Source: Magallana gigas (Eukaryota). Taken from it: DNA of 64,000 nt. Numbering within the stretch: the first letter of the stretch is position 1; the number at the start of each line of letters is the position of its first letter. The stretch spans positions 59,148,001 through 59,212,000 of the forward strand of contig NC_088854.1 in assembly GCF_963853765.1 (NCBI RefSeq), written 5' to 3'. Both the position numbers and the translations under genes were made by a program. The notes under the pieces were generated by a model that was given only the letters and a program-made list of their open reading frames with translations, had not been told where the DNA came from and made no database searches. This document shows, piece after piece, positions 1-64,000 of the stretch.

Positions 1-1078
1 CGTCATCATTGACTGTAAATGCTTTGCATTCCTCCCTTAATAAACTCTCCACTCTTCTTTTCTGTTCTGTATTTAGGGGGGAATCTGTTAGATCAACAGG
101 TGGATCCCACTTCCCATCGTTCTCAGCACTCACTTGGTTTACTGTGGTCTGAACATGGTCGCTACTCGAGCCTGCTATTCCAAAGGGAATGGATGAACAA
201 ATCTTTTCAAAACGTCCTAACAAAGTACCTTTAGACAAGACAGAGTCATTTTTGGAAGGATTACACAACAGTAATTTCACACGTCCGGCGTGGTTTGGCT
301 TTACCTCCACAAGCATTTCCTGAGTTGATATTCCCAATGCATCGAGTTGGTGAGATGGGACGAAAAGAGCCTCACAACCAGGCTGGAGTTGTCTGCCTTT
401 GAATGGTACACTAACGACTATGGATGACTGCTGTGGGACGACAATATTCCGACGTCCTACTTTTACCGTACCAAGCGTTTCATCTTCATTGTCTTTGAGT
501 TCTTTGTAGAGTGCGTTGACTTGTGCTTCATTGGCTGCAGGAAGAGTAAGTCTGAGCAGATCAATTGCATTATTACTATGGACAGTTTGTAACAAATGTT
601 GTATGACATTGTATCCCAATATTGGGTCATTGCTCGATACACTAGTGACAAGGAAAGGCACCTGAACAGCATTACAATGTTCTGACAATTTCATCATAAC
701 AGTTACAACACCTTCAACAGGTATATCTGAACCAGATGCAGACACTAATGAAACATCTTTTAACTGCAAAAAGTCTTCAACATTCTTTACATGCGTATAC
801 AATTCAGGAAAATGATTACCAATCCATGACTTGTTCATAAGGGAGACTTGAGCCCCTGTATCCCATAACACTTTTACAGGTTTCTCATTCAAAAATAAAC
901 ATACATGACATGGTTTACTAACAAGTTTGACAAGGTTAGGCCCAATGTTATTAACTTTTCCTTTTATTTCCTTTACTTCATATTTCTCAAATTTGTGGTG
1001 ATGCTCTAGACGATTGTTGGGACAACTTTCTTGTTGGGCCGCCCTTTGTCCCTCTAGGTCGACCCGCTGCTGTTTCCC
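1..1078 (-). CDS. pol: Ty3/Gypsy Pol, N-terminal part (aspartic protease, linker, pre-RT segment); continues beyond the left edge
   Basis: Manual translation in the -1 frame relative to gag is stop-free from the G-GGA-AAC heptamer (1072-1078) to base 1. It shows VKVLWDTGAQVSLM (protease DTG), VPFLVT...PILGYNVI and WDPPVDLTDSPLNTEQKRRVESLLREECKAF. Not reported in the ORF track, probably because it runs off the window. Confidence 0.9.
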
Positions 1079-2241
1079 GAGAGCTTGAACTTCTTGCTTG
1101 GACACTCCTGTCGACGATGTCCAGATCCACCGCAGTTCCAACAATGATTGCAACGCTTGCCGACAGACTGGCAATCTGTACAGGATCGTGGTCCGCTTCG
1201 TGAAGGTGTTGGTTGAGCCTTTGCTGTGTTCGGAGATTGTTCAACCATCTTCTTCAATGCTGTCATTTCGATCCTTAGTGACTTAATTTCACTGGCAAGA
1301 TCATTCTTTACTTCCTCTTTCACAGCATTGATTTCCACTGAGTTAGAATTGATTTGAGACACTGAATGTTTGGCTTGCAGTTTGTTATGTCTTTCACTCT
1401 CTTGTATGGTAATTTGGTTCAGTTCATGCATTAACGTTGCATCTGTTATTTTCACATTGTCCAAATGTGCTTTCATCTCATGACGCAGTGTTGTATCTCT
1501 TAGCCCAGTGTAGACGGTCCGTCTAAAGAGTCCAGCCACCAGTTCTGGACTGTATTTGAGTTCATGGCTATCCTCCTGTGATGCAAAAAGGATTCGGTTA
1601 CGTAGATCCATAACCCTCAAGAGAAAATCGTTCGGAGTTTCCTTTGGATTTTGGGTGGCACTAGCCAATTCACTGTACAATTCGGTTGCATTCTTTTCTG
1701 CATAGTGTCCCCTAAGGATGCTTCTAAGGGTTGCCAAATTTATGTCTGGCCTTCCGTCTAAGTAGCTGCGCAGGCTTGACGATGGGACTACTGCCTTTAT
1801 TACACCATCTATTATGTCCACATCCGAGTATCCCTTCTGTTTACCAGTTTCAATCTGTCTAATTAAGCTGGTATACGAAATCCCTGATTTGCAATCCACT
1901 TGCCCACTGATCTTAAAATCCTTATGTAATTTCACTGCTGATGGACTTTCAGTCTTTGTACTTGTTGGTTCATTAGAGGCTTCTATTTTCACGGTTTTGT
2001 CGGTTGATGTGCCAGGACTCTCTAATGCAAATTTCACAGCTAACAATGTTGTTTGTGCTTGGTCACCCTCCATTTCCTTCATAAAAAATCTGTCGGCTTG
2101 CATCGCCACCTTGAAACGCCCCTTCGCAGAATCCACTGGCTCCCCAAATTCCTTCAGAATTTCTGCCAGGACTTCTAATGGCGCCATCATTAGCTTTGCT
2201 CGCACCTCCAGCATCTCCTCTGTTATGTTTTCCGACATCAT
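1054..2241 (-). CDS. gag: Ty3/Gypsy retrotransposon Gag (395 aa)
   Basis: Intact ORF directly after a PBS. C-terminal CCHC knuckle (CWNCGGSGHRRQEC) preceded by a further CxxC cluster (CTDC...CNHC); capsid-like segment LYSELASATQNPKETPNDFLLRVMDLRNRI. Confidence 0.93.
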   Translation of the reverse strand: MMSENITEEMLEVRAKLMMAPLEVLAEILKEFGEPVDSAKGRFKVAMQADRFFMKEMEGDQAQTTLLAVKFALESPGTSTDKTVKIEASNEPTSTKTESPSAVKLHKDFKISGQVDCKSGISYTSLIRQIETGKQKGYSDVDIIDGVIKAVVPSSSLRSYLDGRPDINLATLRSILRGHYAEKNATELYSELASATQNPKETPNDFLLRVMDLRNRILFASQEDSHELKYSPELVAGLFRRTVYTGLRDTTLRHEMKAHLDNVKITDATLMHELNQITIQESERHNKLQAKHSVSQINSNSVEINAVKEEVKNDLASEIKSLRIEMTALKKMVEQSPNTAKAQPTPSRSGPRSCTDCQSVGKRCNHCWNCGGSGHRRQECPSKKFKLSGNSSGST

Positions 2242-2244
2242 GGG

Positions 2245-2262
2245 ATCCCGGACGAGCCCCCA
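2245..2262 (-). promoter_or_regulatory. Primer-binding site complementary to the tRNA-Pro 3' end
   Basis: Minus strand reads TGGGGGCTCGTCCGGGAT, the 18-nt tRNA-Pro PBS known from murine leukaemia virus, 3 nt after an LTR-like end (...GGGGTAACA). Confidence 0.92.
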
Positions 2263-2265
2263 AAA

Positions 2266-3142
2266 TGTTACCCCAGTCCTGATGCTAAAAACAAGAAGAG
2301 GAGAATTCTGTTGTTACATTTATTTGGCGGGTTTCAGCAGATATCAGAGTTAAAACCTATCACAAACAATCACTGAATTTGTAAACAATCAACTCAATTT
2401 GTCTAGGGGATCTACAAAATAAACTGACTAGAATAAAAGACTAGAATAAATGGATAACTTACTGATATATTCATATAAACTGTCTTAATCAATTTTAACA
2501 ATCGTGTCGTTATGTCTGAGGATTTAAACTAGTAGCAATACACAAAATATGGAGCCTCTCGTGTTTGTGTACATTTATCTCAAACCGGAAACAGTTTACG
2601 CAAGCTAAAACCTAAACCTACACGATAAAACTCACTAAATTCCGGAACATATTTACCATGTACAATTTCAAGAAAAATATTAAAGTAATCTTTACCACTA
2701 AATTTCCCGTATCTACCCTATTGATATAATGTACATATTCATTGAAAATACTTTTATAATAACCAATTACTGCTCTTTAACTAGATCGATAGACACGTGA
2801 CTAGGTACATATACATGTGCTACCTTCGCAAAATGCATCTTAAAAGGTACAAAATGTTTTACAACCATTCTATTGACATGCATGTTTACATATAAACATA
2901 TTGTCAATCAAGAAAATAGTAATGAACATGGATTGAGGTTATAAAACCAGTTTCTTACCTAAAAACAAGAAGAGGAGAATTCTGTTGTTACATTTATTTG
3001 GCGGGTTTCAGCAGATATAAGAGTTAAAACCCATCACCCCGTATTCCGGACTTCCACGCTGGAGTTATCTCCCTTGCTACATTACATATCAATCAACAAA
3101 AAAAGGGGGGGTGGCTGAAACCCCCAATAACTACCCGTCACA
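2266..3142 (-). mobile_element. 5' LTR of the Gypsy element (outer boundary inferred)
   Basis: Inner end ...GTAACA abuts the PBS. Outer end proposed at TGTGAC (3142), an imperfect inverted match to TGTTAC. The 3' LTR is outside the window, so the length is unconfirmed. Confidence 0.6.
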
Positions 3143-3343
3143 CATGTACCAGTTATCAAAACTTCCTTATTCAGTAAAAAATACAGGTACTCACTTATAG
3201 CAAAGTACCATGGATAACAGATTTTGATTGTTTATAAATGTAATTTAATATATCCAATAATTTTAAAATAAGTTTAAAGCTTTTCACTACATGAGCTAAT
3301 TTGTTAAGTTACTGTGACAATAAAAAAAGTCAAAAACAAGTAC

Positions 3344-6300
3344 TTGAGGAGCAGTCCAGAGGCGCGGCTGTCTTGGTGGGGCAGTATTTTCCTTTAGGAC
3401 ATCGTGAGCAAGTCCCATTTCCAAGAACAGCATACTCTCCGGCGCTACAGTCGGTCGGTGTCACTCTGTAAGTAATAAACTACTGAAGCAGCATAATTCA
3501 ACACAAAACAGCTCCTCATCAAGATGAATTTTAAATGCATGTACATAATGTACATTAATTTTAAAGAAAAGGTTGAATCTAAAGCAATATTTTTTGTTTA
3601 CATTAATTTCTTATTAATATGAAAAAAACTTACGCTGGATCGGTACAAGCTTTTCCTGCAGGACAACTGGCGCACAACTTCTGTGTGCCATCTGGAATCT
3701 CATCTACCAATCAGAAACCAACAGATTTAATTATAATGTAGGAAGTTCATCTGAATTCTCTAAGCACAGTGTGAAATTAACAACTAATTCTACAAATGAA
3801 ACTACAGCACACTCATGCAGTACTCTACATGTCAACTCTACAAACACAAATAGGATTTATCTCTCTCAACAAAGAAACAACAAAGTCATGTGACCTACTT
3901 GCGGCACAGAGAGTGCAGGTGGAGGATTCAGCTGGCGCCACATACCCTGCAGCACAGGATGTGGGGGAGGAGGTGCCGTTTCCACTGCAGGCATTGCCCT
4001 CGGGGCATGATGAACAACTACTGGCTCCTACAAAGTTAAATTAAATTTTCGGTGATGAATAATTTTTAATAATTGACAAGATAGATTATAAAAGATGCAT
4101 TGCAACCTGCTAATGTTAACTTATTAATGGTTTTAGGGGGTTAATTTTTGTAACTAAAAACTCTATTTTTATTGGCATCTTTAATAAATTGTAAAACCTT
4201 TCTATTTAATCTTATAAAAGAACTACCCCATTATAAATCAGACTACTCAAGCCAACTATTTACTCTCAAATTAAAAAAATTAACTCATTGAAATTAATTA
4301 ATAATACCAGTAAATAAATATGCAGTATCTAATGAATCCATAAAATCAATGAAAATTATAAACAAATCCCTGACAGACTTACCAGCAGCCGAGCTGTAGA
4401 AGCCCGGGGGGCAGGAATCACATATCCCCGACCCCTCCACGGAGTAATAACCAGCACTACACTGGACCGGCGTCCCTCTGTTTGGACACTCACTTCCCGC
4501 GGGACATTTCTGACAAGATGACTGAGCTGTTAAAGAGAATCGGAGAGTGAGAAGCATATAGACAAAGCACAGAATGGTGGGACTCCAGTATGACATTCTG
4601 TCAGTAATAAACCATACAGCATTTAAACAATATATTAACATTTCACATCAATTTCCAAGTCTATCTTCATTATCAAAAGATTTTTGATTTATTCAGAAAA
4701 ACAATTTTTAACTAATCATAGGAAATCACAGATAACAGATCGCACCAAGATAAGCCTCTACATTACAGTCTAATTATTACTACATGACAGAGATTACGGA
4801 TTATCTGTGGATGACTTGTAATAATCTCTACATTGCATGACAAGGATGGCGGATTACCTGTGGAGGACATGTAATAATTTCTACAATACATGACAAGAAT
4901 TGCGGATTACCTGTGGATGACGTGTAATATCCCTCTTGACATAGAGTCGGACCCTGGTCTTTGGCGGTACACATTGAGCCGATGGGACAAGGGGTGCAGG
5001 TAGCGGCCCCAACCAGGGAGTAATGGCCAGCATTACAGTCCGTGGGCGTCTCTGTCCCTGCTCCACAAGACTTCCCCGCGGGGCAGTCCAGGCATGTCGT
5101 CGATCCAGCAGTGCTGTATTTTCCTGCCAGACATGTCTATTTAACACCAAAAAAGTACCATTTAGTATAATTCATTTGGTTACAATTGGTGTACACTTCG
5201 GGTATCCACATGTTGTGTACAAAAAGAATATGCCAATGAGATGTATCCATGCTGAGAATGAGTATATTTTGTGTACACTCAGAATATCTTTCTGCAGTGT
5301 ACACTAAGGACACCTACATATTGTATACACTATTTATATTCACTCATGTGTACACTAAAGTATATTGATATATTGTGTACACTTGGTATATATCTCTGTT
5401 GAGTATTGTTACTGTGAGGATGATCATCGTATGTTGTGCAAAGTAACTTACTTTAAGTAAGGAATAATTTATTTACATGTACACTTACGTTCTCTATGTG
5501 TTGGGAACACCTAATGAAAAATATCTATATTTTGTATGCTGAAGATATCAATGTGCCATATACAGTGTATATTATTTTCCTTACTGAGACAATACTATTA
5601 GTCTTTAATTAGTTCCTGTTAAGCTATCATTAACCCTTTATTCCTTATAACTATTCATCCTGTAAGTTTCATACAGAATTCATACATGTTAACTAAATCA
5701 TAAATATTTTAAAGATTTTCCTATGATTAACATGATTTATATTAGTAAATAATGTATAACAGCGTCAGATCCATCAATGCTGTGCAGACTGTCCAGATGT
5801 GCGAGTGATCCGAGAGACATCCGTCTGACCTTTGTGCTACTGACCCTCTCGGGGGAATTCCTCTAATACAACATCAATACACACTGCAGAGACTGCAGAA
5901 TGTGATAAAAGTCTAATGCCAGCTAATTAGGTCTCCTTTATTGAGTCTCCTATCAGACAAGCAAAACAAGATATTGCATTTTGTTCCAGGGGTCCAACAA
6001 AGGGCAAAAGGGCCCACAGAGGGGACAGGGGTCCAAAAAGGGGACAATTAACTTATCTGTGTTCCTCAGTATGTTGTTTGCCACATGAGCATTTAGTGTA
6101 TATTCAGATGTAACACATTGACATCCTATGGAGATATGCAACAGTAGATGAAAAGATTCTAACTTGTGAATAAAATGAACTAAAATCAATAAAAACTGCA
6201 GAGAAGCTAATGTATGGCTTATTGAGTGTTAGCTGAAATCCACAGCTTTAGCCAGCAATCTTTGAATGTCATTGCAATAAACTGGCCATGCATCAATTCT

Positions 6301-9300
6301 GCATTCAGTTTTGATTGTCACTAAAGCAAGTCCCATGGGCCGAAAAGTTAACCTGATTTGTGAAATGCTTACATTGGCTTTTGCTAGATAACTGGTCTGA
6401 TATGAGACAGAATCTGTTTCATCCTCTCACAGTTGTTTATGTATTGACCTAAATTGGTAGACTTTATAGATAAAACAGAAAACTGAAATAATCTAATGCT
6501 TTTTTTCTCTTTTACTATATAACAATTGTTTTATCGGTTTCAACATAAACCAGAGGCAGTTGATTTCAGAACATGTAATAAAATTGCAGCAACAAAGAAT
6601 GACGACGTGCATCAGCCAGCCAATCAAACCTTTGGATATATCTCGAAAGGTCAACTCTACAGTTCTATCTGTAACATCACTGATTTTACCTATATGCTAT
6701 AAAATTTTAAATACTAGTTCTACATGTACATGTATGTCCTATGAAAGGTGAACCAATCAAAACTCGTCGATGCTTCAGCAAGGAGTATGGAGCTTAAATT
6801 GCCATTATTGCGTGGATGTTTGTGTAAAGTGGTAGTTTTTTAGTTGTTTTTTTTTTGGGGGGGGGGTACACTTACATCACAGTCCGAGAGCTGGCCACTT
6901 CCTGTTGTGCCCACATACTTCCCGCCCGGGCATGCTGTTTTTGGGCTGCTCCCTCCTGGGCAACTGTCAAAATAATCAGAATTATCAGCTGTGGTTTCAT
7001 TTCATGGTGCAAACTATTGGTTATAAAGATTTAATTTTCAGTTGTGCTCACTGAAAATTCAATATATCATTTAAAAAGAGTTCATTTCCAATTGTGCTCC
7101 CTGAAAATTTAATATGTTTTTCAAATAACAATATATATTGTATGGGTTTTCATTCATGTAAGACAATAAATGTGTGCTGCCATTTGCTAACATTTGGTAC
7201 TTGGAATTATAGACCATATTCTGTTAGGCATGGTCAAAAATAAATTTCCACGATTATAACAATACAATGGCATTATTTTTTGTAATGTAGAATGATACAT
7301 GGTAGATTTGTGTAGATTGTCTTGTTCTTACTGACTTTGCATATAACAAATGCTTCCACCGTGGGAATTATTCCTGCAGTCTTTGATCAGAAACGTTTTA
7401 ATCTCAACAGCTTTGACTTTCGGTGGTCATGGTAAGCCACTTGTTGGCTGAATGACTATATATTGGAAGCCACAACAGCTAGGTAGTAACTTACTCACAA
7501 ATCAACAGCTGGTTACTTGGATGATATTTGTAAGGCCCATGTTAATGTAACTCAAAACTTAATAACATAAAGACCATCTGTTTAAAAACTTTCAAGCATT
7601 AGGCCGGTGAAACCGGTAGGGGACTAAAAAGTTGTGTGTTTAGGGTAACTCAACCTAACCTACAAAAATGCCCCGATCCTACCATTTTTAGATGTCTGTT
7701 TTTATCCGATTGTGAATTTTATATTATTTCTATTTAAATATCCGTTTTTAAATATGACACAAACAAACATTCTTAGGATTCATGCAGAAAAAAATATGAT
7801 TAAATAAAAAAAAATCCCTACCTACCTAACCTAATTTTTTCATCAGTGTTACCCTATACAAACAAATTTTTTTTTAGGCCTTATCAAAAGACAACAATAT
7901 ATATTACCCAGTATAATATAACTATTACTTTATATTCAGTGAAGAAACCTGAAAATAATCTTTACTGTTATGCTAGTATGTGAAATCATAGTCATATTTT
8001 AGGATTCCGAGAGTGAATTTTTACTACATTGATTTTTAAAAACAGTGTCAATTAATTGATTATATGTTGAATACACACTTTTCCCTTTACAATGGAAAAT
8101 GTACCTCTGGAATTTAATGTAAATAAAACAACCATTCAAAAGTGAATATATCTAGCCACAGTCAAGGTTTAGAGCAGATCCATCCACTGTAATTTATAGA
8201 TTTCCACATGGGGGGGGGGGGGGTGTAATTCATCAAATAGGCAAAAATAAAATACAGTACATAACTGTAAAAACATTGAACATTTTTAATTGTAGGGTGC
8301 TATTTTTCTATTAATCATCTGACATCTGACTGACTGAAATTATACAAATGCTACAAACTTTGGAGTGGAAGTGTAAAATATTTGCACCCACAGAAAATCT
8401 TTCTACAGCAGTATTTAACATGCAAACCATTAGTTTAATTCAATATCATTTAAATATACCCTCTTGTTGTATTGGTTTTAGCATGGATTTGCGTAACAAT
8501 CAATACGCAGAAATATTCGACATGTTTATTGCATGACAACTCTTTTGAGTTATTACTTTCTGTTACAGATTTTAAGAGCTAGGAGTAGGACTATATAAGA
8601 TTATAGATCCTATATAGATCCTTAAGGAATTCTCATTATATTCCAATATTATAAGTTTTTTGGTTTCTTAATTTCCTATTTTATTTGCATGTTATTTTTC
8701 TTCTTTGTTCAAGAATAAAATCTGGACTTGAAATATTCAGTGTTAAAATGAATGAATCATCCTGGCAGACCTAGAATTTCTATACATCTCTGCTAATCAA
8801 TAACGTACAGTCAGGATTTTCAGTACATGTATTACACAATTATCACACATGCCATGGGATACTTTACCGATCCCAATTATTTATGGTCTCTATTTTGAGG
8901 GATTTAAGTCCCCAGGTTTTTTAAATGCTGAAATCAGACCCCTCTGTTAACAAATTTATTGAAAATTTTGTTTTGTATAATTAAGCTATTAGAATTTTCC
9001 AGCAGGTCATTTTTATAATGTATAGAACACAGCCCTGGGAGTTTAACTTTATACAACGTCTTATATAAAGGTTTCTTAACGTCCTGACGTCACTTGTTTT
9101 CCAAACATAAGTTGTCTCCATAAAAGTCACAGATCTGTGTACACAGAAGATTTACAATATTTGGACAGTACAAGTGCACTTTGAAGTAATTATAGACATT
9201 TCTTCACTCAAGATCAATCCCCCAAGACATATGTACATGTAATGCCAAAAACTGTCAAAAGTTTCGAAGGTCACCTGGTAATTTGATCTTGTAACAAATT

Positions 9301-11800
9301 AATGTAACTATATAAATATATCAGCGTTCCTCAATTATTGCCACTTTTTTAAATTTAAATTTGACAGTTGCTAAGAAGTGTACAATGTAGACATTGGAAT
9401 CCACACGAGACTTACTAGAAGTATGAAGACCGAACATCTGCAATGCTTAATTAGCTAGGGAAAGCCTTGCAGGATCTTGCTACACAAAGAATACATCTAA
9501 CTTTTTAATTTCTACCTTCTTTTTAAATAAATTAATGTCATATATGATATCAGATAGCTAACCAGTTGACCACATCTCTTTTGTACTTCATATTTTTTAA
9601 AGACACCAACTACCGGTAATAAAAATCTTTCATTATATTTTACTGGTAAAAGATCACTTCTCTTTTCATTTTGCCATCTAGTAAAACTTAAGAAATGCAC
9701 ACTAGGATGACAGTTGTCAATATATATAATTCATCGATTACTGTTAATTTATAATACGACTAGCTAGGGGACATTTAAATGGCCTGCTTTCTCCGCTGTA
9801 TTCATTGAATACACAAATGAAGTAATTTTCTCAGACAACATTCCTCAAAACATGAATTTAAAATCAGACACAAAATGGACCAGTAAATTGGATTTGCGAA
9901 ACTTTTATGGTTCTCAGCTGGCATTAGTCCAAAAAAGTAAAATCTAACGATTTACCTATATGATGAAATATCTCCTGGCTTGGAAAATCATAGCTTCTAG
10001 AGAAATTGTGAGAAAATTTGCTAAATTATTATTCCTGAAAGTTTTTGTTTTTGGCATGGTCACATGGAAGGGTTACAGAATTTAGAAGTCTTTGTCTTAC
10101 GCAACATACTTCCTGTGTCTTGTAAATGATTGCCTGTCATTTTGTTCATTAAGTTAAACCATTACTCAGTATACTGTCTACAAGAAAATATTTGCCGTTT
10201 TATATTTGCCTCTTTTGCCCATGCTGTCAGTGCATGGCCAAATTAAGACTGGGTGAAACAAGAGGCTTAAGCCTGTGTATGGGCGAATTATAGACAGGTC
10301 AAAACCATTTACAAGTGTAGACGGTCGAAAACAACATGGGGCAAAAATAACCCTGTATACAACACGTAAAAGAGATATAATTTTCTTAACTTTTTATAAG
10401 CCAAATAAAAACTCAAACTATAAAAGTATTAGGCAAAAATTAGATTTAAGGGGGGGGGGGGAGGATATTGACTTGGAAGCTATACAACTTTGAGGGGGAT
10501 ACTTACTAGTGGCCCTGGGGACAGGTTACACAGGAGCCGCTTTCATAATGTGTTCCAACAGGACAGTTTGTATTGCAGTCGGTTGCACAGTTACACTGGG
10601 CTGTAACAGAAAAATGACATAAATAATCATCATAACGCATCTAAAGGCACTGGATGGATTTGTTCTTTTTTTATTTTTTTTACTTATTTTTAAACAGCAT
10701 ACTAATTTTGATTTCATATACAAAGAATATCAGCAGCTATTTCAATAAAGGAATGACATACAAGTATAAAATAATTTAACGAATGAATTATTATTGCTTA
10801 ATTGAAATAATTTACATGTGTGGATTTGGGGGTGGGGTAGGGTGTGGGATCAGTGGTCCATCCCCCTCCCCCATTTTAAAAATCTCAATCCATGAAAAAA
10901 GTCAATTTTTGCTAATAAAATTTTATAACTGGGGGTATTTCAATGAGGCAGGAGGCAATTCCAAACAAACAATAATTCTATTTTTGCCCCCTATGCAGTA
11001 CCATTGTTATATAGAATTACTTAAACAGGGGTAATTGTTCATTCTTCAATGCCTCTGAAACTGATCACAGCATTTCCTAATCATGCATATTAAATGCAAA
11101 GAACCAGAAATACTGATTTCATAGAAATTATCAAAAATTTATTATTACTCTGACACTATCTGTATTGCACCCGATTTTTTTTTTATTTCATAATATGCAT
11201 TTTCAACTTGATTTTAAAGTATTGATCTCTGCATTCACTGATTGGACATTGTAGCAGTTTATATATACATGTAATGCTAAATCCATTTCATTCTACTGTA
11301 ACAGGAAGGGAAAAAGGTATATTGATATCAAGCCCAGAACCTGGATCAACTTAACTCTTATCAAATACCCTATCAATCACACACTTTGCACCAGAGATAA
11401 GTTAGTTCCGACTTCTTTAATTTAAGCTATGGGTATATTCGGCCTGATATATTACATAAGATCCTTCTCTTCTATTCTGCAGTGTTCTGTGCCTAAATTC
11501 GTCAACTTCAAGATAAAAGTTATTTGGGGGTGGGGAAATGAATTGGGATTAAAATTAAATTAACAAATTCTTGTTTCACACTTCATGAAAATTTTACATT
11601 GTAGAATATTGATGATTATAAAACCAGAGACAAATAAGACAGGAATAATTACCTTATATTCAATCATATATACGTTTCTATTTTAATTTATCAGTTTATA
11701 CAGTTATATGACAATTATTTCTTGAACACTCACCATCAGCAACATATTGTGAATATGACCAGCATACCACAACCAAAACAAATCGAAACGTATATTTCAT
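3344..11800 (-). CDS. Secreted or membrane cysteine-rich repeat protein (TNFR-like / Ephrin_rec_like CPxGxY repeats); 5' part, 8 exons
   Basis: Exons 11734-11800 (MKYTFRFVLVVVCWSYSQYVAD, signal-peptide-like), 10507-10600, 6876-6963, 4911-5136, 4383-4526, 3899-4027, 3634-3703, 3344-3465. All have GT-AG boundaries with consistent phases and give repeats such as CPVGTHY, CPGGKYVGTTG, CLAGKYSTAGSTTCLDCPAGKSC and CSAGYYSVEGSGICDSCPPGFYS. No stop reached; remaining exons presumably lie beyond the Gypsy element. Confidence 0.85.
4798..4927 (-). repeat. About 53-bp tandem repeat copying the exon 3' end and 5' splice site
   Basis: Three copies of TATTACACGTCATCCACAG|GTAATCCG...; the first copy is the real donor at 4911/4910. 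Confidence 0.85.
7617..7883. mobile_element. MITE with imperfect ~35-bp TIRs (PIF/Harbinger-like, tentative)
   Basis: Left end ...CTAAAAAGTTGTGTGTTTAGGGTAAC matches the reverse complement of right end GTTACCCTATACAAACAAATTTTTTTTTAGGCCTTA. Confidence 0.55.
10171..10362. mobile_element. Non-autonomous DNA element (TACTGTATACAGGG-type ends); related copy at 47778-47987
   Basis: Shared termini (TACTGT.TACA.. / ..CCCTGTATACA) and internal GCTGTCAGT...AGACTGGG motifs with the 47.8-kb copy. Confidence 0.5.
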
Positions 11801-13495
11801 TCCGGGCAGATTTTGCAAGACCGGCTTGCACCCGGGGTAGCAAAATTATCTTCAATATTCACAAAAAAAAGACGACGAAACAACACTGAAGAATGTATAT
11901 CAATAGTGAAACAACTCTCATGCAAGAGAGGGTGGTATCCTTAAATCAATATCACATAATGATCACTTGGGGACACAACAATTTCCGAAAGTAATAATAT
12001 AGCTTCTCCCCTCTTTCGTTCTACAAAACAAGGTGCTTGTTTAATCTCGCGCGATAATCCCGGAAGTAAACAATTCAATGCGCATGCCTGTCCCTTTCTT
12101 CTTAGCAATGCGTAAACAAATTTTTGACCACGTGTTGTAGGAAAAAAAGGCGGGAAACTCTAAAAAAGAAAAAAGTGGAAATCTTGGCGGCTATCCTTTT
12201 CCTTAAGGCTTTCAATATATTTGTATCTCAAATACAATTTTTGATTTATTGCTCTGTTCTTTTTTAAAGATTAGCTTTATCTGTAATCTTAAAATGGATC
12301 CAGTACGCATTATTGGAGAAAACAAAGAACTATATATGATATTATACTCTGTCCCAAGATATTTTGGATTTACATTTGGCTTAATTGCTTGATATTCATA
12401 AATACCTCAGGGTTCAAACGGTGTTCATTCAAAAGTATGAAAAAATTCCAAGATTTCTTAGTCGAAACGCCCCTGTTAGCTTATCAGGTTTCAATACAAT
12501 GCTAAAAATGTGATATGTCTACGGAGATTTTGTATTGCAGCAGCCCGGATGATAACGTTGAAAAATTGCGCGATGCATTCCGAGTGTATTCCGAATAGAG
12601 AAAAGATGTAAAATTATCTAGGAAAATATCCCTTTCAACTATTTCAATTGCACTTCTTTCACAGGTATGTGTATTTTTATTAAAAATCGTCCAAATGTGC
12701 TGCATAAATATCTTGGGACAGACTATAGTCAAATTTGGCCCCCATAATTCGCTATTTTTAAAGTGATTTAGATACATTAATTTGTTGTGTTATTTTATAA
12801 AATAGTTGAAATAAAATATATTTTTCACCTATTTATCTGATTTATATGCACTTACTGGCACTATATGACGTCAGAAGTGACACTATTTTTATAATTCAAT
12901 CAAATTCAGTAAAAAATTGACAATTTTTCCATCTTTTTTTCGAATGGGAAATATAGAGCGACTCTTTGAACAAGAACTAACTTTTTGTCACTTAAACGTA
13001 CTAGGGAGATACATCTTTGGTGAAAATATTTTGTTTGTTCAAGCAGTCGCTCAATGTTTCCTCTAAGAAAAACTGCTTCAAAACAAGCGGTTTTATGCTA
13101 AAAATGCGAAAATGGCGGGAAAAGGTAAACTTTATGATTTCATATTTTTAAATTATGGGCATTAAAATCTCAAAATCAAAGTTATGAAAAAACTACAAAT
13201 GTATATCTGTACAAATGAAACAAAGAATTAGAGTAAAATGACGATGTTCATTTTAGGGGGCCATTTTAGGATCAAACCATATATATAGTCCTTTTACATG
13301 TTTGATGGAGCGAGGATTTTGATTATTTAGGGCAATATCATTCTCGCAAACCACGGTAAGGCAACCTCAGCTGCGCAGCCCAACGCATTTTCCAGATTTC
13401 TGTTTGCTGCAAAAACAAAATACGGGACACAATAAGTGCATTCCAATAATTATTAGTTCAATATCGCATGATACCTTATTTTGGCAAGCTAAATT

Positions 13496-13597
13496 CTAGC
13501 TGCAGGTCTGTAGCTCCCGGTCTGAAAAAGCTCGGATGGACCTGGTCCATCCGCCATCCGAATTTTTTCAGACCGGGAGCTACAGACCTTCAGCTAG
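13496..13597. repeat. About 100-bp near-perfect palindrome (hairpin mini-element)
   Basis: CTAGCTGCAGGTCTGTAGCTCCCGGTCTGAAAAA pairs with TTTTTCAGACCGGGAGCTACAGACCTTCAGCTAG; inner CGGATGG/CCATCCG also pair. Confidence 0.85.
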
Positions 13598-13632
13598 CCA
13601 AATTCAAAATCAAAGTACTGGGGTATTGACGT

Positions 13633-13987
13633 TTAAGCAATACTATGATGAGCTGCAATTTTCATGTTGAAATTTATTTTTTACGAAAATGTGATTTTCT
13701 GCTAAAATGACAAAAATATCATAGCTTTTAAATTTCTGTTAGCTTTATTTTTGTGGAAAAAGCCGTTAAGAAGCCTTAATTGAAGCAAAATCGAATTATT
13801 GTCATCCTGTACAAAAATTGATTTGCTTTACAGTATTCCTTAAAAAAGAAATCTTTCCTGGGACAAAAATTAATGATTTTTCAAATCTTATTATCCTAAA
13901 CGTTTAAGTTACATACAGACTTATCATTCTAGCGGGTTTTTTGAACTAAAATAAAATTCTAAAAAAATACAGCTCATATTGCTTTAA
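13633..13987 (+). mobile_element. TTAA-flanked ~345-bp MITE, copy 1 (Kolobok-like)
   Basis: TIR AGCAATATGAGCTG / CAGCTCATATTGCT with TTAA flanks (left TIR has a small insertion); body matches copies at 16281 and 18656. Confidence 0.8.
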
Positions 13988-15072
13988 GAACAACGATATG
14001 TTATTTCGCATGGCAAGTAGTTTCTAATATGTACTGTTAAGGAGGATTGCATCTGAAGTACTGTAACGTCGATCATCCGAAAGACCGAAAACCACTTGGA
14101 TATAAAGATGGGGACCTAAAATGTTCATATTTTTTATTTGTCACGTGCCATTTTTTGGGAAATATGGGGCCCAAACAGAATTGATAATTTTTCTGAAATT
14201 ATTGCTAAAATCTTGCATGGAAATTGATTATTTGAAGAAATCAAACAAATATTTATAGTTTGAACAATTATTTATGATTTTAATCCAGTATGAAGTTGAA
14301 CACATGTAGTGATTATATAAGTAATATCTAAGTCAAAGTTTTTAATACTGGTGGCTACAAATACCATGACATGATGAACATAACAGCAGATGTTAAGATT
14401 ATTACAGAATTTCGGAGAACTCAAATTTTAACGCAAAAAAACCCCCAAAAACTAAAAACAACTAGAATAGAATAGAAATGCAATCTTTCCCAAACTTTGT
14501 ATACAAATAGAAATACATTTAATGTCTCGTGTTAAAGTGAAGAAAAAAATAGAGGACACTTTGCAAATTTTTTAGCCCGATGTGGCATAAAATAGGCTAA
14601 TTTTAAGCAAATATTGGAGTGGATTTTTACTTGTCTTCCATGACATATAAGCTAAATATGCCAAAATAGTTCGATAGAAATATCAAAATATTGTTCAAAT
14701 ATGTTTTTCAGAACAATATGAATATATCGTAATGCACAATCTATCTGGAAGTCTGGTCTGCGCTGAAAATTATGAAACTAAAACAGCAGTACTATATAAA
14801 ACTCTATTGTTAAGCCCCCCACGTGCCATGAAATAGTCCGGATGATAACGTTGGATAATTGTGCGAGGTATTCCAAGTAGTTTCGAATGGAGAAAGATGT
14901 AAGCAGTTCCCAATATAAATCTATGTAAGAAATCTTATTTTGTCAATGAGGATATCTTGGATATTTTATCTTTTATCGATTTCAGCTTTATTTCTTTCAC
15001 AGGTTTGTATATTTTCACAAAAAATTTAAATCATAAAAAAGTGATGGAAGCAATGACTTGGGACGGACTATA

Positions 15073-15287
15073 TACTGTGGTTTCATCAATTAATATTCGT
15101 TGAATACCAATTTTCGTGGATTTCGTTGTTAAGTTTATCCATGATATTAAATGTTCATTGAAATGCAATTTCTACTAATAATTTGTATTGATAAGGTCAT
15201 TGGCCACGAATTTACGTATCCTTGAAACTGTGATTTTCACTTTATCCACGAAAATTGATACCCTTGAATGTTAATGAAACCCCAGTA
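15073..15287. mobile_element. TA-flanked MITE (Tc1/mariner-type TSD)
   Basis: TA-CTGTGGTTTCAT ... ATGAAACCCCAG-TA. Confidence 0.7.
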
Positions 15288-16089
15288 GCAGGTGATCGCG
15301 TTAACTATGGTTTACAGATGGGAAATTAAAGATTAATGTCGTTAACCATAGTTTACTGTTCTTAAACTACAGTTTACAACCGAGAAACTAGTTTATCGAC
15401 TGTGAAACTATATGTTTAGCTCATTTTTGATAATTTGGCGAATCATTAAATTGGCTGTGGATAAAAACAAATACGGTCGCTAGTTCAATTATCAGAACCG
15501 TGTATTTCCTTTTGATATACTGTATATAATAAAAGATGCACATAGTTATGTACAACGTAATGGCAATTATGATATTTAAGTATTTTCACGTGGTTTAACA
15601 TTTTTCTTTTAAAATGTTAATCTGAAGTAAAATGATATATGCGACTTTGTCTTTATAGAAATATGTAGATCTAATCATATACAGAAGCTACATGTAGCTC
15701 ATCAATTATTCTTTAAAAAAATATTAAACTACATGTGTAATCCGGAAGTAATTCACGTTATAAAACGCGTTTTTCGTGAGCTCTACAATTTAAATTCGAA
15801 TTAGAAAATTTATCAAAAAGCATTGTAAAATTAAAAGATCAAACACAAAATTATGTGATTTCGCTGCGACACAAACAAACTGCTAGTTTGGCGGTTTTAT
15901 GTCAGAGAAATAAGGCAAGTTATGAATGGGGGGGGGGGGGCAGTTTCAATCTACACGTGTATTCGCGACAGTTTTGCGTTTATTCTTAATAATTTTATTT
16001 CTTTTACCTACGAAAATGAGCTAAATGGACTTTCATTCATGAAAAAAGTGCGTAACGCCAGGTGCCTGTGATATGTGAACAAAGTGTCT

Positions 16090-16172
16090 ACACTCAGACA
16101 GACAGACAGACGGACAGGGTGATTCCAATTGACTCCCCCACGTACCCAACTTCGTTTGCTGGGGTATTAAAA
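16090..16172 (+). mobile_element. 3' end of a HINE/Helentron-like non-autonomous element
   Basis: (GACA)n core followed by a short CCCC...GGGG hairpin and TATTAAA, the layout known for bivalve Pearl/HINE elements. Confidence 0.5.
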
Positions 16173-16280
16173 GGACTAACGAGGAATTTACATCTACATT
16201 ACCTGTTTTAATTACACGGTAACTCAAAATGTACAAAAATCTTATTTTCTTTTTAAATAAGACGCATTTGATCAAACTTC

Positions 16281-16629
16281 TTACAGCAATATGAGCTGCA
16301 ATTTTCATGTTGAAAGTTTTTTTTTTTACGAAAGTGTTGTTTTCTACTAAAATGACAAAAATATCGTGGTTTTTAAATATCTCTAAGCCATATTTTTGTG
16401 TGAAATGGCCGTTAAGAAGTCTTAATTGGAGCATAAATTAATTATTATCGTCTTGTGCAAAAATTAATTTGCTTTATATTCCTGAGAAGAGAAATCTTTC
16501 CTCTGACAAAAATTAATAATTTTTCAAACCTTATTTATCATAAAAGTTTAAGATACATGCAGACTTATCATACTAGCAGCTTATTGCAGCAAAATAAAAT
16601 TCTAAAAAATACAGCTCATATTGCTTTAA
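16281..16629 (+). mobile_element. TTAA-flanked MITE, copy 2
   Basis: Same TIRs and body as 13633-13987. Confidence 0.8.
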
Positions 16630-16971
16630 AATTATTCAAATGTAGAAAAGTTGCTCCCCAAGTTAATGATAATGATGATATAGTTTCCACCTTCTATAAT
16701 TTTTTTGTTACAATTATTTTGTATTGAATATTTTCACGTACAACTGCATATCATTTTGCGAAAATAAAGCTTTGTCGATGTCATTTATATTACAAACACA
16801 GATAAATCGATCGATTTTTGCTATCAACAAAAGCTTCACCCCTCGGAAGTACACATGTATACATATGTTACGGAAATAGATGAGGAATTTTACAATGCTT
16901 GAATGAATTCTGTTTAATAAAGTCATCTTGTTACATTCGGTGACTTCTATTAGCCTTATAGGATTTGTTGT

Positions 16972-17110
16972 NNNNNNNNNNNNNNNNNNNNNNNNNNNNN
17001 NNNNNNNNNNNNNNNNNNNNNNNNNNNNNNNNNNNNNNNNNNNNNNNNNNNNNNNNNNNNNNNNNNNNNNNNNNNNNNNNNNNNNNNNNNNNNNNNNNNN
17101 NNNNNNNNNN
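16972..17110. other. Assembly gap (N run)
   Basis: Run of N. Confidence 1.
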
Positions 17111-18377
17111 TTTGTAATGGTAATTGAGTGTAATTAATTACAAATTTTGATGTAATTGAAAGTAATGGGTAATTGGCCAAATTTTCAATTACATGTAATG
17201 GTAATTTAATTAATTACTTTCAAAAAAGGCATGTAATTCCAATTACATTCCAATTACTTTCAATTACACACTGGTGTACATATAAATATGAAGCTATCAA
17301 CTACACATTGTTTCCCACACTATCAATGGTACAAGATCAAGTTAGGAAGAGTAGTTAAAAAGCATTAATCTATTATTCTATATATCATACTAAATATTTT
17401 TCAGAATGAAATTTTTCAGTAATTCAATATTTAATCATACGTTTCCCAAATTTAATTAAGTACATGTATTTGATGATTTGTTTGATCTCTTTTTTCTTAA
17501 AAAATACTTTTTTTCCTTCTTATTAGAATAATTAGTGTGTCAATTATCATTGAATTAGTTAAACAAAAATCACTGTTTAATTTAAATACAAAATCAGTGT
17601 TATCTAAATTATATATGCTATCAAGTTATGCTTTGTAATTGATAGTCTAAAATACATTAAGCTAAAATGTATGGCTTCAAATGGGTTTTAAGTTTTAGAT
17701 GCCAAACATACATGTCCACAGGGTGTGTTCCCTTATTGCAAACATTTGATTATTAGGTAGAGAACAACAAGGTGTGTATTGTGTTTTGATAGCAATTATA
17801 GTCTGCCCTCTACCCGAGATTAACCTGTACTTTGGCATTGTATTTATAAAGAAAAAAAATAGTGTATAAAAATGCCAAGGAGAAATTTTTCATTTAATAG
17901 TTTTGCATGCGGGAAATACTTTAGTTGACATGATAGGTGTAGGTAAGGGAATATGACTTTCAAATGTTTATTGAATATTAAGGTGGTATGGGACATTTCC
18001 ATATTGTGACTACCAGTACCTGAGTTTTGAAATAAACAATAAAACCAAATTTATGTTTTTTCTTTACAAAAATTGTTACTTATCAAAGTAGCTAGCAAAT
18101 TCTAAAACAGTAAAAATATATTGATTATGGCGAAATTTTATTCACATTATAGACATACCTCCTTAAATGTTTATGTGTTGTAGATAAATCATAGTTTTAT
18201 TAAATTTTTATGAATTTCAAATGTAATTTGTAATTTAATTAATTACATCTGCAAAGTAATTGTAATTTAATTAATTACTTTTGAAAACTCTTGTAATGGT
18301 AATTGTAATTTAATTGAAGAATTTAGGCAAGTAATTGTAATTTAATTAATTACTTTCCATTGTAATTGACCCCATCC

Positions 18378-18380
<3 letters not shown>
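17111..18380. repeat. Two GTAATT-rich repeat-element fragments (17111-17276, 18222-18380)
   Basis: Reiterated GTAATTGTAATTTAATTAATTAC motifs ending ...CAATTACACACTGG and ...GTAATTGACCCCATCCCTG. Confidence 0.55.
17978..18166. mobile_element. Short TTAA-flanked MITE (Kolobok-like)
   Basis: TTAAGGTGGTATG ... CATACCTCCTTAA. Confidence 0.6.

Positions 18381-18448
<68 letters not shown>
18381..18448. repeat. (AT)n microsatellite
   Basis: Pure dinucleotide run. Confidence 0.98.
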
Positions 18449-18452
<4 letters not shown>

Positions 18453-18655
18453 TAACTACCTTAACATGGTAGTTATGGATACATATGTACATATATTTTT
18501 TTTTATACAAACGACAGAAATTTTGAAGATAATATATATTTTCATGTTTGAAATGTTTGATATCACATGCAATGTGGAAAAAAACCTGATGTCGGTATCT
18601 GTACATTTTATTAAATTTTTAGCTCGTATGTTGCTGATAGAAATTGAAAGATATG

Positions 18656-19000
18656 TTAAAGCAATATGAGCTGTATTTTTTAGAATTTTATTTTGCTGCA
18701 AAAGCCTGCTAGTATAATAAGTATGCTTGTAACTTAAACTTTTATAATAAATAAGATTTGAAAAAATCATTAGTTTTTGTCAGGAGAGAGATTTCACTTA
18801 TAAGGAATATATAGCAGATCAATTTTTGTACAGGACGACAATAATTCAATTTTGCCCCAATTAAGGCTTCTTAATGGCTTTTCCCACAAAACAGAGCTAA
18901 CAGAAATTTTGAAACCATGATGTTTTTTGTCATTTTAGTAGAAAATAACATTTTCTTCAAAAAAATTTCAACATGAAAATTGCAGCTCATATTGCTTTAA
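18656..19000 (-). mobile_element. TTAA-flanked MITE, copy 3 (inverted)
   Basis: TTAA-AGCAATATGAGCTG ... CAGCTCATATTGCT-TTAA; body is the reverse complement of copies 1 and 2. Confidence 0.85.
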
Positions 19001-20952
19001 AATCTGTCTCGCTAAAATAGTTACTGATCACTTGTGGTTAAAATTAATGATTTATTTTTATATCATTAAATGTACTATAACTGTTATAAATGTTAACTGG
19101 CATTGTATGGAATTGTAATTGTAATATATTATGTACAAGGAGAGGACATTCTAAGTTTTTTGAAACTTGTGTCCAATCCTTTTGGCATTAGTCAATAAAA
19201 TATGTTCAACTCAACTTGTGGACAGACCAAAGTAAAGTGTTTTTGTTTTGACATCGAGATTAATTACACGTGAGAGTAGGTGGCGAAAACCCATTATATT
19301 TTCTAAAATTAATTAATTAATATTAACATCTCCTGGGTAAGTTCTCATCTATTGCCTAAGAAAACCGACTGTTGTTCATAGATCTGTAGAAACTGACCAG
19401 GTTATCGATCGGCCGACAGCTTCAGTACCGTAAGAAAAATCACGGCCTGCACGAAATGTTCCTTTATATAAGACGAATTGGTGATCTGTCATCTAACTTA
19501 CTGATGTACACTGGTGATAATTTAGTTATAATATTTATTACTCTTTAAGATCAATATATTAAGAAAAAAAGAAATATAAACAATAAAATGCCTCCTTTGT
19601 ATTTTTTTTGCAATGTCGCTACCTTAACTGCATAAACTATTGTGTGTCTTTCTTATATTTTTTATATCTAACAAAAGTTGAAAGGCGGCATGCAGGGAAC
19701 CATGCCCAATATATTGGTGTATAACATATACTGTATACTCTACAAAACAATATCATTATGGTGAGCAAGGGTTTCGTTTCAAATCACAATCCTATTGTGA
19801 TGGCCGTATAATTCGACTCCTTTAGCAACATTTGCCGCATACCTATGTGAACTGGACAAGCAGCAATGCGGTAACTATAGGTTGTAGATTTGGGGGTTTA
19901 TTTTCTAGCTTCCTTCTGTATCACAGAGAAACAGAAGGAAGCTTGAAACACGTTATGTCTTAAATGTAATTGGACAAACAGTTTCTTGGGATTTCCAACA
20001 CGTACCCAGCTATTTACAAAAGGTATATGCAAAACAGTCTACACATATATTGCAAATTAATGCAACTTCCGTGAACAATTCACCTTCTAATTTCCCTCTT
20101 AATAGAAAACGAAACAAAGCAAATTATAATTTAGAGTAACAGGATGTTCAAAAAGAAGAAAAATATGCGTATGTGTTAAAATTAAAACGCGTAATTATGC
20201 ATTTTCTTAAACCAGCTAAACCTGTATCTCAGGTAAATAATATGTCAAATGCCTCGCCGCAGGTGTCTCTCTTTGTTTTTCAATGAACCAATTATAACTG
20301 TTGGATTGCGCAATCATTATCTTTTGATGTTGAAAGATATATAAATAAATGTGTTTGGTAGGGCCTTGGGTATCTGATTATCTTACTGATAGCAATCTGA
20401 TGCTGGTTCGGGGGGGGGGGGGGGTATATTAACAAAAAACTGTGGATTCAACAATGCATATCGAGGTAATGAGGCGGGGAAATCCCCGCATAGAAGTGAT
20501 TCACGGAGAAAAACACGTATCTTAAATATCTTCAATAGATAGTATAAGAACACGATCTTTATGAATGAAAATTTTATTGTTTGAGGTAAATTTTATATAC
20601 GTATTAAAAAAATGAACACTAGTACAAAATATGTCCAATATTATACAAGCATAATCATTTAACATGAAAAAAGTAGTTTAATGTTTTTTTAGGCATGCTA
20701 GTTCAGTGTATATCACCAGTCTGTGTCCTAAATTTCCCGCGTCCCGTGGGTGCCCCGTAGGTGCCCCGGCGCCATTACAACCCATCAAATCCAGCTCTCT
20801 ACTAACTTGGCAATATTGCTGACGAATAACGCTACGGAGAAAAACTGCTCACTACAAAACGATCAATAAATGGATCTAAAAGTCCTCATTTTTACACAAA
20901 ATGATATAAAAAATATAACCATGCACTGTCACACACACAGACGTCCCTGCCG

Positions 20953-21279
20953 CTACTCCCGGGCCATGGCCTGGGGGCTCATTCCCTGCAACTCCTGGGA
21001 CTCTTGAACCAAGGCACACAGGGGACAAACGCACCAAGTCAATAAGTCCCCCACCAAGCTTCCTTGAATTCCTTTAGACTCGCGGATTTTCCCTCGAATA
21101 CTGATGACTGCCCACAAATCCACGAGGGGGACGAGGAGAGCTAGGCCACACAGCAGACAGGACTCCCCCACCGCCTCAGCATTCTTCCCGAACTGGTAGC
21201 ACGGCACAAAGTAAGAGATCAAACACAAGCTGAAATTATCAAAGCATCCGAATAATCCATGCTGCCATTCCCCAGACAT
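20953..21279 (-). CDS. PLAC8/cornifelin-family cysteine-rich protein (108 aa), single coding exon
   Basis: MSGEWQHGLFGCFDNFSLCLISYFVPCYQFGKNAE...IRGKIRESKGIQGSLVGDLLTWCVCPLCALVQESQEL shows the hallmark PLAC8 motifs. ATG at 21279; probable 5'UTR acceptor near 21311; CpG-rich upstream region 21340-21900. Confidence 0.93.
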   Translation of the reverse strand: MSGEWQHGLFGCFDNFSLCLISYFVPCYQFGKNAEAVGESCLLCGLALLVPLVDLWAVISIRGKIRESKGIQGSLVGDLLTWCVCPLCALVQESQELQGMSPQAMARE

Positions 21280-21902
21280 ATTTACTCCGTTCGTTAATCG
21301 CTCACACACCTACAAACTTGGTAGAGAAACAGGGAAAAAAGTTTTGCCCAAATGTAACGTAAACTTTTGTTATAGCCAACGCCCCAGGAACGCATGCGCA
21401 GAAAATATTCTGATGGAAAGATGCAAAATTCCCCCCGAGGTTAGCGCGTCACTCGGCAATGCAAGGGATTGTACAGATAATGTAATGGACGTCCACGGGC
21501 AAACACTTATACGACATTCCGTCAAGCTAGTGTCTCACCTGGGAATTTAGTATAATTTAGTATTTATTTTTATAATATTGATTATTAAAAGAAGATTTTT
21601 GTTAACAGTTTGTATAATTTTTCTTGTTATCCCTTCCCAAAGCCCCTTTCTCCCCCTAGCTTATCTGTAACAGCTGCGAATGTGTGCGCTAAGCAGATGA
21701 TAGAATTCCGCGCACTGTTGTCTGTAAAATCGGACGATCGAGTTACCCCCGGCGGCCTGTCGATGACCAGCGTTATGTCAGGTCAATAGATGATCGGGCC
21801 TGTGTATCGCCACGCGTGTCGCGAAAATTAGCATCGCCAGATATAAAACTTTCGCGAATAATATTACAGCGGGTGGCGCGGGTAACGTTGTAGCGGGTGA
21901 TT

Positions 21903-21907
<5 letters not shown>

Positions 21908-21955
<48 letters not shown>
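21908..21955. repeat. (AG)n microsatellite
   Basis: Pure dinucleotide run. Confidence 0.98.
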
Positions 21956-21959
<4 letters not shown>

Positions 21960-22045
21960 ATTCAACCGGAAATCAGTGACGCATGTTATAACAAAGTCAT
22001 AATTAATGGGATTTTTTTCCTTACAAAACCATGCATTTATTTTCC

Positions 22046-22114
22046 GGAACCCTCGGGTTTTCTATCCGTTGCACTGTTGAAAGCAGTGTAACGGATAGAA
22101 AACCCGTGGGTTCC
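22046..22114. repeat. 69-bp hairpin (31-bp stem, 7-nt loop)
   Basis: GGAACCCTCGGGTTTTCTATCCGTTGCACTG / CAGTGTAACGGATAGAAAACCCGTGGGTTCC, 2 mismatches. Confidence 0.85.
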
Positions 22115-22699
22115 GACGATGTTTCAAAGTATTTTCTATGATATTCGGTATCTAACAAACACATGAAACAGCTAGTAGCATTTATAAACTTGGTCGAAAG
22201 CCTAAACGCAGACCAGGCCTTAGGATAATGAAACTGTCTAAGACAATATATCATGCAAGTAAAATTAAAAAAAAAAGATTATAAGGTTGTTTGCCTATGT
22301 TGTGGCTACGTACACATTTCCAATGAAAATCTATCATTAATAAAGTATTTTGCGAATGGTTAAAAAGACTCTTGAGAGTCTTAGATCTTTCATAACTCCG
22401 ACCGCGATGTAAAGTTGTAAATTTTAGATTTACCGGGTGGCACTAAATACAAAGTTTTCACGCCTTTAAACCAAATAATATCACATCCTCAAATTAAATA
22501 TTGTCATGATATATACATATATGTAGAATATTAGATATTTATAAACAAAGTTTGATGTCATCTTTTTCGACATCTCCAAAGAGTAGGTTATATCAACACC
22601 TTGTGGATAATTTTTGTTAGCAAACTTATCTTAGGAGACCGATTAATTATACTTCAAAAAAATTTTATAAGTATTTTTTGAACTTCATCACACTCTTTA

Positions 22700-23161
22700 A
22701 ATATTGAAAAAGGTCGACACAACAAGGTGCCAAGAAATGAAAGATTTTGCAATCATTGTAATAAAGAAGATTTAAAAGATGAGTTCCACTTTATACTCAT
22801 ATGTCCTTTTTACGCCGAATTACGAAAAAAAATATATAAAGAGTTTTTATTACAAAAAACCAAGTGTTTTTAAGCTAGCTAAACTTTTAAGTGTTAACAA
22901 TACAAAGGAACTCAATAATTTAGGAAAATATTTGTCTAGCGCTTCCAAAATGAGAGCGCAGCATTGTAATAATACTACAGTTTACGCTACTTATCATACA
23001 TTTATGTCCATTCATATCTTAAGATATGTACATGATTATATTGTCTTAATATGTCCACCCACTTATACTGCACATTGCACATTTGTATATAATTTTATAT
23101 GTATTATAATTTGTATTCCGATGAGTTGTAAAGCTCAAGGATAATAAATTGAATTGAATTG
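22700..23161 (+). mobile_element. 5'-truncated non-LTR retrotransposon (CR1/L2-group LINE), ORF2 C-terminus and 3' tail
   Basis: IEKGRHNKVPRNERFCNHCNKEDLKDEFHFILICPFYAELRKK, then a frameshift to YIKSFYYKKPSVFKLAKLLSVNNTKELNNLGKYL; ends in AATAAA followed by (TTGAA)n. Confidence 0.8.
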
Positions 23162-24389
23162 ATATTCTATGTGCAAAATAGAACCATTTTAACAAGAGCT
23201 TGGACTTTGGGTAGTTGTGTCAATCGGCAATGTGACGTAGGCATGTCTATATTTCATTGCTGGCCACTCAGCCATGGCTCTTTGAAATCTAACTTGTTTT
23301 GACGCAAGAAATAGATATTTACATCCTACTGAAAGTCCAAGGCCTTTTTAAAATCTAATAACGGGATATATTGTTTCGTTAAATAAAAAAAAAACAGTTT
23401 CAAAAGACAGGTAGTCCTCACTAAAATTAACTAAAAGCACTGACGTCGCCGGATGTCACGGGGGAACGAGAAGTACAAACGGTATGGATTTAACTCTGGG
23501 AACCCCCCATAGAAACTGTGAAAATGCTCGATGATGCAAATAATTTGTCAAAAGTTGCTCGCATATGTGTGTTTAACTATAATACATTTTGTGGGGTTTG
23601 GTGGTAACTGTATTTTGGGCACCAAACAGTCCGAAAGAAAATAGAATATCAGTCAAAAGAATAAGTATAGCGTCATCTGAGGTTCAGGAGAGGTTCAGGA
23701 GAGGTTCAAGAAGAGATACACGGTAAAAAATGAAAAACTCGAAGAACTAACTCTCGACATGCAAATGTGAGCAAATCATATAAGATGTCAAGTGGTATAT
23801 TGCCGTTTTAAAATGTACGAAGGCACAAGAGACTAAGCGTGATCTATAGATGTGATATTTTGATAAACTGTGCTAACGTCATATTGACGTCGTGTTTCAC
23901 CGTTTTGGACGTTACCGTGCTCCGTGGTGACAAAACCCTTTGCTTTTAAAATCGAGTAAAAAAATAACATTTTCATCAAATGGAATGAAAGCTCACGTAT
24001 CAATTAAATGAGTGTTGGTGTATAAATTAATCTATTAGTTACATTGTATGACTTGTATGAAATAAAACAACCACTTTCAATGTCTTCGTATTTTTTGATT
24101 GACCCTAGTAAAAGTGACCTTCCTCAAAAGGTTTTTACTTACTGGAAAAACTTTATTGACTGTTGATAATTTATCTGGAATGAGAAGTGGACCAATTTTT
24201 GCCACGGAAGTCAGTTCTTTAAGTCTTTAAATATTACTATAAACTTAGTAGGTGTTTTACAATATAAACATGCAAGTTAGACTAGAAGGTGTTACAAGGG
24301 AGAACAGGGTACGTACCAAAAGCATGCAGTGTGACATAGGCGTAGATAAAGCCCACAGTTGTATAATAATTAATTAAAGATATTGCTGT

Positions 24390-24538
24390 AAAATTTTCAG
24401 GGGAGGGGCCGAGAGATTATTGTGATCACGGGGGGGGGGTCCAAAACCTGTTTTATGGTAAATTTACTGTGTGAGTTTAATAAATTTGAATTTTCCCAGG
24501 TCGGGTGGGTTGGAGTTCGACCCCATCTTCTTTTGGGA
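24390..24538 (+). repeat. Fragment of a G-rich interspersed repeat; related copy at 42060-42262
   Basis: Shared GGGG...TAAATTT..TGTG.ATTTAA..AA.TTGAATTTTCC..GG.GGGT layout; truncated by the gap. Confidence 0.45.
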
Positions 24539-24733
24539 NNNNNNNNNNNNNNNNNNNNNNNNNNNNNNNNNNNNNNNNNNNNNNNNNNNNNNNNNNNNNN
24601 NNNNNNNNNNNNNNNNNNNNNNNNNNNNNNNNNNNNNNNNNNNNNNNNNNNNNNNNNNNNNNNNNNNNNNNNNNNNNNNNNNNNNNNNNNNNNNNNNNNN
24701 NNNNNNNNNNNNNNNNNNNNNNNNNNNNNNNNN
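24539..24733. other. Assembly gap (N run)
   Basis: Run of N. Confidence 1.
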
Positions 24734-26770
24734 GGGGTTTCTGATATTCCTGCCACAAATTCAGGTGAGAAGACGAAAACAAATGTTGACATTGTTGTTT
24801 TGTTTATTTGTTCATTGATGGGAAGTGTCAATTTGAATGTTAATCAAGACATAGGAAGTACAATTTAAGGTAAAAGAGAAGCCTTTTATTAAACATATGT
24901 TTGTAGATTGTTAGCTTCAGAACTGCAGTGCAACTCAATCGTTACCCCTCTGTCCCAGTTCTCTCGTCCCGTCACTTGCTGTCAGTTGATAAGGTGGAAT
25001 GCAACGCCAAATTTTATTTCATGCATCGTTACAGTACCTTTCTCTGAAAATATGAACTCATTGTTCATTGGGGGATATCAACTCCTTATAATTTAAATGA
25101 AATAATTGTAGGCATAGTGTTCTCTGGGAAATTTTCTATCTAATCTAATTTTCTTGACAAATGTCAGATCAGCTCAAGATAATTATTTGTGGTTTTACCC
25201 AGGCATCTTTCATTATTCTGAGGTACTTGTGATGTCTTACACTTTTCAACCATTCACATATTTCATGTATGTTTCGACACAAAACCCAGGTAGCTGTGAT
25301 TAATACAACCTGTTCAGCTATTTTTTTTTTTTTTTTTTGGGGGGGGGGGGGGGTGGTTAATAGAGGAAATCTTAATATTTGTTCACGATATTTAGTTGCA
25401 TTGTTTGAACTGTAAGGTATTTATAAATGTTAAATAAATGTTAATTAATCAAGCAAATTTTGCTGCATAAATATCCTAGGGCAGGTTGTTGTGATTGAAT
25501 ATATAAATTTTTCTATAGGCCTAATCCAAGAAAATGTGGTGCATAAAATGTCTTCAGACAGGATACAAACAAATGCCAAATATGCTACTGGTACTATCTG
25601 CATATAACATTAGGGTTGAATCTTCCCAGCTCAATGTGTTTGTAATGCATAGCACTTATCTTAAATTGAATTGTCTAAGTAATTTTACTTTTGCTTTGTA
25701 CAGCCATGCTTCAAGCTACTTTCGGTATCAATAGTCGGTGTTCTAAGTGTTATGCATATTCGCATTTTCCAGTGAGTATCTACTAATATATGATTGAAAC
25801 TAATACCTTATATTTAAGAAACAAAAAAACCCAATAATATTTATGCTAATACAGGCCTTATTTACAGATCTGAATGTGTTGCTTTCTATAGCTTAAACTT
25901 GTTCTTTTTCCAACGCAATTTAGAGCTTGTTTTACTCACTGTTGAGCTGCACTGGCTAAATGTGCTCAAATTAAAAAACCTTGGAATTATCCTTTTTTGA
26001 AATTACAGCTGCAAATGATGGCAATCACTTTAGATTGATTAAATGCTATACAATAGGTATCTTGTACCTTGAACACTTTAGTGATAATAAGTTGATTTAA
26101 CATTTTATTTCAAAACATTTTACATACCTTATATACTTATGTCAGTCTGGGCTGAGATAAGATTAAGGCTAATAACCTATGTAAAAACTAATGACAAAGC
26201 CAGAGTGCTTGATTTGTTGAGGTTGAAGTCCTGTATTAATATTGTGTCAGGAAAGATAACTCTGATGCTTTTCTCTGTTAAACTGCATTAATTTTTCTAA
26301 TGGCTTACTATCATAAGATTTTACTATGAAATACTTGATTTTTCTCCTCCTATAGGTCCCTGCTATATATCACTGGGAGAAACATATTTGTCTTTAAACT
26401 TTGAAAGGTTTTAGTGAAAAGTTCAAAATCAACTCCACTTATGATACAAATTAAAGACAAGAAAATTGATAGGTCTGATTGCACTTAACAGATTCTGCCT
26501 TGCTTAATGAACTGGAGTACTAGTATTATGAGGGTAATGCTGTAGCCAAAGTGCACCAGCTACTTTCATTTATAAAATAGCTTTAGTCTGTAAAAGGGGG
26601 TGGCATTTTAGACATGTGTCTATAATAGATCATTATTTAGACCATTAGATATTAAAAAAATAAGTTTTCAAATTTTTTATGGTCGCCATCTCAATAAATG
26701 ATGTCTCATTTATTTGTGATTGATGATTCCCATCCTATCCCTCCTGGCATCAACGTCTCCGACTCCTTGC

Positions 26771-26950
26771 GGACAGCGAGGCCGGTTTGTCCTGTCTTTA
26801 AACATTTGGACAGCGAGGCCGGTTTGTCCTGTCTTTAAACATTTGGACAGCGAGGCCGGTTTGTCCTGTCTTTAAACATTTGGACAGCGAGGCCGGTTTG
26901 TCCTGTCTTTAAACATTTGGACAGCAAGGCCGGTTTGTCCTGTCTTTAAT
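26771..26950. repeat. 37-bp tandem minisatellite, 5 copies
   Basis: GGACAGCGAGGCCGGTTTGTCCTGTCTTTAAACATTT starting at 26771, 26808, 26845, 26882 and 26919; no spacers. Confidence 0.95.
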
Positions 26951-28504
26951 TGAAGTTGTTACCATAACTAAGATCCTGGTTCGTTTTAATATTTCCATCA
27001 TCAAATGTCACAAGATTTATTATAATATATATTTCTCCTGTTTATGATTCCTTTATATAAAAGTAATCAACACAGGTGTAAAGCTTTTATACATCATAGA
27101 TAAATTTATTGCAAAAATACATTGTGTATACCTGCACATAATTTCAAAGCATTTAATTTTATGCATATACATTTACATATTCTTTCCATTTACAAGTAAA
27201 TAAAACATAAGGTTGCTTTATATTTCATTTCATATTAACTACTTTTACTCGAGATAATGAAATACGATAATAAATAAGGTAGATAGGTAAAGCAAGTCTA
27301 AATGGGATGTGGTTCTTGGAAGTTTGAAACAACCAAAGCTCCAGAATCGTTAATCAATGTTAATTATGATATGAAATTGATCTGATTCCAGAAGCATGTA
27401 GAATTTGACATTAAGGTTTTTCTAAGGTACAGACCTGATTTAAGGAATGCTTAACATCAAAGCTTATGTAGCTGTCGACAAATCTACCCAGTTTAATAAA
27501 TCTCTTGTTTTAGAGACCAATATACTGAAAGAAATATTTATTGTTGTTTAAGAAGTACTATAGCTTAAATCTTAATTTATTTTTGTTCAATAGAAAGTAC
27601 TATAGTTTGAATGGTGAACCGTGAACCTACACAAAGTATTTATTTTGCACATATGTGGAACAAACTGGATGCTATTAGACTGTAGCACTCGCTAGTAGGT
27701 CCGCCTCTTCCTGTTAGATCTATAATGCATGGCCTATCATCAATAATGAAAGCTTTCTTCCCTAGAATGTTCTCTTCCTTTGAATTTAATGGACATAAAC
27801 AGGACAGAATGAGCAGTGTTAGGGAATCAATATCAAGGGAAGGGGCCATCTTACACTGTATATCAACATGAAAAATAATGAAAGGACAATAATTAATACT
27901 TGAAGTAAATGTGATTGAGATATATAGAAATGGTTTAATATTGAACAGGTAGATGGCCTGAGACTACAGCCTGGGCAAAAAAAGCTGAACTTAACTTATA
28001 ATATTGATACATGTTCACAGTTCAGAAGATAAATTACAAAAAACTTTTAAGGTGTCATCAAACTGTGTTCTCTTTAAACTTATATATTTTGAAACATAAA
28101 CACAATATTGCAGACACTACACATCACAGCAATAGATGTCAATATAAAATAAATCACGTGTAATCGTCGGTGAAGAATTCTGTTTTGATTTTAGAAAAAT
28201 CTTGTTTCTGGTCAGGGAAGCTTAATGAAAAGGTGTCATGATTAAAAATCATCTTCGAACTTTGGACAGAAAAACTATTGATGAAATGTTAAAAAATTGA
28301 CAAAAATGATACTGTAGATAATAAATAAATTGAAATGGGGATCAGCAAAGTTCACAAATGTATCTGATAATCTGAATCTATATAGTAGATTTCTTGTTTT
28401 GAAGTCCCTCCTTTGCCAAATCACCCACTGACAACAGGGTGAGACAAAAATAAAGTTGTGGGGGTGGGTGAGTGGGGGGGGGGGGTTGGTTGGTCAGTGT
28501 TTGA

Positions 28505-30661
28505 TCACAAGGCAGTGTCAGAAGAACAACAGAGTGCAGAGGAGGCAGAGTGGGAGAACTTGGTGAAGACCCTGACGGGAGCCGTGGTCTCTTTCCCAGC
28601 ATGTCCGTTCTGTATATGTCCGTTAGGATGGGGGGAGAAATGGGGAAACCGTTTGGGGCGATTAAAAACCGGGACAGAGTTTCTCTTCTCTAAGTTTATT
28701 GGATCGGCACATGGGCCAATGTGAACTGGTAGTTCTAACAGTAGCTGGCCTCCGCAGGAAGAGAAATGGACAACAATACGGAGGCTGTATGTTACATGAA
28801 TGAGCCGACACCCGGGGTTGATGCTGGGTAAAATGTTGATTCCCGTGGGCAGTGAGATGTCAAAACAAGCCATGGATTGATGGGGTTTGCTGACCACAGT
28901 TCCTTTAGGGTTCTTCTCACCGAACGTGGATAGATTGAATGTGAAATGGGATTTAGGTTTAACCATTGTTATGTGCTGTTGTAAACAGCCTTCAATCATT
29001 TTTATTTGTTTTGTGTACTTGTTTTCAATTTCAAGTCTGACTTGTACGTCGTCTCCAGCCAGGAAGCAGGATCGATCCAGAATCAAGTTGACACTGGCTA
29101 TGTCACTGGAGAAAAACGAACAGGATGACAGAGTTACGTCCTCCTGGTGAATCACGGGCAGAAGAGCGTTTGGAATGGAATGAATGTCAAATCTTCGCCG
29201 TACAGTGAAAGAACTTCGACGGGAGAGGATGATTTTGACAAAGTTGTTCAGGGAGTGTGTACTTCGGGCAGAGGACGATCCTATCTCATCACAGATTCTC
29301 GCCTTCACTGTGTATTCAATCTCGGCACCAAAACCGTTTTGTTGGTTTTTGTATTTCAGTGATGAAGGAAGGTTACTGGGCAGGAGGAATTTGAACTTTG
29401 ACACGTAGTGTCCAGGATTCACCACAATGGACCATTTACCGTCGGACGTACCCACAATGTAGTTACGTTTGTTGAGAAAAACGTCACGGAATGTCTTTTT
29501 TCTTCCTGAATTTGGACCCCTGGACAGAGTAACAGCTGTGTACCCAGTTATGAGAAACTCGATGAACCTGATTTCTAACTTTCCCTTTATGTCAAACACA
29601 ATCCTCCCAGATAGTTCTTCCCCTGGGCAGAAGCGGTGTTTCTCATGCTGGTCAAGCTCGATGTCAAACCGAGACACCAGGTTCTCCTTAGCCTGGTAGT
29701 TTCTCCGGAATGCCATTGATCCCTTTGTCACGGTCCCGGCAGGATATCCTCTGAGGGTTCCCCTGACTGGCCTCCGTATGTGCATGGGGACGCTGCTATG
29801 GACACTGGGCAAACTGTGAACGGTGGTGGCCCCTGCAGAATGGTGGCTCCTCACAGTACCACTTAGGTTCTTTGTCCTGAGATCCCCCGGTAATCCCCGG
29901 ACTGACCCCACCTGAGAGGCCGTCATTGAGGTTGGAGACTTGGCACTCTGGGGCCCCCATGTGGAGCCTCCAGGGACGGTGATCATTTTGCTGAGTTTGG
30001 CTTTTGTTCCCTCACGGTATTTGGCTGCCCTGGGGCTGATGTTAGAGAAGCCTGTGTTGTTCTGTTTGTAATGCTGTCTTGTTTCTGAACTCTCAGAGTT
30101 CAGAGGACTAGGGTCAAATATGACATCTATTGGCTTCATTTCTTCACCTAAAAAAAGTAGTATACAATGAATGGTAGATGTATTTATCCTGAACAATAAT
30201 GATTAAAAAATATATGGTTTTTAGCATACATTCTTTGGTAGGAGATAGAAGATTTAAAAGTTAACTTAACTGTGGTTTTCCAGTAAACCCCAAAATTACA
30301 TGGTAAATTAATACATTATTAATTCAAATATGATAGGCAAGTTGTCTTTGAATGAATATATGTAGTATTTATTGTTAGACTGACCTTCCACATTAAAGCC
30401 ATCCAGCTCTATTTTGTGAGGGGAGAGAATGTCTTCTTCCTCTGTCTCTAGCCCCTCATTTACATAACCTTGGTGTGAAGTAGCCCCCTCCTCTTCCCTG
30501 GGGAATGAGCCCATTTCTTTCACTATAACATTGTCCTGGCCATGGACAATGACCTTGACCTCAGTCTGACCTAGAGGGTCAGCCATTGATGAGGTCGAGA
30601 CCTCACTGTTCATCTTGTACAGAAGGCCCTGGACTGAAGCCTTTGTGGGTTGAGGGTTCAT
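28505..30661 (-). CDS. Alpha-arrestin (ARRDC-like) protein, 639 aa, two coding exons (30385-30661, 28505-30147)
   Basis: Arrestin-N (FDIELD..FCPGEELSGRIVF..FKFLLPSNLPSS..IEYTVKARI) and arrestin-C (LDRSCFLAGDDVQVRLEIEN..IHVTYSLRIVV..LELPVHIG). The GT-AG intron 30148-30384 joins in frame (277+1643=1920 nt); an in-frame TGA lies upstream of ATG 30661. Confidence 0.9.
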
Positions 30662-32268
30662 GAGTCTTAGGCTTCATACTGAAAAATATCAACAGGACTT
30701 TATGTTAGACGGAAAAAAAACTGGGGGCTCCATTGTATGTGGTGCATTATGGCAAGCTGTGCATTATGACTGGCTGGACAATATAAAGGCACTGTTCCAT
30801 GAGGTAGTTTTTGTCTGTAAAAAGGTGCTCTAATAAAAGGATATTGTGTACTATTAATCTTTGTTAAGTCAGCGAATGACAATACAAAATTTTGGATCTT
30901 AGTGGGACCATAATACCTTGTGCCATTTCATAACATCATCCATTGATGAGATTGTAAAATGCTTGAAGAGATGGGATAGAATGCATTGAACATGATCATT
31001 GAATGGAGATTGTACATTTACTAATGAAGCTTCTGTTAGCTTTGTGGCCTTCAGAATGCCCTTGTAAATAGAGTTGCTGGCAAATGCATTAGGTGTTTTA
31101 TATAACCTACACGTATGTGGGACAGTGGCTGAATCAACTTCACGTATACCCTTTTGTATTTTTTATGGTACCTGTAAACTTCACTTATCCCTAGTTTATA
31201 CGCATTATGAGAAAAAAGAAATCACTCCTACCTGAAATTCTTAAACATTTATAAATCCGTGTGAATTTTTTCTCCTTTAAAAATTCAATGAAGACTTAGC
31301 CATGCTTGATAGGGTGGTAATATTGATTGGTTCACGGTGGGAAAGAAGTCCCGAAGCAGGTGCTTGACTGAACAGTCACAGAATACACTGGCCTAGAGCA
31401 GGCAGACACTGAGGGCCCACTAACAGGCGATGCAGTCAGACGCAGGGGGACCTGGTGAGACCGCTGGACATGTGTAAGGTGGCTAGCAAGAACAGCCTCT
31501 CTTTATGGGATCAGAATAATCATGCTTGGTTAGGTTTTTATGGCCAACAAACAGAACTGGTTCATGACAATGGGACAAATAACTTGTTTGCATAATCATT
31601 TAAATCTACTTATCTGAAATATTTATCAATACGGCCGACAATTTGTTGAAAGGTTCTACATATTGAATTCTGTAAAAAGCTGGCAGCTCTCTCTTACGTA
31701 TACTTTCGGTGCATATCTGAGTACAGAGTTCCGTGAGTGTTAATTCCTGTCTCAATATTCACACTTTGCTGAGAATGGAGGCAGATTTAAATAAAAATTG
31801 AGAAGTGATCAGGAATTATCAGATTTACTCATAGAAGCCCTTATAGAGTAATTAAAATTTCTATCCCCCTCAGGACTTAAAGAGCTATTGTATATTGATT
31901 GTGTGTGTAGTATGTATTTAGATCTATTTACAGGTCATTGTATCTCAGCATATACAAGTATATGGTCATCTCATTCATTCATCAGAATGAGATGCACTTA
32001 CTTGTAGTTTTTCCTGTCTGGTTCAGACTTCAGTTCTGTTATAAACAGTAAAGATAACTTCAGGTAATAGTCAAGCAGGTGTGTGCTGCATTCATGTACA
32101 CAGAGTCACAGACTTCTCTTTATAAGCAGAATTCTATTTTTATACATGCACAGGTAAAAGTGATGGTTCTGTATTCATTACCTGAGGGTGACATGGGAGA
32201 ATATACTAAATGAATGATCAGACTCATTAATTACCTGGACCGTATAGCCTACATTCCTACATTACTCC

Positions 32269-32299
<31 letters not shown>

Positions 32300-35249
32300 A
32301 AAATATGCTTTGACCATGCAGCTACCCTTTTAAAAATGTGAGAGAGTTTTACACCAACTGGCACTTGGGATACTTATTCATGGAGACAGCAGTACTTATT
32401 ATATTCTTCAATGTATTTATGTCACTGACAAAAGGAGATAATGACTTGGAGAGTAAATAATAGTAATTTCAAGATTTGTAATAAAAGTTGAAGGATGCGA
32501 CTATATACAGAAATAAAGCTCACGTCCCACGGTCATCGCTGTCTGAATGAAACACACAGCATCCTGGTGACTTAGCATCACCACATTGTATAGTGTTATA
32601 TGATTTGTATGCAATTATGTTGTATCATCAGCGAGTGGAGGACACAAACCTACAATTGCTTTGTAAACTTACTGGGACTGGTAATTTTATCTGTCTTGCT
32701 TGACTTAACTCAGACCAGAAAGATTTGTGATATCATGCAGCATCATTTTACTGATGTGTTTAGTCTTTGTCATTTGCATTTAGGGTGGTAACTGGCATCT
32801 GTTTATAATTTTAATCCATTAAACGTTATGTCTAAAAAAAAAATTAGTGTTTTGAAGGTTTCACTGAAACCTCGCTGAGTATTAATATCTGAGATATTGT
32901 ATGTCGTTGCAGGAAGAAGCCATGATAGAGAGCAGACATCGGGGTGAATAGATGTAATGGCAGACCAAAAAGACAGAGAAAAGGGGTAAGTAATTGTTTG
33001 AGGTAATTATATAAATGATGAGATGATCATTGAGAGAGACAGCTGGAAGAGTTAGGTAGTTTGTATGAACATGAGGTGAGATGGCTATGAAGAGAGGCGG
33101 TAATTCTTACCTTTGGATGTAAGATAAAATGACCAGGTAAGAGACAGCTGGAAGAGGTAGGTAATACTTTGAGGTAGGTCTGTGAGGTAGTGCCCATTAG
33201 TGTGTTAGTGAGGGACCGCTTGATTCAAGAGCCAGAAGAGGAAGGCAAACATTGGAGATTCACTGGTGTTTTGTATGATTACATAAGGTCCTGTTCTCTG
33301 TTTACACATCACTCTGTGTGTTTTATGCATGTCCTGATAGAAAATTTCTTGGTTTTTCAACTATTACAGTGATGATTAAACAATTTTGATTAAAGGTATG
33401 CATTAATCCAAGCAAGTCAATGAATTCCTGATGACTCTTGGTTTTCAAACTCAATGCAGAGGAAATGAAAAAGTACTTTTACTATGATATCTGTCATAAA
33501 AGTACTATTGAATGTATTAGATGGAAATACTACAAATTACAATTACAGTAGTACCTTTAGAGAAAGAATTGATCGCTCATTATAGGTATTTATAGTTACT
33601 GTATGCAGTAACTCAGTATGGGTACATTGTAGCTTCACAGGAATAAAATAAATGTAACCTAATAGAGGTATTTAAAGTATGTGACATCTCAAATGAGGTA
33701 TTAGTAGATTCAGAGGAAAAATAAACACTGTCCTGAGACTATACAGTACCTTTTGTAGAATTGGTTTAGGTAAGTCCTACACAGGTGTAACAAATCTAGC
33801 CACCTCCTCTGTACAGAGCCACATCAAGGTGTGAATTGTGGAAATCCCTGAGTCAATTCAGTGTGATCAACCAGCCAAAAAAGTAGAAAACGACTCCTGT
33901 TGAATGGAGGTATACATAGAAATTCCCCGCTCATTGTTGTGCCTGTATATAGAAATAGCAGGGTGCAGGGCCTGCAGTCACTCAGGCGGAACGGAACACA
34001 GTTAACGACCGTGGGTGGAGCAAGTTGACTGGTTCACTGCCTCTCCAGGGAAAAATGTCCAAAACTTTTGAAATACTCAGAAACCCATTTTCTTTTTCTG
34101 GATCAATTCAGATCAGCTGTTAAAAGCTTCTGCTGTGTGATTTATTTTACGGCAATTAATTTATCACACGCATGCCTGAGAACCATGATGCTAGACACAG
34201 TCCGACCCCAAAAATACTACACTACAAAAGTACTACCGGTACATTTTTAATTATAGAGGAAATCAGGAGAAGAGACAGAGATAGAGTTATAGTACCAATA
34301 TTTTTATTACATATAATTTCTTGTTACAGAAGAAGTTGCACTTAAAAACCTTATATGATCTTTTAACAACCAGTTTCACCATAATACATGCTAGTTACTA
34401 TATATATTTTTTTTTTGGGGGGGGGGTGGGGGATGTTAAATACAGTTGGTATGAAGATAGGCCATGAAGAGAAAAAAAACCCAACACTGACATTTTGAAA
34501 AAAAAAGAAAATCTAGACTGAATTCTGTTATTGTAGGAGACTTAAACACCAGGCAGCAGCACCTAGGTGTGACATTTTTCTTTGTTTAATCAAGCCTTCA
34601 TGGCTGGAATTGTATCTAATTTTAAATAGTCCCGTTAACAAAGCTAATACTATAACACTGTTACTGCTAATAAGATTTTGCCTGGAATTTAAATAGAAAG
34701 AGAAAAGTCATAAAGAAAGCTAATTAGATGTTTAAATTTGTTCTTGGCTTATATTGGTTCATGTTGAAGTATGGTAGGGATCAATCCTGCTGCATGCTGG
34801 GTAATGGATTGGACGTATACATGTAACGAAACGATTTCTGTATATCCTGGTATTTTTAAAATAAATCTGTAAATGATATACCCCATGTAACAATGTTATT
34901 CTTAGCTGGACCTAGATAGAATTAAATGTCAGGTCATCTTAACATCAAACTATGAGATAAAGCTGTGAAATCATTTGAAATTCATTTAAGCTGCCTGATT
35001 TTAAGTGCATTAAAGATTGTTGTAGAGCATGCTTTTAAAATTTTCTCTCACAGAAATGTAAATGAATATGATTAAAACATATCATTGATATGTTACTTAT
35101 ATTATAAAAAAATTTGAAAAATTTGCAATAAAAACAAGAAAATTCAGTTACTTTTATCAAACGACTCATCTGTCCTTTAAATTTGGCAGTATATAAGCAC
35201 CTTTGGCTTTATACAGGCTTATATAAAGTGACAAGCAAAGAGGGGCTCT

Positions 35250-35480
35250 AAGTGACATACAACGCATATACTGTGAGGGGTTCCAAATGACATACAAACT
35301 TTATGTTGGGAGGGGTTCCAAGTGACATTCAAACCATATGCTGGGAGGGGTTACAAGTTACATACAGAGCATATGCTGGGAGGAGCTTCAAACGACATAC
35401 AAAGCATATGCTTGGAAGAGTTCCAAATGAGATACAAAGCTTATGCTGGGAGGGGTTCCAAGTGACATACAAAGCTTATG
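35250..35480. repeat. 35-bp degenerate minisatellite, about 7 copies
   Basis: Unit AAGTGACATACAAAGCTTATGCTGGGAGGGGTTCC. Confidence 0.9.
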
Positions 35481-36745
35481 TTACTGTGAAAGTTCATATC
35501 ATATGTAAACAGTTCTCAGTGCAGTCTATGGAATTTTCATAGAGAAGTGCATTAATTGAATGATTGGTATAGAGAGGTGCATTAAATAAATGCAAACATG
35601 TGAAGAACAACGCAAATATTTAATAACTGACTTATGCTAAATATGGTATGATAATAAGTAAAATTTATATGAAGAATTTATTACAAGAATATACTCTACA
35701 TTTAAAATTGTACTCACCAAACCAAAATTTAAAAAAAACCCTCCTTTTTCGACAGATCAGTAGATAAATGGAAGGAAAAGTCCAAACATGTTAGACCGAA
35801 TTAGCTTTGCACTTTTTTTTCTACCATGTCAGAGGTTTCATTACAAATTTTAATTGTGTTTGGCCAAAATACACAGTCACACTGTGCCTACACAGATCAA
35901 ATGACAGCTATTGTGTTAGAAAAGAATAAAGGAATGAAATCATTTAAAACATCGCAGCCATTTATTACAACTGTTAGAAAGAAGTCCCATGGTGTCAACA
36001 CTGGGACCTAGAGAGAAATACAAGAGGGGGGTGCTTTGTTTTATGACCGAGTCCTCAATTTTTTAAGTTTTTTCAATTTAGCATTGTGTATAGAGTTATA
36101 GAATATATGTCCAGAAGGGAATCAGTCTTTGGAGTTTAAATACCAGGAGGACTATGTCTATTGTACAGGTGTGTAATTTGACACCTTTGAGGTAGGAATC
36201 TGACACTTGTACAACCGTACACAGTACAAAGCCAGCAGTGACCGTGCCAGGTCTGGTTCCTCGCCGCTGGTCCAACTGTCCCCCCAGGCCACGGTCTCAG
36301 ACTGGCTTTGTATGGTGAGGTGATCTGATGTCTGAGACAGTACAGTCAATTCTGGATCTCTGGAATCCATCCTGTACAACAACAGAAACTTACCCTTGAT
36401 AAATAATTTAATTGTAATTTTTCCAAAGCATTCATATACAAGACTTGTACATAAGATAATTCAAAATTTACAGAGTACAATAAAAATTGCAATTCATCAA
36501 GCATCAGTACAGTCATGTCTGGTTGTAGATAATGAACTGGTCTCTACCGGTATTCCTTGTCATGTACTGTAGACGGCCAAGATTAATTTTGAGAAGACTT
36601 TTGGGGGTAGGGGGGAGGAGGGGGTGGATGAAACAAGCGTAAGAGGAAGAATTGACTGCAGACTGAAGACTTTGGTCTCAAAAATAGGTCATTCTGCAAG
36701 AGACACAGAATTTATTTCAATGCTGATAATTTGTTTGAATTACAG

Positions 36746-39700
36746 CAAAGACGAAAAAGATGGTCTCCTGTATATGTGGCAAGGTTACCATGGAGATGTG
36801 GAGGTGGTTAAGTTTCCCGCCCTGTTTGGCATTCCCATCAGGAAGGTTGCTATAGGGACCGACCACTCGGTTTTCTTGACATTAGATGGGCGCTTGTTTT
36901 CCTGTGGGAGCAATGTCCATGGACAGCTGGGAGTGATTACCGGAGACAAGGATCAGGCTTATGATCCTGTACAGGTGTCTGGATTATCAGGTAAATCCAG
37001 GTGTTCTTACCTAGTCAGGAAATCACATCAATTTTTAATTTGAAATGTAATTTCCTTTAAAATTGGCATACCACTGAGCATGTCAAAAAGATGTATTTTG
37101 CTGTTGAGCTTACTCATGATTAATTGAATGGATATACTTGCAAAGTTTTTCCCCCTCCCCCACCCCCCCCCCCCCCCCAACAAATAAAAGATGAAAACTA
37201 TACTTTGATATTCAGTTATAAAAGCAAGAATTTTCCATCAAGAACAGTGAATTTTACCGGGTACTTTGTTTTTATATATTGCTTCAATTATAGATGTCCA
37301 GATAAAGGATGTGGCTTGCGGTTGTAACCACAGTGCAGCGGTCAGTAGATTAGGACAGGTGTACTGCTGGGGGGATTCCCGGGAATTCCAGTGTGCCTCC
37401 ACGGAGAAGACAGTGACTGTCCCACAACTAGTCCCGGTCCACCGGGAGACCTTCGACCATTGTCAGCACGGAGTCCCTATTGAGGACCAGGTTGACATTG
37501 TAGAGGTGTCCTGTGGAAAGTCCCACACTGTAGCTCTGTCTGGGGCCAGGGAAGTGTGGGTGTGGGGGTCAGGGGAGGGGCTGGGGATCAAACAGAAATC
37601 CACCGCCTCCCCTGTTCTGTTGGAGAGACTCGTGGGGAGAAATGTCCTGGGGATAAGTTGTGGGTTCTCCCACACGCTGGCTGTGTTAGAGAGGAGTATA
37701 CTGGAGGATTCGTATTCCCCAGTGAAGACTAGGAGGTCCAGGGCCTCAGAGACCAATACTCACAAAATCCTCCCAAAAACCTGTGCCAAATGTAACTCTG
37801 AGATTTATACCTATCAGGAGACCAATGATACTTGTATCATCAATGATGAACATCTGTGTAAGTGTGATAATGAATCAGAATTAGCAGATCCAGGAGTTGG
37901 ACAGAGGGCGCGATGTGATAGTGATGTGTTTGAAAGTGTTGAGGACTCAGATCAAAGGAAAACCAAGGAAAAGTCGGGGGCGCCTCAGATAAATGAAGAA
38001 CATCATGAGGAGGAAGATATATGGGTGAAACAGGAGACTTTTCCTACCAGTGAATCAGCAGGAAACAGTTCCTCAGATCATCAAGGAATGCAGAAGTGTC
38101 CAGGGTCAAATAGGCTGTCAGCAACAAAATCTGTCAGCTTCGTCAATGAGGAGGAGGCAAGGAAGTACCTTGCCGAGCAGTACGAGGACAAAACAGAGGA
38201 AGAAGATTGTTCTCAACAACAGGACACACCCTCCACTTCTACCCTGGGGAGTCTGTTGTCCTCGGTGCAGATGTACCCATCTGACGTGATCAACCATATT
38301 TCTGCTGTTCCTCAACAAATGTCCTCCATGACCAGTAAAGCCCTCAGTAGTATCACCGATAAACTGGGCTTCTCTGCAGACAACCGGCCGAGGGACACAA
38401 CTTCAGAGAGCAGTGGGATGGGCTCACAGCTCTTCCTGGCCTTTGATACCTCCGAGGAGGATCTCAGGTCTCAGGGAGTGGAGGTCCCAGACCCTCAGGG
38501 AGTGGAGGTCCCAGACCCCCAGGCCTTGATGGAGACAAGTTTTATCAGTGACTCAGGCATAGAGGGAAATACAAATAGGCTATCACTGCGGACAATAGAG
38601 GCCAAACAGGAAAACCTGAGTAAAAAGACCACCATTGGTAAGTCTCAAGTGTCTTCTATAGGTTTGCTTAACAGTGTTACATGTATATAAAGACAGGTAC
38701 TAATGATTCCCTCCTTTGTTCTGTAATTAAGACCAGCTTCAAGTTACCTCAGAAGCTACAGAGTCCTTAATTACCTTGGAAACAGAGGTGTGGTCCTGGG
38801 GTAAAAATAACAAAGGACAGCTGGGTCATGGAGATGAAATTGATAGGTAAGTGCATCAAAATCTGTACTCTTGAAATCTTGTTTGTTATATTGATTTAAT
38901 AATGCCATGTATTCGTACATACTAAAGATTCCTAATTAAGTACGATGAATTGATATCCTTGTAAAATTGCACGAGGCACATCGCACAAATTTTGAAATAT
39001 TTTTAGTTTTTGGACAGAATTAAATTTAATTACACTATGATAAAAATTAGGTGTTCTTGATTTTATATTCTTGTGATGTGATGCACAATAATTGAATTGC
39101 AGAATTAATTTCTTGCGTAAAATAAGGAATCCACAGTATATTCCAATCTGTTTAAAATACATGTATCTAAATCAAAGAGCAATCTAAAAAGACATGTTTT
39201 ACTCTATAAAAGTAAAGAAGTTCGTGGCATATTGGTGCATGAATGTTATTATGACCAGAGGTTGCTTGTTCAATTCCCCTCTTACAGTATATGATTTTGA
39301 TTCAGGGAACGTCCCGAGGTGGTGAGGATGCTTATTGGGACGAAGGTGGTCAAGGTCTGTGGAGGGGGATTCCACTCCCTAGCCCTGACCGCAGACTCAA
39401 AGGTCAGAACAAGACTCTTGCAGATCTTTTAATGGGTCCGGAAGAAAACAAACTTAACTGAAGCTGGACTATGTCCTCTTTATTACCTCTTATGTTTATG
39501 TATCATTCAAGACTTTTGATTTTGATTGTTACTTATATTTGACCTTTGATATCTATTTTAGGTTTACAGCTGGGGGTTAAATGCATCGGGTCAACTGGCC
39601 CGCTCTGATAACACAGCAAAACCGTGTCCTATAAAGGTACGATAGGTTCCATACCTGGTAATGGCAGTCATCAATGCAAGGTTATATATATATAGAAAGG

Positions 39701-42700
39701 GTGCTGACCACTTGCAAAATAGATAATACAATCTTTCTGGCTTTCTGGGAAGTGATTTTGATTATGAAAAGAAAAGAAGAATTTGATAGAAAATTATATT
39801 TATCACAGAAGTTTATCATTCCTGAAAAGGGGAAATGGTGTGGGTAATCATATCAAATTATCTCCCTTGCAATGTAAGAAAGTGACCTAAAAAATAATGT
39901 TCAGCACAAACAAAATCTTTTAATGTTAATCTTTTGATCTTTGAAAAAAGCAAGAATACTTATTGAGTAATTTTTTGGTTCTGTACAACCCTGAGAAATG
40001 GAACGTGTTAATGTGAATAACTTGTGTTTTCAATCTAAAAGCTGATGGACCGTTGCTATGCCTGGGACATAGCTGCAGGGGAGAAATTCTCGGTGTTTCT
40101 GATGGACCGAGACGGATTCCAACCAGAAATCCACTACGTCGGGAAACACCCATGGTAGTGATGTCTCTTATTACACACTTAGTACACATTATACCAAAAT
40201 GTTTTCATGAACTACAGAGTTTTCTTCATTATACACCTTGAATGTATTGAAGGTATATTATTGACTAAAGATGTCAAAAGGATTGGACACAAGTTCTAGT
40301 AACTTAGATTGTCCTCTCTTTTTTGCATAAATTATATATTAAACTGCCATACAATTCCATGATCCTTGAATGTGATGAATGAATCCATTCTTGATCTATT
40401 TCAGTAGAGATCTCTATGTGCCAATATACAAAACAAACCGTCTGACCTGCTTGAATTTCTTAAAACAAGTAAGTTCTCTCTAGACAGTAAGGTATCCAAC
40501 AGTTTTCTGGATTTATTATTTGGGGGGTTGGATGTTCATGTGATCAGATATTAATGAAAAAATTGGGACATATGTATATAAGATGTGAGAAATTAATGAA
40601 CAATGATTTATTCTTGCAGGCAGGCTGGGTGCGTGCAATATCAGCAGGAGAAGATAACTCCGCCTGTATTTCCTGCTGGAGTTTTACAGGATTTACAGCT
40701 TCCCTGTTTGAGGTCGCAGCCGCTGAGAGGAGATTTTACAGCTTTCTCAACTGTATCCTCTCCTCTGTGGTCCACCCTCTCAAAGAATCAAGTAAGGGCT
40801 GCCATTCTATAAAAGCTCAGACAGAAATTGATTTATAATTCTTAGCCAAGGTCACAGTGTTAAATGTCAGGGTTGAATTGAGCAGGTTTCTTCAGTACCC
40901 TGGATGTGTTCCCGTACAAGTCCTGTACCCAGAACCTGCTGGCTGCATTTGAGAATATCACCAATCTGGTAGGTGGCTGCCAGTTTTCATGTTTCAAAAA
41001 TCTTTTAAGACATTGATAATGGTCCCAAAATGAATGGTAACTGACAGAGAAAGAGTTTCCATGAGTTTTGATCATTACAGAAAGCAAGAACAAGGGTTAA
41101 ATTTCAACCAGAGTGCATGTGATATATAAGCCATTAGATCAGACATATCATGAAATGAACAGGAAACTTATTTTTATAACCTCATAGTTGTATGATTTCA
41201 CAGTATGTTTTAAGTCTACATGACTAAAGGGTTCATGAATCCTCAAATCCTTTATGTAATCTCATGTTGTTGTGTCGCATGTGCCTCATCGTTCTTGTAG
41301 ATTGGGGAGAACTCTGTGGACTTGACAAACAGGATACGGTCCATGGACAACTTCTTGGAGGCTAATTTCTTTGTGAGGTGTGAGGAGATCATCAGTGAGT
41401 TCAAGGTCCTTTCCATCAGCTTCGCGGACATGTTGGCCATCGGGGGCTTTGATTACTTGTGTAAAACTGGGAAGTGAGTCCCTTTTTACTAGAACCTGAT
41501 TTCCTGTATAATTGTCATTGAATCATATGTTAGTCAAGTGTATAGAACAAATTTTGTTATCAGAATAAGGCTGCATTTTTTTTTTCAATTCAATATTCAA
41601 CATTACCGCGGTAAATGAAAATCAGCAGGTACATGTACAAGAGTTTGAAAAGAATGAAATGCTGTAATGAGGTTTTTTAATTTCTCTTTGGCAGACAGTT
41701 TTTTGATTCCATAGACAAGGAATTACAGACTCTGCTAGATGGATCTAAATATAGCCAGAAAAACAAGGCCGAAAAACTACAGGTGCTATTCGATCGACCG
41801 TTCAGTCACATCAAGGAATACTGTCGACTCACCGAGAAGCTGGTCTGTAATTATGAAGCCGTAAGTAAATTCTAAAAAAATTCTTAGTCAAATCAAATGC
41901 AGTGGATTACAAATAAAGATCATTTAAGTGAAAATATGATAATGTATTTGAATCAATAGCTTGTAATTCTTGGATTTATCTCAATTATACACTATAAGTC
42001 CATGATATAAATCATATACATTACATTGTACATGTACCTTACATTCAAGTAATGGACATTAAAGAATAATGTATAATGTGAAAATTTTTTCGAGGGGGGG
42101 GGGGGTGGTGGGTGGGGTGGGGATGGGGGGGGGGATTGGTTTGCCAGGGGGTTTCTGAGGACTATTTTAGGTAACTTCATTATGTGAATTTAAGAACTTT
42201 CACTTTCCTAGGGGTGGGTGTGGATGGGTCCAGACCCCTGACCCCCTCTAGATCCACACATGATGTATATGCATTTCGGTATTCCCCAGGAAACACTGGA
42301 GAACTGCCTGTTAAGCAGAGTGACCCTACAGTGGCAGACCCTAAAGCGGACCACCAGCACTGACCACAGACAGGCCAAGAACACCAAGGTCTTCTGGGAG
42401 GCCCTCAACTTCCCCAAACTGATAGTGAGTGGTACTACCGGTAATGTACTAGTGGTACTAGTGTTTCTAGTATTATGCCAACATACATAAAATTATTGTG
42501 AGTGGTACTAATGTATATTGTAGCACATTGTACTAGTGTTTCTAGTATTATGCCAACATTCCCAAACTTACTGTGAGCAGTGCTCTTTCATCTACTGGTA
42601 GGGTCAAATGAGTTTTTTGGGTTATAATTTGAGTGGCAAAAAACTGGTTTGCCTACATCGGGATAGAGATATTTTTATCAAAAACTGCTTTATATGCAGA

Positions 42701-45700
42701 CAAATCATCTTACTTTTTCACTTATTTGTTCATTTCAAAACTGCATCTGCAACTAAAAGAAGCAATTTGAAAATACTGCACTTTGTAGCAAGGTTTTAGT
42801 AATATTTGGGTAGCCTTAGAAGTATCGGTCAATGTTTCACCTTTGAAAGCATTGTAAGCAGCCAGGAAGGACAACTCTGTTGACATGGCATATTCTCTAC
42901 TCTCCACAGGATGCAGTGAAGATCCCCACGAGGCGTTTGGTCCGGGGCAGCAGGGACCACACCCTCTCTCTGTACGGGGCGGGGCGCATGTCCACCCATG
43001 ACTTCTTCCTCTTCAACGACCTCTTTGTTCACGCTCAGGTCAGTAGACTCACATCTTTGTTGTACATTATATCATTAAATGGTTTATTTTTACGTCGTCG
43101 TGTCAATAACTGCTGTCAGGTGAGCAGACAAATTATCATAACACGCAATATTCACTTTGCTCACTTGACGGCAGTAATTGACACGACGACATCAAAAATA
43201 ATTCATTTAATGCTTATATTTACATTCCCTTATTGATGGAATAATTTATTTTATTTAATGAATCAGTATAAATTGTTGATCATTGAGGGAGTAAATTAGT
43301 AACAGCAAGAACAGCTGTTTTCTAAGAGATAAGTTAAGATGAGCCTTGAAAATATAATCCATGAAAAATAACTCATGAAATTTTGCTTTTAAGAATAGAA
43401 TCAACTTTATTGTTGAATAATTGGAAAACAAGGTGTTTTAACAACATGTATAAAATATTTTTTTAATTTTATTACATAGAAACAATGATCTGGAGCTACT
43501 TATGTAAACTACATGTAAATTCATACACAGTGATTAGGTTGTTGCATTTAGAGGCATTTAAAGATCACAGAATTTAATGGAAAAACACAGTAGATTGTGA
43601 ATATTATTTTGTAAACAATGGGTTTTTGATATTTTAATTTTAATGACTGAATAAAACAAAATGGTATTTTTGTATCTAAGTAATTTTCATTTCCTGACAA
43701 TCTAATTCTGAGGATGTTTATATACATGTATAATGAAACTGTAAATGCAGAATAATTCTGATTTTGTAATATTACATGTAGCTTAAAAAGCGTCAGTTTG
43801 GTCAATCAAAGGTAGTATGATCTCCTTGTTTGAACTTCATCATTCTATGCTAATACAATACATCATCAGATGCTATTAATTCTTTTAACAAACAGCATTC
43901 AACAAAAACCATCATCACTTTTATATTGCATTATTGAGATGCTTTAAGATTAAATGAATAAAAAATATTACAACATGTACTGGAGTAGATGGCAAGTGTC
44001 GATGTTTTTATGTAATTATTTAATAGCACATGTTATACCCATGTTATACCAAGTACCTGAGACATTGCCTGCTAGAAGAGGCATGACATCCCAGTACAAA
44101 CAACAATATAAATACATGCCCCATAAAATCATTAACCTTGTTTATAGATCATCCAGTATATGATAGGTTTGTCTGAGGAAAACACATGTAGAATTTTATA
44201 CCAGTGAAAATTTTAAATCTATTAAAACCATACATACATGCATGTACTGCCTGAATTGTCATACATCCACTATATATATATTGACCTTTGTTTTATTCCC
44301 CTCCAAACAAAGGTTGGAGTATTATTAGTCTGTATTGGAAAGCGCAAATTATTTTGACTTTGATTTTGTTTATGTTAAAAAGCCAAGTTTATAGCTGATT
44401 CCTTTGTGATTAACATGTGGCGAATCACCATTTGTTTACAGTATTCAGCATTCCAAACCTACCCCTTGGAGACCCTATGGGTTGAAACACCAGAAAATGA
44501 AAAGCAAAGGTAATAACTCCTTATATTTCACTAAAAATATTATTTTAAATTCCTACAATATAGTAAAAAAATATCATCTAACGAACTCTGTAAAGCCGCG
44601 GCCAGTTGGCTACAGGACTTATTATTCAAGATTTCTTATGGTGCACATCTCCATTCCAGGAACTTAATCTCCTTGATCACGCCGGAGGAAACACTTGTAT
44701 TGTCTACCGCTGACAGCAACGGAAAGGTAAAAATTCAAAAAATAAAAATTCTATAAATGCTCAGTTGTAGTAAATTTCTGTAAATTAGCATCTTTAAATC
44801 CTACTTTCATTTTATTAAGCAGACAATTTAGCTGCTTTTAAAAATGTTTACAAGAAGTTTATCTTATAACTCTCTCAATTTTAAGCTTCGTGAATCCTGT
44901 GATGTATTTTATTCTATACAGACGGAGTGGCTGATCGCTCTGAACTCCACGATAAACAAAGTTCTGAGTCGTCAGAAGTCTGTGACACGTAGAGGGAGCC
45001 ATGATCGCCTGACTCCACCTGACATCCGCTTTGCTAACCACCAGTTTATAAAACATGGCGTGTTCAAAGGGGCCACCTACTCCGGCTACTGGTTGTCAGG
45101 GAAGTTACACGGCTTGTATGTTTACATTTCACAGCTTTTATGTTGGATATTATTGAATGATCTGGAAAATTACACAGCTTGTGTGTTTAATATTTTTTGG
45201 AAGATCTAGGAAATAAAGATTAGTATATTAACATTCTCACTCAATTGAAACATGTACATTACACAAAATAGTGCCATAGAAATGTCTGAGTTACACTTGA
45301 TCCCAAAGTTCTTCTGATCTTTGTCTACGCCCCAATATAGATGATAATTGCCATGTCACCATTCTTCAGTATGGCTGCTTTGTTCTTTGTCTCAGCATCC
45401 ACACACTAGTGTGGCCGTATTGGGATATATGTGTCCTCCATCACAACATCACAATCCACGGTTATCATATGAATGATTATTTTTCTTATTGTTTCAGCGG
45501 TGAGATGAAGTGGGCAGATGGACGGAAATATGTTGGACACTTCAAGGAAGGATTACAGCATGGGTAGGAGAGAAGGAATGATCAAGTCTGAGTCAGCTGT
45601 TTCCTATAATGGACTTACCAGTATACTTTGTTGTAGCGGATCTGTAGGCTAACTATAACTAAGTTTACTTGTTCATTGATTGATTCAGTTTCTTTGCAGA

Positions 45701-48700
45701 CACGGCAAGTTAATTCTAAAGCAGAATGACGGGAGTGAGAGAACTCAGGAGGGGTACTGGAGAGATGGACTCCTACATGGACTGGCCAAAGTCAGGTCAG
45801 TTATAGATAAAGTAGTTAATGGATGGGGGGGGGGGGGGTACTGGAGAGATGGACTCCTACATGGACTGGCCAAAGTCAGGTCAGTTATAGATAAAGTAGT
45901 TAATGGATGGGGGGGGGGGGTACTGGAGAGATGGACTCCTACATGGACTAGCTAAAGTCAGGTCTGTTATAGATAAAGTAGTTAATGGATGGGGGGGGGG
46001 GTACTGGAGAGATGGACTCCTACATGGACTAGCTAAAGTCAGGTCTGTTATAAAGATATAGTAGTTAATGGATGGGGGGGGGGGGGGGGGTACTGGAGAG
46101 ATGGACTCCTTCATGGACTAGCTAAAGTCAGGTCTGTTATAAAGATATAGTAGTTACAGGACTGGGGGGGGGGGGATTACTGGAGAGATGGACTTCTACA
46201 TGGACTAGCTAAAGTCAGGTCAGTTATAGATAATGCCATAGTCACACATTCACAGATTAAATGCCGGATTAGCTACGGAAGCGATCCGGAATCATTCGTG
46301 GCGATATGTATTGACCCGTGGCTTTTCCGTCTGTTATCGTATCCAAACGTAGCAATACTTCTATAGCTGCGACAATTTTTGAACATGTTCAAAATTCCAC
46401 TACGGATGAAACCACCGTAGTACTTCTTTAGAAAAACTTACTAAACCGTTTTAGAACGTAGAAGTCCGTTTTAACTCCTATAAACCTGTAGTAATTCGTA
46501 TGTATCAATTTGTATCCATTCCGTAGTGCATCCGTACTAACTCTGTATCATTAGATTTTCCGGTGTCAACTGTGGAAAATATTCTGTAGTAGAATCGTGG
46601 AGTTGATCTGTGAATGTGTGACTGGGGCATAAAGTAGTTAAAGGATTATCGGGGGTTTACAGGAGAAATGGACTCCTACATGGACTAGCTAAAGTCAGGT
46701 CAGTTATTAAGATACAATAGTTAAAGGATTTGGGGGGGGGGGGGGACTGGAGAGATGAACTTATTCACGGACCAGCCAAAGTCAGTTCAGTAATACATTA
46801 GTTCAAGGGATTGGGGGGGGAGGGGGTACTGGACTTCTACATAATTAATGGACTAGCGCTAAAGTCAAGTCAGTAAATAGATAAATAGATAATTCTCTCT
46901 AATAACTGAAGTGTAATCTTGTATGCCCTCTGGGACCAAAATTGGAAATAAAACCATTATTATTATTATATCAATACAGTAGTTAGAGGACTGGAGGGGG
47001 GGGAGGGGGGGGGGGGGGCTGGAGAAATGGACTCCTTCACGGACTAGCCAAAGTCTACATGGACTAGCTAAGGTTGGATCAATTATAGATGCAGTATTTA
47101 AAATACTTGGTGGGGGGGGGGGGGTACTAGAGATATGGTCTCTTTCACTCAGACTGTTTCATTATTCCTACATATACATGTACATACGTATTGTTTACAA
47201 TCCATCCTTGTATTCTTGTTAAATCCACAGTAGGTCCATAATTCAATTCATCAGTATACTCCTTGATATTTATTCTATTCTATTTAGATATTCTTATTAT
47301 TTATTCTGTTTCTGTTAAGGTATTCTAATGGTGACCTGTATGAGGGAGCCTTTAAAGACGGACAGAGACACGGTCATGGCATCTATCGCCAGGGACAACA
47401 CGCCTCAATGGCCGCCAGTGTTTACATTGGAGAGTGGGTTTCAGACAAAAAGCATGGCTATGGAATCATGGATGATGTCATGAAAGGTGAGGTGGTCAGC
47501 AATTTTTCAGAGGTTCCAATTGTGTAGTTANNNNNNNNNNNNNNNNNNNNNNNNNNNNNNNNNNNNNNNNNNNNNNNNNNNNNNNNNNNNNNNNNNNNNN
47601 NNNNNNNNNNNNNNNNNNNNNNNNNNNNNNNNNNNNNNNNNNNNNNNNNNNNNNNNNNNNNNNNNNNNNNNNNNNNNNNNNNNNNNNNNNNNNNNNNNNN
47701 NNNNNNNNNNNNNNNNNNNNNNNNNNNNNNATTTCAAATTGGTAAAAAGTAGTGAATAAACTAAATTTATTTGATTACTATATACAGGGAAATATATGCC
47801 CCCATTGTATTTGCCCCTTTCCCCCTCGCTGTCAGTAGGTGAATTTTAGACTGGGCGAATCTCGATCTCTCAAATATCTTTTTTCAAACACAAAATTGTC
47901 TGGGTGAATTCTAGACAGAGCAAAAACCATGTGCAAGTAAAGAAGGATGAAGAAAAAAATGGAGCAATAATAATCATGCATACAGTAGTCTTAAGTTATC
48001 CAGAAAGACACTCGGTAATGTGTTTTGTTGTCCAGTTTGACAGATTCAGCTCATGGATTGTGTTTTAGGTTTGTGACTGTGCAATCTGGTATTTTGGCCC
48101 AATACTATATCTGTTAATTTTTAGAGTACATATATATTGTACTAGGTGATGGGTATGATGACTTGGTAATCCAAATGTTGACTGTTACGGGATATAGTGA
48201 TATCCTAATCTTTTTGTCGAACTGGGGTTTTGTGATTTTCCTTCTTTGTACAATCATACTTAAGTATCCAGTGAATAAGCAGATAATGACCACTAATTCT
48301 TTTTTTATCGCTGTCTAGGAGAGAAGTACATGGGGATGTGGCAGGACGACGTCAGACAGGGCAGTGGAATCGTGGTCACTCTGGACGGAATGTACTTCGA
48401 GGGCAACTTCACCAACGACAAGCTGACGGTTAGTAGAACAGAAAGGAATGAAATACACGAAAATTCTTCATGATATTCTCCGTGAATAATCTATCTGTTG
48501 GTATAATCTATACATAACTCTTTATGACTGTGTAAGCTGTGTGACTGACTTTGGCTGTTTCTGTAACAGGGGTTTGGTTTGATGATGACGTATGACAACA
48601 GCTGTTACGAGGGGGAGTTTGCAGGAATTACACAGCTACAAGGAAAGGTCAGTAGTTTGGTAGATATGATACGAGATGTTTTGATTTTTACGAAAAGTTG

Positions 48701-51700
48701 ACTTAAACAAGTTTGAAAAATGTTTGTTGTGATATAACATAATTAAGGAGATTTTCCAGAAACTATTTTTTAAAAGATAATTATATGATGTGTATGTGAT
48801 ATAGGAAACTGGGGATCTCTAACCCTGAAACTATTGAAGGAGAGTTGAAAGTGTCACTTTGCCATTAATATGTCTGTGATTTAATTTAAACATTATTCTG
48901 TTGCACTTGTATGATAACTCAGCACTGTGTATGGTACCTATGAAATAGTGAAAACTAATTTAAATCATTTTGTGATGTGTTTGTGAAAATTATATGGTGT
49001 ATATTTGATAGGGCAAGCTGAGAATGCCAAACCGTGACACCATTGAGGGGATGTTTAGTGGCTCATGGAACGAAGGACTGAAAATCAGTGGAGTCTTTAA
49101 GAAAGCTGAATATACAGACAGCAAGAAAACAGGACACAGACTCTCACAGTAAGTCTATGGATCTGCTAACAGGGTCATAGTATACCCTAAGTCCTTGCAC
49201 CAATCCTTGTACATACTATATGTAGTTATTGTGAACCAAGTAATATACATGTTCATTAAAATCCTTCAGATTTGACAGCAACGTCTACTCACGAATATTT
49301 GTTGCATGCAGGTATAAAACACACTTCTCTAAATAAAACTGCTTTCTGGGTGTATAATGACACATATATTACGGTACTTGGTTTAGAGTATTCTGCATAT
49401 CTTGTTCAAAGATGATTCATTCATTGACTCAGTATTATCAGGGATTTTGTTTGGAGCTTTGTAAAGGAAATTATCATGTCTAACTATATGAAGTTAATTC
49501 AACATTTCTAGTTGCTGTTTTATTACCTATTAATTTAACATTCTCTGAAAGTTCCTTAACCTGCAGTCATGCAGCTTCAGGACTTAAAACCCTATTGCTT
49601 TTCCTGATAATTTTCACTCTCTGACATTTACCAAGTCAGTTTTACCTTATATATTCAAGGATCTTTGGCACCATGGCCGTTCCTGCCAATCAAAAGTGGG
49701 AGGGCATGTTCCAGCAGTGTATCAATGTATTCAGGGTCAAAGGTCAGGACCAACTTAACACCCAGAAAGCCTGGGAAAATGTGGCAGTTACTCTGTCAAA
49801 GGGGAAGAAGAACATCAGAGAAATCCACCCAAAGTAAGAGATGACTACAGAGAACGTGCTGATATCAGCTTGTATATGTACATGTATATACATATTATCA
49901 AAACCGATTGGTGAGGTTTTTCTGATAGCATCAGGATCAATTCTGATGGTTATGTCAAACATAACCAAACCGCTATTGTTAAAACTTTATGATTTAATCA
50001 ACTTGTGTTCTTAGGCGAAGTTATCTATGCAGACTTATGCAATGCCAGAGCTTATATTGGATTTCACCGAAAAGTTATTTTCCCACAACATCAGCTATTC
50101 CCTTGTGTTTAAATTCTATGCAAAGCTCTCTCTGTGTAAACTGGTGTTAAACCGTAGTCTCAAGTCATGCTATAGAGTATGCACAGCTCTCTTCTTGATG
50201 GAAGAGGATCAGTGATGTTGGATTGTGACAATGGCATTTAAACAAAATACATGCATGTCTCAACGACATATGGTAAAGAAGTTGTGTTTTGATTGAATGT
50301 TCAAAACTTTCAGGGGCAGTGATTGCTAGAAAGTTTTTTAAAGTCTCTATCTCTTATGGTTTCTGAGTAGTGGCAAAAACAAGCGCTCATATAAAAGAGG
50401 CATTAACTATTTAACTGTTTCAAGGTTGGAGTTGAAGGGCTATATTTTTAAATGCCTTAAAGAGTCCTTTCACATTCATGATATGTTTTCTCTACCAACA
50501 TAAACAATAGAAATATAAAAAAATCATTGATTTCCTGACTTTCGACCTTGACCTTAATGTTATTTTAATCAGCCAAGGTGGACATTTCCATCCCATGTGG
50601 TCTGATGTCTCTATGATGAATGGTTCCTGACTTGTTTGTGTTTTTATTGAAGTTTAGGAGTTTTCAGGGGCAATAACTGCTACTAGGGGTCATCAAATCC
50701 TTTCGGTATGAATAGAAGAAGTCTCTTGGTGAATTACAGATATTCGTGAAAGTGTCAAGTCTCTACCTGTAATGGTTTAAGTGTTAAGTGATTACAATCA
50801 TATTGTAATATAGATGCAATAATTCCATAATTATTTCAAGGTAGGCACCGAAAGGTTATATTTTGAAATGTCTTCAGAAATCATACTACATCCATAATTA
50901 TAAGTTTTTCAATACCACTATTTATATGAAATCTCATTAATACATGTATACAGATTTTTGAATGACTTTGACCTTTGATCTTATGCCAAGGAAGATGTTT
51001 CAATCCCAAGTGGACCAATATCTCTACAATGTATGGTAAAAATGCTGTGTTTTTGTTGAATGTACGAAAGTTTCAGCAGCAAGAACCGCTAGAAGGGGGC
51101 CTCAGGCCCATTTGTTATGAACAAATAATGAAATTGAGGGAGTGTCTAAGTGAACTAATCACAAATACAGCATGGATGGTAGATGCTACAGCTGATAATG
51201 CGTTGCATTGAGTGATGACACTTTCTAATCGGTGTGTATTTCAATTGCGATTCACAACAAACATTCTGATTGGCACATTTATATAGACCCACCCATTATC
51301 AAATGCATGTTGAGAACATGATGCTAACATGTAAAAACAAATGTTGGAGAGAGAAAACTTAAAATAAAGTTGTACTTGCAAGTTAACAATTACAAACAGA
51401 GTTTTTTGACAGGTCATGATGTTTATGTACATGTGTAAATAATGTGAGTGGAAAAAAAACAAAGAAAAAGTTCTCTAAAAGCAGGGATACTGGAATGGTA
51501 TTCTCTTTTGAGAAGTGGACAGGCAATGTCAGGCATAGCCTTCATCTACATGTATGCTATGCCTGTCCACCTCTCAAAAGAGAATACAGAATAAGGTTAA
51601 TCACAGATCAGTCCAAAATTGAACATGTTTGTGCCTTAAATTTCAAGTTTTGTGTACATGTTTGAAAACACATGAACACTTATAGAAGTGTGTAATTGAT

Positions 51701-54700
51701 CGGTTGAAGTTCAATAAAATGCAATATTTATTGTCAGTACCTGTTGAGAATTTTGTGGAATAAGCTACAACAAAATAAATATTCCTTAAATTGATGGCTG
51801 GCCAAATTGTATACCCTATTGGGCAATTCAGCAAGCTATTGAAATCTACCAGTATTCTGTAATTAACTGTACAGTAACTGAATTATCTTTCCTTGAAATA
51901 GGCCCTTGTCCTTCATTTGAAGGAAAGTGAAAATAACACTTATTTAAAAGTATATATTAATCAGAATATGTATTTTCTAAGTTCACTAAACTTCAAGACA
52001 GAGCAAAGACACTGAATGAATAGTTAAAACAAAATGAAAGTACAACACCTGGTTACGAAAATTACCACATCTAAAAATAGTACAGTAATTCCATAGGTAA
52101 GGTGTTGTCCTTCAAAATGGAGTCATTTCTAACAAGAATGTAAGTAAAAATCAATCTTCTAATTTATATTTGAATTTAGTCATAATGTGGTGCATTAAAT
52201 GTTTATTTTTAGCTCACCGAGACGAAGTCAGGGGGAGCTTATGCTATACCGTCGGCGTCGGCGTCTGCGTCCGCGTCCGGACCTGGTTAAAGTTTTTGTT
52301 GCAGGTCCTGTATCTAAGCTATTACTTGTCCTATCTTCACCAAACTTGCATGGATGATGCATCTGGACTTACTTATGGACTTGAAAGACTTGGATGCTGA
52401 ATCTCAGTCCTAAATTTCAGATGCTGGAGGAGGTTAAGGTTGTTGGACCAGGTTAAAGTTTTTGTTGCAGGTGCCCTTTGATAGCAATATCTAAGTTACT
52501 ACTGGTCCGTACTTCACCAAACTTGCATGGATGGTGTGTCTTATGATACTGATGCACCAGACAGGCTTGAGTGCTGAATCTGAGCTATAGGTTTCAGATG
52601 CTGGAGGAGGTAAAGGTTTTTAGAGCAGGTTAAAGTTTTTGTTGCAGGTGCCCTTTGATAGCAATATCTAAGTTACTGCTGGTCCGTACTTCACCAAACT
52701 TGCATTGATGGTGTGTCTTATGATAATGATGCACCAGGCAGGCTTGATGCTGAATCTGAGCTATAGGCTACAGATGCTGAAGGAGGTTAAGATTTTTAGA
52801 GCTGGTTAAAGTTTTTGTTGCAGGTGCCCTCTAATGATTATATCTTAGTTACTACTTGTCCTAACTTCACCAGACTTCCATGGATGGTGCGTCTTATGAT
52901 ACTGATGCACCAGACAGGCTAAAGAATGCTGAATCTGAGCCATAGGTTTCGGATGCTGGAGGAGGTTAAGGTTTTTAGAGCTGGTTAAAGTTTTTGAAAC
53001 AGGTGCCCTCAGATGATAATATCTTAGTTATTACAATTGTCCTAACTTCACCAGACTTCCATGGATGGTGCGTCTTATGATACTGATGCACCTGACAGGC
53101 TTGAATGCTGAGTCTGAGCCATAGGTTTCAGATGCTGGATATGGTTAAGTTTTTTGGAACAGGTCACATGTTTAATAGATGATAGTACTATTTCAAACTT
53201 GCATAGTTGATTAAACTGTAATATGAATGAATCACAGAGGAAGCTTCAGATGCAGAGCTTGATCTCCATTGTCAAGGATGCTAAAAAATATATCTTAGTT
53301 ATTACAGGTCCTAACTTCACCAAACTTGAAGGGATGGTGTGTCTTATGATACAGATGCACCTGACAGGCATGGATGTTGAATCTGAGCCAAAGGTTGCGG
53401 ATGCTGGAGCAGGTTAAGGTTTTAATTGCTAGTGCTCTCTGATGATGATATCTCAGTTATTACTGGTCTGAACTTCACCATACTTGCATGGAGATGCTTC
53501 TTATGTATACTGATGCACCTGATGGGCTTGAATGCTGAATCTGAGTCATAGGTTTCGGATGCTGGATGAGGTTTAGTTTTTTTGGAACAGGTCACATGTT
53601 TTATAGATGATAGCTTGCATAGTTGATTTAACTATATTATAAATGAAACGCAGAGGTTGCTTCAGATGCAGAGCCAGATCTCCATTATCAAGGATGCTAA
53701 AGAAATTTACCTCACTCAAACCTGCTCGATAGATAGATGTGTTTGTTGATAAATGATATAACATGATTCCTATGATATAGTATTGTATGGAATAAAACAA
53801 TATTGTTTTAATATGATACAATATAATATCATATGTAATATTATAAAAAGTTATATGATATGATATGATATTGTATCAATATTTTTTTTATTTTATGTAA
53901 TGATATCGTATCATGATATCGTTATGTATAGTATTGTATATTATGATACAATATTGTATAATATTATATTGTATTATTAATTTATTATTTTATCACATGA
54001 TACTGTTACATAAGATATTGCAAAATATAATATTTTATCCTATGATACAATATTGTATATTCCATTGTATTGTATCATACGATATTGTATAGTATGATAT
54101 TAGTTTCTGTTATATAGAATTATATCACATGAAATTGTACAATATGATACTGTAATATTATATTATATCGTATCATACGATATTGTATAATATGATATTG
54201 GCTTATAATATGATATATTGTCACATCACATGAAATTGTATTGTATGATATTGTAAAATATATTATAATTGTATCATATGATACAATATGTATAATATAA
54301 TATTGTATTATATAATATTTTACTTTATCACATAATATTGTATCATTTGATATGATACAATGTTGTATCAAATTATATTGTATCATATGATACAATATCA
54401 TATTATGTTTCAAAAATGATACAGTATCATACAATATCATACCATATTATACAATATAATATCATATGTTTCAATGTTATGATGTATTATGTATTATGAT
54501 ATTGTAATATAATACTATATTGTTTCATATATTATGATATTGTATTTTGTGATCAAATACAATAACGTTTAACACAATACAATGTCATATCATACATTAC
54601 AATATCATCATTGTTTATTATGGTATTTTATTGTATTATATGATATATATTGTATATATGATAGGATGCAATATTTAATTTTATATTATTGTATTGATTA

Positions 54701-57700
54701 ACATATGAACATATGATTATAATACAATTTTTTGACAGATTATATACGATATTGTGTCAAAACAGAATCCATGAATATCCAAGATCATAAAGTATGATTT
54801 TCATTTAATATGATAAAGGTGGTCTCATAAAGGTGAAGTCTCATAAGGGTGATGTCTCGTCTCGGTGAGCTTTGTAATCTGTGATTACCTATGTTTTATG
54901 TTATAATATTCTGTTGTCTGTCATTGATTTCATTTTGACTGTATGCAAACATGGTGATGTCAATTTATAAACCATTGAAGTGTTCATTTCAAAAATGGGT
55001 GTTTATTGTCAATAATTGATAGATTTTTTGTGTTTCTTTAATTATGAAAAATAAAAGGCACATTATAAATTATTCTCTATTAAGAAGTGGACTGGCACAG
55101 CCTACGTCCATGGATGTAGGCTATGCCTGTACACTCCTCAAAAGAGAATAATTCTAAATGGCCTATTTTGTAAGCAGTACGTCTCCAAGCCATTTTTAAA
55201 ATCCGTTGAAAAAGCCCCTCTCCTCCTTTTAAATATGACAAAATCTTGAAACAAAGTTTAAAATAAGTATTTTTAACCCAATCAAATCCAATAAAGCCCA
55301 AAGAACTGTAGCTCCACTTGAAATTCAGGTTGACTGACCGCAGAGTTACAGTTCCATCCATACAAAAAACTATATTGTTTGTACATAAAAAGTTGTGCAT
55401 GGTTTGCCTGTTGAGCTTTAGCTCTGAAGCTAAAAATTATAATAAAAAAAACACAGTTTATTCGACACTTCTTAAGCTTTCAAAAATATGCATATTATTA
55501 ATGACAGATATGAGGGACTTGAGCATATGTCAGAGTCAGTGTTTGTGGGACTGTGTGATATAATGGGGACCTCACAACAGGTGGCCATCAGGAGGGAGGC
55601 AAGGGACATCAGGGAGATGGTGGACAGACGAGTGACATGTAACAATGGGACCATTGAGATGATGAGTGGAAGTTACAGAGAAGGATTTAGACTGGAGGGA
55701 TCAGATATAGACTTTATGTACTGGCCAAACAACCACCGAGTGATCATGGACATGTCTCAGTTCGAGTATTACAACACAGCCAATACAACCTTGATTCTCT
55801 CTGATAGTTCTGAGAGTCCACCAGGATTCACTCTACTTCAGTTACTGACTCCATCAAGATATAGACAAGTCCAGTCAGCATGTGTCACAATGAATGATAG
55901 AGTCTATATATCTAGTTCTACATACAGACAGTTAACTTGTTCATTAGTTCATCCTAATTCTACTGTACACGGACCCTGTGGTAGTGGTGTATATGGAGGA
56001 GTACTAGAATATGACACTGCCATCTGTTTTGTTTGTGACTTTTGGCCTCGGTCTGCCTCCTCGTGGATAGACAGATGTCACTCATGGCCTGATCCTGAAG
56101 TTGTCAATGACATTGTCAGAAATGGCTGTCACTTTGTAGCAATAGGACACCCATTAGGACCACATGGAAATAGAGAATGGAGAATTTCATTTTCTCTGGC
56201 AGAATATAAACTTGTTTCATCAATGAACCACTGTCAATTTTTGACTTATGGATTGTTAAAACTTTTCTTAAAAGAAGTAATGAATCAACAGTCAGAGGAA
56301 ACCAATAAACTGTTGTGTTCCTATCACATGAAGACAACAGTTTTTTGGGCGATTCAACAAAACACACTACCTCACTGGTGTCCACAAAATCTCCTGGCCG
56401 GTTTCTGGGTCTGCTTTAAACTTCTCCTTAAATGGGTGCATGAGGGAGTTAGTCCAAACTTTTTCATCCCACAAAACAACCTATTTCTGACAAAGGTCCA
56501 TGGCTCAGCACAAAACAGATTATTCCTACAGTTACATGAATTGTACAAGAAAGGTCTGGCCTGTCTGTTACAGAGTTCCTCAATCAGGTCCTACATCATT
56601 GATGTCCTGTACAATCCTAGACTTTCTATATGTACAGATGAAAGTATTATGATGTCTGAAGTTGATTATGATGTAGAACTTGTCAGGGAGTCCAATAGAG
56701 CTGTTGTTTCTGAAGTAGATCTATTTGGTATTTCAAAAGCCATACACACAATAGAACAGTTGGTAGAGTCACCCCTGACACGCTATCAAGTTGTTACAAT
56801 ACAGAGTGTTACAGCCTCTTTATTTCAGTGTACTGCATTTCAATTACAAAAAATGTACACTAACACAGGTTACAACAAGCAGATGTATATTGCAGACAAA
56901 ATGTCCTGTCACATGTTGAAATTAGCAGCCAAGTTACGATGTGTATCTGACATGTTGTACATTGCCATGTATTATTACAAGACACTCAGATACAGGGAAG
57001 CTTTATCTGTTCTAGAGATGACAAAGGTCAAGTTAGCACAGCCATATCTGATGTACCGGGGTATAAGGGACATGTAGACAGAGAGAGGTATACTGAGGCT
57101 GTAGGGGGACAGTCCTGGTCTACAAAGAGCAGACAGGCTGTAGCAAGGGATATCAAACTTGACCATGAAATCTGTTATATCAGTGAACTAATACCAGAAC
57201 AACAGTCTGCTCTACAAAACAAAGATGATGCATTACATATCCCAGTGTTTGTAATGTTACACTTCCTAGAGTTCTTGTGTTACAGACACCTTGATACAAC
57301 ATTATCACAAACAGCTCTAGATGAGCTACAGGTCCTAGTCCACCATGATCAGGGACTGTATATATTTCATCTATACAGAGACATCTCCTGGGAGATCCTG
57401 GGGATCTGTCAACAGATCACGGGGAACCTCCAGGCTGCTCTATACTCATACCAACAGTCATTCACACAGTATCCGTTGCACAGAATACAAACTGCTACAC
57501 ACAGGAGAATACAGGACATAGTTGGAACAATCTCACACCAGTAAATAATTACCTATAATATAGGAAACGTTCTGAGATTGAAAGCTAGTAACAAACTTAG
57601 TATAATTATGTATAAAGATAAGACAGATTGTATTACGACATTCCTGCATTATGATAAATCTATCCTTGAATCACATGCTACTTTGGGTCTATTTCAGGGG

Positions 57701-58364
57701 TATTTGACAACTGTACATGTGACTTATATTTTTAGTTGTTTGTTAGCAGTAGATGTAACATAGCATTGCCTCTAAGTTATGTATGACAGAATGAGTGAGT
57801 AGTAATACATTGCAGTGCGTCTGGGTTTAGCAGTGTAATACAATACAGATCAATTTACTACAATATCCTTGAACTGATAAAGTCTGTGACTGACGGAATG
57901 AATGTACTATGCTTTGCTAGTCCAGTTTGAAATACTGTATTATGGTTTACATTTCCTTATCAACAGTGTACTTTACTGCTGTATTTATGCAATGTTTATT
58001 GTATTTCTAATTTTTTCATATTAAAACAATGCACTGAAAGAAAGCATTCTTTTTTAAATGCACTGATGTTTAATCAATGTCTTGACATTTATATTTGCAA
58101 TCTACAGGATATGCATTTGTAACTTTTTTTTTTATCATGATGTTGTTTATATATATCTGCAAGTTGTGAAAATATGGTAAAGTCCCTAAATCTTTCCACA
58201 CATGTATTTTATCTTTAATACCATAAAACGGGAGGCCCAGGAGCCATATCGCTCACCTGAGTAACATTGGTCAAAACTCTAATCAGCAAGCGGGAATATG
58301 TATTTGGAATCAAAAGACATACTATCTAGTTTAATAAGAACAAAGGAATTTCTCTCTCTTTCTA

Positions 58365-58410
<46 letters not shown>

Positions 58411-61400
58411 AGGAGGTGATAAACAAAAGTCTCATACCATGGTCCAGAGTACGCATAGCTCTCTCCTAGATAGGAGATGATCGTACATGTTGAATGTGGT
58501 TTGCTTACTTACCAGTCAAGTGATTGAGATGAATTTCTCAATTTCTACACCTTTCAATCGGAAATCGACAGTCAATAAACAAATTTAACGATGATATGAA
58601 AGAACTTTAGACAGAAGTGGAAAGTGCAAAGGGGTCTATCTACACGTAGGTAGAACTGAGCAATCTTTGCTTGCCAAGTTTCCAATTCGGTTATTCTTCC
58701 TTACCGTACCACATGGTATGAATTTACACACGTGTAAACATACATTACCATACATTTTACCACAGATGTTATTTCTTCACTTGTCTCTAAATTCCTTTAA
58801 ATGCCATCACTAGACCAATACAGTGGCGTGGTTTGTTTACATGTAAAAATGATGACTCCTGATCTGCTTTTTGAGGTCGATTTGCTTAAAGATGATTTAT
58901 TAGGAGAAAGTTTGGGGCAAGTTAAGTGACAACTACATTTATGAACAGTCGTAAACTGAATGAACAATTTTTAATTGATTATTTTCACAGAATTAAAGGT
59001 ATGATATAATGTCAATTATATCTGTTCACAGGGCTTCTATATATGTCATAGACAGCAGAGTGGATATGAACCCCTGTGATCTGATCATACCTAGCATAAT
59101 TCATGCAAAGTAAATTGCAAGTTTTTCATAATTGAAATATGCACTGTACATTTTATAGATATGTACATCTATAATCAAACCCATTTTTACTTAGAGCCAC
59201 AGCCATATTTATCGTGTGATTGTTATGTCACAACAAATGCCCCAATTCTGATTGCCATCAGAAACAGGCGAATTTTTCATTTTCTGTTATGTTGTTGTTT
59301 TGTCTGTACATAATTTAGTCTGCACAGCAGCCAATCAGAAGTAAACTGAGTCCACCAATATGACAGTTTGTGGTCATGAACCGGGTATGGTTTATGCATG
59401 ACGTAGCTGACAGACTTGAACGTAATGCTATACCGGTATTGAAAAAACCTCACCAAATTCATTATGATAATAATACTGTAGGTATTTACATGCATATGTG
59501 TTTTGTACACTTTGTCATTAATATTTCCATTGATTATAAATGTATAAGCTGAAAAGCAGATATTCTAATATGGATAAAAATTTTGGTTTGTGATCTGAAA
59601 TGGTTTTGTTGGAATTTAATTTTGTTCTTAACCATATAAACGCTTTGATTTTATTGAAGAATATGAACCCCCAAAAGAATTTTCTGTTTTTAATTAATTA
59701 AATACAGTACATTCAAAATGTCTAACACGTCAATTTTGATAAGGAATCACATATATTGTAAATTTGCAATGTGTACTCAGTGTTTCCATTAAATATATAA
59801 TCATGTTTTTTACCTGTTGTTCACCTGTTTTACCTGTCTTACCTGTGTTTCTGGTCAGTCCCTCCAATAAGATACGGAGGATTCTGACCCTAGCGGAGGA
59901 GCTGGAGACGATCCCCCCTCACAGCAAGGGGAGGCTTACTGTGGAGTACTACCACCAGATCAAAACCTACCTACACAAGGTCAGTCAAACGGTCATACCA
60001 TCACAGAAAAGGCCACTAGTACTACCGCCATATAATGTCCTACTTACACAATTTCAAACGGTCATACCATCACAGAATAGGCCGCTAGCACTACCGCCAT
60101 ATAATGTCCTACTTACACAATGTTAAACGGTCATCTCATCACAGAATAGGCCGCTAATACTACCGCCATATAATTACATACTTACACAATGTCAAACGGT
60201 CATACCATCACAGAATAGGCCGCTAGTACTACCGCCATATAATTACATACTTACACAATGTCAAACGGTCATACCATCACAGAATAGGCCACTAGTACTA
60301 CCGCCATATAATTACATACTTACACAATGTCAAACGGTCATACCATCACAGAATAGGCCGCTAGCACTACCGCCATATAATGTCCTACTTACACAATGTC
60401 AAACGGTCATACCATCACAGAATAGGCCGCTAGCACTACCGCCATATAATGTCCTACTTACACAATGTCAAACGGTCATCTCATCACAGAATAGGCCGCT
60501 AGTGTTACATGTAGCATCATAGAAAGACGTACTTAAAGGGACTTGGGCACAATTTAAGATCAAAAATTCTTTTTTTTATTTTTTATGTACAAAATGGTTT
60601 ATTAGTGCATTTTAAATGATGAACCAAAATATTGAATGTTTAAGTCAAGTTACAAGCGATATATAGGGGTAGGAATTGGTTGTTATGTTTAGAAAGCTCA
60701 AGTCTTATAGTTGTTTACAAAAAATGTTATGTAGAGAATTACCATTTCTTTGACAAGATGACATGTTAAATCAATTTAAACTAATTCAGTATCTTCATAA
60801 ATACTATTATCAACAAAAAAAAGGTACATTAGATTGAAACTTGCACCGATACAACACATATGTAAAAATGACAACATTCGGGCTTTGTTTACAAAACAAA
60901 GAATTATGAACTCTGTATCTTAATACTTAAAACTTAATATTTGACTTTCAAATTTTGACAAAGCATTATAAACTTCTATATTTATCAGTATAAACATTGA
61001 ACATGGAGAAATAAAATTTGAAAATTTTAAGTCAAATCGTGTCCCTTTAATACACAATGTCGGTCAAACTTCTCATCACTGAATAAACTTTAGTTTTATA
61101 TTGTGATTTTTAGCTGAATGAAAATTAAAAGGTAAGAAATCAGTCCCAGGATATATAAGAAGTAAAGTATTTTGTTCTTTCCAAAAATAACTATAAAAGA
61201 TTGATAACTATAGAAGATTGATAGGTCTGGATTACATACTTTTATTTTGTGTTACTTTCACTTTGTGTTGTTCCCAGGCTTTTGACCTGCCCATTCACCC
61301 CCTGGGTAAGCTAATGGAGGGCCTGGTGGATGTATTCCGTGCGGCGTATATTGGAGTGGGAGCCCACCCCAGACTGTTGGACCACGCTGTTAAGGAGATC

Positions 61401-63752
61401 ACTTCATTTGTGTCCAGACTCTACAATTGTGTCAGGTAACACTTTTTACCATACACTTTACCATCAGGTAACACTTTTTACTATACACTTTACCATCAGG
61501 TAACACTTTTTGCCACTGTACCATCAGATTACACCTTCTAACATACAAACATTGTGCCATAACATGTATTTGTGGGAACACACAAGTGAAATGCCTTCCT
61601 CTAAAATCTCTGTAGGATTTATCTGTAGTCACTACAGTATTTACTTGAAGTTCTCTATAGAATTTACAAGTAGTTGTTGATAGGAATTACCTGTAGTTGT
61701 CTTTAAGAATCATCTGTATTCATCTATGAGAATTACCTGTAGTTATCTATAGGAATTACCTGTAATATTCTATAGTAATTACCTGTAGTATTCTGTAGAA
61801 ATTACCTGTAGTTATTTTTGCTCTACCCACAGGATCCTGTTCCCAGACCTCTCAGAGACAGGGGGCCCTCTGCTGATTGAAGCCAAAGCAGCCAGTGAAG
61901 GAGGGACAACTCCAGAGACGGATGACATTTCGTAAGTACCCCGCTGTCTAACACACTCTTTGAAGTGTTTTACAAACTTATTCATCTGATGACATTTTTG
62001 TAAAGTTTGATTACACAGTTCATTTCTCTTATTTAATTTTAGGTAGAGGTACTGTTTCTCAAAAATGTTATTCAAAGCAGGTTTTATTTTTATTAATTTA
62101 AATTTTCATATAGGATGAGCCTTACTATACACTCAGGCAATTAGGCCTCACAATAGGCGGAGCTGTATCATGTGACATTTTTGCAAAAAAATTCACGTGA
62201 AAAGAGTGCTCACATGAATTTCTTTTAAATTATAGGCTGTAATTGATGATACATAATTCAGTGTTAACAGTTATAGGCTGTAATTGATGATACATAATTC
62301 AGTGTTAATAATTATAGGCTGTAATTGTTGATATATAGTTCAGTGTTAACAGCTATAGGCTGTAATTGATGATACATAATTCAGTGTAAAAGTAATAGGC
62401 TGTAATTGATGTTACATAATCCTAATTGTTATAGGCTGGTGGTGAGCTGTGGTACCCTCATACACCCGATCCTCCTCCCTAAGATCTACCCACCCCTGTT
62501 TGACCTTTATGCACTCTACAATGACAAAGATGATGAGAAGTATTGGGAGAGGGTGACGAAACTGAACAAACAAGGAGATATAGGACTAATGGCATTTCTA
62601 GGAATTGATCAGTAAGTATAATCCCGGAGATATAGGATTAATGGCATTTCTAGGAATTGATCAGTAAGTATAATCCTGGAGATATAGGACTAATGACATT
62701 TCTAGGAATTGATCAGTAAGTATAATCCTGGAGATACAGGACTAATGGCATTTCTAGGAATTGATCAGTAAGTATAATCCTGGAGATATAGGACTAATGG
62801 CATTTCTAAGAATAGATCAGTAAGTATAATCTGCGATATATAGGCCTGATGGCTTATCGAAGAATTGATCAGTAAGTATAATCCACGATATATAGGACTG
62901 ATGGCTTATCTAGGAATTGATCAGTAAGTATAATCTGTGATATATAGGACTGATGGCTTATCTAGGAATTGATCAGTACTGATGGCTTATCTAGGAATTG
63001 ATCAGTAAGTATAATCTGCGATATATAGGACTGATGGATTATTGGAATTGATCAGTAAGTATAATCCGCGATATATAGGACTGATGGTTTATCTAGGAAT
63101 TGATCAGTAACTAATAATGGCATAACAGGGAATTTTCAAATGAGTTAAAAAATTTCCATTACTTACTTTTCTGAAACTTAGCATATGAGTGACCAATACA
63201 TGTGTTAGAATCTCATCTTTGTATTTCAGGAAGTTCTGGTTGATTGATGCAGTGTTAAAGGAAAAATCTCCAGTAGGTACCCTGTTTTCTGTACTTCACT
63301 GTTGATAAATGTTGTGTCTCTGCCATGACAGTTGTTTGATGCACGCTGTGTTCACGTACTAGCTTTGTCTATGTTGTAGAGTCTGTCAGCCTTGAGAAAC
63401 CAGAGCTATTGTTCTGCCATAGAGACACTGCAACACATAAGGTTGGTAGAAACAATTTAATCATTATTATTTACTGGTATATCAATGAACTTCAAGACAA
63501 TAACACAATCTTTTCTAGCTCACCTGAACCAAAGGTTCAAGTATTCCTTTCTTAACACGTGTTTTCCCTCATCCATCCACCCCTTAAATCATTTTTAACA
63601 TATGATTGGAACAGCTCTTCAATAAATCTTGGGAGACATCCTTGTTAATAATATATATTTACTTAATTTCTGTATTTTTCTTTTTCAGCACAGCCTTTAG
63701 TCCCAAGGAAAAATTAGAAGTCATTCAGAAAACATTTTCAGAAATAACAAAG
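36746..63752 (+). CDS. ALS2: Alsin (Rab5/Rac1 GEF; RCC1-like, DH, PH, MORN, VPS9 domains); start codon unresolved (candidate 36628), 3' end beyond window
   Basis: In-frame GT-AG exons: 36746-36990, 37294-38637, 38732-38846, 39306-39402, 39562-39636, 40042-40154, 40405-40468, 40620-40791, 40886-40968, 41301-41473, 41695-41860, 42290-42424, 42910-43038, 44442-44509, 44660-44726, 44922-45115, 45498-45563, 45700-45795, 47320-47486, 48319-48428, 48570-48647, 49012-49148, 49660-49833, 59859-59979, 61278-61435, 61833-61931, 62435-62611, 63230-63272, 63380-63441, 63689-63752. Motifs: [26 protein letters not shown] (RCC1), [14 protein letters not shown] (DH), [12 protein letters not shown] (PH), [14 protein letters not shown] (MORN), [20 protein letters not shown] (VPS9); domain order is that of alsin. 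Confidence 0.95.
42411..42580 (+). repeat. About 73-bp degenerate repeat copying the exon end and donor of ALS2 exon 42290-42424
   Basis: CCCAAACTGATA|GTGAGTGGTACT reappears as ..AAAATTATT-GTGAGTGGTACT and CCCAAACTTACT-GTGAGCAGTGCT, with the shared block GTACTAGTGTTTCTAGTATTATGCCAACAT. Confidence 0.7.
45752..47140 (+). repeat. About 84-bp tandem array (about 11 copies) copying the MORN exon end and donor
   Basis: Unit GGGGTACTGGAGAGATGGACTCCTACATGGACTGGCCAAAGTCAG|GTCAGTTATAGATAAAGTAGTTAATGGAT+poly-G; interrupted by a MITE. Confidence 0.95.
46234..46629. mobile_element. PIF/Harbinger (Tourist-like) MITE with TAA TSD inserted into the array
   Basis: TIR TGCC(AT/CC)AGTCACACATTCACAGAT; TAA at 46231-46233 and 46630-46632; removing it restores the array unit TTATAGATAAAGTAGTT. 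Confidence 0.88.
47531..47730. other. Assembly gap (N run)
   Basis: Run of N. Confidence 1.
52206..53720 (+). mobile_element. HINE/Helentron-type non-autonomous element with an internal ~166-179-bp satellite array
   Basis: Starts TTTTTAGCTCACCGAGACGAAGTC...GAGCTT with a (CGTCGG)n microsatellite. Tandem units begin GGTTAAAG at 52285, 52451, 52628, 52804 and 52983, with decayed units after. Right end unclear. Confidence 0.8.
53750..54770. repeat. Low-complexity AT-rich pentamer-based tract (ATATT/ATGAT/ATTGT)
   Basis: About 1 kb of degenerate 5-mer reiteration. Confidence 0.85.
55488..57544 (+). pseudogene. Mab-21/cGAS-like receptor (cGLR) nucleotidyltransferase with helical C-terminal region; frameshift at about 57060 (pseudogene, allele or assembly error)
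   Basis: NTase motif [19 protein letters not shown], third acidic [47 protein letters not shown]. The ORF stops at 57077, but the -1 frame continues [15 protein letters not shown]... without a stop into ORF 57245-57544; restored length about 685 aa. Confidence 0.88.
58369..58408. repeat. (CT)n microsatellite
   Basis: Pure dinucleotide run. Confidence 0.97.
59944..60502 (+). repeat. 69-bp tandem array (about 8 copies) derived from the exon end and donor of ALS2 exon 59859-59979
   Basis: Unit GTCAAACGGTCATACCATCACAGAATAGGCCGCT-AGTACTACCGCCATATAATGTCCTACTTACACAAT; the second half mirrors the exon end AGTACTACCACCAGATCAAAACCTACCTACACAAG. Confidence 0.92.
60533..61050. mobile_element. TTAA-flanked non-autonomous DNA transposon (Kolobok-like)
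   Basis: TTAAAGGGACTTGGGCACAATTT ... AAATCGTGTCCCTTTAA. Confidence 0.7.
61432..61532 (+). repeat. About 33-bp repeat (3-4 copies) starting at the donor TCAG|GTAAC
   Basis: TCAGGTAACACTTTTTACCATACACTTTACCA reiterated right after exon 61278-61435. Confidence 0.88.
61686..61815 (+). repeat. About 24-bp repeat just upstream of an acceptor
   Basis: AATTACCTGTAGTTATCTATAG-like units. Confidence 0.75.
62230..62440 (+). repeat. 41-bp array copying the acceptor TTATAG|GCTG of ALS2 exon 62435-62611
   Basis: TATAGGCTGTAATTGATGATACATAATTCAGTGTTAACAG with units near 62230, 62271, 62312, 62353 and 62394, then the real acceptor at 62434/62435. Confidence 0.9.
62575..63110 (+). repeat. 52-bp array (about 10 copies) copying the exon end and donor GATCA|GTAAGT
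   Basis: Unit GGAGATATAGGACTAATGGCATTTCTAGGAATTGATCA|GTAAGTATAATCCT. Confidence 0.95.
63514..63640 (+). mobile_element. Decayed HINE 5' end
   Basis: TTTTCTAGCTCACCTGAACCAAAGGTTCAAGT, same type of start as the element at 52206. Confidence 0.45.
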
Positions 63753-64000
63753 GTAATCTAACAGTATTTTTGCTCTCATAGAGTTTTTAAGAGGCTCTAC
63801 ACCAGAAGTTTTTTTTTTGCTCTGAAAATAGATAACTTTTAGTTGGACAAGCACCAACTGTCCAGGATTTCCATTTTAAACGGATCCGTAATCGAAATAG
63901 GAAACAAGACATTGAACTGCATTGGCTGACCTTTCATCATCAAATTCAAAATTCAAAACTGAGGATTTTGCAAAATTCACAAACGTTTATGCCTAATTTA

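What the first reader, a model, noticed from the sequence alone, without database searches (positions are those of the whole stretch)
4798..63110. Recurrent splice-junction-seeded minisatellites: introns filled with tandem copies of their own exon/intron boundary
At least seven unrelated tandem arrays (4798, 42411, 45752, 59944, 61432, 62230, 62575; units 33-84 bp) each have a unit spanning a real splice junction. The first unit (last, for the acceptor case) is the functional site and the copies extend into the intron. They occur in two genes, on both strands, at donors and at an acceptor; I found only two comparable minisatellites away from junctions (26771, 35250). This suggests a junction-targeted duplication process (inference: e.g. 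R-loop or lariat-associated slippage or repair) that builds rows of decoy splice sites and could be raw material for alternative splicing, exon extension or intron gain. I know of no named system for this, but did not search the literature.
Basis: partly seen in the sequence, partly recalled or inferred. Interest (0 to 1): 0.8.

Follow-up and report, generated by a model that had tools for sequence, protein, structure and literature searches.

The report
Splice-junction minisatellites ("mirages") in oyster introns
Several introns of two Pacific oyster genes hold tandem copies of their own exon/intron boundary; this is a real, genome-wide habit of the oyster, but the same kind of repeat is already known as "mirages" in amphioxus and as the F7-type VNTRs of human genes, and short introns explain about half of its frequency.

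Summary
All seven arrays exist, and each has a terminal unit spanning a real splice junction. RNA reads confirm four junctions; spliced protein alignment or reading frame supports three. The exon-proximal site is the one used: the first donor, or the last acceptor. The arrays are not assembly artefacts and lie far from the N gaps.

These are "mirage" minisatellites (amphioxus Adh3, TnC, globins, PGBD5), the same kind as the human F7, CBS, IFI6, LMNB2 and PDGFA junction VNTRs.

I tested enrichment in the alsin gene and in 187 kb of 19 myosin-gene stretches, chosen without regard to repeats. Against random placement, junction-anchored arrays are 3-4 times over-represented (P about 0.001 and 0.0001). 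That null is too lenient. The ancestral introns are short (about 100-350 nt), so 20-50% of tolerated 30-80 bp duplications must include a junction. Against this geometric null the excess falls to about 2-fold (12 observed, 5.8-6.7 expected; P 0.003-0.012).

A junction-targeted mutational process is therefore not required, though a modest residual bias remains. A lariat origin does not fit, because every unit carries exon bases. Other windows of this scan found the same pattern on other DNA of this genome.

Verdict: a new member of a known kind.

The parts
4781..4929 (-). Donor-type junction minisatellite, 53 bp x 2.8, in a Cys-rich (TNFR/ephrin-receptor-like repeat) gene. The authentic donor follows exon base 4911 (CACAG|GTAATCC). 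Decoy 1 is intact; in decoy 2 the GT has become AT.
42400..42590 (+). Older donor-type array of about 75 bp x 3 diverged copies. The authentic alsin donor is at 42424|42425 (ATA|GTGAGT).
45751..46233 (+). Donor-type array, 82-84 bp x 5.7. The unit is 46 nt of a MORN-repeat exon plus 36 nt of intron, joined through a poly-G run. The authentic donor is at 45795|45796. The first decoy (45880) is identical to it and in frame.
46625..47150 (+). Degenerate older copies of the same 82-bp unit. They are separated from the proximal array by an insertion with terminal inverted repeats (46233-46625). The array and the insertion together make up nearly all of the 1524-nt intron.
59947..60503 (+). Donor-type array, 69 bp x 7.5. 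The unit holds about 33 nt of exon (about 73% alike) plus intron. The authentic donor at 59979|59980 (AAG|GTCAGT) is confirmed by RNA. The decoys are weak (AAT|GTCAAA).
61432..61540 (+). Donor-type array, 32 bp x 2.6 plus one degenerate copy. The unit is 4 nt of exon plus 28 nt of intron. The authentic donor at 61435|61436 is confirmed by RNA. A copy-number variant with about 3 extra units appears in two runs.
62230..62439 (+). Acceptor-type array, 41 bp x 5. Five decoy TTATAG|GCTG sites lie upstream. The last copy is the authentic acceptor at 62434|62435, confirmed by RNA.
62574..63118 (+). Donor-type array, 52 bp with about 10 decoys in two subfamilies. The unit is 38 nt of exon plus 14 nt of intron. 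The authentic donor at 62611|62612 (TCA|GTAAGT) is confirmed by RNA. Read-through meets a TAA stop at once.
36746..64000 (+). Alsin (ALS2) gene with RCC1, DH_ALS2 and MORN domains and C-terminal exons. About 28 exons and 54 junctions were mapped. It runs off the window end.

Best explanation
These are 'mirage'-type minisatellites, the same kind as the human F7 intron-7 VNTR.

Origin (inferred): a short segment of 30-85 bp straddling an exon/intron boundary was duplicated in tandem. Replication slippage, unequal exchange or out-of-register repair synthesis then amplified it into the intron.

Shown:
- The units carry the gene's own conserved exon end plus its splice signal.
- The arrays are unrelated to one another.
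- The copy next to the exon is the one spliced.
- At least one array varies in copy number.

Why they are tolerated (inferred, in line with the F7 work): the splicing machinery takes the exon-proximal site, and nearly all decoy choices would give a frameshift or an early stop, hence unstable mRNA.

Why they are so frequent here:
- Oyster genes are rich in minisatellites.
- Their introns are short, so a large share of harmless duplications must include a junction. This accounts for about half of the cases.
- A residual excess of about 2-fold remains, and junction arrays reach higher copy numbers. Neither is explained.
For: Anatomy in register. RNA joints use only the first donor or the last acceptor.

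The exon ends inside the units are ancestral. Distant alsin orthologs (P0010, P0015, P0017) align up to the junction and on into the next exon. In other genes the units hold conserved motifs such as the myosin P-loop.

Independent DNA contigs cover the small arrays and the edges of the large ones. A variant with about 3 extra units is seen at the 61432 array.

84 array units show no cross-similarity beyond two pairs of neighbouring arrays.

Frequency:
- Alsin: 6 of 14 arrays against 1.5 expected by random placement.
- 19 myosin stretches: 13 of 61 arrays abut exon matches against 4.2 expected.
- 15 of 61 arrays have a strong sense-strand donor plus an upstream open frame, against 4.2 at random positions and 4 on the antisense strand.
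- Six more arrays were confirmed by Pfam on the flanking exon.

Geometric null: expected 5.8-6.7, observed 12.

Consequences of decoy use. Precedents: PMC1557585, PMC3087553, PMC3902484.
Against: - The first duplication and the mode of growth are inferred, not observed.
- The residual 2-fold excess (P 0.003-0.012) is not explained by neutral geometry. Nor are the higher copy number of junction arrays (median 4.0 against 2.2) or the strong clustering in some genes (13 arrays in 10 kb of one myosin gene; dispersion index 2.7).
- Rare decoy use cannot be excluded. RNA depth was low and 30 joints were not listed.
- RNA was examined for only four of the seven arrays.
Confidence: 0.8

Rival explanations
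1. A junction-targeted mutational process is the main driver. Candidates are polymerase pausing or R-loops at splice sites, repair at the transition from conserved exon to highly polymorphic intron, or breaks at nucleosome edges. Duplications would arise preferentially at exon/intron boundaries.
For: - An excess of about 2-fold survives the geometric null.
- Junction arrays have more copies and make up 17 of 28 well-developed arrays.
- Several arrays start or end within a few bases of a junction without spanning it.
- The phenomenon is otherwise described from amphioxus. That both amphioxus and oysters are extremely polymorphic is my own knowledge, not tested here.
Against: - Half of the cases need no targeting.
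- Unit boundaries lie anywhere from 4 to 46 nt into the exon, so no fixed cut site exists.
- A lariat origin is contradicted by the exon bases in every unit.
- There is no direct evidence on DNA damage or R-loops.
Confidence: 0.2
2. The arrays are kept by selection because rows of splice signals are useful. They might recruit U1 snRNP, regulate splicing, back up a mutated site, or supply alternative isoforms or new introns.
For: - Most decoy donors still carry an intact GT and often the identical 9-mer.
- One decoy (45880) would add 28 in-frame residues to a MORN-repeat exon.
- Papers on human genes and amphioxus discuss intron gain from such repeats.
Against: - No decoy joint is among the supported RNA joints.
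- Nearly all decoys give stops or frameshifts.
- Distal copies decay and lose GT.
- Copy number varies.
- Acceptor-type arrays do not fit a U1 role.
- Intact decoys are equally expected from the youth of the copies.
Confidence: 0.08
3. The repeats came first, and the exon boundary later moved into one unit (exonisation of a pre-existing intronic minisatellite).
For: None specific. It would give the same present-day picture.
Against: - The exon parts of the units encode residues conserved in distant alsin orthologs, at 74-77% identity over the exon that ends at 62611.
- In other genes they encode core motifs of the myosin head.
Confidence: 0.02
4. The arrays are assembly artefacts, for example from gap closing.
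For: The window contains three N gaps.
Against: - Copies differ by 6-17%.
- No array is near a gap.
- An independent DNA sample from 2024 yields a contig across 61015-62259 with one mismatch, plus contigs across the edges of the larger arrays with raised depth inside them. RNA-library contigs carry the arrays and a copy-number variant.
- Fourteen runs hold at least half of the sampled words of this stretch; the 20 holding runs come from 10 studies.
Confidence: 0.01

Closest known systems
[quoted passage not shown] Sources: PMC3087553, PMC3902484; Canestro et al. 2002 as cited there.
   Same: - Tandem units of tens to about 150 bp span an exon/intron boundary.
- Both 5' and 3' boundaries are affected.
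- Splice signals are reiterated inside the intron.
- Normal splicing is undisturbed.
- Length is unstable.
- Several cases can occur per gene.
- The mechanism is called unclear.
   Different: Mirages were described anecdotally for a handful of cephalochordate genes. Here they occur in a mollusc, at high density, with a quantified frequency: about a quarter to a third of genic minisatellites, or 17 of 28 well-developed ones. A geometric explanation accounts for much of that. I found no oyster report in the library.
Human junction-spanning VNTRs: F7 intron 7 (37 bp; 4 nt exon + 33 nt intron), CBS intron 13, IFI6 (6-16), LMNB2, PDGFA intron 4. Source: PMC1557585.
   Same: The first monomer spans the exon/intron boundary. 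The authentic donor is followed by identical pseudo-sites, and only the most upstream site is normally used. Copy number is polymorphic. The 61432 array has the same '4 nt of exon' anatomy as F7.
   Different: The human cases are isolated loci and all of donor type. The oyster has many per gene and also has acceptor-type arrays. In IFI6 and CBS a few proximal pseudo-sites are used, which was not seen here at the available depth.
Intron creation from tandem duplications or arrays: the Rogers AGGT model; Zhuo et al. 2007, cited in PMC2812944; De Grassi and Ciccarelli 2009.
   Same: Tandem repeats that carry splice signals alter intron sequence and length.
   Different: In those cases the repeats create new introns or alternative splicing inside former exons. 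Here pre-existing introns are lengthened and the mRNA is unchanged.

Membership tests
Mirage / F7-type junction-spanning minisatellite | Head-to-tail array of units of roughly 10-160 bp | tested here: met
   TRF periods are 32-84 bp with 2.6 to about 10 copies. The 42411 array is seen only as three diverged copies.
Mirage / F7-type junction-spanning minisatellite | One terminal unit contains the authentic exon end (or start) and its splice site | tested here: met
   Four junctions are confirmed by RNA joints and three by spliced homology or frame. The exon part is 4-46 nt.
Mirage / F7-type junction-spanning minisatellite | The other units lie in the intron and repeat the splice signal | tested here: met
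   Most decoys keep GT or AG, and many are identical 9-mers.
Mirage / F7-type junction-spanning minisatellite | The authentic (exon-proximal) site is the one used and pseudo-sites are silent | tested here: met
   This holds for the four arrays between 59.9 and 63.1 kb. All supported joints use the first donor or the last acceptor. It was not tested by RNA for 4798, 42411 and 45751. Rare decoy use is not excluded.
Mirage / F7-type junction-spanning minisatellite | Copy-number polymorphism | tested here: met
   Contigs of two runs carry about 3 extra units of the 32-bp array ('goes back 82' plus 14 letters). The other arrays were not assessable from short-read contigs.
Dispersed repeat or transposon-borne satellite (including introner-like elements) | Related copies of the unit at many loci | tested here: not met
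   All-against-all BLAST of 84 array units finds only two hits, both between neighbouring arrays of one locus. The units contain the host gene's own coding sequence.
Tandem exon duplication (mutually exclusive exons) | The unit contains a whole exon with both splice sites | tested here: not met
   Units hold only 4-46 nt of one exon edge and a single junction.
Intron gain by tandem duplication of an exonic AGGT | The intron is absent from orthologs and flanked by duplicated exon sequence on both sides | not testable with these tools
   No gene structures of related species could be fetched. The mRNA here is co-linear with orthologs.

The most novel reading that the evidence does not exclude
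Exon/intron boundaries in highly polymorphic marine invertebrates (oyster, amphioxus) may be true hotspots for the birth or growth of minisatellites. One possible cause is that repair synthesis or fork restart goes out of register where conserved exon meets indel-rich intron. Another is that it does so where splicing pauses the polymerase. Junction minisatellites would then be a main route of intron lengthening and a standing supply of thousands of natural decoy-site ladders.
Probability: 0.2. Interest if true: 0.7.

Novelty: new member of a known kind. Interest (0 to 1): 0.45.

Why it matters
If the oyster genome holds thousands of these arrays, it is a ready-made natural experiment on splice-site choice. 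Each array offers identical sites in a row of which only the exon-proximal one is used.

The arrays are also a measurable source of intron growth. One 1.5-kb alsin intron is almost entirely copies of its own donor region plus one inserted element.

For annotation they are a practical hazard. Gene predictors can pick a decoy site or read through the repeats.

The geometric argument is a caution for any claim that repeats 'target' splice junctions. The null model must collapse the arrays and use the ancestral intron lengths.

Tried and rejected
- Cross-species comparison of the arrays failed. P0001 is not on record as a gene, and P0002 sits on a 2.2-kb contig only.
- A larger genome sample was planned (remaining myosin stretches and 24 kinesin loci). 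The 30 kinase loci were mostly intronless genes and were not used for the test.
- The original mirage paper (PMC117041) is not held, so it is cited second-hand.
- Two splicing and tandem-repeat papers (C. elegans CeRep25B; human spl-TRs) proved not to concern junction-spanning arrays.
- Five arrays first counted as junction-anchored were checked. Four only abut a junction or sit in a polypyrimidine tract, and one (L035:2456) has an unclear exon end. They were not counted as spanning in the strict geometric test, and all five were left out of the strict spanning list.
- The 47267 'array' at the acceptor 47320 is low-complexity polypyrimidine sequence and was not counted.
- The lariat model was rejected because the units carry exon bases.

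Full report
WHAT IS THERE

The window is Pacific oyster DNA. Its public holders are labelled oyster, and it maps to G000:C2:59148001-59212000.

The plus strand from about 36.7 kb to the window end carries the alsin (ALS2) gene. Pfam finds RCC1, DH_ALS2 and MORN domains. A search of protein representatives returned a near-identical 1341-aa model (P0001) and full-length distant orthologs (P0010, P0015, P0017).

Spliced alignment of P0001 gave 22 introns with GT..AG ends. RNA joints from two RNA contig runs and one raw-read run gave the last six.

The minus strand between about 5.1 and 4.3 kb carries exons of a Cys-rich repeat gene, with sub-threshold TNFR_c6 and Ephrin_rec_like hits.

TRF finds six of the seven arrays at the stated places. 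The seventh (42411) is three diverged copies of about 75 bp.

Printed in register, each array has a terminal unit made of the exon's own last (or first) bases plus the splice signal, and the other units run into the intron. Exon bases per unit are roughly:

- 4798 array: 20 of 53
- 42411 array: 25 of 75
- 45751 array: 46 of 82
- 59984 array: 33 of 69
- 61432 array: 4 of 32
- 62230 acceptor array: 4-5 of 41
- 62574 array: 38 of 52

RNA joints show that the first donor is used at 59979|59980, 61435|61436 and 62611|62612. They show that the last acceptor is used at 62434|62435.

At 42424|42425 and 45795|45796 the first donor is the one that reproduces P0001 and keeps distant orthologs co-linear. 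At the minus-strand donor (exon end 4911), splicing to the acceptor at 4526 gives an in-frame product that continues the Cys repeat pattern.

The exon ends inside the units are ancestral. The exon ending at 62611 is 74-77% identical to three distant orthologs. The decoy copies themselves still hit those residues in tblastn.

NOT AN ARTEFACT

- Copies differ by 6-17%.
- An independent 2024 DNA sample gives a contig over 61015-62259 with one mismatch. It also gives contigs over the edges of the long arrays, with raised depth inside them.
- Contigs of two RNA libraries carry the 32-bp array with about three extra units, a copy-number variant.
- The gap at 47531-47730 lies in an intron and P0001 runs on across it. 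No array is near a gap.

FINER ANATOMY

The intron 45796-47319 consists of three parts:

- the proximal array;
- an insertion of about 390 nt with terminal inverted repeats;
- degenerate older copies of the same unit, out to about 47150.

So this intron really is 'filled' with copies of its own boundary.

In several arrays the copies nearest the exon are the most like the authentic unit (62574, 45751, 61432, 4798). In the 59984 array all copies are equally distant from it.

Decoy donors are often identical 9-mers. Only decoy 45880 would keep the frame without a stop, adding 28 residues. All others give a frameshift or a stop, and at 61432 and 62574 the stop comes at the first codon.

IS IT MORE THAN CHANCE?

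In the alsin span, 6 of 14 TRF arrays (period 12 or more) have a junction in the correct terminal unit, by an automatic rule with 10 nt of slack. Random placement predicts 1.5 (P about 0.0015). The rule counts two borderline arrays (47267, 61237) and misses two real ones (62230, 42411).

For an independent sample I took exon matches of the Pfam myosin-head model in the whole genome. I fetched 19 stretches covering 187 kb and 94 exon matches. These were chosen without regard to repeats. Results:

- Of 61 arrays, 13 abut an exon-match end in the right orientation, against 4.2 expected (P = 0.0001).
- Without any annotation, 15 of 61 arrays have a strong sense-strand donor with an open frame of at least 35 codons upstream in their first unit. 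Random positions give 4.2 and the antisense strand gives 4.
- Pfam on the flanking frames confirmed six more arrays at myosin or IQ exons.
- In-register prints show textbook cases: six copies of the myosin P-loop exon end plus GTAATC, 20 copies of ACAATG|GTAAGT, and a 96-bp acceptor array.
- One myosin gene has 13 arrays in 10 kb.
- Array units are unrelated to each other.

Taking both samples together, about a third of genic arrays are junction-anchored. So are 17 of 28 arrays with at least 3 copies and a period of at least 20. Junction arrays also have more copies (median 4.0 against 2.2).

A STRICTER NULL

Random placement on present-day sequence is too lenient. The arrays themselves inflate their introns. 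Collapsed to one unit, the array-bearing alsin introns are only about 100-350 nt long. The 47 fully defined myosin introns have a median of 249 nt.

For a duplication of length u in an intron of length I, the chance of spanning a junction among harmless positions is 2(u-1)/(2(u-1)+I-u+1). For these sizes that is 20-50%.

I counted only arrays that truly span a junction, after four abutting or unclear arrays were dropped. Results:

| Sample | Observed | Expected |
|---|---|---|
| Alsin | 6 of 14 | 2.35 (3.33 with inserted elements removed) |
| Myosin introns | 6 of 17 | 3.41 |
| Combined | 12 | 5.8-6.7 (P 0.003-0.012) |

So geometry plus tolerance explains about half of the cases, and a residual excess of about 2-fold remains.

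MECHANISM

Most likely these arrays begin as ordinary local tandem duplications and grow by slippage, unequal exchange or out-of-register repair synthesis. That is inferred.

They persist because the exon-proximal site is chosen. This is shown here for four arrays, and the F7 work explains it by 5'-to-3' scanning (PMC1557585). They also persist because decoy products would carry early stops.

A lariat origin is excluded by the exon bases in every unit. A junction-associated bias in origin or growth (R-loops, pausing, repair at the exon/intron transition) is neither needed for most cases nor excluded. The residual excess, the higher copy numbers and the clustering in certain genes would fit it.

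WHAT IS KNOWN

The literature has one. [quoted passage not shown] They occur at both 5' and 3' boundaries, do not disturb splicing, are unstable in length, and have an unknown mechanism (PMC3087553; PMC3902484).

Human F7, CBS, IFI6, LMNB2 and PDGFA carry the donor-type version. I found no report for oysters.

Earlier notes and three follow-ups of this scan describe the same thing in other windows of this genome, including OSTF1, OvoA, a GPCR, ERCC6L, MRPL38 and ADAM10. None of them names mirages or tests enrichment.

VERDICT

The feature is real and recurrent, and it is a new member of a known kind.

Noticed in passing
window 55488-57077 (+): An intronless 529-aa open frame with Mab-21 nucleotidyltransferase and Mab-21_C domains (cGAS-like). 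It is nested in the 10-kb alsin intron on the same strand.
   Followed up: partly
window 28505-30196 (-): An intronless 563-aa arrestin-domain open frame (Arrestin_N + Arrestin_C). The first 'exon' of the P0001 alsin model (29798-29890, + strand) lies antisense inside it, so it is probably a mis-prediction.
   Followed up: partly
window 59808-59846, 61607-61816; L040:1830-1984: Short repeats built on TTACCTG, the reverse complement of the donor-like CAGGTAA. They sit in the pyrimidine tract just upstream of three acceptors without spanning them. Whether this is more than pyrimidine-tract composition is unexplained.
   Followed up: partly
window 46233-46625: An insertion of about 390 nt with terminal inverted repeats (MITE-like). 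It splits the 82-bp junction array, which shows that the distal copies are older.
   Followed up: partly
window 38470-38523 (+): An in-frame 24-bp x 2.2 coding repeat (PDPQGVEV twice) inside the large alsin exon. It shows that tandem duplications also survive inside exons when they keep the frame.
   Followed up: no
window 49834: The near-identical protein model P0001 ends by reading into the intron (AAG TAA). The real gene goes on to exons at 59.86-63.8 kb, as orthologs and RNA joints show. The public model is therefore truncated.
   Followed up: partly
window 58201-58400, 60401-61200, 63401-63600: Read depth in the thousands in both DNA and RNA runs marks high-copy dispersed repeats inside alsin introns.
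   Followed up: no
window 62801-63200: Raw RNA reads give more depth over the distal subfamily of the 52-bp array (5.5 and 2.5) than over its proximal part (0.7). The cause could be unspliced RNA, reads from elsewhere, or minor decoy use.
   Followed up: no
L035 (G000:C1:75375001-75385000): A myosin gene with 13 minisatellites in 10 kb, at least 8 of them anchored on donors or acceptors of consecutive exons. One intron carries a donor-type array at one end and an acceptor-type array at the other.
   Followed up: yes
window 52311-53164; 1054-2241 (-); 20953-21309 (-): A 177-bp x 4.8 satellite in the large alsin intron, a gag-like open frame with a zinc knuckle, and a PLAC8-family open frame.
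   Followed up: no
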